From Protoeuglena noctilucae (taxonomy: Eukaryota), in NCBI GenBank assembly GCA_958009085.1, contig OY253682.1:744001-808000 (forward strand): a stretch of 64,000 nucleotides of DNA, written 5' to 3'. The translations under genes were made by a program, and so were the position numbers. Positions 1 through 64,000 of the stretch are shown here, piece after piece. The stretch's first letter is position 1; each line of letters opens with the position of its first letter. The notes below the pieces were generated by a model. The model was not told the origin of the DNA. It did not search any database and was given only the letters and a program-made list of their open reading frames with translations.

Positions 1-3000
1 TGGGACATGGATGCAACCACCATCGAGCGCATCGCCAGGCACCCACGCTGCGGCCGCCCGGTGCGCGACGTCGTCGACGGCTTCCCCGACCTCTCCCTCG
101 ACTGCGACGTCCAGCCCATCACGCGGTCAGTGCTCCGTGTTGTGCTGCGCATCACGCCCGAGGTGAGAGAGAAAGACGAAACAAGAGTGTCGAGGCATAT
201 TCAGGCCTCGTGTCAGTCAATCTGCATTGGCGCTCATACCACTGCCAGCGCCCGCTGCTCAGTGTGTGCCCTAGCCACTTGGGTGGTCATCTGGGCGGTT
301 GTCGGCACCGCCCCTCCCCAAACTCTTGCAGTTCAAGTGGCGTGACGGCATGCACGGCGGCGCCACCCGCTGGCACATCTGGGTGGAGGACGCGGAGAAC
401 GAGCACATCTACCACCACGAGACCTGGGCGCTGACCAAGAAGATGCACCGGGAGGGCACGCAGCCGGTGTCCTTCACCATCCCCGTCTTCGAGCCCCTGC
501 CGCCCCAGTACTTCGTCCGCGTGGCCAGCGACACGTGGCTGCACGCGGAGGCGGTCCACGAGATGCGATTTGACACCCTGGTGCTCCCGGACCGGGCCCC
601 CGCCCATACGGCTCTTCTGGACCTGGACCCTCTGCCACGCACGGCCCTCAGAGATCCCTCTTTCGAGGCCCTCTACCGCTTCTCCCACTTCAACCCAATC
701 CAGACCCAGGCCTTCCACGCCCTGTACCACTCGGACGACAGCGTGCTGATGGGCGCACCCACGGGGTCGGGGAAGACGGTCATGGCCGAGCTAGCCATGC
801 TGAGGTTGTTCAAGCACCGACCGGACTTCAAGGCGAGTGTGCGGGGGACGAGAAAATTAGGGTCTGCAAGTGTTCATGTTGGGAAGGCAGAGAAGGCGGG
901 GCTGTGCAGTTACCTGTGACCGTGACCGCCCTTGCGCCACCCAGGTCATCTACATCGCCCCGCTCAAGGCCCTGGTGCGCGAGCGGATCGAGGACTGGGG
1001 CGCGGGTCTCTGCCGCCACCTGGGGAAGCGCCTGGTGGAGCTGACGGGCGACCACACCCCCGACATGCGCGCGCTGCTGTCGGCGGACGTGATCGTGTGC
1101 ACGCCCGAGAAGTGGGACGGCATCTCCCGCAGCTGGCACACGCGCGGGTACGTGCGCCGCGTGGGGCTGCTGGTGATCGACGAGATCCACCTCCTCGGCC
1201 AGGACCGTGGCCCCGTGCTGGAGGTCATCGTGTCGCGCATGCGGTACATCGCCGCGCAGACGGGCGCGGGGGTGCGGTTCGTGGGGCTGTCGACCGCCCT
1301 GGCCAACGCCGAGGACCTGGCCGCGTGGCTGGGGGTCAAGCGCGCGGGCCTGTTCAACTTCAAGCCCAGCGTGCGCCCGGTGCCGATGGAGGTGCACATC
1401 CAGGGGTACCCGGGGAAGCACTACTGCCCGCGCATGGCCACCATGAACAAGCCATGCTACGCGGCCATCCAGATGCACTCCCCCTCCAAGCCCGTGCTCG
1501 TCTTCGTGTCCTCGCGCCGGCAGACGCGGCTCACCGCCCTCGACCTCATCGCCTACGCCGCCGCGGACGGGCGGCCCCGGGCGTTCGTGCACATGGGGGA
1601 GGCGGAGCTGGAGGCAGCGCTGGCCGGGGTGCGGGATGCGTCCCTGCGTCACACGCTGGGGTTCGGCATCGGCCTGCACCACGCGGGGCTCACGGAGGCC
1701 GACCGCAAAGTCGTGGAGGGGCTCTTCGTGGAGGGGAAGATCCAGGTGAGTAGACAAGGGTGGAGGGTTGCATGAGGTTGAGAGGATGCATGTGTTGAGG
1801 CAAGGTGCAGGGTGCTACATGGAGGCACGGAGTAGTGGAGAGAGTCCTGACATGTGCAGCGCTGGTACGATGACATCGCGTGTCCTCCTCCCCTCAGGTG
1901 CTGGTGGCGACGTCGACGCTGGCGTGGGGCGTCAACACCCCCACGCACCTGGTGATCGTCAAGGGCACCGAGTTCTACGACGCCCCCACCAAGCGGTACG
2001 TCGACTTTCCCATCACGGACGTGCTGCAGATGATGGGGCGCGCCGGCCGCCCCCAGTTCGACAAGCTGGGCGTGGCGGTGGTGATGGTGCACGAGCCCAA
2101 GAAGGGCTTCTACAAGAAGTTCCTCTACGAGCCCTTCCCCGTCGAGTCCTCCCTCCTCGCCGCCCTCCCCGACCACCTCAACGCCGAGGTGGCGGCCGGG
2201 ACCGTGGCCACCGCCCAGGACGCCATCGACTACCTCACCTGGACCTACTGGTTCCGGAGGCTGGTGCGCAACCCGTCCTTCTACGGCCTCCCCAGCGCCG
2301 AGGCCGACGACGTCTCGGCCTTCCTGTCCGAGACGGTCGAGGAGGCCCTGGGGGAGCTGGAGGGCGCGGGGTGCGTGGTGGTGGGGGAGGAGGGGCAGGT
2401 GCGATCGACCACGGCCGGCCGCATCGCCTCCTTCTTTTACCTCCGCCACGAAACGATCCGCGTGCTCCGGGACGCCATGGGGCCCGACATGGGCGTGGCG
2501 GAGGTGCTGGAGGCGCTCACCTCGGTGCCGGAGTTCGACGACGTGCCCGTCAGGCACAACGAAGACAGCATCAACGCGGCGCTCAACGACCAAGTGCGGT
2601 GAGTGGTCGCATGCCGCAGAAGCAAGGATCGGGCTGGCATAGCGCATGCGACTCTCTCTGCCGGCACGCACGCCCCCCGCCCCTCTCTCGCAGCTTCCCC
2701 GTCCCCGCTCGCTTCCTGGACTCCCCCCACGCCAAGGCCAACCTGCTGCTGCAGTCGCACCTCTCCCGCCTGCCCCCTCCCATCTCCGACTATACCACGG
2801 ATGCGCGTGCCGTCATGGACAACGCAGCGCGCGTGCTGCAGGCCATGGTCGACCTCAGCGCGGACGCGGGGTGGCTCGGCACCACGCTCTCCTGCATGCT
2901 CCTGGCGCAGGCCCTGACGCAGGCGCGGTGGCCCGACGCCCACTCGGCTTGCCAGCTGCCGGGGGTGGAGGACGAAGAGGGGGCGTTCCTGGCGTCGAGG

Positions 3001-4176
3001 GGGGTGCGGGGGATGCCGGACGTGCTCGAGATGCTGCGGGGGGGAGACGGGGGCGACGGGGCCGGGGAGGAGCGGCTGCGGCAGGCGCTGGCGGAGGTCC
3101 TGGGGGCAGGGGCAGTCCACCGGGCCATCGACGCGGCCAGGCGACTGCCGGCGATCGCCGTGACTGTCGGGGAGCCCAGGACGACGCGGGGGGATGGCGG
3201 GGCGCGGGCCCATGCGGAAAGGGCGGAGATCGCAGGCATTGATGCGGGTGTGGGTGGGAACGTGAAGCAAGACGGTGATGGAGTGGTGGAGATGGAGTGG
3301 CCGGCACTGGGAGCGGAGAAGTCGGGGATTGTCGTGGAGGCAGTGAAGTTCGACGCGGAGTCGGGTCCGGCTGGCCGCGCAGAGGGGCACGCAGAGGGGC
3401 GGGGTGCGTCGGACGCAGCTGGGCTACAGGGGTGGGCGACGGGGAGCCATGAGGCTCGGCGTGGTCGAGGACAGGGCGATGACGGGGCTGCGGAGTCGGC
3501 GGCGGACGGCGATGCCCCGCTGGAGGTGGAGGTGCGGCTGGAGCGGCTGACGGGGGGCAGGCTGCGAGGGGCGCATGGGCATGGGCCGCCCAGGGTGTAC
3601 GCGCCGCTGTTCCCCAAGGCAAAGGAGGAGGGGTGGTGGGTCGTGGCCGGCGACCGCGCCACGCGGGAGCTGCTGGCGATGCGGCGCGTGTCGTGCGGGC
3701 GGGCGGGCACGGCGCGGCTGCGTGTGCCGCGGACCAACGCCGCCGGGCGGCCCCTGGAGCGCGTGTGGGTGTTTGTGGTGTCGGACTCGTACCTGGGGCT
3801 GGACCAGGAGTACGAGGTGGAGGTGCCCGTCGAGGAACGTGCTGCGGCGGGCACCGCACGTGAGGTGGGGCTGCCAGGGCGGGCAGCAGGGCGGGCCGGG
3901 GGGACGGCTGGGCGGCGGGGGCGGCGGGGGTGGGGAGAGATCGCCGGGGAGGCTGAGGCGGAAGGCCCGTGCGTGGGGTTGGGCGGGGAGGGCGAGCGTG
4001 AGGTGGGTGAAGAGGGGCAGGCGGGGGATGACGGGGAAGAGGAGTTCTGGGACGCTGAGGGGGAGGAGGGGGCCGAGGGTGGCGAGGCGGAGGAGACGGG
4101 GGAAGGCGGCGCTGAGGAGGCGGCGCTGGAGCAGCGTGCCCGGTTCGCCAGGGGACGCGGGGGCGCGCGGGGATAG
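1..4176 (+). CDS. ASCC3: ASCC3/Slh1 (DExH14)-like Ski2-family helicase, C-terminal half (5' partial; second helicase cassette and Sec63 domains)
   Basis: Inferred exons <1-162, 332-832, 945-1745, 1898-2598, 2694-4176. Motifs: [19 protein letters not shown] (Walker A), [16 protein letters not shown] (DExH), [22 protein letters not shown], Sec63 KEEGWW...[23 protein letters not shown] is ASCC3-type rather than Brr2-type. Stop TAG ends at 4176. Confidence 0.92.
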
Positions 4177-4345
4177 CAAGAGGACAATGTGTAGAGATGG
4201 TGCTATCGTATCCTTGCTCCATGGCCGCGCAGGGCCACTGCGATTGGTTGAAATGCTCGTTTGAACGCTCGCGGACACGTGCTAGACAGCGCTGTTGGGC
4301 CTTGTGCATGACATGGGCCTTGTCGGCTCGCTTGCCGCGGCCCGC

Positions 4346-7300
4346 CTACTCGGCCGCCCCCTCTGCCTCGCCCTCCCCCTCCCGCGTCGCCGCCTCCGCC
4401 TCCGCCACCGCCGCCACCGCCCGCTCGTGTGCCTCCCTCGCCGCCGCCACTGCCTCGTCCGCCACACGCTTCCGCTCCTCTGCGTCGGCCAGGACCTTCT
4501 CGGCCGCGTGCTTGGCCATCAAAGACAGGCCTGGGGGGGTAAGAAAGGCATCCAGATGTTCATAGTCAGATGGTTCATAATCAGATGTGAACAGGTCCGA
4601 GGCCGGGCTTCCCTAGCACGCCACCACCCCATAGCATCCCTCCGCACCCCTGGTTGTGACTCCTCACCAGCCTTCTTGCAGTGGTAGATCCACCGCAGGA
4701 GGAAGGACCCCACGGAGGTGCGCGGGCACTCCTTCTCAAACACCTTGACCATGTCCTCGGTGTTGAGGCCCGCCACGTTGGCCGCCACCCTCCGCACCGT
4801 CTCCGGGGGCACCGAGGCGAAGGACTCGGGGTCGTAGTTGGAGAAGGCATCCAGGATGGCCTTGCTGCGAGGGGGGAGAAGGAAGATGCTGTTGGTGACG
4901 AAGCAGGCCAAGGGGCAGTCTGCCATGGCTGGGGTGGACAGACGACAGAGCAGAGGGCAACGCGTCCATCACATCCCCACTCGTTCATGGTTCCACAAAC
5001 AATACTAAGTTCCTTCACTGAGCATCCTCCCCGTCGCACCTGAACCCCTGGAGGAAGGCGGTCCAGGACTCTGCCAGCTCCCCGCGGCCGATGATGCGGA
5101 CGGCGGCACGGAGGACCTGGAAGGTCGTGGCCGGCGACCGCGTGAGGGTGCGGAGGTCCACCATGGCCTGGGGCGCCACGCCCGCCACGGCCGACTTGAC
5201 CACCGTGAACTGGCGGCACTGCACCTCGGCCGCCGCCCCCGCCTCCTCCAGGGCCTGCCGCGCCGTCTTGATCGCCTCGAACGCCGCCTTGCGCTCGCGC
5301 CGCGCCGCGTCCACCGCCCACTCCGCCGCCGCCGCCACGGCCGCCGCCCGCTCGGCGCACCGCCCCAGCCACTCAGCCCGCTTGGCCTTGTTCCCCGCCT
5401 CCCTCTCCGCCCTGGCTTCCTCCTCCTCCCCCTCCCCCGGACCCGCGTCGTACTCCGGCTCGGGCTCCTCCTCAGGGACCTGAACAGCCACGACACGCGG
5501 GCAATGGGCAATCGGCACCCGCACAATGCGCAAGCTTCAGAGCAAGCAGTGACTGGCCACGCCGCCCCGCGCGAGTGCACCCGACAGCAGCCGGCCCGAC
5601 TCCCGTCTCGCCCAGCGCATCTCTGCACCCCTCCCCGCCCACCTCAGGCTTGTCGGGCATCTCTGTCTCCAGGTCGATGTCCAGGTCGTCCTCCACCTCC
5701 CCACCCTCGCCCTCGCCCTCCTCCTCTGCAGGGGGCGCCTCGACCTTCTTCGGCGCCTCCTTCACCACCTTGGCCTCCTTCGCCGCACTGGGTTCCTCCT
5801 TCTTCCCACCCTTGCCCTTGCCCTCGTCCTTCTTGGGCTCCGGGGCGGGGGCGGGGGACTCGTCCTCGGCGGAGGGCGGGGGCGCGCCCGCCTCGCGCGT
5901 CGCTACCTGCGAAGGGGCAGAGGCGCGAGGTCAGCCACCACCACCGTGTCGCAACGGTGCATGCGCTGGCGCATGGGGTACATCGACGGCACGAGCCCAA
6001 GCTGGGCGAACGCTGCCTTGTGCCATGTCTCCCGACACATGGACTGTGCCCAGGCTACCCCCGCACCGCCCCCCTCGCCTGCAGAGCCACGCGCAGTGGG
6101 TACGACCTCCGCTCGGCAGCAGCCGCTTCCGCCTCGGTGGCTATGGCCTCCATGGCAGCCTCCACGGCCTCGGCGACGGCGGCCACGTAGTCGCGGTCGG
6201 CGGCGGGGAGCTCGCGGCCGTTGTCCGCGGGTCGGTCGGGCATGACGGTGTCGGCGCACAGAACGGCGCGGCACTCGCGGTGGCGCCCCAGCAGCGCCCG
6301 GGCCAGGAAGGCCCCCACGCGCGGGAATCCGCGGAAGAAGGACACCGAGTTCTGCAACAGCACGTCCGGGAAGTACAGGCTCTGCAGCTTGTCGTCCAAA
6401 ACCCGGAAAAGCACTGCAGGACGCGAGAGATGCGCAGGGTTGACCCGTGCACGCCCCATGCAAATGCAGTCCATCGGCAACCAACCAAGCAGAAGCGACA
6501 CACAACGTTAGTAACCTCCGCAGCTCTCCTCCTCTGCCGCCCCTCACCGGGGACCTTGGGCGGGGGGGCGTCCTCCGGCGCGTCCTCGGCCGGCTCCGGC
6601 CGCCCCAGCTTGGGCGTCTCCTTGATCCAGTCCTGCCCCTCCGAGTGCACCACGTACTCGAAGAAGGCCTTGGAGTAGTCGTGGACCACGGGGGGCGGCG
6701 CCGCTGGGGCCTCCTCCTCCTCCTCCCCTTCCTCGTCCTCCCCGTCGCCCTCGGGCTTGCCCTCCACGGCGCCCGCCTCGCCCTCGGGCGCGGGCTCCGG
6801 CTCGTCATATGGCTTGTCGGGGTCCTCCGGCGCCTCCTCCTCGCCGTCCGCGGGCTCCTGGGGAGCCTCCTCGCCCTGTAGGGGCGACAGCGGGGGTGAT
6901 ACGCGCATGACGTGGGCAAGCGCACGCTGGGCGCGACGGCCGGGAAAGGCACGGATGCGGAAGAGCTTGAAGCCGTCGTATGTGGATGCCGTGGCCGTGA
7001 GCGGCCGGGCTGCGCGCGAGCGGGCCCACCTCGGGCACGGGAGGCTCTGCCGCGTCCTCCGCCGACACGTTGGCCACGTAGACGGCCGTGGCGGAAGTAT
7101 TCTTGATGCAAAGGTCCACTGCAGCCTGCCAGAGCGCCCATACGTCCTGGGTCGACCCTCGCAGGCCCTCCAGCTCCTCCGTGCGCACTGCGACGCGGGC
7201 CTCCTCTGCTGCGCGCGCAGCCGCCTCCTCCTTCTGCGCGTCGGGGTTTCCGAGGATCAGTGGGATGTGATTGTGACATATACGGCAGATGCGGCACCGG

Positions 7301-7747
7301 GAGGCTCGGGGAGCGACGCAAATCGGGCCCCCGAGAACATGTACTCCCTGGCAGAAGGACCAGGCACCCCGCGATCGGAAACAAAGCCTATGCCTCCTCA
7401 CGTCTTTCTCCGTTAAAAGTTTAGCATTATCCTCCTTGTCCTTCTGATACTCCTCCAGCGTCTGGATGTTGGCCACGTACCTGGGTCGACGAAGAGGCCC
7501 CGTTCAATTCCCACGGCGCCAACAGACACGAATACAACAAACATACTCACGGCATCGCGCAGACGCAATCCAGCCCATCCAGCCAGGCTGCCATGCGACT
7601 GGAAGGCCGAGCCTGGCCTCACCGGTTGAGCCAGAGGGCCAGGAACTCGACGGGGTCCGCGGGATGCTCCTGGACAGTCGCAGCGCATCCCCGGGCCAGC
7701 GCCTCCCCCACCGTGCCCTTCAGGTACTGGATCGTCGCCGACTCCAT
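4346..7747 (-). CDS. RSP2: Radial spoke protein 2-like (Dpy-30 domain, acidic flagellar protein), about 9 exons
   Basis: The first exon (ATG 7747) encodes MESATIQYLKGTVGEALARGCAATVQEHPADPVEFLALWLN, a Dpy-30 motif very like the Chlamydomonas RSP2 N-terminus. It is followed by YVANIQ..., AAVDLCIKNTSATAVYVANV and acidic E/G/P-rich segments. Stop TAG at 4346-4348. Confidence 0.8.
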
Positions 7748-8064
7748 GGCTTCGCTGTTGGGGCCGACTCGCGCGACGCAAATGGCCCGCCGCGTCGGGA
7801 GCGGGCGACAGGAAGTCAGGTGCGTGGCAGGGGGTCGTGGTTTCTAAGCGAACACGACGTGCGCTGGCCTGCCAGTCGTCCACGTGCCGCTGCCTGTGCC
7901 GGCAAAAAGCCGCGGCCTTTCTACCCAAAACTTCGCCCCTAGCAGCAGTCATCTCAGTGTGCGGCCCCGTTGCGCAGCAGTGCCTCTCGCCGGCCTCCAT
8001 TCCGCTGCCTCGCTGCCACCCCCTCCTTCGCAGCTCTCTGTGTCGTCCCTCCCGCCCTGCGCGC

Positions 8065-8649
8065 ATGAGCCGGCGTGCCGCTGCGCAAGGTCGCGCAGCG
8101 GCGTTACATAATGATGACCTTGCAGCGCTGCATCATGTGGGGGACATGGACGGCCCGAAGGTCCCGCACTGGGAGCGCGTTGCAACCCCGCTGGGCGCCA
8201 CGGGCATCACCATCCACAAATGGGTGAACACGAAGACCATATCCATCCCCTGGAGGTGCGGCGAGAGGGCAAGAAGTCCCGGTGGCGCTGCTGGGGCTCG
8301 GGAATGGGTCGGGCGCGAGACTCGACCTGTTTACGAGCTCTGCCGTGCCGGGTCTTCCGCCTGCAGGAATAGGTTCTGGCAGATCGTCCCTTTTGGTGCG
8401 CCTATACCCACGCAGGCCCAAGAATTGGGCCCTGCCCCCGCGCCACGTGAGTGCCCACCGGTGGTCATTGAGCGCGCCTCTTGCCTTGTCGGTCGAGTAC
8501 CACGCTCGGCGCGTGTGAGCGTGTTCGCAGAGGCATTGGGGGGGGACTGGGCCAGGGGGGGAGATGGTGTCGTCCCACGGCCCACGCCAAGACGCAAGGG
8601 TCCCGCGAAGCAGGAGAAGTCGGATGACAGCGACATGGACTTCGAGTGA
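8065..8649 (+). CDS. Small BCL7-like protein (putative SWI/SNF accessory subunit); internal exon structure uncertain
   Basis: MSRRAAAQGR...KVPHWERVATPLGATGITIHKWVNT resembles the BCL7 N-terminal motif ([23 protein letters not shown]). The tail is basic then acidic (RRKGPAKQEKSDDSDMDFE). Confidence 0.5.
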   Translation: MSRRAAAQGRAAALHNDDLAALHHVGDMDGPKVPHWERVATPLGATGITIHKWVNTKTISIPWRCGERARSPGGAAGAREWVGRETRPVYELCRAGSSACRNRFWQIVPFGAPIPTQAQELGPAPAPRECPPVVIERASCLVGRVPRSARVSVFAEALGGDWARGGDGVVPRPTPRRKGPAKQEKSDDSDMDFE

Positions 8650-8819
8650 ACCTCTTACGCTAGACGGATGGCTGCTGCTCCGGCTGCATCGCCCGCATTG
8701 ACCGCATTGCCTGTTCCTGCTGGCTCACCCTTCCCCTGCTGTTCCACCTGTCTAACATCGTTTTTGGACGACAACTTTGATAGGCTTCAACAATTCATCC
8801 CGTAATATCAGTTGCCATT

Positions 8820-9734
8820 TCACAACTTCCCGGCCTCCTTGTCCTTGATCTTCTGCTCCCGCATGATCTTGAGCTCCTGCTTCTCCCGCTCCACATCCGC
8901 CATCATCTGCTCCAGCTCCGACTCGGGCATCTCCTCCAGCCGCTTGCGCATCACCGCCTCCTCGTACGCCTCCAGCTGCGGCAGGGGAGGGCGCAGGAGT
9001 CTCGCACGACGCAACGCCGCCGGCGTGCGTGGCGAGTGTGGGAGGGCTCTTTCGTCCCCGGGACACGTGCCACAGGTGCGGCGCTGATTCCCGAGGATGA
9101 TTTTCCCTCCAGTAATCTCAGCTGCGGTGCTGTGGGGTCCGGCTTCGAGGAGCGCTCGGACCCCTCGCGTGAACGCGCGGACACCGCAGCAGAGGGGCGC
9201 GGGGCCCGCGCCGGTCCCTCGCCTGTCGGACGTAGGTCATGTTCTTGGTCGCCACGCGCCAAAGGTACGTGGAGATCCACCCGATGCAGATGCCCAAGAA
9301 GATGATGAGCTGCACCCAATTCCCCGCGAGCCCGGCGTCCATCCCCGTCGCCTGCAGGCCTGCATGGATACAATAGAGACGCTTCTCGGCGATCGCGCGG
9401 CGACGGGGCGGAGCCGGCCACCAGGCTGCCTGTAGCGTCCCCATCGCCACTCACCGTAGTACATCGCGTACCCCAGCACAACCAGGCCCGCCCCGAGGAC
9501 GAGAACGTCCGCCCTCGTGTACCCGAAGCCGCCTAGAAGCTGAGGCTCCTCAGGGCGCGACGAGGTGGACGGCCCGTCGTTCTCCGAAGCCCGCACCGCC
9601 ACCACCTGCCGGGCTGGCCTGCACGGCGCACCCCGCGCCGAGCGCGGGAGGGCCAGGCTCCGCACGCCTCGCCCAGCTTTCGCAGCGGGGAGGCACGGGG
9701 AAGCAACCCCGCGAACCAGCCCGGTCGCCTGCAT
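8820..9734 (-). CDS. DUF3007-family chloroplast membrane protein, 3 exons
   Basis: Transit-peptide-like N-terminus ending VVAVRAS, then GYTRADVLVLGAGL, a second TM helix WVQLIIFLGICIGWISTYLWRVATKNMTY, and LEAYEEAVMRKRLEEM, typical of cyanobacterial/plastid DUF3007. Confidence 0.8.
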
Positions 9735-9831
9735 TTTTCTCCGGTTGAGACACTGCTATGAGATACGAGATACTCAGTGTGCAGGTTATTGCAAATGATG
9801 GAGCGAGCGGCTGCAGTGAAAGAGCCTCAAA

Positions 9832-11814
9832 ATGTTAAAAACCCTTTCTTCTGGCGCCAGACCTACCCAGGCAAATGAGCTTTTTGCACGACGAGAGGCT
9901 GCATTGTCTGCAGTCGGCAAGGTGGCGTCGAGGGCGGCATGCGCGGCGCCAGGGGGCAGCTTGCAGAGCGCAGATACACACACAGATTTTTGGGTGCTTG
10001 TCATTTCGCAGCGGAAGCAGCGAGAGTGGCGCGGAGACGCTCGCCAAACTTGCTAGTCGGGGACGGAGCAGATGGCGGACCTGAGACTGGTCCAGCCTGA
10101 GCGCGGGAATGCCGGGACGTGGAGGCGAGGCGGGCGTGATGTGCATGAGCGCCTCACGAGCTGCGAGTTGCTTGAAGTCGGGTGCATCTGCGTACCCCTC
10201 GTCGCATTGACGCAGTGCAATGCGCGAGAGCGCCTGGGAAGTGCAGGAGGAGATGGCGAGCGTGGCGCTTGCCGTGGACAAGGCTGTCGGGGTCGATGCC
10301 GAGTGAGGCGTTTCGCATGGCTGCAAGCTGACCCGACGCACGCTTGTCCACAGTCGCCCCGACAGATCGTCACGACCCCACTGTGCCATGCAGGTTCCTG
10401 GCCCGTCAGGCCATGCACGCGGCAGTCATCGGCGCTGCAGGGGCGCTACCAGGTCTGCCAGGCGTCTCCCATGCAAGGTGAGGGTTGGCGTCGTTGAAAG
10501 CGGGCTCCCTTGCGTGGCAGCCTTTTGCGAATTTCCCGCCCTTGCCCACCTTGCAGCCGGGCCCTTGCGCTCGCCAAGGTCAGCATGTGCCTCTTGTGGC
10601 GGCTGTTGGCGTCGGGGCTCAGGCGACGCGAGGTCCGACGAAAGCTCCGGACCGCTCTCGCGCGGTGAGGAAGGCCGGGATCCTGCTGGCCTGGCAGCAG
10701 CCATGCGAGACCGCCACACCACCGCACCTTGCCCCTCACGCCCTGCTCCTCACGCCCTGCCCCCAGGGCCGAGTCTCTCCACGCCCTCTCCTGCGCCTTG
10801 AGTGATGCCGGCACAACATTTGACCCTCAAAAGCCGTCGCTGTCGTCATTCCCCATCGACGTGGCGCTCCTGGAGGACGCTTTTGAGTCTCTGGAGTCCT
10901 TCCCCGTAATCGAAGACTCTTACTGCGACTCAGAGGCCGAGGAGTTGTTGGCGCAGGGGCCAAACAGGGCGGCAGCTCTGGGGCCTTGGATGGGTGGGGA
11001 CCAGGCGGGCGCTGCACTGCCGTCGGGCGCGGGGCAAGGAGCTGCGTGGGGGCGTCCCCGCGAGGGTTGGGTCGATCCACAGGGCGGGCCTGGGCTGGTG
11101 GTAGTCGAGAGGCCGAGAGAGCCTGCGATGGTGGCAAAGGACGACGAGCCGGACATCCCCTCAGTGTCCTATGCGCGAGAGAGCACCCGTGCCGGGACAA
11201 GGGCGAGGGCTCGTGTGCCCGGGCCGCACCACGCAGCGGGGGTACCCCAAGACATGTCGCGAGGCAGCGCGCGGTCTGTGGGGGCTGCCGGGTGGTCGCG
11301 GAGTCGCGTCGGTGCGGTTCCGTCGATCTATGATGCGGAGATGGTGGAGGAGCTGGTGGCAGGGGCCGCGGACCTGTGGGGCCTGCGTTCCCGGCAAGGT
11401 GCCGGGCAGCGTCGGGATGCCCGTGTGGGGGAGGCGGCAGGGAGCACGAGTGGTGTGGAGACGCCCAAGGCGGAGTCCAGGTGTGAATGAGAGGGCTTGT
11501 TATTTGTTATAAGTCCTGGTAGTGCTGATAGGGCTGTGCCAGGCTGGCACCTCTGTACACCTGACAGCCTTGCTCCACCCTCGCGCAGCCGGCAGCCCTG
11601 GCCGAGCATCTATGACGACCTCCCCACGCCAGTCACCTCTCCGGTCAAGCCAGCCGCCTCGTCCCACGCCCAGCACAGCACCACCCCGCCCTCATCCACA
11701 CGAAGCCTTCTCGCTTCCCACGACACGCCGAGACAGCGCATGGCGTACGCAAGCAGGCTCGCAGCAGCGGGTCGCGTGTATGTCATGGACCCTCTCCTGC
11801 GGGGCGAGTTTTGA
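9832..11814 (+). CDS. Hypothetical multi-exon protein (boundaries uncertain)
   Basis: Coding-like segments bounded by splice signals (AMRESAWEVQEEMASVALAVDKAVGVDAE near 10220-10302; ORFs 10729-11490 and 11497-11814). No recognisable domain. Confidence 0.3.
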
Positions 11815-12125
11815 CGCCCAGGGTCGGAGGGGGGTCTTGACGCGTGGGGTCGTCGCTAGTGCCTCGTAGCTGTGATGCTGACATGACGGCATGCCAAGCA
11901 GCAAACGATTCCACAATGAGCCCCGTCGCGGACCGCTTCCCGCATGCCCATGACGCGCGGCTGCCTGGCCTGGTTGAATCGCCTGCGGTCTGCCAAGGAC
12001 GCTGGCTAGGCTAAAGGGCCTGGAAATGACTAGAAGAGCCAGCGACACCATTAGACCTCTGCCCTGTTCGCTACTGCAGTGCGGCGCCCCACGCGCCCCT
12101 CGTCACGTCCACCCCGTGTCCTGGG

Positions 12126-14779
12126 TCATGCACCCCGGGGCGTCGTGGGCGCAGACCTGGCGTCCGCCCACTCGGTGCCGTCCCCCGCCTGGCTGGAACC
12201 CTTGGCCCGCCCCTTGGGCCGCGGCCTCGCCTCGTCCCTCACCGCCCGCACCCACACGCCGTCCACGGGGGTGGCCGTGATGGAGACGCGGATGTCCAGC
12301 TCGTCGGGCTGGCCCGGCATGGGCTCCAGGCGGAAGCCACGCAGCAGGTGGATCAGCGCAATCTTGACCTCCTCCGTCGCGAACCGCTGGCCGATGCAGC
12401 TCCGGGGGCCCACGCCAAACGGACTGCGACGGTCGGGGTGACAAAGGACATGTAAATGCTGGGGTGCGCATGGCTGGCAAACAGCCCCGTCTTTGCCACA
12501 AGCGCGGGCGTCGCGAAGTGGCCAGCCTCTCCTCCCGCACTCGCCTGTACGCGTAGGGGTGGCTGGGCTCCTGGGGCCGCCCGTCCGGCCCTGGCGCGAA
12601 CCGTTCGGGCTTGAAGGCCTCCGGGTCGGTCCAGTACTTGGGGCTCCGGTGCAGGTAGCGCAGGGAGAAGAGCACCTCCGTGCCCTTCTCCAGCCTCAGC
12701 TCCCTCCCCGCCCCGTCGCGCACCACGCAGTCGGCCACACACGACCGCGAGTTGGTAGCCGTGGGGGGATAAAGCCGCAGGCACTCCTTCACAACCAGAT
12801 CAAGGTAGACGAACTCCGACAGGCGCTCAATGCTGCGGGGTGGAACAAAGCAAAGCTGTGAGACAGACAGACTCGCTCTGGGGTCGATGGTTCGTCTCTG
12901 CTCTGCTATGCGTACTAGAAGCTCGCGCCCTCGCCTGGGCTCCTGGCCCCCCGTGACCTCGGCGATCTCCTCGCGCACGCGCTCCTGGGCCTCCGGGTGC
13001 CGCGCCAGCAGGAAGATGGCGTAGGAGAGGGCAGTGCTGGAGGTCTCAGAGGCACCGAAGATGAACGTCCACACCTGAGGGGGCGTCCAGGTACGGAGTG
13101 AGAGGCCGGGGGGGCTGACACATACCGACATCGCGTGTTCCCATGTGCGGCCAGGGGCACAGGGGGGTTCAGAGCATGGCTCAGGTCCAGCCACTGACCT
13201 GTGCGATGGTCTGGTCGTCGGTCATGGGGAACTTGCGGTCCGCGCTCGACTGCAGGGACAAGCATGAGGACAAGCGTGACGTGTCACGCCACACGCTGCA
13301 TGGCGTGCCACACACGACGTGGCGTGCACAACGTGACCACCCCGAGGCAAGGTGCCATCCCCACCCACCGCTGCGCCTCCCCTCACCCGGTGCATGATGT
13401 CGAAGAAGCTCCCACTCTGCGCCGGCCCCTGCCCGCCCCCCTCCTTGGCCGCCCTCAGCAGCTGCTCCGACACGGACAGGAGCAGCGTGCGGGAGGCCAG
13501 GGAGTCGCGAGCGATGGCCGAGTCCATGAGCAGGGGCACCGCGGGGCGCAGCCACGGGGCCAGCAGGGGGAAGAACATGCGCAGGACGACGTGGGGGTTC
13601 TTGCTTGGCTCAGCTGCGGGTGAAGGGAGATGCGGTGAAAGAAATCACACAAGGGGTTCATGCTGGCTCGGCTGCGGGTCGTGGTGTGACACGGATCTTG
13701 CTCGGCTCAGCTGGGGTCGTGCAGAGAGGTGTCGGGGCCAGCGCACGCGCATGACAGCAGCTCTCGCCTGAGAGCTGGAAGGTCTTGACGAGGTGGGACA
13801 TGTTAGCGAAGGGGCACGAGCGTGGGATGTCGAGTCCCTTGATGTCCGTCAGGGGGCAGTCGAAGTCGAGGCCAAAGGCGCTCGTGCCCACGACACGCAC
13901 GCTCAGGTTGCCGGCCATCTGCGTGAAGACGGAGGGGCGGGGTTACAGGAGCTGCGAGGTAGCGGAGCCAGTACATATGGCCCTGCGGCGCTTGTATCCC
14001 CACCATGTGCAATTCCTTGCCCATTGCTTCTGCTCGCCTGGAATGCGTCAAAGTACTCCCCCTGGTCCGCCAGCCTGCCCACGTCCTCGGCGAACTTCTT
14101 GGCGCCCTGGCTCATCAGAGGCCGATAGAAGCGCAGGGCGTTCTCGTTCGATACCTGCGAGGGTCGGCAGGGCATGCGATGCGGTGCTGGGGTCAGAGGT
14201 AGCACACGCGTTTGCGTTCTTCCCTCCCCCGCCGCTCACCCAGGCCGTCCACGCCCCCCTCAGCTTCCGCCAGGTGGGTACGTCCGTCTCCGACGCCAGG
14301 TTCTGGCGCACCACTTGCGTGTCACGCGTGGACACCCCCGAGTCGAGGCCCACGGTGAGGCGGTGGGAGAAGGCGGCGAAGTTGCGGGACACCTCGCCGT
14401 AGAGCTCGGCGTCGACGGACGTCAGGAAGACGACGCTGCCCGTGATGGACGCGAACGTGTCGCCGAGCGTGTCGAAGTAGTGCTTCTGGGCCAGGTGGCC
14501 CTTGCCCGACTGCGAGGACGGTCGGGATCACGAAGATGAGACAACGGGCATATTTTCATGCGTATCGACACCCGCTGAGAGCCCGCATCTCGCCTTAAAG
14601 TGCTCGGCCACGGCCGGGTCAGCCGCGTTGCCCACGAGCCAGTAGAAGGGCGCCGTCGGGACGCCCTGCTCCCGGAGCCGGCGCAACATCCGGCGCTGGC
14701 CGATGCGCAAGCCGTACACGAACAGCAGCGCGGCGAAGAGCAGCAAGCTCCCGACCACGGCGGCGAGCGCTGTGGACAT
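12126..14779 (-). CDS. Cytochrome P450 (membrane-anchored), 9 exons
   Basis: N-terminal TM anchor ([23 protein letters not shown]), I-helix [13 protein letters not shown], ExxR (KECLRLYPP), PERF (FKPERF) and heme motif [11 protein letters not shown]. Confidence 0.93.
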
Positions 14780-15505
14780 ACGGAGGTCGTGCTTTTCAGC
14801 GCGTAACCCGATGAGGTTATGGTCCATAACCTGCGCCCCGTTGCTCGGCGCACAACGAAAATGATAAGAAGAGCCATCTACCCGTGTCCTCCGCCCGTCG
14901 ACTCACCCGTCGCGACGGGGAAGCGCGCGAGGGCAACGCTCATGGCGTCCACTTGGCCGCGATGATCCCGACGCGGTCGAGGCGAGCCTGAAGGCGCCTT
15001 ACGCACTACCGGAGCAACGGATCGCCGATGAGTCCTGCAAGTAGGAAACGGCCACTCAGGTGGCGACGGCGTCCATGCAATGACTATTCAGCAAGGAGGG
15101 CCCCGCTCGTCCACGAAACGTCACTTCGTGTTTTCAACGGGCAACTTCTACGTCAAAAGTGCGTCATCTGATGGACTCGGGGCCGCGGTGGGGCGGGACA
15201 CAGCCCTTTCCTGGAGTTTCAAGTGCAGGAACAGGCTTTGCGCGGATGGGCACCAACCCCGCTCTTGCGAGTAGCCCCCATGCACTCCCTCGATTGGGGT
15301 CGTGACGGCTGGAAGGCTCGCTTTGGATACTTCGGCGTTTTCCACGAGGGGTGTTAACACGTGCACGGCCGCGTCGTTTGAACCCCGCATCCCGACGCCG
15401 GCGCCCAGGGAGGCGTCGCCGCGGTTGTCTTGATGTTCGTAGCATAGAGCTGATCTCGTGGGGCTGGACAGGGCCGCCGGTGTGCCAGGGGATAGGCGCG
15501 GGGAG

Positions 15506-17906
15506 ATGGCCGACCCCGGCGCGGGGAGCAAGTACCTGCGCCTCGCGCGGTCTCTGGTGGCGGAGCGTCTGCGAGAGAGAGGCGGCCCCGAAAATGGGGC
15601 CAGTGCTGCGTCCAAGGGTCCTGAAAACGGCCCGGGCGCGGTTCAGGGCGCTGAGGATGGGTCCGCGGCCAGGGCTCCCCCTCCACCCGGCCGGGCGCGG
15701 CGGAAGCTGTCATTTCGCGGGGCCAAGGGCGAGGAGGACTGCTCGTTGCGGGAGGCCGCGCGTCGGGACCAGGCGTCAGTGCTTTCGGACCGCTCCAACG
15801 CCCCCATTCCCCGCGAAGCCGGGGACCCTCTGGCTGCCATGCATGCGCGAGCCGAGGAGCGGCGCAAGCGGGTGAGGGACGTTGCTATGTTTGGGTCAGA
15901 TGCTGTGGTATTGCTTTCGGTGGCCACGCCTGTCCGGTGTCGCATGAATGGGGTCAGCACGGTCTGCCATCCAAACACCGGCGTGTTTTACTCGCGTGCA
16001 GCGCGACGCCATTCTGTCCGCCAAAGCAGGCAAGGGCCACAGTGACTCGGGCAATCGGAGAGAGGTGATGGTTTGCGCCGAACTTTGGTGCAACAGGGCG
16101 CGGTCAGCAGGCCACAGGGTGCAATGCCGCTGCCTGCCATCTGCAGTTGGACGACCGGCGGCTGACGGCGCGGGAGCGGCGAGAGCTGGAGGAGGTGGCG
16201 CGGTGGCGGGAAGAGAAGCGGGCGGAGGAGGAGCGGGCGCGGCAGGCGGCAGCGGAGCGCGCCCAGAGGGCTGAGGCGAGAGGATGGCAGATGGGACTGC
16301 TGAAGCTTCACTCACACGGAGCTGGTGTCGATTGTCGCATGCAAGCGCTGCTGACGCCCTTGGCCGTGCTTTCGCACGCAGGCGATGCGCCGCTTGACGG
16401 CTCTGGCCAACCTTCACTACGCCCGGCAGCTGGTGCTGGGGGCGTGGCGGAAGCTGAGAGCTTACACCGAACTGTGCCAGCGACGGGAAGCGCAAGTGAG
16501 ACGCAGAGGGCCACCAGGGTCCACAGCCTGGGCGTGGTGGAGTAACGGCACCGTCACATGTCACGCGAGGCTCTCGCATTGATGTGTTGGCCCATCCCAA
16601 TGGCAACCGCAGGCAGAAGAGAGGGGCCGCCTCGCCGCATTGCGCGTGGCCTTCCGCGGCTGGGCCCGGGAGTCCCGGGCATCAGCGCGAGATGAGGAGG
16701 CAGCGGTGGCGGACTTCACGCGGTGGCGGCGGATGCGCGCGGCACATGCGGCCCTGTGGCGGCACTGGCAGCTTGCCTGCCTGCGCCGGGCCATGCTCGC
16801 GTCCCGCGCCTTGCTCGCCCTCGACAGCCACCGGCGCGAGCGGCAGGCGCTGCACGCCCTGGCGGCGCGAGCGCACGCCGCGGGGCTGTGCCGCCGGGCA
16901 CTGGGCGCGTGGTCGCAGCACGTGCGCGAGAGGTGAGGTCATGCTGCGGGCCACCCCAGAGGTTCTTCTTGCATGCCTTGATGGCTTCCCTTCAGCATTC
17001 ACCTGCCGCCCTGGCTCTGCCATTTTCAGGGTCCGAGAGCGGCTGGTGTGGGAGGCGAGGCAGGAGCAGAGAGCGGACGCTTTCTTCCGAGCCGCGCTGC
17101 TGCGCGAGGCATGGGGGGTGAGCTGCCGCCAGTGCTTGTGCTGGAATGGAGGCAGTCACAGGAGCCATGTAGCCACCTGTCGCACCTGTCTTCTGGTGCA
17201 GGACTGGGTGGCGGGGGTGGCCGCGTGCAGGGACGAGCGGGCGGAGGAGGAGGCGTGGCAGCGGAGGTGGGCCAAGATCGGGGCGTGGCTAGACGAAATG
17301 CGCCAGTCGGGGGGCAGAGATGCACGGCCGGGGATCGCCTCACCCATCGCGGCCAGCAAGGGAGCCCAGCCGTCGCATGGCAGGCACGGCGGCACGGAGA
17401 CCGAGCGCGGGCGAGGGCTGACGTGGGGACACGGCTGGGGCGGTGGCGAGGACTTCAAGGGGACACAGGGGCGTGGCATCGGGCACCGCGGGGCTGAGCG
17501 AGCCCCAGCACCCTCGGAGGCTCGTGCGTTTGCCGACGTGGCCGGAAACGACTTCCTGGACGCGCTAACGGAGGTGCCGGTGCCCAGGGTCCCCGGCTTG
17601 GCGGTGGATACCGCGCGGCGCGGTGCGGGTGCGGTCGGAGTGGGGACGGCGGGGATGGTGACGGCCACGCTGACGAGGGGAGGGAGGGCGGTGACGGTGG
17701 CGACGCTGGCGCCCTTGACCCCGCCGAGGGTTGGGAAGGGGACAGCCCCCTTCCTAGCCGGGGTGGCTGGCGAGGGTGGCGCTGGGCAGAGGCGCATGGT
17801 GGCGTGGGAGGTGGCGGAGGAGCCGCCGCCGCTGAGCCCCGCGCCGTCCACGCTCGCGCTGCATGACATCAGTCGGACAGTCTGCCATGAGACGCCGGGA
17901 AAGTGA
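15506..17906 (+). CDS. Coiled-coil protein with Trp-periodic helical repeats (Sfi1/CCDC191-like, putative centrosomal/basal-body protein), about 7 exons
   Basis: A charged helix (RERRELEEVARWREEKRAEEE) followed by repeated A-x7-(L)L-x3-(F/L/W)-x2-W-like units: LHYARQLVLGAWRKL, LRVAFRGW, LCRRALGAW, ADAFFRAALLREAW. Confidence 0.5.
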
Positions 17907-18031
17907 ACAGCTTTGCTATTGCTGTCTGTCAGGGCTTGGAGGCATGGGCATGAATCTGCAAAGAGAGCCATGTTGCATTTTCAAACACGTGTTGTCGACT
18001 GTCACTCGCGCGGTAGGTGGCGCCCCCCGAA

Positions 18032-20188
18032 TTAGTCGGCTGCCGACGTCGCGCCGGGGCTTCCCCAGACCCCGTCACTGCCGCCCATGCGCGTGATCTC
18101 GCTCAGCTGCCGCTGCAGGTAGGCGACCTCGGTCCTCACGAGGCTTAACCCGGCCGGGCGCAGGTCGCAGAGGCGCGACATCTCCTCTCGCACCACCGCG
18201 CTCTGCGCCGCGCCCCACGCATCCCGCCCCGCCATCAGCAGCAGCATCGTCAGCCTCTCCGCCTCCAGCTCCGCGCACACGTCAGACTCGAGCGGCGCCA
18301 TCCCCGCCGCGCTGCCCACGCCCGCATCCGCCGCCTCCCGCACGCTCGCGCCCCCTGGCCCTGCCCCACCCACCACACCGTGCCGCACGCCGCGCCGGTG
18401 CTGCCTCGCCACCTCGTCCCGCACCATCGCAAACAGCGGCATGCAGCGCAGCTCCTGCAGCAGGAAGGCCCGCTGGTGGCCCGGCACTGCGCAGTTCTCC
18501 CGGCACGGCGGCACATCCAACGTCGACAAAGGCTCCGCCTGGGGTCCCGCCTCGGCGCCCGCGCCGGTCCTCTCGTCTGCGCACGCACCCGAAGAGCACT
18601 CGCCCTTCCCACACCCGTTCTCGCCACACCCAGTCTTCCCGCACCCGCTCTCACCACACCCGCTGTCGCCACACACGCCCTTGCCACGTGCCCCCGTCCC
18701 GCCGCCCCCGTGCGACATGCGCAGCGTGATGAAGCTGAGTCCCCGCGGCGGCAGCGACAGCAGGAGGTCCCCGACGAGGTCCCTCGCTTCTCCGTGCTCC
18801 GACGCCGCGACCATCGACGGCAATGTCTCTGCCACCAGGCGGTAGCCATCCACCCAGCCGCGATTCTTGACGTCCACGGTAAACGCCAGGCTTTCGCCTG
18901 AGGTTAGAGGAAAGACAGCACGGTTGCACGCTTTGAAACTGTCTCAGCGCAGTCCCAACCATGCAAGCAACCACCCGGGCTGCCGCTCGCCTGGCGCCTT
19001 GGTCAGCTTGATGTACCCCCGCGTGAGGCCCGTGTCTGGGTCGGTGCGCCCCATGGCCTCGAACAGTAACGGCAGGGACACCCAGTGGGGAGGGTACTTG
19101 AACCGCGCCACGTCCAGCACCAGGGCCATGTCCCGTGTCCGGTTGTACGCACCCAGGGGGGAGTAGTGGCCGTCGCCGGTCTGGCGCACTCCCTGCCGCG
19201 AATACGACACGATCAGGTGGGGATTGCCCTGGGAACACGCCTCCTCCACCTCACGCCTGCACGACATGGGCCACGGCACAGTTGAGGTAGCAAAGTTCGT
19301 GACTGGCAGCACATGCTATCGGTCTTTCTTCGGTTATCTGCCAGATGCCCGGCGCTCGCCTGAACTGCTCCAGGGTGGTGGTGCTCTGCAGCACGGCCTC
19401 CGCCTGTGCGCCGTTGCAGCGGGCGAGGCACGCGAGCTTGCCCATCGCTATGCCGTGCTCCCGGATGCGCTCCAGGGGCTCGCAGCAATCTGCACCCAAG
19501 CAGAGTCGTTAGGCTGCATCATGTCCAGTGTTCTTCTCAGCACACAACTGCAAGCACATGCATCAGCTAGCCACGCACCGAGGAGATCTTCGCTGAACCA
19601 CCGCCAAGGTCCCTTCCAGGGCCGTCGAGGATCGATGGCGAGGGCGTTGAGCACCATCGCCAGCGACGCCAGCCCGCAGTAGGCAGGCTCGTCCTGGGTG
19701 TGGAATTGCTCGATGAGCTGCGGGCGGGCGGGCGCAGGGCAGGTGAAGACGGGAACGCAGGCGATAAATTCCAGCACTCTTATGCATGTCGGGCGCCTCG
19801 CCTTGAAGAAGGACTCGGCGGTTCCGTCCGCCAGGGCCTCAACGAAGATCTGTCGGCCTCCCGGGGACGAGAAGGGCACGCAGATGTCCGTGGGCAGCTC
19901 GCGCATATAGAACGTCATTTTCTTCCAGTTCTCGGTCGTCGGCGGGGTGTGGACGCCGACTCTGCGGGGCTTGTGCTCGGCCAGCGCGTCGCGGGGCGGG
20001 TACCACGGGAGCTCCCTGTCCGGGACCGGCTGGTGGCAGCTGGGGCAGCGGTCGGGATCGTCAACGTGCGAGTGTTTTGACGCAGCGGGGTCCGCGTCGG
20101 AAAGCTGGGCCACGCCGCGCGCTGCTCCCAGCAAAGTGCAGACCAGGGCACGCTGCCGCACTAGCCCGGCCGACAGGCGCCGAAGCAT
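18032..20188 (-). CDS. PCS: Phytochelatin synthase (glutathione gamma-glutamylcysteinyltransferase), 5 exons
   Basis: [23 protein letters not shown] (catalytic Cys), [34 protein letters not shown] (His), [13 protein letters not shown] (Asp) and a Cys-rich C-terminal domain. Confidence 0.95.
18608..18682 (-). repeat. 15-bp coding tandem repeat (5 copies) in the PCS C-terminus encoding Cys-Gly pentapeptides
   Basis: cccacacccgttctc / gccacacccagtctt / cccgcacccgctctc / accacacccgctgtc / gccacacacgccctt, which translate as [25 protein letters not shown]. Confidence 0.85.
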
Positions 20189-20597
20189 CCGCGCGTGCCA
20201 GCAAGTCCCTCAGCAGTCCTTTAGCTGCACGGGTGCAGAGAGAGCTCGAAATATCTCTCTCAGGCCTCTAGAACTCATGGAACGGTCCTGGCAGCCCAGC
20301 CAGGCACCACAGGCATTGGCGCTGAGCTAGGTTGTTGCTAGAGTATGGCGGGGTGATGGTGGTGAGGTGTGCTGACCTTCCCTGCACTCGCAACACAGCG
20401 TCTGGCAGGTTTTTTCCATTTCGACGATTTGACGCCAGACCGTACCATGACTGCTGCATCATCATTCGCACTACATGCACAGTCGCTGCGTATCGCCACG
20501 CGATATTGCCACGCGCGGGCTGTGCGGCTTTTTGACAACCTTGGCGAGACACTTCACACGCCCTTCCCTCCGTCTTCAGGCCTTGTTGCATGTCCCG

Positions 20598-21617
20598 ATG
20601 ACCCGCTCCTTGGCGGTCTTAGTCCTTGAAGCGGGATGGGGTGCCTTCTCGGGGCTGGGGACGCCCAAGGGCTTGCGTAAGGCCTTCACGACCCGGGGAC
20701 CCCGCCAAGTCTTCGATGCGGAGGCGCGGAGGGCTCAGGTGAGCTCGCAATCACGAGCAGGGTGGGCGAGAAGGCAGTGACTATTTCCTCGTGCTCTAAG
20801 TGCTTTCCCAAACACGATCCCGTTGCCCTTGCAGGACGTGATGCGGGCGAGCTGGGAGTGGCTCGCTGGCCAGGGCTTACCAGTCGGCGACACCCCCACG
20901 GTGCACGTGGTGCCGCCAGAGTCCCCGTGGGCCCATGGGAGGCGGGGCCGGCTCGAGCAGGCCTGCATGACCAGCCCAGGGTTCGTTCCGCGCGCCCCAT
21001 CCGCGTCCCACGACCAACCGCGCCACGCCGCATCCGTCACCCTCGCCACCGGGCAGGTCCTCGACTGGCCTCTTCCAGCCATCATCGCCGTGGCGGGGCT
21101 GACCGACGCTCACCTCGGTGCGTTACTCGTGCGAGAGGGCGTAGGGTGCCACCTGCAGGCCCGGGGCGCCTTCACGCGCCGAGAGCTGCCGCCCCACTTC
21201 AGCTCCGACCTCCGCACGGGTGCGGTGGTGCCCGCCACGCCACTCTCTGTGATCCCTGCGGTGGTTCGGGACTGTCTCTGCGACCTGTTCGCCCATCAGT
21301 GGCTCCGCGGGAGGGCAAACGACGAGGTGTGCTCGGCGCTGCTTGCGGACTTGGAGAGCCGGGACGCGGGCGCGGCTGGCAGGGGCGAGGGGGGAAGCGT
21401 GCGTCGCAAGGCAGGGGTGCGTGGGGGAGCAGAGGGCAGTGAGCGGCCCACCGGGTCACCGGATGAGGACGGGGACTGCGCAGAGTGTTTGACGCGAGTG
21501 GAAACATCGGGGATCCGCAACGCACCTCTGAGGCGAGCACGTGGCTGGGCTGGTGATGCTGATGTGGGCGTGGCGAGATGTGCAGGGCGGACGCTAGGGT
21601 GTGACCGCGTGTTTTGA
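20598..21617 (+). CDS. DA1-like (DUF3633) peptidase-domain protein with degenerate zinc motif; start uncertain
   Basis: AIIAVAGLTDAHLGALLVREGVGCHLQARG and VVRDCLCDLFAHQWL align by eye with DA1 [30 protein letters not shown] and VEEGICQVLAHMWL. Putative intron about 20739-20834. Confidence 0.5.
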
Positions 21618-21961
21618 TGTGATGCGCAGGGAGGCGATGCGGGCTTCCGCGGTGTTTGGGATGGCCGGCACGCTGGAGCGGGTGCTGCTCATGGGCGCGC
21701 GCAAGTGCCGGTCGTGGGAGGCGGTGCACTGCCTGGGAGCGGCGAGGAAGGGGCGTGAGGCCGGGTCGCCGTAGACAAACCTGCAGTCAGCTTGGCTGTG
21801 CTGCGTCGGATCTGCGAATCTGAATACTCTCTGTCTTAAACCCTGCCCTAGCTACACGGCGCACGGCACGCACTCCCTGACGTGTTGCTGCGCAAGAACG
21901 ATTGGAGACTGAAGGGTGCTACCCACGCGCCACTCTACCCACTCCTGGGTGCCACCCCGCC

Positions 21962-22684
21962 TCACTCGAGGTCCAGGCACAGCAGCATGCGATCAAACCC
22001 CATGCGCCCTCCCTCAGATGCCTCCCTGGCGACCCGAAAGCCCAAGCTCTTGTACAGCGCTCGCGCAGCCGTGTTGTCCTCGTCTACCTGGGCATACACA
22101 CGCGGCGACCCGAACTCCGCACGGACCAGGTCGATGGCCGCCCTCATGACGGCGGCGCCCACCCCGCGGCCGCGCGCATCCTCGCGCACGCAGACGTTGA
22201 GGACGAACGCCGCGTCCTCCTCCCCCGCTGGTGCGAGGTTGTCGCGCCCGCGGGCTCCCGGGACGGCGCTCCGGGGCGGCCTCACGTCCGCGGACGCCAC
22301 CACCCGCCCCGAGGAGTCCCTGGCCACGAGGCACGTCACCGAGGCGCGACCGCCGGACCTGGGAACCACCGTCTGCTCTGCGAGCCTCGCCAGCTCCCTC
22401 TCAGCGAACTGCCGGCGGAACGTGTCGCGGAAACGGCTCGAGTCGTCCTCGAAGTACGCGTCCGCGCGAATGCAGGCGGTCTCGCGCAGGTCTGCATCGC
22501 CGCTCGCCACGGCGACCACGACCGGCATGGCGTTGGGCGTCTCGTTCGTCGACGACCCCGGCGCAGCGGCAGAACGCGCAAGTAAGCGGCATCTAGTTGT
22601 CCGAATGCGTTGCGGGGTCGCCCGGGGCCGCGCAGGGCGGGCGGCCAAGGCATGCCCGGCCAGGGCCAGGCGTGCGCACGTCAT
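21962..22684 (-). CDS. GNAT-family N-acetyltransferase with predicted chloroplast transit peptide (single exon)
   Basis: Arg/Ala/Ser-rich N-terminus, CIRADAYFED..SRF, acetyl-CoA-binding motif A (VLNVCVREDARGRGVG), motif B (VDEDNTAARALYKSLGF). 240 aa. Confidence 0.9.
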   Translation of the reverse strand: MTCARLALAGHALAARPARPRATPQRIRTTRCRLLARSAAAPGSSTNETPNAMPVVVAVASGDADLRETACIRADAYFEDDSSRFRDTFRRQFAERELARLAEQTVVPRSGGRASVTCLVARDSSGRVVASADVRPPRSAVPGARGRDNLAPAGEEDAAFVLNVCVREDARGRGVGAAVMRAAIDLVRAEFGSPRVYAQVDEDNTAARALYKSLGFRVAREASEGGRMGFDRMLLCLDLE

Positions 22685-23188
22685 CTACGCCGAGGCAAGC
22701 TCAGGGAAGCACTGCGGGGCGTAAGCGAGCAATTCGTATCGTGGAGCGGTTGATGGGCGGCGGAGGCGGTCGCAGAGCGCGCGGGGAGGGGCGCACCTGA
22801 GCCAAAGGCAATTTGTCGTGCTTGCTCTCCCAGTGGCCCTTGAGCTGGACCTCCGACGCTGTCTTCTGCGAAAAGACGCGAGATGCGATGCGTGCGTGGG
22901 GCCCGCGTCCCCCGCGGGACCGGCAGGTGGCGCAGCGTGATCGGAAACCATGCCATGCTCACCATGAACGTCTGGCGGCACACTTGGCATACAATGCTCA
23001 TGGACGCCTGGTTCGTCTTCAGCTGCGACACGCCTCCAGCCTTGTCCTTGGCCTTCTCCAGGTTCCGAGCCTGCGGACCATAGGAGCCGTGCGTGCAGCA
23101 AGCCGCCAGAGCCATCAGGAGCTTCCTAACCCAAAGCCTGGACGCTCACGCGCTTCGTCGCGGCCTTCGCGCCGTTCCCTCCGCCCAT
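22685..23188 (-). CDS. Small C2H2 zinc-finger protein (ZNF706/At2g23090, 4F5-like family), 4 exons
   Basis: Spliced product MGGGNGAKAATKR|ARNLEKAKDKAGGVSQLKTNQASMSIVCQVCRQTFM|KTASEVQLKGHWESKHDKLPLAQ|CFPELASA*, with CxxC...HxxxKH...CFP. All introns are GT-AG. Stop TAG at 22685-22687. Confidence 0.9.
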
Positions 23189-23510
23189 TTTCAGGATTAT
23201 CTGGAATCAGGACGTTGCTCCAACCAGCAGTGCCACCGGAGGCACGCTACCAGCGGACTGGGCAAGACCTGGATGCGGCGAACGGAAGCAGCGGCCGTTT
23301 GTGCGCACCAGAGCCAGCTGTTGCACCGCAGGACCGATGTTTCAGCGGCACGCTCAGCTTCATGCGTTTCCTCGCCGATCTCCACCGTTCATCTACTCGC
23401 GCGGACTTCCTTAGGCAACCGTGGACTCTGGAGTAGCAGCGGACGTTGGCAAGCACACGCTCCATCTGCACGCGGGTGGCAGCTGGGCTGGCGGGGGAAG
23501 GGGGCGCGAC

Positions 23511-24030
23511 ATGTGAGCGCTCTTTGCATGGACCTGTTCTCGGATGCGTCACTATGCTCCGGGGTCGAGCAGGGGGCTTCGCTCGAGAGCGCACGCACAC
23601 GTGGCTGAGCTGCTGCCCAGGACTCGCGTCTCAGCTTCACATCTGTGCTCGTGTTAAGCGACGTGAAACCTGTGAGGGGTACGTTCATCGCAGGGCGGGC
23701 CATCAGCCCCCCGCTCCGCGGGTGGAGCTGGACGAGCAGTGGGACGCGGCGCTCGAGTATTCGATACGATCCGTCATCTACAGCACCATCGGGGGATGCG
23801 TAGCGGCTTATTCACTCTTCCGTGAGTCCTAAGCGATGCTGTCGGCGCCCGCGCTCGCGATGCGAGCCGTGGGCCCCAACCGGTGCCATGCCCGACTCCC
23901 CGCAGGCACCCCCGGGACGCGCAAGATGGTCATGGGCATCGGCTTTGGTTTTGGCATGGGCAACGCCTTCCACGCGAGCCAGCGCGAGCTGCGCCGGCTC
24001 TGGGGTCACAGCGAGGAGCGCGCTGCTTGA
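23511..24030 (+). CDS. MIC10: MICOS complex subunit MIC10 (DUF543), 3 exons; start codon split by intron 1
   Basis: AT (23511-23512) | intron 23513-23693 | G gives MAGHQPPAPRVELDEQWDAALEYSIRSVIYSTIGGCVAAYSLFR|TPGTRKMVMGIGFGFGMGNAF. The WD motif and the GxGxGxG motif in the second TM are characteristic of MIC10. Confidence 0.8.
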
Positions 24031-24273
24031 AGCTCCCTGGGTTGCCTGTGCCGTGATTCACGTCCCTGTTCCCGCCGCACTCTCTGCTGGTTCGCTTTCT
24101 TCGGCGGCTCGCTCGCTGCTCAGCTTTTGCTCTTGAACGAGGAAAGGTCACGCGCAGCCAGCTCCGGGCATGCGTCTGGACGGCCGGGTGCCGAAGGGCG
24201 ACACCTAGCTCCGCCCCTTGGCAGCTACTCCGTTCCGCTCCCGCAGCGCCGGTTGGCCTGACTCAGTGCGCCG

Positions 24274-26298
24274 TCACGGCTCGTAGCACAGCATGGGCCT
24301 CAGCCACTTCTCCATGTCCTCCACAGGCCGCCCCTTGCGTGCCGCATAGTCCGCCACCTGCTCCTTGGTGATCTTGCCGACCGCAAAGTACTTGGACTCC
24401 TTCGCGGCGAAGTACAGGCCCGACACGGACGCGGCCGGCAGCATGGCGAGGCTCTCCGTCAGCTCCACCCCAATCGCGTCCTTCACGCCCATCAGGTCCC
24501 ACATGGTCTCCTTCTCCGTGTGGTCCGGCTGAGAGGGGTAGCCCGGCGCAGGGCGGATGCCCCGGTACTTGACCTTGAGCAGGTCCGGGCACGAGAGGCG
24601 CTCGTCGGGCGCGTAGCCCCACATCTCGCGCCGGACGTCCTCGTGGAGCTTCTCCGCAAATGCCTCGGCCAGGCGGTCGGCAAGGGCCTCGGCCAGGATG
24701 ATCTTAGGTGCGGGAGAGAGGGGGTCGGGGTCGGTGCACCAGTGACGGGCCAGGCGAGGGCGCGGGGGTGGCAGCACAGGCGACGGCACAAGAGGGAGCT
24801 AGCACAGGTCAAGGCGCAGTGGCACAAGTTGCAGGAACGAGGCGACGTGACTAAACGTGCCTTGCCACCCCACCCCACATGACCTGCACGCTGTGTCTCA
24901 CACACAGGCACCACCCTGCTATCCCATGCCTCACCTTGTAGTCGTCGTGGTCCTTCTTGTAGTGCTCCGTCAGCTTCTCGAGGCCGAAGCCAGCCGACAC
25001 TACGAACATCCCCAGGTAGTCCTTCAGCCCCGTCGACTTGGGGGCAATGAAGTCTGCGGGGTGACCAGGGGCACAATGGTTGTCAGGTGCCCAACGGATG
25101 GGATGGCACCAAGCAGCATGAAGAAGCAGATAAGTGACAGGCCGGCTTCTGCACCTAGCTATATGTCCCACGGCTCTCTGCTCTAACACACGTCCACCCC
25201 CAGCCTCTTCCCACCCCACGTACTCACCGGACACGCAGCAGTAGGGCTCGCTGCCTTCCTTCTCCGCCTGCTGCCTCAGCCCGAAGAACCGCGCCCGCAC
25301 CGCCTCGCGTCCCTCGTCCGCGTACACCTCGATGTCGTCCCCCGCCGCGTTGGCCGGGTAGATGCCCACGATGCCGCGCATCGTGAGGAGGCGCTTCTCG
25401 CGCATCTCCGCCAGCATCGCCTGGGCCTCGTCGAAGAGCTTCTTGGCCTCCACGCCCACCGTCTCGTCCTTGAAGATGCGGGGGTAGCCGCGGTTGGGGT
25501 ACCGCCCACGCAGCTCCCACACCTGCGGGAGGACGAGCGAGGGGCAGGCCACGCGTCAGGGCTGTGGTGGTTGCAGCTGCCTCTTAGACTGCCATGCCTG
25601 GCGGTGAGCGGTGTACAACATGGAGCGCCACCCTGTCAGTGGATCGCACAGCTCATCTGCGGCTGTGTGTCCCCGCCAGCACCCATGCGTTCGCCTTGGC
25701 AATCCCCACCTGCCGCCTGCGCCTTGCCTGGAAGAAGGGGTTCCAATCGATGTAGGCGAGGACGTCCTCGATGGAGCACTCGATGGCCTTGGTGCCGACG
25801 AAGTTGGGGACGGCCGGGCGGTTGGCCTCGTCAGCCCAGTCCACCACCGCCGGCCGGGCGCGGGCGGTGGCCAGGTCCGCGTACCTCCGGTCCTCCAGCC
25901 CCGCGTAGAACTGGTCCCTCATCTCCGCGTACTGCTCCCGGACGTCCTCTTCGAACGACTCCCGCACCTCCGCGGCCTTGTCGACCAGGGCCTGGGCCAC
26001 GGGCACGGCACGGGAGGCGTCGAGGACGTACACGGTCGTGCCCGTGTAGGCAGGGGCGATCTTGACGGCCGTGTGCATCTTGGAGGTGGTGGCGCCGCCG
26101 ATGAGGAGGGGCGTGCGCAAGCCTCGCTCCTCCATCTTGCGCGCCACGGTGACCATCTCGTCCAGCGAGGGCGTGATGAGGCCCGACAGGCCGATGAGGT
26201 CGGCGCGGTGCTCGGCGGCGGCGTCGAGGATCTTGTCGACCGGGCACATGACGCCCAGGTCGATGACCTTGAAGTTGTTGCACCCCAGCACGACCGAC

Positions 26299-26330
<32 letters not shown>

Positions 26331-29300
26331 CTTGACGGTGGCAATCACGAACACGGGCTGGTTGTCCTCGCCCACCGTGCCGCTCAGGCGCTTCTCCTCC
26401 TCGATGAACGGGATCAGGTGAGCCACCGCCTTCTTCATCACGCGGGCCGACTTGATCACCTGCAAAGCACAACTCGAGAGCTCAGATGTCACCACACGGC
26501 TCATGGCACCGCTCAAAACAAGGGCATGCCTAGCGCCCAGCAGCATTAGACGTGGGCCACACCATCGGCCGCGCCAGCACCGCCTCTGCTCCACCCACAC
26601 GCCAAGGCACAGCAAGGCGTCAGCCATGGAGCCTAGCCCCGACCCCTACAACTACCACCCCAGCCCTCACCTGCGGCAGGAACATCTTCCCGGCCCCAAA
26701 AAGGTCCCCGACGACGTTCATTCCGTCCATGAGGGGGCCCTCAATGACCTGCAGGGGCTTCTCATACGCCCCGCTCGTGCGGCACTCCTCGGTGTCAGAA
26801 ACCACGAACTCATCGATGCCGTTGACCAGCGCGTGCTCGATGCGCTTCTTGACAGGAAGAGAGCGCCAGTCGTCGGCCTTGCGGGCGCCCCGGTCGCCGC
26901 CCTTGCCGGCCGTGGCGCTGCCCCGCTTGACCACCGCCGTCGGCACCGACTTGGGCTCAATCTGCTCGGCGTAGGCCAGCAGGCGCTCGGTGGCATTTGA
27001 GCAGCGGTTCAGCAGCACGTCCTCGACGTACTCGAGCAGCTCCTTGTCGATTTTGGCATAGTCATCCGCCTTGACCTGCACCCAGACGCAAGCACGCACG
27101 ACGCGCTGAGTTATGTGGGTACCATGACAGGCGGCAAACGCACTAAAACGCACCGCAACTAACGCAACCGAGCACATGCTTGCATGATCTTCCACAAGCA
27201 CACCAGCAGGCCCCCTCAGTGGCTGCACACAAGCATGCAAGACCCACGGCAGCCAGGCCACCCCGCACACGCGCAGCGCCCGCCCGCAGCCCCCGCCCCG
27301 CCCCTCTCGCCTGCGCCGAGTTGACAATGCCCATGTCCATCCCCGCCGCGCACGCGTGGTGCAGGAACGCCGAGTGGAACGCCCGCCGCACCGCCTCGTT
27401 CCCCCGGAAGCTGAACGCGATGTTCGACACCCCCCCCGACACCTTGCACCCCGGGCACACCCGCTTGATCTCGCGCGTCGCCCGGATGAAGTCCACCGCG
27501 TAGTTGTTGTGCTCCGCCAGCCCCGTCCCCACCGTCAGGATGTTGGGGTCGAAGATGACGTCCTGCGGGTCGAACCCCACCTCCTCCACCAGGATGCGGA
27601 ACGACCGCTGGCAGATGCGCACCTTGTCCGCGTACCCCGCCGCCTGCCCCTCCTCATCGAACGCCATCACCACCACCGCCGCCCCGTGCCGCTTGATCAC
27701 CGCCGCCCGCTCCCGGAACTCCGCCTCCCCCTCCTTCAGCGAGATCGAGTTCACGATCGCCTTCCCCTGGCAGCACTTCAGCCCCGCCTCCACGATGGCG
27801 AACTTGGAGCTGTCGATCATGAACGGCACCCGCGACACCTCCGGGTCCGACACCAGCAGGTTCACGAACTTGGTCATCGCCCCCACCCCCTCGATCAGCC
27901 CGTCGTCCATGTTCAGGTCCAGCACCTGCGCCCCGTCCTGCACCTGCTTCAGCGCGATCGCCGACGCCTTCTCCCAGTCCCCGTCCACCACCGCCCGCTT
28001 GAACACCGTCGACCCCGCCACGTTGCACCGCTCCCCGATGTGCAGGAACGTCTCCCGCTGCCGCCCCTCCCGCGGCGCGTACGTGAAGGGCTCCAGCCCC
28101 GACAGACGCAGCGCCGCCTCCACCCCGTGCCGCGCCCGCGGCGCCCGCGACCGGAACCGCTCCGCGATGGCGCGGATGTGCTCGGGCGTGCTCCCGCAGC
28201 ACCCCCCGATCGCGTTCAGCAGCCCCGCCTCCACCATCGGCTCGATCTCCCGCGCCATCTCCTCCGGCTTCTGGTCATAGCCCCCCATGGCGTTCGGCAG
28301 CCCCGCGTTGGGATATGCGAACACGAAGCAGTCCGCCACCCGCGACAGGTTCGCCAGGTACGGCGCCATGTCCTGCGCCCCCAGCGCGCAGTTCAGCCCC
28401 ACCGCGAACGGCCGCGCGTGCGCCACCGAGTTCCAGAACGCCTCGTTCGTCTGCCCCGACAGCGTCCGCCCCGACTTGTCCACGATCGTCCCCGACACCA
28501 TCACCGGCAGCCGCGTCCCGCTCGCCGCGAAGAACCGCTCCAGCGCGTACAGCGCTGCCTTGGCGTTGAGCGTGTCGAAGATCGTCTCCACCAGGAACAC
28601 GTCCACCCCGCCCTCCGCCAGCGCCTCGATCTGCTCGTAGTACGCCGCTTCCACCTCGTCGTACGTGATGCCGCGCGCCGCGGGGTCCTCCACGTTCGGC
28701 GACACCGACAGCGTCTTGTTCGTCGGCCCAATGGCCCCCGCCACGAACCGCGGCTTGCTCGGGTCCCGCTCCGTGTACCGCCGCGCCGCCCCCACCGCCA
28801 GCTCCGCCGCCCGCCGGTTGATGTCCCGCACCACGTCCCCCCGCCCCAGCTCGTAGTCCGCCTGCGAGATGCGCGTCCCGTTGAACGTGTTCGTCTCGAT
28901 GATGTCCGCCCCCGCCTCCAGGTACCGCTCGTGGATCTCCGTCACCACGTCCGGCCGCGTCAGCACCAGCAGGTCGTTGTTGCCCTTCAGCTCGTGCCCG
29001 TGGTCCGCGAACCGGTCCCCGCGGAAGTCCTCCTCCGCAAGCCGGTAGCCCTGGATGCACGTCCCCATCGCGCCGTCGATGAACATCATGCGGCACTGCA
29101 GGGGGAGGGCGGGAAGCGGGGTCGGGAGCGCAGCTGTGAGCCGCCGTTGCACTTATGAGAAAGCGATGCGCAGCGCACCTCCATCAGCTGGGTGAGCTTC
29201 GCGAAGGCATCGGATTTTTTAACGGGGTCCACGTACGGCTTGTAGACGGGAACACCTCCGTCGGCCTCTCCGTTGGCCCCTCCGTTCGCCTCCCCGTTGC

Positions 29301-29388
29301 TCGTGGGGCCGGAACTCGCTTCCGGCCCCTGGCCGTTCAGGTGGGGATCCACTCGGCTCCTGGCGCTGTCTCGCTTCTTCACGATCAT
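24274..29388 (-). CDS. METH: Cobalamin-dependent methionine synthase, 7 coding exons (start may extend upstream)
   Basis: Homocysteine-binding domain ([28 protein letters not shown]), pterin domain ([16 protein letters not shown]), cap domain (GKMFLPQV), B12-binding motif ([17 protein letters not shown]) and activation domain ([16 protein letters not shown]). Confidence 0.97.
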
Positions 29389-30233
29389 AGCGCCCTTGGA
29401 GCGAGTGGAGCGCGGCCTGGGCTTGCTGGTCCTCTCTCGTACAGCCAGCGCGACCTGCAGGCGCGAGGCGATGGCCACAATTCCAATCCGGGACGACCCG
29501 CATGGTGTAACCAAGCGATATCCGCCACAGTTTCTATCGCACAGAGCTGCAGCCCGTTCGAAATGCGGCGCTGGGATATGGGCTCACGCTCACAGCCACG
29601 AAGGCTCGCGGCGCATGGGAAAGGTCCTAAATGCGCCGTCCACGCTCCACACATGCACACGAGGGCATTAGTCCGGCAGAGCAATGCCTGATGGCCTGCG
29701 GTGCGGCGGAGGGCCGCAGGATGCCCGCAGCCCGCCGCCCGTTCCTGATCCTGCAGGCGCGCTCACCGCGACGGCCACAGCCGCGCCCAGAACCTTTGAT
29801 TGAGTCGCCCCCATCTCTCTACGAAAAGTTAGGGCCCGGCGGGCACGGATGCCGGCGAGCTCGGGCCTGCTAAAGATCTCGCGCTCCCGCCGGCGCCAGG
29901 CCTGCTTTGTCGATCGCCATCGACGACTGACATGCAGGGTATGAGGTAGGATGGACGCTGCGGCCGCAACCTCAAGAGCGTGTGCGCCTGACACTTCCCC
30001 GCCAGCGGCGCAGCGCCGGTGGCTAACCTGGCCTCAGCTGCGTTGGCACACACGATCCCATGGCATTCTTGACCTCGCGATCAGTATTTGCGGAGTACAT
30101 TGGATCCCCGGCGATACTGTACTGTCCGACGCACACGAGCAGAAAACACGTCCTATCCACTCTTTGGCTCGACTTGAGGGCAGGTTCGACGACGACAGGG
30201 TGGGCGGGAGCCCGGGCGACGGGGCCCACTGTC

Positions 30234-31671
30234 ATGTCGCTGCCACGGCGGCCTCTTGGGTCGACAGGGCTGCACGCCTCGGTCCTCGGCTTCGGGGGCT
30301 CGCCGCTGGGCGGAGTGTTCCGGGTGAGGGCTTGGGCGTGCGGGTTCTGGGGCTACCAGAGAGTGTCTGGCTTGAGTGAAAGCCTGGGCCCTCTCGACCG
30401 GCCGCCTTGCCTTCCTCCACGCTCAGGACGTGCCGGAAGAGGTGGCCGTGGCATCTGTACAGGAGGCTTTCCGCCTGGGGATCAACTTTTTCGATACGTC
30501 GCCGTACTATGCGAGCACCAAGGTGCGTGCATGCAGGACCGGCCGCGGCAGCACGCCTGCCCGGGACGGGAGCAGCCATGTGTGAGGGGCGGGCCGCTTT
30601 GTTGGCTCGTGGCGTCTGTGCGACCGCGGCGCGTGACATGCCGCCCGTGCTGGCAGATGCCCAGGCTGATCATGTGGTGTCCGCGACGCCGCGCACATGC
30701 ACCCTTCCCCGCAGTCCGAGGCGGTGCTCGGCAAAGCCCTGGAGGCGCTCCCAAGGGACCAGGTGATTGTGGCGACCAAGGTCGGTCGCTACGGGCCCGA
30801 CATCGCCGACTTCGACTTCTCCGCCGATAGGGTCACGCGGTCGGTGAGGGAGTCGCTGGAGCGTCTCCGCATGCCCTACATCGACATCATCCAGTGCCAC
30901 GACGTGGAGTTCGGGGACCTGGACCAGGTGGCTCGGGAGACGATCCCAGCGCTCATCAAGGTGCGCTGCTGGGCTAGCTTTGTCTCTCCTGAGCTGCAGT
31001 CACGTGCTACTTCCATGGCGCTGTCCCCAAACAGCAGGGCCCGTCCCTGCTGCCCTGTGGACCGCTTCTGAGCGTGTGTGGAACAGATGGCCTTAACAGC
31101 GCCCCCTTCTTCGCTCGCGCAGCTGAAGGAGGCGGGTCTCGTGCGTCACATCGGCGTGACGGGGCTGCCCTTCAAGGCGCTGCGGCACGTCCTCGACCGT
31201 GTGCCCCCGGGCAGCGTCGAGACCGTCCTCTCGTACTGCCACTACTGCCTCAACGACACGACGCTCGTGAACCACATCCCGTACTTCCAGGCCAAAGGCC
31301 TGGGCGTCATCAACGCCTCGCCGTTCTCCATGGGCCTGCTGACCGACGCCGGCCCGCCGGCGTGGCACCCGGCACCGCCCGCGCTCAAGGCCGCGGCCGC
31401 GAGGGCAGCCGCGCTCTCCCGCGAGCGCGGGGTGGACCTGCCGCGGCTCGCCCTCACGTTCGCGGTGCGGAACGAGAGCATCGCCACGACGCTGGTGGGC
31501 ATGAGCGAGCCCGAGGAGGTGCGTGCGAACGTGCGCGCGACGCTCGGGGCCCTCGGCCTGGGGGAGGGGTTAAGCCCGGAGCTGGAGACGGAGCTGTCCT
31601 CCAAGGTCCTCGGGGAGCTGGCCGACGTGCGGGACGTGACGTGGCCTTCCGGGCGGCCCGAGAACAACTAG
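30234..31671 (+). CDS. GalDH: L-galactose dehydrogenase-like aldo-keto reductase, 4 exons
   Basis: RRPLGSTGL..LGFGGSPLGGVF, GINFFDTSPYY, ATKVGRYG..FDFSADRV, IQCHDVEFGDLDQV, LSYCHY, GPPAWHPAP and TWPSGR. An in-frame upstream ATG exists at 30060. Confidence 0.9.
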
Positions 31672-32762
31672 CGGCGGTTGGTTGAAGAGCGGTGTTCAGA
31701 TGACGTCCCCCTGTCATGTATGGCCGCTCTCTGAGGGCCGCGCCGCGACCGGCACCATCCCTGCGTGTCAGCGACACGTCAGAGCCGGCGGCCGAGGGCC
31801 TCGAGACGCCCGTGGCCGTCCCGCGTGCTACCTTTCCGTGCCGCGCACCGACACGCCCCGCCGTAGCCGAATCCTTGTCCCCCCGGGCGCGCCGTCGAGC
31901 CCCCGCGCGCTGCTGAGCCCCTAGGTGGCGCCGACGACCGATTGACTGGACGAGAGTGTTTCTACGATCGAGCGGACCGCGCGGCGCGGCCTGGTTTTCC
32001 GCCTTTTCGCGGCGCGCGGGTCGGCAGGAGTGGCGGCACGATGGTGGACGGCAAGGCGACCGGGGAAAGCAGCTCTTCGGAGCTGAGGACTGATCCCATC
32101 GCCCAGGGGTTCCGGCCCGCGCCGACCAAGGTGGGTGGTGCCGTCGTCGCGCGGCGCCCGCGGGGGGCTGCCCGGCGCAGCTCTTTCGCGCTCTCGGAAC
32201 AGTTGTCGTAGGCTGGGCGTGGCGGCCATCACCCCGCCTGCTTGACCAGATTTGGCGCGCCTGGGCCGTCACGGCTCCCCCGCCGCGGACGATATTGGGG
32301 CTTGCGCGCGTCCCGCGCTGTCGTTGGGGCTTCCGGACGCGCTCGCGCGTGGCGGGGGCCCGGGCGGAGCCCCCGGGGCGGCAGACTTGGCCCTTTCGAG
32401 GGGCAGCGCGAATTCCCGAGCTCGGGGGGTCGCGGGGATTGCCGTGGGGCATGTATGCACGCAGTAATCGCATTCAAGTACGCGCCGCTGCCGTTTTCGT
32501 CCCTCCTAGTCCCCCGGCCGCATCACCCGGGCCCCCTCCCCGTTTCGGGGGTCCGACCCGCCCCCGGGGGCCTCGCCCCGTCCCCTCTCCTCCGCACACG
32601 TATCGATTTTCAAGCGACGGCTCCGATTTTGGTGGCCGACGTAGGCCCCGCGCGCAGCTGCGGACTCTGGACGTCGGGGCGGCTGTCGCGACCCGCCCCC
32701 GTCGCGGGAGGGCGCTCTCTGCGGCCGCGGCGGCGTCAACCTGTCGAATTTCACATCCGCAG

Positions 32763-35700
32763 ATGGCGTGGGCATCGGTCGTCAAGTCGGAGGCCAAGGA
32801 TACGCCGCGGAACGGCTCGGCAGTGCCCAAGGGAGATGCCTCGCCCGCCGAGGCCCCGGTGGACGACGCGGCCGCCGCCCCGCAGCGGCAGCGGCAGGAG
32901 GCGGAGGAGGGTCAGGCCGAGGTCAAGGCGAAGGTCGAGGCGCCGGCGGCGCCCCCCAAGCCCGCCTGGAACCGGCCCCTGCCCCCGCCGACGGACGTCC
33001 CCGCGCCGCTCGAGGGCGCCGGAGCCTCCTGGCCGACGCTCGGGGAAACCAAGGACATACCGGCGAAGAAGAAGTCGACGGGCGGCGAGCAGAGCGTCTC
33101 CCCGCCCACGGCCAAGGTGCGCGTCGGCGGCGGCCGGGAGCTCGGGGCGCCACCGGTCGCCCGGGACCGCGCCGCCCGATCCCAGGCCCTCCCCTGCGTG
33201 CAGGCGGACAAGGCAGCCCGTCCCGCTGCGGAGGGCGAGGCGCCGGGACCGGCGGAGGCGCGGCCGGACAAGCCCCGCACGGCCGACGCCCCGCGGCGAC
33301 CTGCGAGCTCCAAGGGCGCCCGCCTGCAGTCCGTGCAGCCCGTGGGGGACAGGAGTCCTCCGGGGCAGCCGCGCGGTGGGCAGGGCTCCAAGAGGGAGGG
33401 CGGGCCGCCAGCCTTGGGACCCCAGGCGGCGGCGGCAGCCCCTTTCCGGGGCGGGCGAGGGCGCGGCAGCGGTCCCCACGGTGCGTGGTCGGCGCCGCAG
33501 AGTTTGTTTCGCTCCTCTCCCTCGCCCGGCTCGCCCTCCGCCCGGCGCTGACTGCACCTGTGCCTTTGCCCGCAGATGCGATGCATGGGCCGGAGGGGCA
33601 GGGGCCCCGGGGCGGGCGCGGAGGGCGCGGGGGGCGTGGCGGCGGGCGTGGCGGCGGCGTGGGGCGCGGCGGCATGGCCATGCCGGCCGGTGTGGGGATG
33701 GCGGCCTCCGGGGGCTATACCTACGCGCCCATGTATCCCTTCGTCGCGGCGCCCTACTTCTACCCCCAAAACTTCACCGGCGAGATCGTCCCCGGCCTGG
33801 AGGAGATCAAGGTGGCCGTCCGTGACCAGGTCGAGTACTACTTTAGCCCGGAGAACCTCACGGGCGACATTTTCATGCGTCAGAAGATGAGCGACCAGGG
33901 CTGGATCCCCGTGTACATCATCGCCAACTTCCGGAGGGTCAAGCTGCTCACGCCCGACTACAACCTGGTCGCGGAGGCGCTGGCCGGGTCGCAGGTGCGG
34001 CGCGGGCTGGCGGTGGAGTGTCTTGGGGGCTGGTCTCGAGTGGGCTGTGGGGCTGGGCTTGCATCGCCAGCCAGGGCTGGGCGCGAGTGTGTGATGGCAA
34101 TTCCATCGTGCTCTTCTAATGCGCTGTCTAGCCACGCTTGTTTGGTGGGAGCGGAGCCGAGGGACTGGGGTTGGGACATTTGGGCGGCAGGGTAAGCCTG
34201 GCCCCGTTCGGTCGTCGTCCGCAGGTGGTGGAGGTGTCGGAGGACTGGTATTACGTTCGCCGCCGGTCAGACTGGGAGCAGTGGGTGCTGCCCCCGGCAG
34301 AGCGGGACCCCATCGCGCGGCCCCCGGCGGCCGAGCAGAGCCGTGGGGAGGCCCCGGCGGGTGGGGCCGCGCCGCCGTCGCAGCCGCCGGCAGCCTCGGG
34401 CGCTGCGGATGCGGCGGACGCCGCGAGTGGGGACACGGGGGCGGCTGCGGGGGGTGAGACGAGCCCCGCGGGGCAGGCGCCGGCAGGGGCTGCGGCTGGT
34501 GCTGCGGCGGGTGCTGCGGCGGGGGCGGGGGAGGCTGCGGGGAGCGGTCGAGGGGACAAGTGGGGCGACGCGAACGGGACGGAGCATGCGGGCGCCGCGG
34601 GGCCGGCCGCGGCGAGGAGTCATGACGGTGGCAATGGCGCGGGCGCGGGCAAGCCGCCCCTGCACTCCTCGGGCCTCCCGAACGGGGTGCACGTGGCCCC
34701 CGGGGCGCACGGCGCGGCGGACGAGGAGCTGGAGCTGGAGGAGTGCGACATGTTTGATCTAGAGGACGAGAAGGACGGCAAGACGCCCCTACGTTCGGTG
34801 CGTGAGGACGCGGACGTGGAGGAGGACCGGGAGGAGGGCTTAGACGACGAGACGCTGCGGCGGCTGGTGGTAGTGACGCCGTCGCGGCGCATCCCGAACG
34901 GTGCGCCGGCGGCGACGGGGTCGACGTGGTCGCGCGAGACGATCGACACGATCCGGGACGGGCTGACGGCGCTGGGGCGGGGGCACGGCGGGGCGAGCGA
35001 CCTGGGGGCGTCCCCGCCCGTGACGCGGGGTTCGCCGGCGCTGTCGCGCTCGCGGCGCCCGAGCGGGGGCGCGGCCAGCGGGGCCGGGCGCTGGCGGGGC
35101 GGCAACACGCCGGCGGGGCACTTCTACCCCGCCTCGCACCCCAAGGGCGGCCACATGGCGCAGGCGGCGCAGGCGGCGCGGGCGCGCGGGTCTGGGGTGG
35201 GGTGGTTCCTGGGGAGCGAGGCGTCGACGGGGGAGCTGGCGGGCACCAGCCCCGGGACGCTGACCTTTGCGGGCGGGTCGAGCCAGCCCCGGAGCATCAG
35301 CCGCGTGGGGTCGGGGATCATGGGGTCCTCCCCCACGGGTGAGTGCGCCGCGCCTGGCCTGGCACACTCGCAATGCCTCGGCCTTGCTAGCCACCCTGTG
35401 CGCGCCTGCTTGCCTTCCCTCCAGGCCTCCTCCAGCACCCTTCATGTCTTCCTGCGCTATGCTTGATGCATATTCACACAAGTCCCTCTCCTGGTATCCC
35501 TCGCAGTGGGCTCCCTCCCGCTCCCCAAGTTCCACCACCCGTCGCGCGCTTTGCTGGAGGAGAAGGGTTTCCGCCAGATGGAGTACCAGCGCTTCCTGAA
35601 GCGGTGCCTCGAGGACCGGGCGCAGAAGGGTCCCGGCCAGAGCGACGACATGAACACCCTCTTCCGCTTCTGGTGCTACTTCCTGCGCGACAATTGGAGC

Positions 35701-36185
35701 GCGCGCATGTACGAGGACTTCAAGCGCCTGGCCGAGGAGGACGCCCGCGTGGGCGCCTGGTACGGCCTCGAGTCCCTGTTCCGCCTCTTCTCCTACGGCC
35801 TTGAGATGCGCTTCAGCCGCCGCGTCTATACCGAGTTCGAGGACTTCACGCTGCGCTACTGGGAGAGCCATGAGTTCCTCTACGGCCTGGAGAAGTTCTG
35901 GGCCTTCCACCACTACCACGGCTTCCCGGAGGGCAGCGACGCCGAGATCCACCCCAAGGTGACGCGCGAGGGGGTTGCAAGTGCGGGAGTTGTGGCGTGG
36001 GTGCGGGGCACATTCATGGGCGCTGCGACGGACGGGCTGTGACAGGGACGCAGGGTGCGCATGGAGATGGGAAGCGCTCATTGTCAATCTCGATGCCCTG
36101 TTCGCAGCTCAAGCAGTTGTTGGAGACGGAGTTCAAGTGTCTGGATGACTTCAAGAGGGCACGCAAGGTCAACGGCACGCACTGA
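32763..36185 (+). CDS. LARP1: La-related protein 1 (La motif plus DM15 domain), about 6 coding exons
   Basis: RGG box, La motif ([36 protein letters not shown]) and DM15 ([42 protein letters not shown]). The ATG directly follows an intron-acceptor-like cgcag. Confidence 0.92.
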
Positions 36186-36888
36186 CGAGCGTGCTAATAC
36201 ATAGTGTGGGGTTGCGGTGTGGGCGTCCATGTTGTCGGGACGAGGTTGCGGGTGGTGGGAGGGGACGGGTGAGAAGGGGCGTTTGGAGCTCAAGACGATG
36301 GGCGAGCTGCTCGAGGATGGGGCGGTCAGCTTAGCCGAAAGGGGCTGGGCGTTGCGAGACTGGGTGCGAGGTCGAGGGGGTGGGGCGGTCGGGACAGGGA
36401 AGGGCGTGTGTGCAGAGACGGTGGGCCTGGACGGCCCTGAGCGTATCCCTGTTCGTGCCCCCCTGTCGGTTGCGTTTGTGTTGTGCTCTCCCCTTTTCCG
36501 TGTGTTGTTTCGGTTGCAGCACCGATCAGCCGCGCCTCTTCGGCGCGGCCGATTTCCTGGCGAGGCGTGATAACTGGCCCTCCGTGCACGGCAGCCCGCG
36601 AGCCGCTCGCGGGCAGAGAAAGAGAAAAACTAACGGCGCCGCCGTGCGCCATGTCAAGATTTGAATGAAGCATTGCACTAGTGCGATTCCAGGACGTGTT
36701 TTGGGGACAACTCGTGATGTGGTGTGGAACATCACGTTCCAACACCCGACGCTCGTCTGGCCGATGCCAGGTGGTCAGGCGGGGACAGCCAGCCCGTGGC
36801 CAGACTTCATGGCACGACTGGTTGAAGAGAGGGTCCTCAAAGGGAAGGGCAAGTTGGTAGGAAACGCTCAGGCGTGCCTTCTGGCCCT

Positions 36889-37729
36889 ATGCTGCGCGCG
36901 CCCGGATCCGTTGGCAGCGCACGGCGCACTATCGATCCTATCCGCATTCGAGGACTTCGCGCGCACCCCTGTGCCGTCGCGCGCGCCTCTGCGGGGGAGG
37001 AGACGGGCCCCGCGCACGCCCGCGTCGACGCGGCGCAGCTGCGCGAGAGCTGGAGGGTGCTGCGCGAGTTTACAGCGCAAGATGCAAAGAAACTGAGGTG
37101 AGCACCCCATCCGAATCCAAGTATTCCCATTGTGTGGAGCATGCGAGGCCTGGGAGGCCGTGACAGCCGCCTGCGAGGCCGTGACAGCCGCCTGCGATAC
37201 CTGCACCCCGCCGTCGCACAGCCACCCTCTCCTCGCTGATAAGGAGGCGCGATCCACGCTCCGTAATCATTTGTTGAGCATCGCGGTGCATCCTTGGCCA
37301 GAAGTGGGCTGGGACCCAGCCGAGCGCGACGTCATCCTGGGCCTTCTCGCGTCCGACGCCCGCCTGGCCGTCCGCGCCCTCCGCGACTGGACGCACGCGA
37401 TGGATCTTCCGTATGTGAACCCACAGGTGAGCTGCCCACAGCTGCCCTGGTGACTGAGGGCCCAGAAGCTTGGCCGTTCACAAGCTTCTCATGGCAAGGA
37501 CGGCCTGCCCACCTGCCCCGAGGCGCAGCAGCCACCGAGCAGCCCGCCTCTATCGCAAGCAAGCGGCGGCGTCTTCATCAAGTACATATCTCGGACGGGC
37601 TCCTGCCGTTCGTCTCCCTACGTGGGCCGCGACCGAGGCGTGCTCGTGCAGCTGGGTCAAGTGCAGCTGGGGCACTTCCCCCTGGGCCTCTTCGACGAGG
37701 ACATGTCCCGGCCACCACCTGCCGTGTGA
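36889..37729 (+). CDS. DUF1824-family chloroplast protein, 3 exons
   Basis: Transit-peptide-like start ending AVARAS, then VILGLLASDARLAVRALRDWTHAMDLP and GVFIKY..TGSC..SPYVGRDRGVLVQLG..GHFPLGLF, matching the cyanobacterial DUF1824 pattern. Confidence 0.75.
37154..37197. repeat. 21-bp perfect tandem duplication in DUF1824 intron 1
   Basis: gaggccgtgacagccgcctgc occurs twice in tandem. Confidence 0.85.
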
Positions 37730-37966
37730 CCTGACGCTCTCAAAGATCCTGCGGTATGTGTCCAGTTGCGCGCCACCTCCGTTCCACAGCTTGCCCACCC
37801 TTTCCTCACGCCGACGCCCTCTCTCCATCTTCAATTATGAGGATTTCTCACGGCATTGGCAAGCGCCACGCTTTAGACACTCAGGCACATCTGCTCTGCT
37901 GGAGACCGCTAGAGACTTCTAGTACAAGTCTCTTGTGATCCCAGGCGCTCGTCAACAGCCCTCGTC

Positions 37967-39860
37967 TCACGACTTGGCCCCCGACGCCAGCCGCCGCACC
38001 TCGTCCGCGAACCCCGTCCCCGCGTCCGCCTCGATGCCCTCCCCGACCTCCACGCGCGCGAACCCCGTCACACGCAGCCCCCGCTTGGCCAATGCCTTCT
38101 CCACCGTCGTGTCGGGATCGACCACGAACGGCTGCATCGCCAAGCACACCTCTCCCTGCCACTTGCGCACGCGCCCCTCGGCCATCTTGGCCACCACGTG
38201 CGCCGGCTTCCCCATCTGCTCGCCCTGGCTCGCGAAAATTGCCTTCTGCTCCTCCAGCACCGCGGCAGGCACCTCCCCGGCGTCCAGGTAGCGAGGCCGC
38301 ATCGCGACCTGCGGGTGGCCGGGCAGGACAGGCTCGGGTCGCACCCAGACAACACTCTGAGTTCCGAGCGGAGCCCTGGAGACGCCGAGAGCGCCGCAGA
38401 GGGTCTGTGGCGCCAGGGCGGGCGGCGGATGGGACGCGCTGATACCAGCGCCTCGCCCGAGGGGCCCCGGCCACCTAGATCCACCCACGGGCGCCTGGCG
38501 TTCGCTTTCGCTGCCGCATTGTATGAGCCCCGGGGTTGCGGTCCACCGGCACTCGACCGTCGTGCAGCGTGGCCAGGCAAAGGGGCGGTGGGTGCAGGCA
38601 CACCACGCATCAAAAGTCACTCCTGGTCCCGCATTCCGCCAACCAATTGGCAAGGGTGCCCATCTGCACGCTCGCCCTCACGCCCCTCTCACCACGTGCA
38701 TCGCCACCCGAGGCCCCATCTCGTCTGCTGCCGCCGCGTCTGCCCCCTCCAGGGCCACTGCCCCCGCCATGCGACCCACGCCGCTCCCCGCCACGACCTC
38801 GTTGTGAACGTAACCATACACGCGCCCCCCGCCCCCCAGCCACACCGCCCTCCGCAACCGCACGTTCTCCCGCACCAGGCCCGCCACCCGCCGCACCTCC
38901 TCCCCCAGCGTCACTTTCGATCCCGCCTCGCCCCCTCCCGCCAGCTCGCCCTCCCACCCCTCCAAAGGGACACTCTGGGGCCCAGGCCCCGCCCCACCCG
39001 ACCGCTCCCCCGCCGCGAGGGCCGCCTGGGCCGCCTGCCCCACCAGGGCCTGCAACAGCGGACCTCGCGCGGCGAAGTCCGTCTCGCAGTTGACCTCGGC
39101 CAGCGCGACGCAGCGGGCGCCCTGAGCGCGCAGGGCCACCAGGCCCTCCGCGGCCTGGCGGCCCGCCTTCTTGGCGGCCGCCACCATCCCCTGCGAACCG
39201 GAGACTGAAACGAGATGAAGAGGCATGCGGCGGGGATCGGGGCGCGGGGTGGACGCGGCGCCGGGCTCAGGAATTTGGAACAAGGTGAAAGTGCTCGATC
39301 AGCCGCCGAGGCGTCAGCAGGAGCCTCTGGTTAAGGACGTTAGCTCGTCACGGCCCATTTCGATACATCCATTTGATCAAAGGAGGCGGCGCGGGCTCGC
39401 CTTGGTCTTCAGGATGCGCAGCGCCGCCTCCACGTCGCCCTGCGCCTCCTCCACCGCCGCCTTCACCTCCGCCACCGGCGCCTGAGTGCGCTCACGCAGT
39501 TCCTTGATCAGTGCCATCGTCCCGGCGGCTCTGCGGCGCACGGGCGGCGTAGCATCGGGGAGCGGCTGTGCGGAGGCCCCAGCGGGCGGCCGCCGCCGGT
39601 GAGCGCTCAGATTCTATGGGTAGTGTTGTATTGGGGTCGTCAAAGACGGCACGCTCGACGAATCAAACGCCCTGAAACTCGGTGTTGGTAGGTTGACGGC
39701 ATCATAGCGCTCTCCCAGGCCCCCAGGCGCGAGGGCGACGGGGCGGGCCCCGTGCCATCGCAGAGGGACGCAGTAAGCACCTGGCTTGCGAGGCGATCGT
39801 GCGGGCGACTAGGAGAGACCGGCCCGCCGCGCAGCCGGCCAGGGCGGCTAGCGCGCTCAT
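37967..39860 (-). CDS. TSFM: Elongation factor Ts, mitochondrial type, 4 exons
   Basis: Presequence-like exon 1 ([26 protein letters not shown]), [50 protein letters not shown] and [11 protein letters not shown]. Confidence 0.9.
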
Positions 39861-40112
39861 CGCGTCCCCCGCGGCGAGGCGCCCACACAGCCAGCGCGGC
39901 CACACACCCCCTGCTCGTATTCCTCGGGAGTGGCACGGCGCGGGACCCCGTCCGGCCGGATCTGAGGGGGCGCGGATGCTGCGGGTCTGCCCTACCCGTG
40001 TCAGAAATCGCTCCGACGGACCCGCGGACTTGGGCGGGACGGCGCACCCCGGGCCCGTCTTTTTCACGCGCGCAACGGCTGTCGCCGATCCCCTTGTCGG
40101 CCGCCGCTCAGG

Positions 40113-41888
40113 ATGGCTGTCGGCAAGAACAAGCGCCTCTCCAAGGGAAAGAAGGGTGGGAAGAAGAAGATGTGAGTCTTCCGAATAGATGGGGGAGGCG
40201 TCGCTGGTGCACCGAGCCGGGAGCCGGGCGGCAGCGGTCGCGACCGTCTAGCCCCGAACCCGGCGGGCTGCGCTCGCCCACCGCGATCCACCCGCAGCGT
40301 TTGATGGACTCTGGTTGCGCTGCCGCGCTCGATGCGGCTGGGACGGGTCCCGTTCGGGCTGGCGCGTCGGGGGCGGGCTCGGAACCGTGTCCCCTTCGCC
40401 TCTCCCGCAGCGTGGACCCCTTCACGAAGAAGTACTGGTATGACGTGAAGGCGCCGTCCATGTTCACGGACCGGAACGTCGGGAAGACGCTCGTCACGCG
40501 GACGCAGGGCACCAAGGCGAGCGCCGCGGCGACACGGCGCACGTTGGGCTTTAACAAACTCAGGCGTCGCTCTGTCTGGCCGTCGCGATGCGGCAGTCGC
40601 CTCACGGCTGCCCCTTGTCTTTGCAGATCGCCTCTGACGGGCTCAAGGGGCGTGTGTTCGAGACCTGCCTGGCGGACCTGCAGAAGGTGAGCCTCAGGCA
40701 CCTGGCGCACCGGGCAGAGCGGTTCGGACGCCCGGGGGCACGCGGCGGGGTCGTGGTGCGCTCCCGGCTGCTGAGGGCGCCTCCGCGGCGACTGCGCCCT
40801 CGGTAGCCTGTGCCCATGGCTGCGAGCGGCTGCACGTTGGTCAAGCCAGCGATGGTTGGCCAGGGGGGGCACGGGCTCCCCTTCCGTCGCATGCTTTTTG
40901 GGGGCAGCCGCGGTGTGCTGCTTGCCGAGCCCGCGCGGACGCTTTGCTCGGCGCGCCGTGTGCGGGGCCATTGACTGTGCTTGCCAGCGATGCTTTCCCA
41001 TTGCGGGGACTCACTGGCGGGGACGGAGATGAACCCGTGGGACCTGTTTGTGCCTGCGTTGCTGGTCTCCCGCGGCCCTGCTGGCGACGCGCGCGCTCGC
41101 GCCCCCCGTCCCTTGACGCCGCTGACTTCTTGCCTTCCCAGAACGAGGAGGACGCGTTTCGGAAGATCAAGCTCCGGGTGGAGGACGTGCAGGGCCGCTT
41201 CTGCCTGACCAACTTCCACGGCATGGACCTGACGACGGACAAGCTGCGGTCGCTGATCAAGAAGCGCTGCGACATCATCGAGGCCAACTGGTGAGCGACG
41301 GCGGCGGCTTGGGGGCCCCTGTGATTGCATGGTGTTGCACGAGCACCTGGGCTGTACTGCTTTGCGTAGCGTGGCCAGCCCAGTCGTTGCGGCCGTCCGC
41401 CACCGCGCGTTCAAGCCTCGTCGGCGGCGTCGCCGGGGATGTGGCAGCCAGAGGAGAGTCAAACCCTTTCCTACCGCCCCCGCCCCCCCAGCGACGTGCG
41501 CACGTCGGACAACTACATCCTCCGGGTGTTCTGCATCGCCTTCACGACCAAGCGCCAGAACCAGATCCGCCGCACGTGCTACGCCAAGGCGTCCCAGATC
41601 CGCCAGATCCGCCAGCGCATGTTCAAGATCATCAACCGCGAGGCGACCACCTGCGAGCTCAAGGACTTCGTGGTCAAGCTGATCCCGGAGATGATCGGCA
41701 ACCAGATTGAGAAGGCCTGCCAGGGCATCTACCCCCTGCGCGACGTGCTCATCCGCAAGGTCAAGGTCCTCAAGACCCCCAAGTTCGACCTCACCAAGCT
41801 CATGGAGGTGCACGACAACTACACGGCCGACGCGGGCAAGAAGGTCGCCGCCGCGGCCCCCGAGGCCGAGGCCAAGACGGAGGCCTGA
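40113..41888 (+). CDS. RPS3A: 40S ribosomal protein S3a (eS1), 5 exons
   Basis: [69 protein letters not shown] and [16 protein letters not shown]. Confidence 0.98.
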
Positions 41889-42277
41889 GAAGCGCGGGCG
41901 AGGAGTCGGCCGCGTGCGGCGGCCGGGGGGCAGGGGTGGCCGAGCGCGGGGGCCAGGTCTGGGGCTGGTCGGACCCGCGCTGGGGGGCCCGGGGTGGGGT
42001 GCTGGCGTGGGGAGGGCGGTTCGGGAGCGGCGCCGCGGCTGGCATTGCTGAGCCGGGCGCAGGCGGCTAGGCTGCGCTCCGTGTGCAGCGCGCCTGCTTG
42101 AAGGTCGAGTCGCTCTCAGGGCCCGTCAACTTCAAAACGAAAGGCCTAGTCCGCTCCCGTCCAGGATCTCTAAGGGAGGCTAGGGTGTGCTCCTCGGCAG
42201 GAGGCTCGCCGGAAAATTGTGCGCAAGGTGGGAAGAAAGGGGGGACAACCAGTAGCACGGGTGCTGAGCGCAAGGTC

Positions 42278-42956
42278 TCACGCGAGGAAGCCGAGCTTGC
42301 CCCCATTGGTCTTCGCGAGGCGAATCAGGCCCTGCTGCGTCTTGGTGGACGCCCCGACGTTCTTGCAGAACTCCTTGATCACTGCGGGCCAGGCACATGG
42401 GGGGTCCCCGTCAGGGCCCGATCCGCGACGGGGGCGGGCGCCCGGGCTGGCCTCGGGGCCAACTCGAGGCAATCGCAGCGCGAGAGGCCGATCCGAGCGC
42501 GGGGCGCGCCGGGGGAGGCCGGGGGGCACGCTCGCCTTGGGAGTGCAGCGAGATGGCCTTGCCACGGAACTGGTTGAACTCCTTCTCCCCCATGGCGTTG
42601 CGGACGACGATCACGAGCGGGGCGAAGATGCCTCCCTCGCTCGTGTTGCCCATCCGCGTCACGGCGCGGTGGCCTGCAGATCAGCAAACAACATACGGGG
42701 CGTCACGGCCTCACGAAGCGGCGCGCGGTCCGGAGGCGGCCGCGGGCGACCGAGACCGACGAATTGGGGTGCGGGGCCGCGCCCGAGGGGGCCGGTGGGC
42801 GGTCGAGGGCGCCGGACGCGCGGCCACCACCGGACCCGGTCGAGGCCGAGTTTGCGCGCGCTCGGGCGCGCGGCGCTCCCGCGTCTCACCCCGGCCGTTC
42901 GTCCTAGGCAGCGCGACGCGCGTGCCCGTCGCGAAGCTGCACGACACCGACGACAT
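42278..42956 (-). CDS. PGR5: PROTON GRADIENT REGULATION 5, chloroplast, 3 exons
   Basis: MGNTSEGGIFAPLVIVVRNAMGEKEFNQFRGKAISLHSQ|VIKEFCKNVGA...QGLIRLAKTNGGKLGFLA* is the diagnostic PGR5 sequence, preceded by a transit peptide. Confidence 0.96.
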
Positions 42957-43224
42957 GGCTCGACTGTGGCTCGACTGCTCGGGTTCGGTACGGGACGAAT
43001 GGACCGATAGACGCGTTCGTTTGAAGTCGCGATGGGTGGATACTGTTGCCGTTCTCGATGCGCGCGAGGTCAGCGAGTCGCCCTTCAGCCCTCCCCGCCC
43101 AGGGCTTACCCTCAGCCAGAACTCGCAGAGCCAAACGATCCGTCTTCAACCAATTGCGTTACCTACGAGCCATACTGCCTTGCTAACAACAGGGTCGTGA
43201 CGGGGATGGTATTGGCTGGCTCAA

Positions 43225-44149
43225 TCACAAGAAAAGGCGCTCCTTGCACCCCGCGATGTCGTGGGCGTGCAGGTTGACGGTGCTGGCAGGAAGGTAGGAC
43301 GTCGAGATGCCCTGCAAGGAGAAGTTGAACGGGTCTGCGGCTCGAGGCTCGAGCACTGGCACGTGATGCTGGCTGGCTCCAGAGGTATGCGGCGCACCGA
43401 CGGCGCGTGAGGCCGGGGCCCTGAGGCCCGTGCGCGAGCCCCAAAGTCCTGCCTGTGCAGGCCCGAGGTCTCACCTTGCAGCCCATCGTAGCACGCGGGC
43501 CGAGGTTGATGTTGGGGTTTTTCTCTGGCCACCGCTTCGAGGACTCCATGTACGCCTGCGCGCGCTCGACCATCGCCTCGCCTGCTGCACAAGCATAGCG
43601 CTGGGTGCAGTGCTCGCAAAGCCGCCGCTCACCTCGTGCCGGACGGTGGAGTTGAACGCCGTCTTGCGCTTCGGGATGCCCTCGGCCAGGTGGCCGCGGT
43701 CGTCTGCGATGAACTGGGTCCGGCCCGTGCAGGCCTTGAGCGTCCCCTTCAACGACCCTTGCGACACCTGCGTCGGATCGAATGTGTGTCGGGGCGAGTC
43801 AGTCCTCGGGGCGACTCACTCGCAACGGAAAGCTCGCGGCAAGGCTGTCGCGTCGAGGGTGCCCGAGGCTGGCGCATCGAGCACCTTCTTGTCGCCGACC
43901 CGGGGGACCTCCCAGTTGCAAAGGTGGCGCGGGGCACAGGCATCGTCGTACTGCTGGTCTGCGAGGGCGTTCGGCGAGGGCGTTCGGGTGCGACATGTGG
44001 GACCCTCCGCCCCAGCGCCACATGCCGCGGGGGAGGACGAGGGAGCAGCAGGACGGGTTCTCTCATAACATCGGCGGAATCCAGCAAGGCTTCTCGCTGC
44101 CGCTCGCGTTCCCCGCAATGCCCGCCCCACCAGAAAAGATGGTCGCCAT
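43225..44149 (-). CDS. CFAP126: FAP126/Flattop (CFAP126) microtubule inner protein, 5 exons
   Basis: Spliced product MATIFSDQQYDDACAPRHLCNWEVP..GTLKACTGRTQFIADDRGHLAEGIPK..RWPEKNP..ATMGCKGISTSYLPASTV..ERLFL*, which matches Chlamydomonas FAP126 motifs (NWEVP, GRTQFI.DD.GHL, ATMG.KGI). Confidence 0.88.
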
Positions 44150-44443
44150 CGTTCATCGCCCTGTCCGACCCACGCCACCGGCTCCTTCGATCCCGCGTGC
44201 AGGAATCGACCGCCGCGGGAGCGCGGCGGCCACGAGGGCGTTAGCGTGTTGAAACTGTAAGAGACTGGCGCCAGCTCGTGGGGCAGCCAAACGAGCCGGC
44301 TGCCGCCCCACCGTCGACGAGAGGTCGGGAATTGCGCCCAAGAGTAGCGTCGCCGGCGCGTGGACGCTCGCAGCCGCTGGAAAGCGATTGGTTTTGGCGG
44401 GAAGGGCGCCCCGCGCCTCTAGCGTCAAGGGATTGGGCCGAGG

Positions 44444-46990
44444 ATGTCCGCGACGGCGTCCGCGGCGCAAGTCAATGTGGCTCTGCGCGGGAAGCCCGCC
44501 CATTGGCGCTCCCTCGCGCTCCGGGCCCGCAACAACCCGGCTCCCCAACAGGCCGGCCTGCGCACCGATGCGCTCGGCCTGGGGGCGGCCTGCCTATCCC
44601 CGCGCGAGCAGCGGGTGGCGAGGAACGTTTGCGCGGCGGCGGCCTCGTACAACGATCCCATGGGGAAGGCTCGCATCAAAGTTATTGGGGTCGGGGGTGG
44701 GGGGGGCAACGCCGTCAGCCGGATGATCCAGTCGGGCGTGCAGGTGCGTGCGCGCACGAACATGCTCGTCTCGACTCTGACGGGCGCGCCGGGATCGCTG
44801 GGCGCCCGCGACGCTGCGCCGGCCGCTCCCTGGGCCCCATTTGCCCGTTAGGCGCCGCGCCTTCCTCAGCAGCGGCCACAGTTTTGTCGCTCGAGCTCCG
44901 GGGATCGGCGGGCGTCCGGGCGGCGTGGCGCGCGCGCCGGACTCCGCCCCTCCCCAAAACTTTTGCCGCCCCGCGCTTCCCCCCGCTTTCCTGCGGAGAT
45001 CCGGGGGTGCCGCCCGATGCTTTGGCCACTGCTGTGCCGAAGGCGCCCAACTGCCGTCGCCTCCGGCGCGTCGGGCGGGCGAGATGGCTCGTGCTCGCCC
45101 ACGGTGGCGACGCATTCGGATCTCCTGCGCGCCCCCCGCTCCCGCCCGTCTCTCCGCTGAGCTGACTCGCTGGTTCACGCTGGCTCCGTCGCGGTGCGTC
45201 TCCTCCCGGCAGGCCTCTCCCCCGCATCACCGCAGGGCGTGGAGTTTTGGGCGGTCAACACGGACGCGCAGGCGCTCGAGTCGAACGCGGTCCAGAACCG
45301 CGTGCAGATCGGGTCCTTCGTGACCAAGGGCCTGGGCACGGGCGGGAACCCGGAGCTCGGCGAGAGCGCGGCGGAGGCGAGTGCGCGACGCCCAGCGTGG
45401 CTCCCCGGCTCGCCGCTCGTGCCTCCCCTTGCGCGGGCGCGTCAACGCGCGGTCTCCGGGTCTCTGCAGGAGTCGAAGGACGCGCTGGAGGCGGCGCTGT
45501 CCGGTGCGGACCTTGTGTTTGTGACGGCGGGCATGGGCGGGGGCACGGGGTCGGGCGCCTCCCCGGTGGTGGCGCGCCTGGCCAAGGACATGGGCATCCT
45601 GACGGTGGGCGTGGTGACGTTCCCGTTCACGTTCGAGGGCCGCCGGCGCGCAACGCAGGCGTCGGAGGCGATCGAGGCCCTGCGCCGCAATGTCGACACG
45701 CTCATCGTCATCCCCAACGACCGGCTGCTCCAGGCGAGGCGGCGGGGGTGGGGCGGGGCGCGGAGGTGGCCGCTGCCGTTCGGGGAACGGGCACGCTTGC
45801 CGTTTGCCGTTTGCTTCCATAGTTCATGGGGGGACGCTGGCCGCGCGTGCCGCTCTCGAGGTCCCATCACGCGCACGCCTCCTCTTCCCAATCCCTCCCA
45901 GGTGGTCTCTGAGAGCACGGCGCTGCAGGACGCGTTCAAGTTAGCGGACGACGTGCTGCGCCAGGGCGTGCAGGGCATCAGCGACATCATCACCATCTCC
46001 GGCCTGGTGAACGTCGACTTTGCGGACGTCAAGACCATCATGACCAACTCGGGCACGGCCATGCTCGGCGTCGGCGTGTCGTCGGGGAAGAACCGCGCCG
46101 AGGAGGCGGCGCTGGCGGCCACCAGGCGAGGGGCGGAGGGGACGATGGGTGGCACGCTGTGCGCGTGTCATGCTGTGGCATGGGTGGCACCTGTCGTGGT
46201 GCCTGGCCGGGGCGGGGACGAGAACACAGACGAAACATTGCGCAGTGGCTCTGAGCGGGACCTCTTGTCCCGCTTTGACGCGAACCGCTGACGAAAAGAG
46301 ACGCGAGCCCTCTCACCTGCTTTGTACGTGCGTGGTCCCATGGCCGCACCGCCCGACGTGACGCTTGTCCCCTCCCTCACCCCCGCAGCGCCCCCCTGAT
46401 CGAGCGCTCGATCGAGCGCGCGACGGGCATCGTGTACAACATCACGGGCGGCCGCGACCTGACTTTGGCGGAGGTGAACCGCGTGTCAGAGATCGTGACA
46501 TCCATGGCGGACCCCAACGCCAACATCATCTTCGGTGCCGTGGTCGACGACGCCTACGAGGGAGAGATCCACGTCACCATCATCGCCACGGGGTTCTCCC
46601 AGCAGGCGAGAGAATGGGGACACGGGGGGCGGTGGCGGCATCGGGAGCGATAGCGACGACGTGGTCGTGGGTGTGTCCCAGATGTCTCGTCTATGCCTAC
46701 CTTAAGATGCTTTGATGTGCATCTCATGTCCCGTAGCCGCTCTTGCTACTCACGACCACTGCCTCTCTCTCACCACCCTCACCTCCCCCTCCTCTGCGCA
46801 GTACGAGGACCAGCTGCTCAACCGCACGGCCGGCCGTGCCGCGTCCCCCGCACCCACGGGCCGCAGCCCGCTGGGGGGCCCGGCAGCCAACGGGGCGGCG
46901 CAGGGGTCGCCGCGGGGCCAGCCCCAGCAGCAGGGGCAGGCGCAGGGGGGGCTCAACTTTGGCAGGCGGGGGTACCTGGGCCGGAGCTGA
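44444..46990 (+). CDS. FTSZ1: Plastid division protein FtsZ1, 6 exons
   Basis: Transit peptide, [21 protein letters not shown], tubulin/FtsZ signature [24 protein letters not shown] and [10 protein letters not shown]. It lacks an FtsZ2-type C-terminal core peptide. Confidence 0.93.
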
Positions 46991-47789
46991 GGGGCGGGGT
47001 GGTGGTGCGTAAGATGGGCGGGTCGAGAGGGGCGGGTGCGGGTGATGGGCCCCCGTTTCGGGTCGCAGCACAGCACCTTGATTGGCCGCGCCTGGGGCTG
47101 TTGCCGCGTTCCCTGGGGTGCGTTGCAGCCTGGCACGACGGGTGTGGCAGTGCGCTACCACGCCCACTCTTAACCTTGCCGCGGTGTGTGTGTAGATGTC
47201 GGTGTGGATGAGCGCCGAGCCAGGCAGGGGGCATGGCGGACGGGAGGGGCAGTCTGTGTGCAATGCTTGCGTGGGCAGTCGGCCAGCCCCCTGTCTCAGG
47301 GAGCGCCGCTGGACTTGGCTGCGACTGCTAGCTCTGCTTATCCTTTGCTTTGCGCTGATGGCGCCCTCGTCAGGGGCGTGGGAAGCAGGGGCGTGCGAGG
47401 GTCATGCATTTCCCATGGCAGCGTGGCTGAGACCCCCGCCCTGGCGTTCAGCTGCCCCGTGCAGTTGTGTAGACGCAGGCCAGCCCAGCCCTTTGCGTGT
47501 TCCCTGTTGGTCGGGGTGGGTCAGGGCGCGTGGCCTCACATGCGGCGCTGGGTGGGCCTCTGTAGTGCTGTGCGACTGACACGCAACAAGTGACTTTCCG
47601 TCAGAGTTTGCTCTTGGTATTTGAATGCAAGACGACGCTAGGTCATCTACAGCCCAGGAGAGGCCGTTCGGAAAAGCTGCTGTGATGAGCCAGGGCAAAG
47701 GCAGGCGTGGGAGCGGACGTTTCTTAGTCCATGAAGCGCCTATTACCAGCTGGGCCAGTGTGCGCCTTTATCGACAAACAGGCATCCCT

Positions 47790-50700
47790 TCACACCACTC
47801 GCTCCAGGGTCCGCTTGGCCCAGCTCCCCGTCCCCTCCACCAGCCGCAGCTCGTAGGACGGCCAGTAGAGCAAGTCCTGCTTGATGGTCTGAGATGGAAC
47901 GAGAGGGACAAAGGGCGATCATGGTTGGCACTGATTGGTGTCACCACTTTGCATCACAGAGCATGGTATCACCAAGCTGCACCCCACCCACCCACTGCAC
48001 CCCATGTCACCGCACCCCACCCACTGCACCCCACCCCACCCCACAAATGACACCCCACCCCCACCGCCCCTCACCTGCATGCGCTGCCTCCCCTGCAGAT
48101 CCACGGTGCGGAATGAGACGCTGGCCCGGTCCCCAATGTCCCGCACAGCCTCCACGAACGAGTCCAGGTCCGCCACGGGGCTGCCGTTCACTTGCGTGAT
48201 CCACAGCAGGGGGTACAGGCCGAACCTGGGAGGGGTGGTGTGGGGTGTCAATGAGGTTGTCAAGGTGTTGATCATGGGCAGGAGTCCATGGGGCAGTCAA
48301 GGCGTTGGTGATGTTGTTGTGCTTAGGGCTGAGATGTGATGGCAAGTGCTCCGAGCATGTCATGGTCACTGCTCCAGGCATGTGGATATCTGGTGAACAT
48401 CCCATGCGAATGGATCACGCTAGCGAGCGGGGCTAGTACCCATCGATGCCAATGCTCATCGCTCACCGGTGCGCGGGTGACCCGTGGTGCCACCGGGACA
48501 CGTAGACGCCGCCCTCGGGGGGCTCGAACCCGAGCTCGCGGACGTTGCTGCGGGGATGGGCGGGAGGACACGCTGAGACCATGCACGGCACCGAGGTACC
48601 AATCAATCGCCATCACGCGACTCCCGCCCCCACACCCGGCCCCGTACCCATCCCCACATCCGCCCGCACACCTGCCCCACATTCAACCCCAGACACATGT
48701 CCCCACCCCCACCCCCATCCCTCTCACCGGTGCGCCTCCTGCAGCTGCGCCCCACACCAGTGCACGATGCGGTCAGTGCCGCTGCCGCTCTCCCTGCCCA
48801 GCATCAAGTCCACGTCCAGCACCTGGCCCCCACGGAACACCGTCAGCGTCACAGGGCCGGGGCTGGGGGGCTCCTGGCCGGGGGTGCCAGAGCATAGCGC
48901 CTGGGGAGCAAGGATGCAGGGAGGTTATCAGTACTGACTCTTCTTGTCTGTTGCACCTGTTGCGCCGCTTATCAACGTCATCATCTCCGCCCACACTCCA
49001 TACACCCCACGACACCCCTGCACCCCCACTCTCTCCGCTCATACCCCACAGCACCCCACAACACGCCCCCGCCGCCCCACCTGCCACGGCGCCTTCCCGC
49101 TCCTCGCCTCCTCGACCATCGCAGCGGGCACCTCCACCACAGGGAACCCCACCCGGCGCCGCTTCCCAGCCCCACCGTACGCCGTGTCGCCCTCAGAGCC
49201 TTCCCTCTCCGATGCCCCATGAAGGCGCTTAGTGCCCTTGTGCACGTGCTCGGTTCCATCCCCCGCCTCCGTCGCACCCCACAGCGACCGCACCGCACTC
49301 GCCACCGCCGTCAGCAGGCCGCCCTTCCCCAGCGCACCCGCACCCGCACCCGCAGTCGCGTTGGCCACCGCCATGTCTCCGCCTTCCTCCCGCACGCTCG
49401 CTGCCCCTCGCGTGGCCTGGTCCACCGTGACACCCGCGCCGTCGAGGACGCTGGGCATGCCCAGCGCACGCGCCGCGTGGGTCCTGGGGGTAGCAAGTGT
49501 GAGGAAGTTTGTTAGTGTAGTGAATGGAGTGAGTTAGGAAGTGAGGTGAGCAAGTGAGTTAGTGGGGGACTTGGCAGGGCATGTGCGAGTGTGGGTGATG
49601 GCACTGCTGACAGCGTTGGCTCATGCTCAACGCCCACGTTACCCTTCATGTCCGCTACCCCTTCTCTGCCACGCCCACAACACCCCCGCCCTCACCTTAC
49701 GGCTTCCTCGAGCGCCCGCACCGACACCAGCGGCGTCCCGTTGATGGCCAGCACTAAGTCCCCCTCCTGCAGCACGCTCCGGGCGTGCGACTGCGCCATG
49801 GTACCTTTCACTGCGCATGGGCAGGCGGGGGGGTGTCAGTATTGCCAATGACCTGCCGACTTATCACTGTCCATGCACATACATAACTAGTGAAGTTCTC
49901 ACCCCTGAGCAGCTGCCTGCGGTCGGGGTCCACGCGGCAGAGGCGGTCGACCCACTCCTGGGGAAGACCGAAGTGGAGGGCCTTGGACTGCAAGGGGTAG
50001 ACAGGGAGAGGGACAGATATGAGATAAAGAGATGCAGAGATCTGCACTGAACACTTCCTGGTGACGACCTCCCCAGCACACTCTCAGCTGTGATCGCATC
50101 CACTCCCACCCCGTCACCCCACCATTACTCACCAGCAGCAGGCTCTCAGCCTCGAATCCCGCCGTGTAGACGTCCAGCAGCCCCCCGCACGGCGCCCCCG
50201 CGGCCCGGGCCTCCACGGCAGCCGCCACCCGGCACACCCACGGCCACCACAGCCCCGCGGGCATGCCTGCGCAGAACTCCGAGTCCTCTCCGTTCTTCTG
50301 CTGGGCGTAGGAAGCGTAGAGGGCGCGGACCACGCCGTCCTCTGGGGGTGGGAGAGGAGGGGTGGGGTGGTGGGTGTGGTGAGGGGTGGTAAGGGGTGGT
50401 GAGGGAGGTGGTGTGGATGAGGGAGGTGGGGAGGGGTGGGGTGGCGGGTGTGGGTGAGGTTGGTGGCCGAGGCCAGGACAGCGGTGCATGCGTGAGGTGA
50501 GCACTGCTGTACCATGCCTGTACCATGCATGTAGTCATTCGCTCCCTCTGGCACCCCTCACCGTCTGCCAGTACCCCGGAGAAGCTGCTCCCAAAGTCGT
50601 GGTCCAGCTTTACCACCTGCGCACGACGCAAGCAAGCGCGACAGTCGTGATACATGCCAATTGACATTTTTGCTGACAAGAACCAGTGCATGCGACATCT

Positions 50701-53700
50701 CGACAAGTGCCGAGATGTGATGATGCAACATTTCCACCGTGCTGTGAACATGTCACCCACCCCTCACCTCCTCGTGCGTGACAACACAGAGCCCCCATTC
50801 ACCCCTCACCTCCTCGTGCGTGGCTCGGAAGCGAGGGACGTCCGCGGCTGGGATCTGCAGCATGGCCGTGGGGTTGATGACCGTGGATTTGCGGTACATG
50901 AGGCGGTGGGTGGAACTGGAGTGGGTGGGGGGCGAGGGGGTCATTATCATCACTTATATGTCGTGACACTGTTAGTACTCCTATCATGACTGTGATATGC
51001 AGCTACCATCTAAAGTCACGACCACCCCGCCTCTCCCTCTCCCTCTCATCCACTCTCACCTCAGCCCCGCCAGCACCACCTCGTCCCCCTTGTGTATCTC
51101 CGCACGACACGGACCCAGGCCGGGCGTACGCACGGGCCGCGGGGGTCAACGCCTGAGGATCGAACCTGGGACGTGAAAACGGATACGCGATGAGTCAATC
51201 AAAACCATACGGTTAACTCTTTTTTAGAAGTTTGACTGCGACTGTCACTTCCATCCCTTCCGCCCTTGCCCACCACCCCCGCCCGCACCCTCACCCTCAC
51301 CCCCGCACCCACCCCCGCTCGCTCACCGCAGAATGGCGAAGTTGTGCAAGGGGTGCAGGAACACACAGTGCATGCCTCACCACCCACGCACACATGCTCA
51401 CCTCAGGATGGCGAAGTTGTGCAAGGGGTGCAGGAACACGGCCCTGGCCTCGACCTCGCAGGGGTGGACGGGGAGGTCGAGACGAATATCCCCAGGCGAG
51501 ATGACGACTGTGTTGCGATCGACCAGGACCAGCCCCACTGTGTCGCTCTGGTACACGATCAAGCCACTGCCCACGAAGGACCGGGAGTAGACGCCGTCTG
51601 GCAGAGCCACCAAAGGCAGCTCCGAGTGCACGTTAACCAGGCTGGGGATGAGCTGGGACTCGAAGTGGGGGAGCACGGCCGCGGGGGGGTCGATGCCCAA
51701 AGGCGCGTCGTCCCTTGCCTCCACCACTGAGGGCCGCGTGCCCGGGGACAGCGGCTGGCGAGTGGGCGAGGCGGGGTGCGCGTCGAACAGATCGCCCTCG
51801 CCCTGGGGACAGGGTAGGGAGGGTGAGTGGGTGTGATGCAAGTTGTACTTGGGCGTCTACGATTGGCTACAGCATGGCAATGAGTGCTCTGTTCTACCAA
51901 GCGCCACCCACCCCACATGTGAGAGATCCAACCCCCTCACATCCTCACCACCACTGCTACTGCTACCCCCACCCGTCCCCCGCCCACCCCAACCCCTCAC
52001 CTCGCCATGCCCGTCCGCCGCGCCCCTACCCCGCCGCCCAGCCTTCTTCCCCGACCCCCTCCCCTTCCCGGGGCTTTTCGTGACTTCCGCCACGCCATTC
52101 GCAGCCCCTTCCTTTGTCCCGTCCCAGCCCTCCACCGGGTGCCACCTGCCCTCCGCATCGGACCGCTCCCAGAGCACCAGAGGCCCGTAGAACTCATCGG
52201 ACGTGCGGAGCAGGGCGCTCTTCATGCGGTGGCGGTTCATGCTGGTGAAGTACTGCACGGGGATTTGCTGACCAGGCCGCATGGCAGCCAGCTCAGCGGC
52301 CAGGGACGCGAGGGTGGGGACGGGGCGGTGGTTGACCTGAGTCAGGATGGCCCCCTTGGGGACGCCCGCGAGGGAGAGCATGAAGCCGGGCTGGGAAGTG
52401 GGGGGGAGGGAGGGAGGGCGTTGGTGGGGTGGGGTTGGGGGCGGAGTGGATGAGCGGGGGTTAGGGTCGGGGGTGCAAGTGCGGTGCGAGTGGTAGAGCA
52501 AACGTGGCAAAACGTGGCAGAGCAGGCTTGGACACCACCACAGAGTAAAGGTGACAGTGCCATCCCACGGCTGCACAGCTGCATGCATGCACTCTCACCT
52601 CTGCCACGTAGCCCCAGTGCTACTCTGTGACTGCACAGCTACCCGCATGCACTCTCACCTCTGCTCCCCAGAGCCAGTGCCACGCTGTGACTGCACTGCT
52701 ACATGCATGCACCCATTCACCTCAGCCACGTAGACTTGCCCCAGGGGCGCGTTGATGTTGCGTGCCTGCTGGTAGGAGAGCTCGTGGATGGACGCGCCCC
52801 CCACTTCGATGAAGCGGCGGGGGGTGACGCGGTGGAGGTCCAAGACGGACAGCTCACAAGAGACACGGGCGCCGTGGCTGGGGAGGGTGGTGAGGGGCGC
52901 ATGGGAATGGGGGTGAGGGGTGCAGAGAGGTGAGGGAAATAGGAGATGCATGGCGCTCTCTCCCTCTGTCACACACTCACCGGTCGACCACCACCTCCAC
53001 CTCCCGCTTGTCCCGGCACGCCTCGTCTAAGATCTCCTCCATGAATCGGAAGTCGTTGATCAGGCGACCATCTAGAGACACCAACACATCACCGGGCTGC
53101 GGGGGGGCAGATGGGCAGCACCGTGTGTCATGCTCATGCTGGCTTTGTATGCTACGTATGCTGTGATGGCATGCTTGCGCACACCAGCTGCTCCCTGCAA
53201 TCTCAATCTCACCATGAGCTTGCCATCTACGGGCCCCTCTGGGATGAGGGAGTCCAGCACCAGCATGCCGGTGTTGCTGGTGGCCTCCGCCTCGATCGCT
53301 GCAGGGCACGGGACAAAGCACGAATGACCACTGGCGTATAATCAAAGGTGATGGAGCACGAGTGACGACTGGTGTATCAGCAACGCCTGGCACTTGGGAC
53401 CCCAGTCATCGCCCCCCCCAAACTTGCCTGCCTTGTGCACCAGCTCTCTATCCCACCTGTGACCCCACTCCTCGCCCACCCACCCCTCGCGCCCCACTCC
53501 ACTCGCCTGCCTTGCGCATCAGCTCCTCCGTCTCAGGCTGGCAGTTGAGCCTTCGAATCTCCTCGAATCCCAAAAAGGTCCACGTGGAGCCCAGGTCGCC
53601 GCGGGGGATGACCGGGGCCCGCCACTTGCCACGGAGGGCGTTGTTGCGGCCCAGAGGGTTGGCCTCCTGCGCGCGAGCCGAGGCGGTGCACATAGGGTGC

Positions 53701-55348
53701 GCACATAGCGTGTGTTTGCATGGGCAAATGGTGCCGTGGCTGTCACTGTCGCCCACCCCCCGAGCTACTCTCAGTGTCCCTGCCTGCGCCACGCGTTGCC
53801 CCCACACTCATACATTACATCGGAATTCGAATCCTCGCCTGGATGAGCTTCAGAGCCGACACGACCCTCCACAGGGGCAGGTAGTACCCGGTCGCTCCCT
53901 TGGTGCGGGCGCCGGCGTTGAGGGCCACGGCGTTCCCGTGGATATCCACGACGGGCGACCCCGAGCTGCCGCCCTTGGTGCCAGAGGCTGCCTGGATGTA
54001 GAAGGTGTTGAAGTCGTTGAAGCTCTTGGCGCCGTACGTCGGGGCCTTGCGGTCCAGGCGCGCTATGGTCCCGGCCAGGATCGAGAGCTTCTCGCCTGCG
54101 AAGCAAGGAGTTGTTAGATGCGATGTAGCGAACGCATAGCAATGGACGGGCGGCGACGGCGACGGGGGGCGTGCCGGCCGCATGTTGAGTTGCGCATGCG
54201 CCGCGCGACGGCACGTGTGCAGCACTCCTCACCGCTGTCGTTGCCGACGACGCGGATCTCCGTGCCGACGCGCGCCAGATCGGGCCGCAGCGGTATCTCG
54301 TCGAGCTTGAGGTAGCGGAGCTGGGCCGGATCAAAGCGCATGAAGCCGAAGTCGTGGACGGGGTCGTAGTAGACGGGGAGGAGCTCCACCTCTTCGTGAT
54401 TCTGAAATATGCCTTCTGCGGGCAGGGCGGCCCACTATACCGTCGAGAGCGGGCGCGGGGGACGAATGATGGGCCGCCAAGCAAACGCGCGGGCCCGCCT
54501 CCGGGGCCATCCGTGCGCCACAGCGGACATCCCAAGAGGTTCAGTAAGTGCCTTACCGGCGACGATGGGGCCCGGCGTGACCACATGGCGATTGGTGAGG
54601 ATGAGGCCGCGGTGCTTGTCCACCACGAAGCCGGTAGCGCTCGCCGACCCCGCCGCCTCCGTGTCAAAGGCCCGCGTCTGCGTGATCCTGCGAGGATGAC
54701 ACGACATAGCCGCTGAGTGCATCGAACGGACTGCTCCATGCAGCGGGGAGCGCGCAGCGGCGTGAGGTCAACCCGCGACCGGGCGGACGGCGGGCACCGC
54801 GTCTGCGGCCCGAAAGCGACACGCGCGGGCAATCCGCTTATGCCAGCGACCGGAAACATCGTCAAAGATACCACGAGAGCACAGGGAACGGCGATTATCT
54901 GCGTGACGGCTGCGCATTGCCGCCTTGCCCTAGCACAGCGTGTGTGCGGCTGGCTGCGCGACATGCCGCCATCACCGCAAACCAAGGAGGGCGGAAATGA
55001 CAATTGTCATAGCATGGAATTTTCGGGGAATAAAAGCACCGCGAGAGGGTGCGGCGCAGCGACGCACTTGATCACGATTGTGAAGGGCACCACTTTTTCC
55101 AGAGCCGACTGCCAGCTCGACCCCTGCGCAGCGAACTCCTCCATCCCGTTAGCGTTGGGAGCCATGACAACCTCCTCCTGGGGCGCGTGCTGGGTGAGGG
55201 CCTCAAAAAGGCGGTCCCCCCCGAGGGTGCTGGCGGCGCGGACGCCGACCCTGCCGCACAGGGGCACCAGACGACGCGGTAGTAAGCTCTTGGAAACGGG
55301 GATACGGCGCAGTAAGCTTAACCCAACGTTACAGGCGGTCGCGGGCAT
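47790..55348 (-). CDS. DEG7: DEG7/Nma111-type HtrA serine protease (duplicated protease plus PDZ domains), about 19 exons
   Basis: [32 protein letters not shown] (His), DPVHDFGF (Asp), [11 protein letters not shown] (Ser), [13 protein letters not shown] and C-terminal [14 protein letters not shown]. Candidate ATGs at 55348 and 55165. One exon appears frameshifted (see findings). Confidence 0.92.
52555..52733. repeat. About 60-bp tandem repeat (3 copies) spanning a DEG7 exon/intron boundary
   Basis: Lines 52561, 52621 and 52681 align with a 60-bp period (ctgcacagct..gcatgcactctcacctc..ccagtgc). Confidence 0.85.
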
Positions 55349-55613
55349 CGCCCGTGTATCCTGCCGATCGCTATCGTCGATGATCGTGCGGGGCGAAATG
55401 CGGGAGGTGCAGGAGCTCGCTCGGCCTGCAAGCCGCCAGGGGACGAGACGGGGTTTGCCCTGACAGAGCCCGGTGTGTTGGTGTGCCGCACGCCGGGCAG
55501 CTCTTTTTGGCTGTTCATTTGCTCGTGGACGTCTCCAGGCCGCCATCGGGGACTGGCTGTAAAGAAATTGGCGTCATCGGTGCCACCGGCCGACGAGAGG
55601 CCTCTGTTCAACG

Positions 55614-57020
55614 ATGCAGGGCGCCAAGATGCAGGGGACGCTTCTCAAGTACGGCGAGGCCTCGCACCAGACGGCGTTCCTCACGGGGACTCACGCCCGG
55701 CACCTCGTCATGGTCGGGGGGCTGACCGGTGAGAGAAGCGCGGGTGTCACACCGCAACAGTCCAATCGGTCTCGATTCCGTCGTCGCCCATGCCCGATGC
55801 CATCGCAGACGGTTTCTTCGCCTGCCGGTACGTGCCTCGCCTCGCCGAGGCCCTCGATGGGGCCGGGTGGTCGCTGGTGCAGCCCCTTCTCGCCAGCAGC
55901 TACCAGGGGTACGGCACCGCATCGCTCGACGGGGACGCTGCGGACCTCCAACAGCTGGCCGTGACGCTGCGTGACACGCTCGGCAGCCGTGGCATGGTCG
56001 TCATGTGAGCATGGGGCCGCGCCAGTTACTGGGACCTGTCGCCTGCATCGCCACCTGTGACGGTTGCCGCGTCATGTGTGCAGGGGCCACAGCACTGGGG
56101 CGCAGGACGCGGTGAGGTACGCCATGAGGCACCGAAGTGACCCCAGCGCGGCTCCGCTGCTGGGCGCCGTCTTGCAGGCGGGGTGCTCTGACCGAGAGAG
56201 TGCTGCAGAGGGGCCAGGGACGGCCCCGAGTCTGGCAAAGGCGCGGGAGATGGTGGAGGCAGGCATGTGAGGCGCCGCTTGGAGGGAAGCAACTGGCAGC
56301 CTGCATGTGTTGTTGGTGTCGGTGTGAGGAGTGAGGGGTTGTGTTGGCAAGCATGGTTGCAGGGCAGAGGAGATCATGCCTCGGGACACGATGTTTGACC
56401 GTGCGCCCGTCACCGCCCGGCGGTTCCTGGATTTGTACGACAAGGGGGGCGACGACGACATGTTCTCATCCGACCTGACGGACGAGGTGAGAGCGGGAGA
56501 GGGTGCAGAACGGATGAGGTTTTGGAATGGGCCAGCGTTGGGGTTTGACTCAGTAGAGGTGCTATGGATCGATGATGCCGCGTTGGCTTCGTGCAGGAGC
56601 TGCGAGAGCGTCTGGGTCACATGAAGGGCCTCCCGACGCTGGTGCTGTTCAGCGGGGCGGACGAGTTCGTGCCCGCGAGCATCGACAAGCAGGCGCTGAT
56701 GAAAGTGAGAGGCAGGCGGTGCATGCACGCCATGCGGAGCAGGCTTGATGACTTGATGGCTGTGTGCCTGATTGTGTTGCATTGTGGCAGCATGTGTGAC
56801 GACTGACGGCTGCGTGCATGGGGTTCAGCAATGTTGCAGCCATGCGCCGCACCGTCACTAGCACCTGTCTGTCCCTTGACTCGCCACGCAGAGGCTGGTG
56901 GATGCGATGGGCGGCCCCCCGTCACGTTGGCATCTGCTGGAAGGGGCCAACCACGGCGCGTGGGGGCACGAGGACGCGGTTGTGAGGGAGGTCCTGGCAT
57001 TCCTCGAACAGTTGCAATGA
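55614..57020 (+). CDS. DUF1749/UPF0613 alpha/beta hydrolase (SidJ-like esterase), 6 exons
   Basis: MQGTLLKYG, VMVGGLTDG, WSLVQPLLASSYQGYGTASLDGD, nucleophile GHSTGAQD, LQAGCSDRE, DDDMFSSDL, SGADEFVP and EGANH. Alternative ATG at 55629. Confidence 0.9.
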
Positions 57021-57189
57021 GACAGTGACTACTTCTAATGTGACTAAGACATGAACAACATTGCCGTTCAAAACCCATTGGATGGGATCGAGGCATGCCT
57101 GACACGGGTGTCACAGTCACGAAAGCACGGCGACAGGAAGGGCAACCGAGCGACGGGAAGAGCCCACACAGCTCTCCCTAGGCAGCCGA

Positions 57190-59590
57190 TCACGCAGTGG
57201 GGGTCGAGGAAGCAGACCCGCTGCCGGAGCTAGACCCAGCAGACGCCGTGCCAATTGGTGTGGTGCTTGTGCCAGACGACGCCATGCTAGTGGGTGTGGT
57301 GGTCGTGGTAGAGCCGGATGACGCCGTGCCAGCAGGCGTGGTGCTCGTGCCAGACGAAGCCGTGCTAGTCGGCGTGGTGGTAGAGCCAGACGTAGCGCTC
57401 CCACTTGATGCCGACCCTGACCCAGCCTGCGTCGCCCCGCTGGAGGTCCCACTGCCACCACCAGTGGGCGCGGGCGTGGAGCTGCCGCTAGACCCGGCCC
57501 CAGCAGTCGGCTGCGGCGTAGTCGTGGGCTGGGGTGTGGTGCTGGTAGTGGTGGGCTGCGGCGTGGTGGTGCTCGTAGTCGTCTTTGAGTCCGTAGTGGT
57601 CGGAGGCGTGGTGCTTGTAGTCGGGGGCACTGTGCTTGTCGGGGGCGTGGTGCTCGTGGGGCCTGGCGACGCCAGAGATGCCTGCAGATACACGCGAGGT
57701 TAGCGATGAGAGGATGAGCTATGAGAGGTTGTTGGCAGGAGCACAGCTGCTCTCCCAGGTCGGCGTTCAGCCCGGCTCTCACCTCGATGGCCTGGATGAA
57801 GGGGCTGGTGCTGGCCCACTGCTCGGCGTTGAAGAAGGCAGTGATGGAGACGTCGCCCTGGATGACCCGGTGGTCCACGACCACCACGGGCGGCGAGGCA
57901 TCGATCACCGTGCACGTGACCGAGTCCGTCTGACCACCCAGCACCTGGTGGTTGTCCGACAGAACACACTCATATGTGGCATTCTGCCTGTGGTAGTGGC
58001 CCTTGAACTGCAGGGTCGCGCTCGCTGAGGACCCGAACGTGACGTCCGTGACATCCACTGACGTCACGTGGGCGGCCAGGGAGCCGTCGGATGACATCAT
58101 CGACAGCATGCCTGCAGGAACAGTCGATGCGATGCGATGCGATGCGAGTGTCGGAGTCCCGCTGCGGGGAGCAGCACTGGTGTCGGCAAGGAATGCGCAC
58201 CCTGTGGCGATCCTTGGCTGCCATGCAGTCCAGCAGCTGGACTGGCAGGCTGCCCACCCGCGACATGCGCATCGTGCATATTGGAGCCCCTTCTCATCTC
58301 CTCGAGATCCCGCATCCCCTCACCCTTCTTGTTGCTCGTGTCGATGAAGGCGCGCAGGCGCACCATGACCTGTGCCCCGTTGTCCTTGGGCCACGTGGGC
58401 ACCAGCACCATGGCTGCGATCTTGTCGCACACCAGCAGATTCAGGGCAGCCTGCACCTGCTGCTGCGTCACGTTGACGCCGTCCGCCTGCAGACCAGGTA
58501 GGTATCGGATACGTGATAATAGGGCAACCACGACCAGGGTGGGCAGCCAGCATGCTTGCTGTCAAGGGAAGGGCACGCTTTCGTGAAGGGAAGGAATACG
58601 ATGCAAGTGTACGCTGCCCTTCAGTGCATGCCACAACCACAGAACGCAGGAAATAGCATACAAGTGGCGCGTTCCTGACCCCTACCAACTGCTGCTCGCT
58701 GCTCACCACGACCTTCTGCCACACGCTGGCCACGCTGGACTGCAGGAGAGCCGCAGTGCTGGACATCTGCGTCTGCACGTCTTGCACCACGGATAGGGGG
58801 TTCTCGCCATCGGAGAGTCGCGCGATGACGGCTGCATCGGCCGCGAAGGTCAGCTGCAGGGGCGTCTGGACCGGCTGGGCCGCGCACGTCACGGTGGGGG
58901 CGTTGGGGTCCGCGTTGGGACCCGGTGTCAGGGTAACCTGGGCTGTGCCCGAGGCCTGCAGGTTGACGCTCATGCTGAAGAGGGCCGGCGCCGTCGTGTC
59001 GCCATTCGACGCCTGCGGGAGTGCGAGCGGGTAGAGTTGATAGCACGTTGCAGCACGGCACGTTGCAGCGTGGCAGGGTCCATCCTGTAGCCCCGTCCTG
59101 TAGCCCCGCGGTGCCGTCACTCACCGCGTCCGTGAGCGCGCACTGGACCGTGGCCTGGTCCGCGGTGATGGATCCGATGGGCACGGCGCAAGCGAGGTCG
59201 AAGCCTGGGAAGGACACCAGGGCACCCCCGAGCAGGTCGGGCGTCGCGCTGGTCGAGGACGACCCGGTGGGGTCCACGAAGACCATGGTGGCATCAACGC
59301 CGACAGGGGAGGAAGTCCCGTCGGGGCTGGCGGCCGTGCAGTCCAGGACGCCGTTGTACATGACCTGCAGCGCCGCGCCGCTGGCGGACGTCAGGGAGTT
59401 CTTGGCCGTCTGGAGGCGGACCATGATGTTCGAGCCAGCCTCTCCTGCGTGAGGGGCGAGACTGGCCTGTGCGGGTGCGGGGGAGCGCGGGGCGGGCTCT
59501 CGAATGTCGGGGAGCACCAGCACCTGCCGCCGCAGTCCACGCGCCCATCGCCGCGACGGCGACGCCGGCGAGTAGCCAGCGATGCGGCAT
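57190..59590 (-). CDS. Predicted secreted protein with beta-rich Cys-containing region and mucin-like Ser/Thr/Pro tail, about 6 exons
   Basis: Signal-peptide-like exon 1 (MPHRWLLAGVAVAAMGAWTAAA). The last exon encodes STTPPTSTVPPTTSTT...TTPQP and two copies of STTTPTSxASSGTSTTPxGTAS. Confidence 0.7.
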
Positions 59591-59867
59591 TTCGACGATG
59601 AGCCCCTGGATTCGCGCCTCCTCGGCAACAGACGGCCCGAGCGACGAGAAATCGGCTGCAAAACGGGATGCGAGGCCTCGCAAACGAAGCCGATGGCGTC
59701 ACAACGCGTACATAGATGTGACTGAGCTCCTGCGCGTGCATCGGTTCCCCCTTCAAGCGCAGTCGTCGCAGCCGAGGGGCAGCGGTGCGCGGCTCTCGGG
59801 GGCCGAGAACGCCGAAACGAGCAGGATCGGAGACGGGATCGTCTGCAATCGCATTGAGCTGACGTGC

Positions 59868-62800
59868 TTAGAACGGCGCAGGCCACAAGCCGCGCCAATC
59901 CGCTGTCGCACCGCGGCGTCCAAGCGTTTCCGTATCTACTGCGCCCGGGAGGCCGCCACCGTCCGCTCGATTGACAAGAAGAGCTCCCCGATGTCGCTCT
60001 TGGCACCCTTGCCTCCCTGCGAACGGACCGGCGGGTGGCGCTGACCCCAGCATGCGTGCGCTGGAAAAAGGACACAGAGGGCCACGCCCGTGCAAGCGCC
60101 CGCTCGCCTGCTCTGTCGCGGCTGGTTCCTGTCCGAGCGCGTCAGCCACCCGCGCCTCCAGCTCCGCCCGCACGTTGCTGGGTAGCGGCGTCACGCCCAC
60201 CGCCCCCGGCCCTTGCTCCCCCTGCCGCAAGTAGGCCAGCAGGTCCGCGGCCGTCGCACGGAGGGCCTGCGAGCGAAGATAGCATGGCAGATGCCCTGTC
60301 ATGGATACCCTAAGTACATGCAGATGCCACTACCTGCCTGTGCAGGTTGCACCCTGAGACTGTAGTACTACTCAGTATCCACCCTCACCCGCGGAATGGC
60401 GTTCTGCCGGCCGTCCACCGCCTCCCTCCGCCCCCGATCGATGATCCCCAGCACTGCAGACGCCGACACCTGCAGCGGGCACAGCGTTGCACCATCAAGC
60501 ACACATGCTGTGCGTGTTCAAAGTGCAGGGAACTCGCACATGCGCGCGCTTCCCGTGCCCCCTGCACCCTCCCCGACACCTCCCCTCTCTATGCACCACC
60601 CCTCACCGGCCCCGGCTCCCCATCCGCCGCCCCCCTTGCATCCTCCTCCGCCCCCGCCAGCCCCGCCCCGGCCCCATCCGCACCCTCCGCAACCGCTCCC
60701 TGCACCCCGTCCGCTCCCCCATGGCTCAGCACCCACCGCCACGAGTGGCCCCTGCCGGACGCCCCAGCACCGCCACCTTTCCCCGCCCATTGCCCCGCAG
60801 CGTTGGGACCGCTGGGGAAGACCTCTCCCGACACCACCGCCCGCTCCAGCACCGCGACCGGGTCCTCTCTCAGCAGAGAGCTCTGAGGGCAGCGTGTGGA
60901 GGCGCTGTGGTATGAGAGGGCGTCTGACTAGGCGAGCTCGACAACGGTGGGAACAAATAGCAAGGAAAGGGTGGAACTTGAGCCAATCTGACGAGGGAAC
61001 CACCAGGCATAGCACAACTCTTGCGAACACGAACTCAAGTGTGCAAGCAGACTGACCTGGCTGATTCCGGCGAGCGACAGCGCCAGAAGGGCGTGCCAGA
61101 GCGCGAGCAGGGCCCCCGCCGCGGCCGAGACGGCCTCCCGCTCCGTCATGGCGAGCGACGACCACGGGGAGGTGGCGGCGGGCGCGGCGGGGAGTGGGTC
61201 GGGCCGTGGGGGCGGGGCGGAGGTGCGGGACTTTTTGGGGGTGCGGAGGGGCGGCGGGGGCGGGGGCGCCGTGGGGGGCGCGATGCCCTGCAGATAGGCC
61301 TGCGAAGAGGGTAGTGGTTGCAGATAGGAAGAGAGTCACAGCACCGTTGCACCTGCCATGGCAGCGCCGGGTGCACGTCCGCTTACCACCCACACCCTGT
61401 GCTCACCTGCCTTGTTTGAAGTGACCTATATAAGATATACATCGGACAAGCGCCTCTCCTCACCTGCAACGCCCGCACCCCGATCGCCTGCTCCTCTGCC
61501 CCCACGCCACCCTCCCTGGCCAGCCGCACCACCACCTCGGCAATCCCTGACCCCTGCAGCCCCCGCAGCGTCGCCCGCACGCCCCGCAGCCCCACCAGCA
61601 CGTCGATGACCGTCGCCGCAGACACGCCACCGCTGCCGCCCCCGCCGCCGCCCCCACGCTTGCCGCCCCGGGTGGGTGCGACGGGAGCCGCGTGCTCGGC
61701 CTCCCACTGCTCGAGGACCTGCCAGGATAGTCATACGAAGTAGAGATTATACTCAAAGACATAGGAGCGAGGTGACGAGGACGGTACGGGAGATGCAAAC
61801 TACCTGTCAATGCAACAGCGACAAAGTGTCCCTCGCAATGCCACAACCCCATACCTCGTCTCTCACCTTGCGACCCTGCGCCATGACCCGTGCCTCTTCC
61901 TCGTTCGGCTCCCCTTTCATGAACCCCTCCACCACGCCCCGCACGCGCTCTCGCACCGACCGCTCCTGCCGGGCCACCTGGCGAAGGAGACAACGGAGTT
62001 GATGATGGAGTGAGATAGTGATAGTTACCAAACACTCATCTGCACCCCATCGCTCTATCAGCAACGCCCTCACCAGTTGCTACCGACACACCCATAGTTA
62101 ATACTATCATCTCCACCCCCCACCTGCATCAGCACCGCCACCGCCGCCTCCCGGGCGTCCCCCGCCCGGGCCCTCTCCTCGTCCCGCAGCGCACGCAGAC
62201 GACGCAAGTGGCTGACCTCGGCCGCCCCGCCCAGCCGCTGCTGGCCGTCGTTGCCGCGCTTGGACGAATGCACTGCGGACGTGGCACGGTGTGAGACGTC
62301 TCATGGCATGGTGTGGTGCACGCGAATGATACTGCATAGCCAGGATTAGAACTAGCTACTACAACAGGTGCGGTGATCTGTGGAAGGGCGTGGGATGGGC
62401 AGGGTAACACAAATGTCGCACTCATGCACACTGATGCCATGTTTAAACAGAACACCATCTACCCAGCCCACCCCTCACCTGGCATGTCGATGAGCGTCGT
62501 GGGCACGATGGCGCCCTGCGGCTTCCCCCCCGACGCCACGATGAGCTCGTTGAGCCACTTGTGCACCCCGGACATGTTGCCCACGTTCAAGGGGCTGTGC
62601 ACCGCCACGCCTGGCTCAGACCGGTAGGCTGGGGGGACAGGAGAGGGATGCATGGTTTGGTGCATGACCGTGTGCCATGATCCGTGTATCCATGGCAACC
62701 TTGCCATCCATGCTCATGGCAGTCACTGCACCCCGTCACAGCACTGCAACTGCCCCCGTGCTACCCCCTTGCTTCCCTGTCATGCCCCTCCCTGCCCCTC

Positions 62801-63969
62801 ACACCACCACCACCACCATCACTCACTGTAGTGCCCGTCCCGCGTGTCCCTCTCCTCCCCCGTGGCTGCCAGTATCTCCTGGCCTGACTCAGTGATCACG
62901 TAGAAGCGCATCCCACGTCGCTGGTCCGAGTACATGGACTTCTCCACCCTGCAAACACGGCAGACAGTCCGAGTACATGAACTTCTCCACCCTGCAATCA
63001 CGGCAGACAGTCCGAGTACATGAACTTCTCCACCCTGCAGGTGGTGCCATTTCGCAAATACCGCATCCCACTTATACTGCTGAATGGTTGTTGAGCATCA
63101 GGTGACGTCTGGTTAACCGCACAGCCATGCGCCATGCACCCTCACCGGAACCCCGTCAGGACGACGGGGGCCTGCTCGGCTGCCTGGGGTGGCGCTCCCT
63201 GCCCCGAGTCAGCCGGCGCTGCCGCCGTTGCCACCGGCTCTGCCCCGGGGACACCCGCCCGGTGCCGGGACGCTGCCATGACCTGCATACGCGAGCGACA
63301 GAGTGAAAGGTGGTATTCGCTATGCATGCCTGGCTACCTGGCTGTGGCTGAAAGCGCGTGGCTGTCCATGCTTTTATCTTGATGACTCCCGAAGCACGAT
63401 TCCTTCTCATTTCCACTAATTCTAAGCCCGTCTTGCTCCCGCTACTACACCCACCTCGCCTCGCTTCCTGTAACCATGCCCAGCGCCCCTCGCCTGTTGG
63501 AGGAAGGCCATGAGCTCCTTGCGGTTGTGGGCGGACAGGGACCCGAACTGCTGCACGGCATCGGTGTTCTTGTAGTGGTAGTGGGCATCTCCTTGAGAGG
63601 TCTCCTCTCCCTCCGCAGCTGCGACCGGCGAGGGCAGAGGGCCACGTCGCACGGGCCAGGGTAGCGCGGCGGGTGCAGTGCGGATGAATGGCTAAAGGGC
63701 AGTCTGCGCCCACGACGCCCCGTGCAGCTCACCCAGCACGACGCGGCCCTCATTCGTGGTCAGGTAGTACTTGATGATGCGCGCCTTGCCCTTCTTGATT
63801 TTCTCCTCCTTGAAGTCCACGAAGAACTCGTTCGGGGCCAGGACGAGCGCCGGCGGCTGCGCGGGGCGAGGCCAGGGCGGGCGTGAGATGAGAAGGACTG
63901 CAGCATGAGCGCGAGCGCGAGCGCGGGAGGCTCGGGAAGTCCTGGTGCGGGTCGCCGGACCTCAAACAT
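59868..63969 (-). CDS. Putative nuclear protein with two tandem N-terminal domains resembling the N-terminus of plant BAH/Agenet proteins, followed by helical segments; about 10 exons, start tentative
   Basis: Repeat 1: FVDFKEEK..RIIKYYLTTNEGRVVL|AAEGEETSQGDAHYHY..NRKELMAFL. Repeat 2: LTGFR|VEK..MRFYVITESGQEILAATGEERDTRDGHYS|Y..NMSGVHKWL. Confidence 0.55.
62924..63040. repeat. 43-bp tandem repeat (about 2.7 copies) spanning an intron acceptor
   Basis: gtccgagtacatg(g/a)acttctccaccctgca(a..acggcagaca) recurs at 62924, 62967 and 63010. Confidence 0.9.
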
Positions 63970-64000
63970 TGCTACATGAAACGGACCTCCCTGATTGTGG

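What the first reader, a model, noticed from the sequence alone, without database searches (positions are those of the whole stretch)
833..63493. Roughly one in five introns appears to use a GC 5' splice site, almost always AG|GCGAG
Seen: keeping proteins in frame implies GC donors at 833 (ASCC3), 9222 (DUF3007), 14593/14037/13767/12934/12544 (P450), 16276 (Sfi1-like), 19801/19359/18990 (PCS), 27310/25727 (MetH), 39400 (EF-Ts), 40517 (RPS3A), 42535 (PGR5), 45377/45734/46126/46606 (FtsZ1), 53838/53506 (DEG7) and 63493. That is 23 sites among roughly 110 introns counted by hand. All follow exonic AG, and 22 read GCGAG (one reads GCAAG). GT donors tolerate varied exon ends. Established: GC-AG introns are about 1% in most eukaryotes and rely on otherwise optimal U1 pairing. 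Inference: this lineage has relaxed +2 recognition or strong GC mutational pressure at donors. Standard gene finders would mis-annotate many of these genes.
Basis: partly seen in the sequence, partly recalled or inferred. Interest (0 to 1): 0.7.

Follow-up and report, generated by a model that had tools for sequence, protein, structure and literature searches.

The report
Abundant GC-AG introns in green alga
About a quarter of the introns in this stretch of a GC-rich marine green alga really begin with GC instead of GT, but only where the rest of the splice signal is perfect, a trait already described in a few other GC-rich algae.

Summary
All 23 sites read AG|GCGAG (25727: AG|GCAAG). Fourteen are proven by spliced RNA. 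Six come from marine metatranscriptome contigs. Eight come from two 100%-identical transcript-like proteins, P0122 and P0131. Six more fit homologues or profiles without gap or overlap. Three rest mainly on my own gene model (16276, 53506, 63493).

A curated tally gives 27 GC donors in 109 introns, 25% (95% CI 17-34%).

GC occurs almost only in the context AG|GYGAG. There the count is 26 GC to 17 GT; elsewhere it is 1 GC to 65 GT. The C share in that context (0.60) equals the C/(C+T) ratio inside introns (0.60).

The GC introns share no sequence with one another and carry no U12 motifs.

A MetH tree places the organism beside Pedinophyceae sp. YPF-701.

The phenomenon is in print: Aureococcus 39.6%, Micromonas pusilla 22.2%, Chlorella 7.7% (PMC3033335) and Emiliania huxleyi about 56% (PMC4028052). 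This is a real case in a further lineage, not a new kind of thing.

The parts
833..944 (+). GC-AG intron (AAG|GCGAGT), ASCC3-like helicase gene
   Evidence: The upstream exon ends at about residue 978 of human ASCC3 (8alz_B) and the downstream exon starts at 979. Ab initio model. Forbidding the donor costs 30 bits.
8976..9222 (-). GC-AG intron (CAG|GCGAGG), DUF3007 gene
   Evidence: The flanking exons match Pfam DUF3007 positions 24-67 and 69-96, the latter from residue 2 of the exon, so they are collinear. Model. Forbidding the donor costs 9.5 bits.
14510..14593 (-). GC-AG intron, cytochrome P450 gene
   Evidence: Exact mapping of the 100%-identical transcript-like protein P0122.
13919..14037 (-). 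GC-AG intron, P450 gene
   Evidence: P0122 mapping.
13614..13767 (-). GC-AG intron, P450 gene
   Evidence: P0122 mapping.
12833..12934 (-). GC-AG intron, P450 gene
   Evidence: P0122 mapping.
12424..12544 (-). GC-AG intron, P450 gene
   Evidence: P0122 mapping.
16276..16381 (+).
   Evidence: Ab initio model only. Forbidding the donor costs 12.2 bits. The exons have no Pfam hit.
19718..19801 (-). GC-AG intron, phytochelatin synthase gene
   Evidence: Exact mapping of the 100%-identical transcript-like protein P0131.
19257..19359 (-). GC-AG intron, phytochelatin synthase gene
   Evidence: P0131 mapping.
18898..18990 (-). GC-AG intron, phytochelatin synthase gene
   Evidence: P0131 mapping.
27076..27310 (-). 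GC-AG intron (CAG|GCGAGA), B12-dependent methionine synthase gene
   Evidence: Best-scoring junction against two green-algal MetH proteins. Model.
25523..25727 (-). GC-AG intron with GCAAG donor, methionine synthase gene
   Evidence: Best junction against two homologues; the best GT alternative (25709) scores 16 lower because it adds 6 residues. My ab initio model wrongly chose 25694 here.
39191..39400 (-). GC-AG intron (AAG|GCGAGC), EF-Ts gene
   Evidence: The upstream exon ends at residue 43 of E. coli EF-Ts (1efu_B) and the downstream exon starts at 44. Forbidding the donor costs 21.9 bits.
40517..40626 (+). GC-AG intron, ribosomal protein S3Ae gene
   Evidence: RNA contigs of runs X2, X3 and X5 skip it; GC..AG is the only placement.
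42382..42535 (-).
   Evidence: RNA contigs of runs X1, X2, X3 and X5 skip it.
45377..45469 (+). GC-AG intron, FtsZ gene
   Evidence: RNA contigs of runs X2 and X3. The Pfam Tubulin profile runs 42-93 then 94-187 across the junction.
45734..45901 (+). GC-AG intron, FtsZ gene
   Evidence: RNA contigs of runs X2 and X3.
46126..46388 (+). GC-AG intron, FtsZ gene
   Evidence: RNA contigs of runs X2 and X3.
46606..46801 (+). GC-AG intron, FtsZ gene
   Evidence: RNA contigs of runs X2 and X3.
53667..53838 (-). GC-AG intron, DEG7-like protease gene
   Evidence: The donor at 53838 is best for 6 of 6 homologues; the best GT alternative scores 16-41 lower.
53299..53506 (-). Probable GC-AG intron, DEG7-like protease gene
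   Evidence: Model. Forbidding the donor costs 33 bits. Only the nearest homologue, P0252, prefers it (+12); the other five homologues scored there each chose a different junction.
63283..63493 (-). Probable GC-AG intron in a gene of unknown family
   Evidence: Ab initio model only. Forbidding the donor costs 11.7 bits and brings in a GT donor at 63454.
5907..6078 (-).
   Evidence: Ab initio model. Forbidding the donor costs 22.8 bits.
60017..60107 (-).
   Evidence: Ab initio model. Forbidding the donor costs 8.9 bits.
17055..17201 (+). Weak candidate GC-AG intron (GAG|GCGAGG)
   Evidence: Ab initio model. Forbidding the donor costs only 7.0 bits, and a GT alternative exists at 17118.
48901..49107 (-). 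Weak candidate GC-AG intron (GAG|GCGAGG), DEG7-like gene
   Evidence: Ab initio model. Forbidding the donor costs only 2.1 bits, and a GT alternative exists at 49080.

Best explanation
These are ordinary major-spliceosome (U2-type) introns whose second base is C instead of T. The host is a GC-rich (67%), intron-rich marine green alga. In it a T-to-C change at donor position +2 is tolerated wherever all other donor positions that pair with U1 and U6 are optimal: exonic A-2 and G-1, then G+1, G+3, A+4, G+5. In that context +2 behaves like an unconstrained pyrimidine, so the GC-biased base composition carries about 60% of such donors to GC. Donors with any weaker position keep T.

Shown: that the introns are removed, the context rule, and the match to composition. 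Inferred: that the major spliceosome removes them, and that the cause is compensation by U1/U6 pairing plus compositional drift.
For: Removal at exact GC..AG borders is seen in RNA contigs and in transcript-like proteins for 14 sites. Collinearity with homologues or profiles supports 6 more.

Context rule in the 28 RNA/transcript-backed introns: within AG|GYGAG there are 14 GC and 3 GT; in other contexts 0 GC and 11 GT (p=3e-5). In the curated 109 the counts are 26/17 against 1/65 (p=1e-12).

The C share at +2 in the optimal context is 26/43 = 0.60. C/(C+T) in intron interiors is 0.598 (n=7362).

GC and GT introns do not differ in length, local G+C or acceptor: CAG in 27/27 and 81/82.

Allowing GC donors raises the parse score by 1245 bits, against 250-444 bits for six decoy dinucleotides.

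A contig of run X1 that is collinear with the genome over 45724-46143 shows no difference at the two GC donors it covers. This speaks against base-calling error.

Precedent: GC-AG abundance in GC-rich algae together with a consensus U1 5' end (PMC3033335).
Against: No genome was available, so the frequency comes from one 64-kb window. Of the 109 introns, 61 rest on a gene finder that I trained on this same window. With GC disallowed, that finder accepts 10-26 'introns' at decoy dinucleotides.

The non-verified GC donors were kept by a score that rewards the consensus, so the 26/17 against 1/65 table is partly circular. The RNA-backed subset is not.

Composition alone cannot be the whole cause. 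Chlorella sp. and Micromonas RCC299 have similar G+C but only 7.7% and 2.7% GC-AG (PMC3033335).

The C share at synonymous NNY codon sites is 0.915, so which 'neutral' reference applies is debatable.

U1, U6 and the splicing proteins of this organism could not be examined.
Confidence: 0.82

Rival explanations
1. The lineage's 5' splice-site recognition machinery has itself changed, for example in U1 snRNA modification, U1C, Prp8 or U6 contacts, so that C and T at +2 are equivalent. GC pressure then only reveals this relaxation. This overlaps with the best explanation rather than excluding it.
For: The C share in the optimal context equals composition (0.60 against 0.598). This would be unexpected if even weak selection against C acted in what is presumably a very large population. 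Algae of similar G+C differ tenfold in GC-AG share, and their U1 5' ends are consensus, so the authors pointed to base modification or proteins (PMC3033335, passages read).
Against: A GC donor is found only with a fully optimal context: 0 of 11 RNA-backed non-optimal donors are GC. This is the classical compensation pattern and shows that C at +2 still costs something. No snRNA or splicing-factor gene could be inspected: Rfam finds nothing in the window and no genome is held.
Confidence: 0.25
2. Modelling artefact: nearby GT donors are really used and the GC sites only look right by frame.
For: For 63493, 17055 and 49107 a GT alternative costs only 11.7, 7.0 and 2.1 bits in my model. For 53506 the more distant homologues disagree.
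Against: It is excluded for 14 sites by RNA or transcript evidence with no GT placement possible. For 6 more the junction is collinear with homologues or profiles.
Confidence: 0.03
3. The GC-AG introns are copies of a mobile 'introner'-like element that carries its own GCGAG end.
For: The donor heptamer is nearly invariant. Introner families are known in Micromonas pusilla (recalled, not checked here).
Against: An all-against-all BLASTN of 119 introns gave 7 non-self hits, all among four GT introns of one gene and none involving a GC intron. GC intron lengths spread from 84 to 263 nt.
Confidence: 0.03
4. They are minor-spliceosome (U12-type) introns, or sequencing errors at T.
For: None found.
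Against: 0 of 109 introns have a U12-like donor or branch motif. Chlorophyta are reported to lack minor snRNAs (PMC11347168, passage read). An independent environmental contig reproduces the GC at two donors.
Confidence: 0.01

Closest known systems
Abundant GC-AG introns in GC-rich algae: Aureococcus anophagefferens 39.6%, Micromonas pusilla 22.2%, Chlorella sp. 7.7% (Iwata & Gotoh 2011, PMC3033335; abstract and passages read)
   Same: A GC-rich (65-70%) algal genome in which GC-AG makes up a tenth to a third of introns. M. pusilla is also a marine green alga with nearly the same share. GC and GT introns show no length difference.
   Different: This organism is intron-rich, with roughly 5 introns per modelled gene, and groups with a pedinophyte rather than with Mamiellophyceae. 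The strict context rule and its match to composition were not in the passages I read.
Emiliania huxleyi: about 56-60% GC donors (Feldmesser et al. 2014, PMC4028052; abstract and passages read)
   Same: GC-AG is common, the acceptor stays AG, the trait is attributed to 65% G+C, and GT-centred gene models are wrong.
   Different: E. huxleyi is a haptophyte and GC is the majority donor there. Here GC is the majority only within the optimal context.
Pelagophytes: 14-17% GC-AG in Aureococcus strains, about 14% in Pelagomonas, 0.32% in lower-GC Aureoumbra (bioRxiv 10.1101/2024.10.30.620910; passages read)
   Same: The GC-AG share tracks genome G+C among relatives.
   Different: These are stramenopiles and are intron-poor (0.1-0.9 introns per gene).
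Ordinary rare GC-AG introns of animals and plants: 1.3% over 61 species in PMC3033335. That they have a stronger donor consensus is recalled from older literature, which I did not read here.
   Same: The same compensation logic applies: C at +2 goes with an otherwise optimal donor.
   Different: The frequency here is about twenty times higher.

Membership tests
U2-type GC-AG spliceosomal introns | The intron is removed from mature RNA exactly between a GC start and an AG end | tested here: met
   Six sites by RNA contigs and eight by exact mapping of P0122 and P0131.
U2-type GC-AG spliceosomal introns | The rest of the donor matches the U1/U6-complementary consensus more strictly than in GT introns | tested here: met
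   AG at -2,-1 in 16/16 GC donors against 8/17 GT donors (p=0.0009); GAG at +3..+5 in 15/16 GC donors.
U2-type GC-AG spliceosomal introns | No U12-type donor (RTATCC) or branch (TCCTTRAY) motif; the motifs were written from memory | tested here: met
   0 of 109 introns carry either motif.
U2-type GC-AG spliceosomal introns | Spliced by the major spliceosome, with a consensus U1 5' end | not testable with these tools
   No genome is held and there is no snRNA in the window.
GC-rich algal genomes with abundant GC-AG introns (as in PMC3033335) | Genomic G+C of about 64% or more | tested here: met
   The window has 67.3% G+C. This covers the window only.
GC-rich algal genomes with abundant GC-AG introns (as in PMC3033335) | The GC-AG share is far above about 1-2% genome-wide | tested here: inconclusive
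   27 of 109 in this window.
Introner-like mobile introns | Copies share internal sequence | tested here: not met
   No BLASTN hit involves any GC intron among the 119 introns compared.

The most novel reading that the evidence does not exclude
In this lineage, position +2 of the donor may have become selectively invisible whenever the remaining donor is AG|G.GAG. The C share there (26/43) equals the pyrimidine composition of intron interiors. Algae of equal G+C (Chlorella sp., Micromonas RCC299) have far fewer GC donors. Together these would point to a heritable change in a protein or RNA-modification component of 5' splice-site recognition rather than to base composition alone. That would give a tractable handle on the 'enigma' stated in 2011.
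Probability: 0.25. Interest if true: 0.6.

Novelty: new member of a known kind. Interest (0 to 1): 0.35.

Why it matters
There is a practical point and a modest scientific one.

Practical: gene models for this organism and its relatives will be wrong in many genes unless GC donors are allowed. In my control a GT-only parse split 22 genes into 35 pieces.

Scientific: this adds an intron-rich, pedinophyte-like green alga to the short list of GC-rich algae with abundant GC-AG introns. It also gives a sharp rule: GC only in AG|GYGAG, at the frequency that composition predicts. That rule could help separate mutation pressure from changed splice-site recognition, which the literature leaves open (PMC3033335).

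Tried and rejected
1. Whole genome: none is held, so no genome-wide tally and no snRNA search was possible.

2. Rfam on the window: no hit.

3. Metagenome scan with the large MetH exon, done to fetch the organism's own transcripts or close relatives' introns. The best loci were only 71% identical and the rest were mostly around 46-65% identical and were not examined further. There was no own-organism contig, so orthologous intron positions could not be compared.

4. A loose end of a run-X2 contig near 39423 was tested as possible proof of the 39400 junction. It matches nothing in the window and probably comes from another organism.

Junctions at 39400, 53506 and 53838 could therefore not be read from RNA.

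6. First gene finder, one strand at a time: it merged genes and lost plus-strand genes to antisense 'shadow' coding, recovering 22 of 33 verified introns. I replaced it with a two-strand parse, which recovers 30 of 33.

7. Ab initio errors found and corrected by evidence:
- 19571 and 19660; the true donor is GT at 19578.
- 25694; the true donor is 25727.
- The GT intron at 39780 was missed.
- A likely false micro-exon at 45043-45078 with a GC donor at 45079.

8. Uneven spread of GC donors among genes (P450 5/9, FtsZ 4/5, DEG7-like 3/19): permutation p=0.06, not significant. There is no link to local G+C (p=0.24) or to intron length (p=0.60).

9. Candidate organisms checked in papers. Pseudoscourfieldia, Chloropicon and Mamiellophyceae are intron-poor. 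Prasinoderma coloniale has 69.8% G+C, but the paper gave no splice data.

11. Earlier notes of this scan: none for this genome. Two notes on Ostreococcus introns do not bear on this finding.

12. Literature searches for GC-AG together with green-algal names found no report for pedinophytes. Searches were ranked by the number of terms held, so they do not exclude such a paper.

Full report
**What was claimed and what the sequence shows**

All 23 listed positions carry an exonic AG followed by GCGAG on the stated strand. The exception is 25727, which reads GCAAG. The heptamer AGGCGAG occurs 38 times on both strands, against 15.4 +/- 4.0 in dinucleotide-preserving shuffles; none of 100 shuffles reaches 38. 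The window has 67% G+C. No whole genome is held for it, and Rfam finds no RNA gene in it.

**Direct RNA evidence**

A search for sequencing runs found marine metatranscriptomes from three studies that hold part of 39000-48000. I laid four of them, from two studies, on 36500-56000. Of 41 joints, 15 were displayed.

I placed each joint within its stated ambiguity. Nine are GT..AG and six are GC..AG, and for the six no GT placement is possible. The six are the claimed donors 40517, 42535, 45377, 45734, 46126 and 46606. The other three claimed sites in that stretch (39400, 53506, 53838) were not among the displayed joints.

A contig of run X1 runs collinear with the genome over 45724-46143. It covers two of the GC donors and shows no difference there, so the C is not an assembly error.

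**Transcript-like proteins**

Searching with single exons returned two proteins that are 100% identical to the window: P0122 (545 aa, on a 1777-nt contig) and P0131 (551 aa, on a 1953-nt contig). Those contigs are too short to hold the genomic genes. I therefore take them to be transcript assemblies, although I did not read the contigs themselves.

Exact mapping gives these structures:
- P450 gene: nine exons and eight introns, of which five are GC-AG (14593, 14037, 13767, 12934, 12544) and three GT-AG.
- Phytochelatin synthase gene: six exons and five introns, of which three are GC-AG (19801, 19359, 18990) and two GT-AG.

At every junction only one placement has a GY start and an AG end.

**Homology and profile collinearity**

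- MetH: green-algal homologues score GC donors best at 27310 and 25727, and GT donors best at the other three junctions.
- 833: the exons on either side abut at residues 978|979 of human ASCC3.
- 39400: the exons abut at residues 43|44 of E. coli EF-Ts.
- 9222: the exons match DUF3007 profile positions 24-67 and 68/69-96.
- 53838: six of six DEG7-like homologues prefer it. They also confirm eleven GT junctions of that gene.
- 53506: only the nearest homologue agrees. The other five scored there each chose a different junction.
- 16276 and 63493: no outside evidence.

**How frequent**

I wrote a two-strand Viterbi gene finder. It uses a three-periodic Markov coding model and a donor matrix that ignores position +2, so that GT and GC compete on equal terms. 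It recovers 30 of 33 evidence-backed introns and of the 23 claimed sites.

I then corrected its known errors, dropped three low-confidence models and set aside two weak GC calls. The tally is 109 introns with 27 GC donors, 24.8% (CI 17-34%).

Controls:
- A GT-only parse loses 1245 bits and splits 22 genes into 35.
- Six decoy dinucleotides gain only 250-444 bits over the GT-only parse. They still attract 10-26 calls each, which sets the scale of the finder's false positives.

**The rule behind it**

In the 33 evidence-backed introns, all 16 GC donors follow AG, against 8 of 17 GT donors (p=0.0009).

| Set | AG\|GYGAG context | Other contexts | p |
|---|---|---|---|
| 28 RNA/transcript-backed introns | 14 GC, 3 GT | 0 GC, 11 GT | 3e-5 |
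| Curated 109 introns | 26 GC, 17 GT | 1 GC, 65 GT | 1e-12 |

The curated table is partly circular, because the non-verified GC donors were kept on the strength of a consensus score. The RNA-backed table is not circular.

The C share in the optimal context is 0.60, and the C/(C+T) ratio in intron interiors is 0.598. At two-fold synonymous sites the ratio is 0.915.

GC and GT introns do not differ in length, local G+C or acceptor. GC introns share no sequence with one another, and no intron carries U12 motifs.

**What it most likely is**

These are ordinary U2-type introns. C at +2 is tolerated only where every other donor position is optimal, and in that setting +2 drifts with the GC-biased composition. 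Removal of the introns and the context rule are shown. The roles of the major spliceosome and of U1/U6 compensation are inferred.

A changed recognition machinery cannot be excluded, and it is the more interesting reading.

**Who it is**

A tree of the large MetH exon places the window with Pedinophyceae sp. YPF-701 (support 100/98), at the base of the core Chlorophyta. This is one gene only. The YPF-701 genome is 27.9 Mb with 70% G+C, and its preprint does not contain the word 'splice'. Genes for Flattop and for a Dpy-30-motif protein suggest a flagellate.

**What is known**

Iwata & Gotoh 2011 (PMC3033335, passages read) report GC-AG shares of 39.6% in Aureococcus, 22.2% in Micromonas pusilla, 7.7% in Chlorella sp. 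and 2.7% in Micromonas RCC299. They find consensus U1 5' ends in Aureococcus and both Micromonas genomes, and they call the origin an enigma.

E. huxleyi has about 56-60% GC donors (PMC4028052). Pelagophytes have 14-17%.

My searches found no report for pedinophytes.

**Verdict**

The phenomenon is already described in other GC-rich algae, so this is a new member of a known kind.

Noticed in passing
window 27311-29095 (-): A single-gene (MetH) tree places the window's organism as sister to Pedinophyceae sp. YPF-701 with 100/98 support. No protein more than 76% identical was found for this exon, so the organism's spliced proteome seems largely absent from the protein collection.
   Followed up: partly
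window 12106-13131 (-) and 51860-52594 (-): The protein collections hold unspliced, prokaryote-style ORF calls of this window (P0121, and probably P0251) that read straight through introns. They look like 100% hits but say nothing about splicing.
   Followed up: yes
window 45724-46143: A contig of RNA run X1 is collinear with the genome across two FtsZ introns. It is either unspliced RNA or DNA in the RNA library. It carries G>A at 45946.
   Followed up: no
all modelled introns: The acceptor is almost invariant: CAG in 108 of 109 curated introns. The most common donor core is GTGAG or GCGAG, with G rather than A at +3.
   Followed up: partly
The joining 'intron' 42937-43228 (CTT|GTGATT) is probably false.
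   Followed up: partly
window 44744-45235 (+): The first FtsZ intron is probably a single 492-nt GT-AG intron. The model's 36-nt micro-exon (45043-45078) with a GC donor at 45079 adds only 4 bits and would insert 12 residues into a conserved stretch.
   Followed up: partly
window 47889-52720 (-): Four GT introns of the DEG7-like gene share weak similarity to one another (71-84% over 37-100 nt, partly in inverted orientation). This may be a short repeat or low-complexity sequence.
   Followed up: no
window 41201-41248: Several RNA contigs break off inside the ribosomal protein S3Ae gene with loose ends that encode similar but different sequence. They probably belong to related organisms in the same samples.
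   Followed up: no
window 21962-22528 (-): A GNAT acetyltransferase gene is the only modelled gene without an intron.
   Followed up: no

Follow-up and report, generated by a model that had tools for sequence, protein, structure and literature searches.

How a second protein could be translated from an ORF whose start codon directly abuts the stop codon of another gene is the question raised by a locus in the window, that is, the whole 64,000-nt stretch of Protoeuglena noctilucae DNA that was analysed, which comes from a GC-rich marine green-algal lineage of the uncultured type. At this locus a small zinc-finger gene (ORF1) and a GNAT acetyltransferase gene (ORF2) adjoin on the minus strand. 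Obligate bicistronic nuclear loci of green algae were described by Gallaher et al. 2021 (PMC7896298) and Duenas et al. 2025 (PMC11892635), and the locus looks like a new, conserved example of this known two-genes-per-message layout. To the green-algal catalogue the locus adds a new pair, a GNAT preceded by a small SERF/zf-met2 protein. A text search of the supplements of the two published catalogues (PMC7896298, PMC11892635) gave no match to a zf-met2-GNAT pair, and a literature search on this pair and on At2g23090 returned nothing relevant among the entries listed. Nothing is overturned by the locus, as zero or overlapping spacers and multi-AUG loci had already been published.

The two reading frames and their junction

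Inspection of the minus strand bore out the zero-spacer, in-frame junction that a sequence-only reading of this DNA had described. The junction (22682..22687) reads ...GCC TCG GCG TAG ATG ACG..., with the TAG at 22687-22685 and the ATG at 22684-22682, and the RNA contigs showed neither variant letters nor joints at this place. ORF1 is 243 nt long and comprises 80 codons plus the stop in four exons, which are separated by three GT..AG introns of 79, 97 and 85 nt. Exon 1 (23150..23188, 13 codons) begins with the ATG at 23188-23186 in the context CTGAAA ATG GG, and its donor joint was present in contigs of the RNA runs X1 and X4. Exon 2 (22963..23070, 36 codons) holds internal ATGs at 23001-22999, 22990-22988 and 22965-22963; exon 3 (22797..22865, 23 codons) holds the zf-met2 core and a TGGGA pentamer at 22832-22828, and the joints of both exons were found in RNA contigs. 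The coding part of exon 4 (22685..22711) consists of 8 codons and the TAG. Its joint with exon 3 was recovered in runs X1, X4 and X7, and the last exon of the zinc-finger gene was the same in the RNA as had been predicted from the letters.

ORF2 (21962..22684) has 240 codons plus a TGA. It had been described as intronless, in agreement with the absence of splice joints within it in the RNA contigs. The 5′ UTR is at least 58–67 nt long (23189..23255, from contig 5′ ends at 23246 and 23255) and ATG-free, the closest ATGs upstream of the ORF1 ATG being 175 and 204 nt away. The 3′ UTR (21829..21961) extends to where RNA contigs of three runs stop, at 21829, 21837 and 21844. The genome is compact, with ∼150 nt separating divergent genes.

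ORF1 is, by its family matches, a zf-met2, At2g23090/ZNF706-like small protein. Exon 3 alone matched Pfam zf-met2 (PF12907) with 28.9 bits (cut-off 27), and exon 2 alone scored 19.8 bits with SERF-like_N (PF04419), below the cut-off of 22.3. The single-exon part of the orthologue in a related locus, L004, matched zf-met2 with an E-value of 1.7e-15 (57.3 bits), and the same part aligned with PDB 1wvk along 62 residues that reach the C-terminal CFP motif (E 2.7e-10). The zf-met2 match of exon 3 makes ORF1 similar to At2g23090/ZNF706-type proteins (zf-met2 with a SERF-like N-terminus; PDB 1wvk); at this locus, the zf-met2 gene is at the same time the first cistron ahead of a GNAT.

ORF2 matched Pfam Acetyltransf_1 at residues 112–216 (22351-22037) with an E-value of 1.3e-15 (58.1 bits, cut-off 20.7). 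An exhaustive protein search, which replaced a word-index search that had given 2 matches among 8000 scored candidates, returned 50 representatives at E ≤ 1e-10. The best structure cluster (TM 0.70 over 192 residues) is named GCN5-related N-acetyltransferase 6, chloroplastic-like, which serves as a lead only. The GNAT fold, the Acetyltransf_1 domain and a eukaryote-wide family with variable N-terminal extensions are common to ORF2 and plant plastid-type GNATs, but the nearest relatives of ORF2 are only 44–51% identical to it, and orthology to one of these plant proteins is putative, being suggested by the structure-cluster name. The first 52 residues (codons 22529..22684), ahead of the conserved GNAT core, contain 13 Ala, 9 Arg and 1 acidic residue. 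From this composition and the variable N-terminal extensions of relatives, the segment is presumed to be an organelle presequence, putatively for plastid targeting.

Both ORFs are Pfam-supported and lie on one strand, and the 0-nt spacer is an inter-ORF distance far under usual intergenic spacing. Since each ORF matches a known family and related loci show the pair again, the TAG-ATG junction is, as judged from sequence comparison, not a chance pairing of ORFs.

Spliced RNA and related loci

The RNA data were contigs from marine metatranscriptomes, which are short-read assemblies and not single molecules. The spliced span over both ORFs covered 21829..23255 on the minus strand, or 1166 nt once the three introns were removed. 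It was represented by X4 record 5 (1166 nt), with blocks at 23255-23149, 23069-22963, 22865-22797 and 22711-21829, and by X1 record 1 (1436 nt), which had the same blocks starting at 23246 and continued into the neighbouring gene. Both contigs, which come from separate runs of a single study, link the 5′ UTR through all four exons of ORF1 to the complete GNAT ORF by GT..AG minus-strand joints; the three ORF1 introns are spliced out of them, and the TAGATG is intact. A contig from a second study (X7 record 10, depth 3.55) begins at 22927, within intron 2, joins exon 3 to exon 4, crosses the junction and reaches 22620. Runs X5 and X7 span only parts of the locus, and RNA cover was absent in some runs, for example at 23256-23409 and 21543-21623; such gaps were not counted as evidence. 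The X1 contig was also merged with the convergent plus-strand gene, the joint at 21533-21629 being GC..AG on the plus strand, so the assembly can fuse overlapping transcripts. No joint corresponding to an alternative splice from exon 1 to the AG of the TAG, directly onto the ATG, was present in the contigs, which drop rare forms.

No TGTAA was found from 22684 to 21700, and neither TGTAA nor TGTAG occurs anywhere inside the GNAT ORF. A single TGTAG at 21856-21852, just ahead of the three contig ends, may be a variant form of TGTAA, the poly(A) signal of algae. The spliced contigs that bridge both ORFs support the bicistronic arrangement that had been proposed as a candidate from the sequence. 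A shared mRNA for the two ORFs is probably real, and we infer single-molecule linkage from the contigs.

Synteny of the pair was examined by a locus search with a 6-sequence GNAT alignment over metagenome contigs, which yielded five loci (L001–L005). In L001 the GNAT ORF comes 39 nt after an ORF1 of 77 aa, on the same strand; in L002, L003 and L004 an ORF1 of 80 aa is followed by the GNAT ORF after 23 nt, again on one strand. L003 is identical to L004 over the pair and L002 is near-identical, and these three loci were counted as one distinct sequence. The order zinc finger to GNAT was thus found in 4/5 loci, or in two of the three distinct sequences; the remaining locus, L005 (a GNAT relative of 40% identity), showed no zinc-finger gene in the 4 kb upstream. 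The GNAT proteins of the three lineages with the pair share only 44–47% identity, yet the spacer does not exceed 39 nt in any of them (0, 23 and 39 nt). ORF2 is in frame with ORF1 in the window and in L001, and in frame +2 in L004, where no Met other than the ATG located 23 nt past the ORF1 stop precedes the GNAT core. On this synteny, the gene pair is conserved. The three lineages provide a natural spacer series of 39, 23 and 0 nt with a strong ORF1 start throughout, and are therefore a useful test of how far leaky scanning by itself accounts for ORF2 translation.

The locus has several features in common with the published green-algal bicistrons: a short ORF1 (243 nt here) before a longer ORF2 on one strand, a short 5′ UTR, a tiny or absent spacer, colinearity of the pair in other species, and spliced RNA over both ORFs. 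Published ORF1 medians are 291–357 nt (PMC7896298, PMC11892635), and the medians given for A. protothecoides are 291 nt for ORF1, 40 nt for the inter-ORF distance and 54 nt for the 5′ UTR (PMC11892635). In contrast to those loci, the present one has a strong-looking ORF1 start, no AUG depletion and a weak ORF2 context, and it is known from sequence and short-read contigs, whereas Iso-Seq and Ribo-seq/proteomics were available there.

Leaky scanning and reinitiation as possible routes to ORF2

AUG contexts were judged only by the general rule (purine at −3, G at +4), from which the organism's own consensus may differ. At the ORF1 start, position −3 is A and position +4 is G, and in all three lineages this start conforms to the rule at both positions. 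The context of the ORF2 AUG at 22684 is weak (T at −3, A at +4). The three internal ATGs of ORF1, at 23001 and 22965 (in frame) and at 22990 (frame 2), all have T at −3 and a base other than G at +4. Since 3 internal ATGs were observed against 2.9 expected, there was no AUG depletion in the window; each of the relatives has 1 internal ATG where 2.1–3.0 are expected, and the ORF2 context there is GCGAGG ATG GC. A weak ORF1 context, few AUGs before ORF2 and a stronger ORF2 context, which are tendencies of leaky scanning and not requirements, were not seen in the window. Against leaky scanning in particular are the strong ORF1 start in three lineages, the lack of AUG depletion and the weak ORF2 AUG.

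The strong upstream start (gaaaATGg) and the further AUGs in ORF1 had been pointed out in the sequence-only reading, correctly as it turned out. It had also been argued there that the locus fits leaky scanning poorly and that reinitiation or readthrough would therefore be needed. The sequence facts behind the first part of this argument stood, whereas the need for another route did not. The internal ATGs are weak, and in the Auxenochlorella bicistron table of Duenas et al. the inter-ORF distance is 0 in 5/43 rows and at least three AUGs lie ahead of ORF2 in 15/43 rows (PMC11892635). Overlapping stop and start codons are reported in the SI text of the same paper, whose authors nonetheless favour leaky scanning (PMC11892635).

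The explanation that we prefer, with roughly even confidence in it as a whole, is a conserved bicistronic locus producing separate proteins, with ORF2 made mostly by leaky scanning and some reinitiation possible. One promoter, in the ∼150 nt that separate 23256 from the divergent plus-strand gene, would drive the pre-mRNA. Removal of the three short introns would give a mature mRNA of ∼1.17 kb, from ∼23255 to ∼21835, which would hold ORF1, encoding the 80-aa SERF-like/zf-met2 protein, and right after its UAG ORF2, encoding the 240-aa GNAT with the 52-aa presequence. ORF1 and ORF2 would be translated as separate proteins; most ribosomes would read ORF1, and ORF2 would be read at a low rate, presumably from AUG 22684, by ribosomes coming from the 5′ end. 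Most likely, 43S complexes would bypass the AUG of ORF1 and its three internal AUGs of weak context while scanning, and post-termination reinitiation at the abutting AUG may contribute too. Leaky scanning is the experimentally shown mechanism for algal bicistrons (PMC7896298, PMC11892635), and ORF2 output was reported to shift inversely upon mutation of the ORF1 Kozak sequence or start codon (PMC11892635). As the main route to ORF2 it is held tentatively, a little short of even confidence, and reinitiation is rated clearly lower.

Reinitiation as the main route would mean that ORF1 on the shared mRNA is translated to the UAG, that the 40S subunit stays on the message, and that it restarts at the abutting AUG. 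We regard this as unlikely, yet as the strongest of the alternatives. The stop-to-start distance is very small in all three lineages, and the ORF2 AUG of the window is weak for scanning. A route dependent on ORF1 translation is also suited by the ORF1 start, which has a strong context throughout the three lineages; in other algal bicistrons, however, ORF2 output varied inversely, not positively, with the strength of the ORF1 start, both in vivo and in vitro (PMC7896298, PMC11892635). It was reported that a marker placed a few nt downstream of long ORFs was expressed in Chlamydomonas, which its authors explained by reinitiation (Onishi and Pringle 2016), and reinitiation was not fully discounted by Duenas et al. 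(PMC11892635). Nevertheless, 80 codons are long for unassisted reinitiation (PMC11892635; Onishi and Pringle 2016).

RNA structure near the junction, which bears on the same route, was not unusual (z of −1.3 to +1.1 over five windows, relative to shuffles). The TGGGA pentamer of exon 3 lies 58 nt ahead of the ORF2 AUG and presumably is similar to motif 1 of the reinitiation element of caliciviruses, which would favour reinitiation. But the pentamer occurred in 2273/20000 shuffles of the last 100 nt (∼11%), and neither L001 nor L004 has it at the corresponding position. A search for a viral TURBS-type element thus gave TGGGA once, at chance level and not conserved, and no significant fold in the five junction windows. 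Stop-start termination-reinitiation is known from viruses, as in the coupling of the calicivirus and influenza B type. The abutting stop and start codons after a full-length upstream ORF and the TGGGA 58 nt upstream are in common with that system; a flanking stem was not detected here, the pentamer is not conserved, and the mRNA is cellular and spliced. A more specific version, in which the spacer collapsed to zero in this lineage and the GNAT is made chiefly by coupled termination-reinitiation at UAG-AUG after an efficiently started 80-codon ORF, appears somewhat less likely again. If true, viral stop-start coupling would have a conserved equivalent in a cellular mRNA, and the output of a plastid acetyltransferase would be tied to translation of a small zinc-finger protein.

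Less likely readings: separate transcription, a downstream start and readthrough

Alternatively, a monocistronic mRNA with its 5′ end somewhere in the zinc-finger gene, such as in intron 2, could be the main source of the GNAT; overlap of this RNA with a zinc-finger mRNA, or a non-productive readthrough transcript, would then account for the bridging contigs. Such an mRNA would agree with the X7 contig, whose 5′ end lies in intron 2 and which continues, with intron 3 removed, into the GNAT ORF; this spliced form has no ATG between 22927 and 22684. With its depth of 3.55, however, the contig is equally consistent with a partly spliced pre-mRNA. The merging of a neighbouring transcript in X1 and the short distance between divergent genes in this genome also speak for a separate mRNA. 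On the other hand, a separate zinc-finger mRNA needs a poly(A) site in the GNAT ORF, where TGTAA and TGTAG are both missing, and the spacer has stayed at or below 39 nt while the GNAT proteins diverged to 44–47% identity. In addition, published algal bicistrons were exclusively polycistronic by Iso-Seq (PMC11892635). Separate transcription as the main source of the GNAT is accordingly considered improbable.

Slightly more doubtful still is a start of ORF2 at the downstream in-frame Met, whose codon lies at 22528-22526, a small correction of the 22529 given by the sequence-only reading. The 156 nt after the TAG would then be an ordinary inter-ORF spacer, and the protein would have no presequence. 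This Met 53 immediately precedes the first conserved GNAT residues and has a G at −3 (AACGCC ATG C), and the GC3 values of the first 52 codons by frame (0.75, 0.67 and 0.78) do not single out the reading frame. Two out-of-frame ATGs within these 52 codons, at 22653 and 22592, would however intervene, and in L004 the only Met before the core is the one shortly after the ORF1 stop. The aligned relatives carry N-terminal extensions of 40–130 residues, which favours ATG 22684 as the probable GNAT start, as had been proposed, and the chloroplast GNAT name of the nearest structure cluster, a lead only, also stands against the downstream start.

Readthrough of the UAG at 22687-22685 into a 321-residue zinc-finger-GNAT fusion with an internal presequence, which the sequence-only reading had offered as one of its needed alternatives, would make use of an ORF2 that is in frame with no further stop between in the window and in L001 (39-nt spacer), but it is very improbable because ORF2 of L004 is in frame +2 and zf-met2 or SERF-like_N was found in 0/59 GNAT relatives (E ≤ 1e-4). 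A UAG with A as the next base is not known to be a readthrough context; RNA folding gave no structure downstream of the UAG, and a search for longer zinc-finger-containing proteins found none, a weak argument. Two of three lineages being in frame is about what chance would give, and Gallaher et al., who found approximately one third of pairs in frame, argued against readthrough (PMC7896298). That the products would be two separate proteins, and not a fusion, is almost certain. Gene callers are prone to miss or mis-join a pair of this kind.

Gene models at the junction and the start of the GNAT ORF

The observation of a TAG|ATG joining a zinc-finger gene to a GNAT acetyltransferase is confirmed, and the two genes very probably form a true, conserved bicistron. 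The window has a G+C content of ~67% throughout. The zf-met2/At2g23090-like gene (ORF1), on the minus strand, was modelled with four exons at 23188–23150, 23070–22963, 22865–22797 and 22711–22685, opening with the ATG at 23188–23186; its three introns measure 79, 97 and 85 nt and are all GT..AG. Its spliced coding sequence of 243 nt comprised 80 codons and a TAG at 22687–22685. The triplet immediately after this TAG (spacer of 0 nt) was the ATG at 22684–22682 of the GNAT ORF (ORF2), which ran on the same strand for 240 uninterrupted codons to the TGA at 21964–21962. Exon 3 alone passed the Pfam family zf-met2 (28.9 bits, cut-off 27), exon 2 gave a sub-threshold match to SERF-like_N, and ORF2 matched Acetyltransf_1 with an E-value of 1.3e-15. 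When the sequence was re-read, the coordinates, the junction, the ORF1 start context and the three internal ATGs described in the sequence-only reading were all found to be right; its sole slip was to put the downstream in-frame Met at 22529, the actual codon being 22528–22526.

As the start of ORF2, the ATG at 22684 is preferred to this downstream Met (Met 53), because two out-of-frame ATGs (22653 and 22592) intervene before Met 53, because GNAT relatives have N-terminal extensions, and because L004, a metagenome locus with a related pair, offers no alternative Met. GC3 over the N-terminal part of ORF2 did not single out a reading frame. Among the 52 N-terminal residues, Ala accounts for 13, Arg for 9 and acidic residues for one. 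Green-algal organelle presequences are similarly Ala/Arg-rich and acid-poor, and the GNAT may be targeted to the plastid.

RNA contigs spanning both ORFs

Seven RNA-labelled runs from three studies, along with DNA runs, were found in the public-run search, and contigs of four RNA runs (marine metatranscriptomes) were compared with 21300–23700. The evidence consists of Logan contigs, which are assemblies and not reads, and runs X1 and X4 stem from a single study, as two of its samples. A contig of X4 (record 5, 1166 nt) covered 23255–23149, 23069–22963, 22865–22797 and 22711–21829, and one of X1 (record 1, 1436 nt) had the same coverage beginning at 23246. The three joints, CT..AC on the plus strand and GT..AG on the minus strand, lay exactly at the predicted introns. 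In the RNA contigs of the four runs over 21300–23700, the GNAT ORF was free of joints, and no letter differences were reported at the TAG|ATG junction. Contigs of three runs ended at 21829, 21837 and 21844, just past a TGTAG at 21856–21852, the only one there; TGTAA, the usual poly(A) signal of green algae, was absent from the sequence between the ORF1 stop and 21700. The mature RNA obtained from the contigs was ~1.17 kb and carried both ORFs, with a 5' UTR of at least 58–67 nt without ATG and a 3' UTR of ~120–130 nt.

The X1 contig went on beyond this 3' end into 21628–21453 through a joint that becomes GC..AG for the plus strand once it is shifted by 2, which indicated that it fuses the transcript of a convergent neighbour with the bicistronic one. 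Because the contigs are assemblies and one of them fuses a neighbour, their bridging of ORF1 and ORF2 gives strong support for a shared mRNA, short of proof.

In X7, from a separate study, one contig (record 10) joined 22797 to 22711 and extended to 22620, and its other end ran 62 nt into intron 2, up to 22927. The 3' part of intron 2 (22866–22927) was kept with intron 3 spliced out, and the contig could represent either a partly spliced precursor or an RNA starting inside the zinc-finger gene. In one X5 contig (depth 3.6), a base was missing at 22185 inside the GNAT ORF, which probably reflects an assembly error or a difference between strains; a real deletion would change the GNAT frame.

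The convergent plus-strand gene (21437–21790), whose last intron (joint 21533–21629) was GC..AG on the plus strand, ended ~40 nt from the bicistronic RNA at its 3' end, or overlapped with it. A divergent plus-strand gene started only ~150 nt from the zinc-finger RNA 5' end, with 23410–23513 joined to 23695 onward in contigs of X1 and X5; its small ORF (23836–24030) contained a glycine-zipper-like stretch, and no counterpart was found in the metagenome loci L002–L004.

Conservation of the pair

An exhaustive protein search returned 838 representatives related to the GNAT at E ≤ 0.001, 50 of them at E ≤ 1e-10. When the query was aligned with 24 of the best 35 relatives, the conserved core started near query residue 54–60, and every aligned relative had a variable N-terminal extension. 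The nearest Atlas feature clusters were chlorophyte GNATs (score 0.97), and the best structure cluster bears the name GCN5-related N-acetyltransferase 6, chloroplastic-like (TM 0.70), which is taken as a lead. In the database copy P0001 (22648–21965), the first residue is number 13, which lies at the edge of a contig of 1321 nt; public gene calls therefore contain the window GNAT in truncated form only.

Metagenome contigs were scanned with a six-sequence GNAT alignment, which yielded five loci, and ORF1 was sought by local tblastn with the spliced product and by inspection. In L001 (GNAT 47% identical), an ORF1 of three exons and 77 aa ended in TAG, followed 39 nt on by the in-frame ATG of a 436-codon GNAT ORF. 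In L002, L003 and L004 (44% identical), an ORF1 of two exons and 80 aa, with a GC donor, ended in TGA; the ATG of a 264-codon GNAT ORF lay 23 nt on in frame +2, with no further Met ahead of the core. Over the pair, L003 was identical to L004 and L002 near-identical. The L004 zinc-finger exon matched zf-met2 (E 1.7e-15) and PDB 1wvk (At2g23090; E 2.7e-10). In L005 (40% identical), the 4 kb upstream contained no zinc-finger gene. The pair has thus been kept adjacent, with a spacer of at most 39 nt, despite GNAT divergence to 44–47% identity. Upstream of the pair on the same strand, the exon at 24274–24789 (minus), which from a reading of its sequence we take to be a methionine-synthase-like (MetH) C-terminal exon, was 79% identical to one upstream of the pair in L002–L004 (2060–2494 in L004), so the gene order MetH, zinc finger, GNAT is common to both.

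In the sequence models, the zinc-finger gene has three introns in the window, two in L001 (822–1164 and 1270–1597) and one in L004 (3103–3575; 473 nt, GC donor). The L001 GNAT ORF carries an Ala/Gly/Pro/Arg-rich extension of ~260 residues (1727–2515) ahead of the core, possibly with an unrecognised intron; its database protein, P0002, begins at a later in-frame ATG, 1814.

Possible routes to ORF2 translation

Duenas et al. 2025 (PMC11892635) described 36 bicistronic loci in Chlamydomonas and 43 in Auxenochlorella, in which ORF1, spacer and 5' UTR are all short, with medians, in that order of species, of 357/291 nt for ORF1, 183/40 nt for the spacer and 83/54 nt for the 5' UTR. In its Auxenochlorella table, the inter-ORF size was 0 in 5 of 43 rows and 2, 5, 5 and 10 nt in others, and at least three AUGs (maximum 19) preceded ORF2 in 15 of 43; its SI text mentions loci in which the ORF1 stop overlaps the ORF2 start codon. 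The zero spacer and upstream AUGs of the window pair lie inside this described range, which makes it a known kind of locus and calls for no new mechanism. No counterpart of the zf-met2–GNAT pair was found in the supplements of PMC11892635 and of Gallaher et al. 2021 (PMC7896298), compared by name and annotation text, and no row with 'zinc' in the PMC11892635 annotation file fits.

The sequence facts on the route to ORF2 point in both directions. In each of the three lineages, the ORF1 start carries a purine at –3 together with G at +4. Within the window, ORF1 holds three internal ATGs (2.9 expected), all with T at –3 and no G at +4, and around the ORF2 AUG position –3 is T and position +4 is A. 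In the relatives, ORF1 holds one internal ATG each (2.1–3.0 expected), and ORF2 has an identical, good context, GCGAGG|ATG|GC. Leaky scanning past the ORF1 start, by which ribosomes would reach the ORF2 AUG, was ranked first, with a likelihood slightly short of even. The ORF1 start context, the number of internal ATGs and the weak ORF2 context argue against its simple form, whereas the weak internal-ATG contexts, the few ATGs and good ORF2 context in relatives, and direct experimental support in two algae argue for it.

Reinitiation after ORF1 termination, ranked second, is rather unlikely. Spacers are tiny throughout and ORF1 starts are strong, but ORF1 is 80 codons long, and the published mutational results run in the opposite direction, ORF2 output rising when the ORF1 start was weakened or removed (PMC11892635). 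Folding around the junction gave no significant local RNA structure, and a TGGGA 58 nt upstream, expected by chance in ~11% of shuffles, was not conserved. An independent internal GNAT transcript is more doubtful still, although the X7 form from 22927 has no AUG ahead of the GNAT AUG. Stop readthrough into a zinc-finger–GNAT fusion is scarcely credible, as ORF2 is frame-shifted in L004, a zinc-finger domain occurs in 0 of 59 GNAT relatives, a search for longer zinc-finger proteins found none, and Gallaher et al., with about one-third of pairs in frame, also argued against readthrough. The natural series of spacers (0, 23 and 39 nt), in which every ORF1 start is strong, could allow experiments to tell leaky scanning and reinitiation apart.
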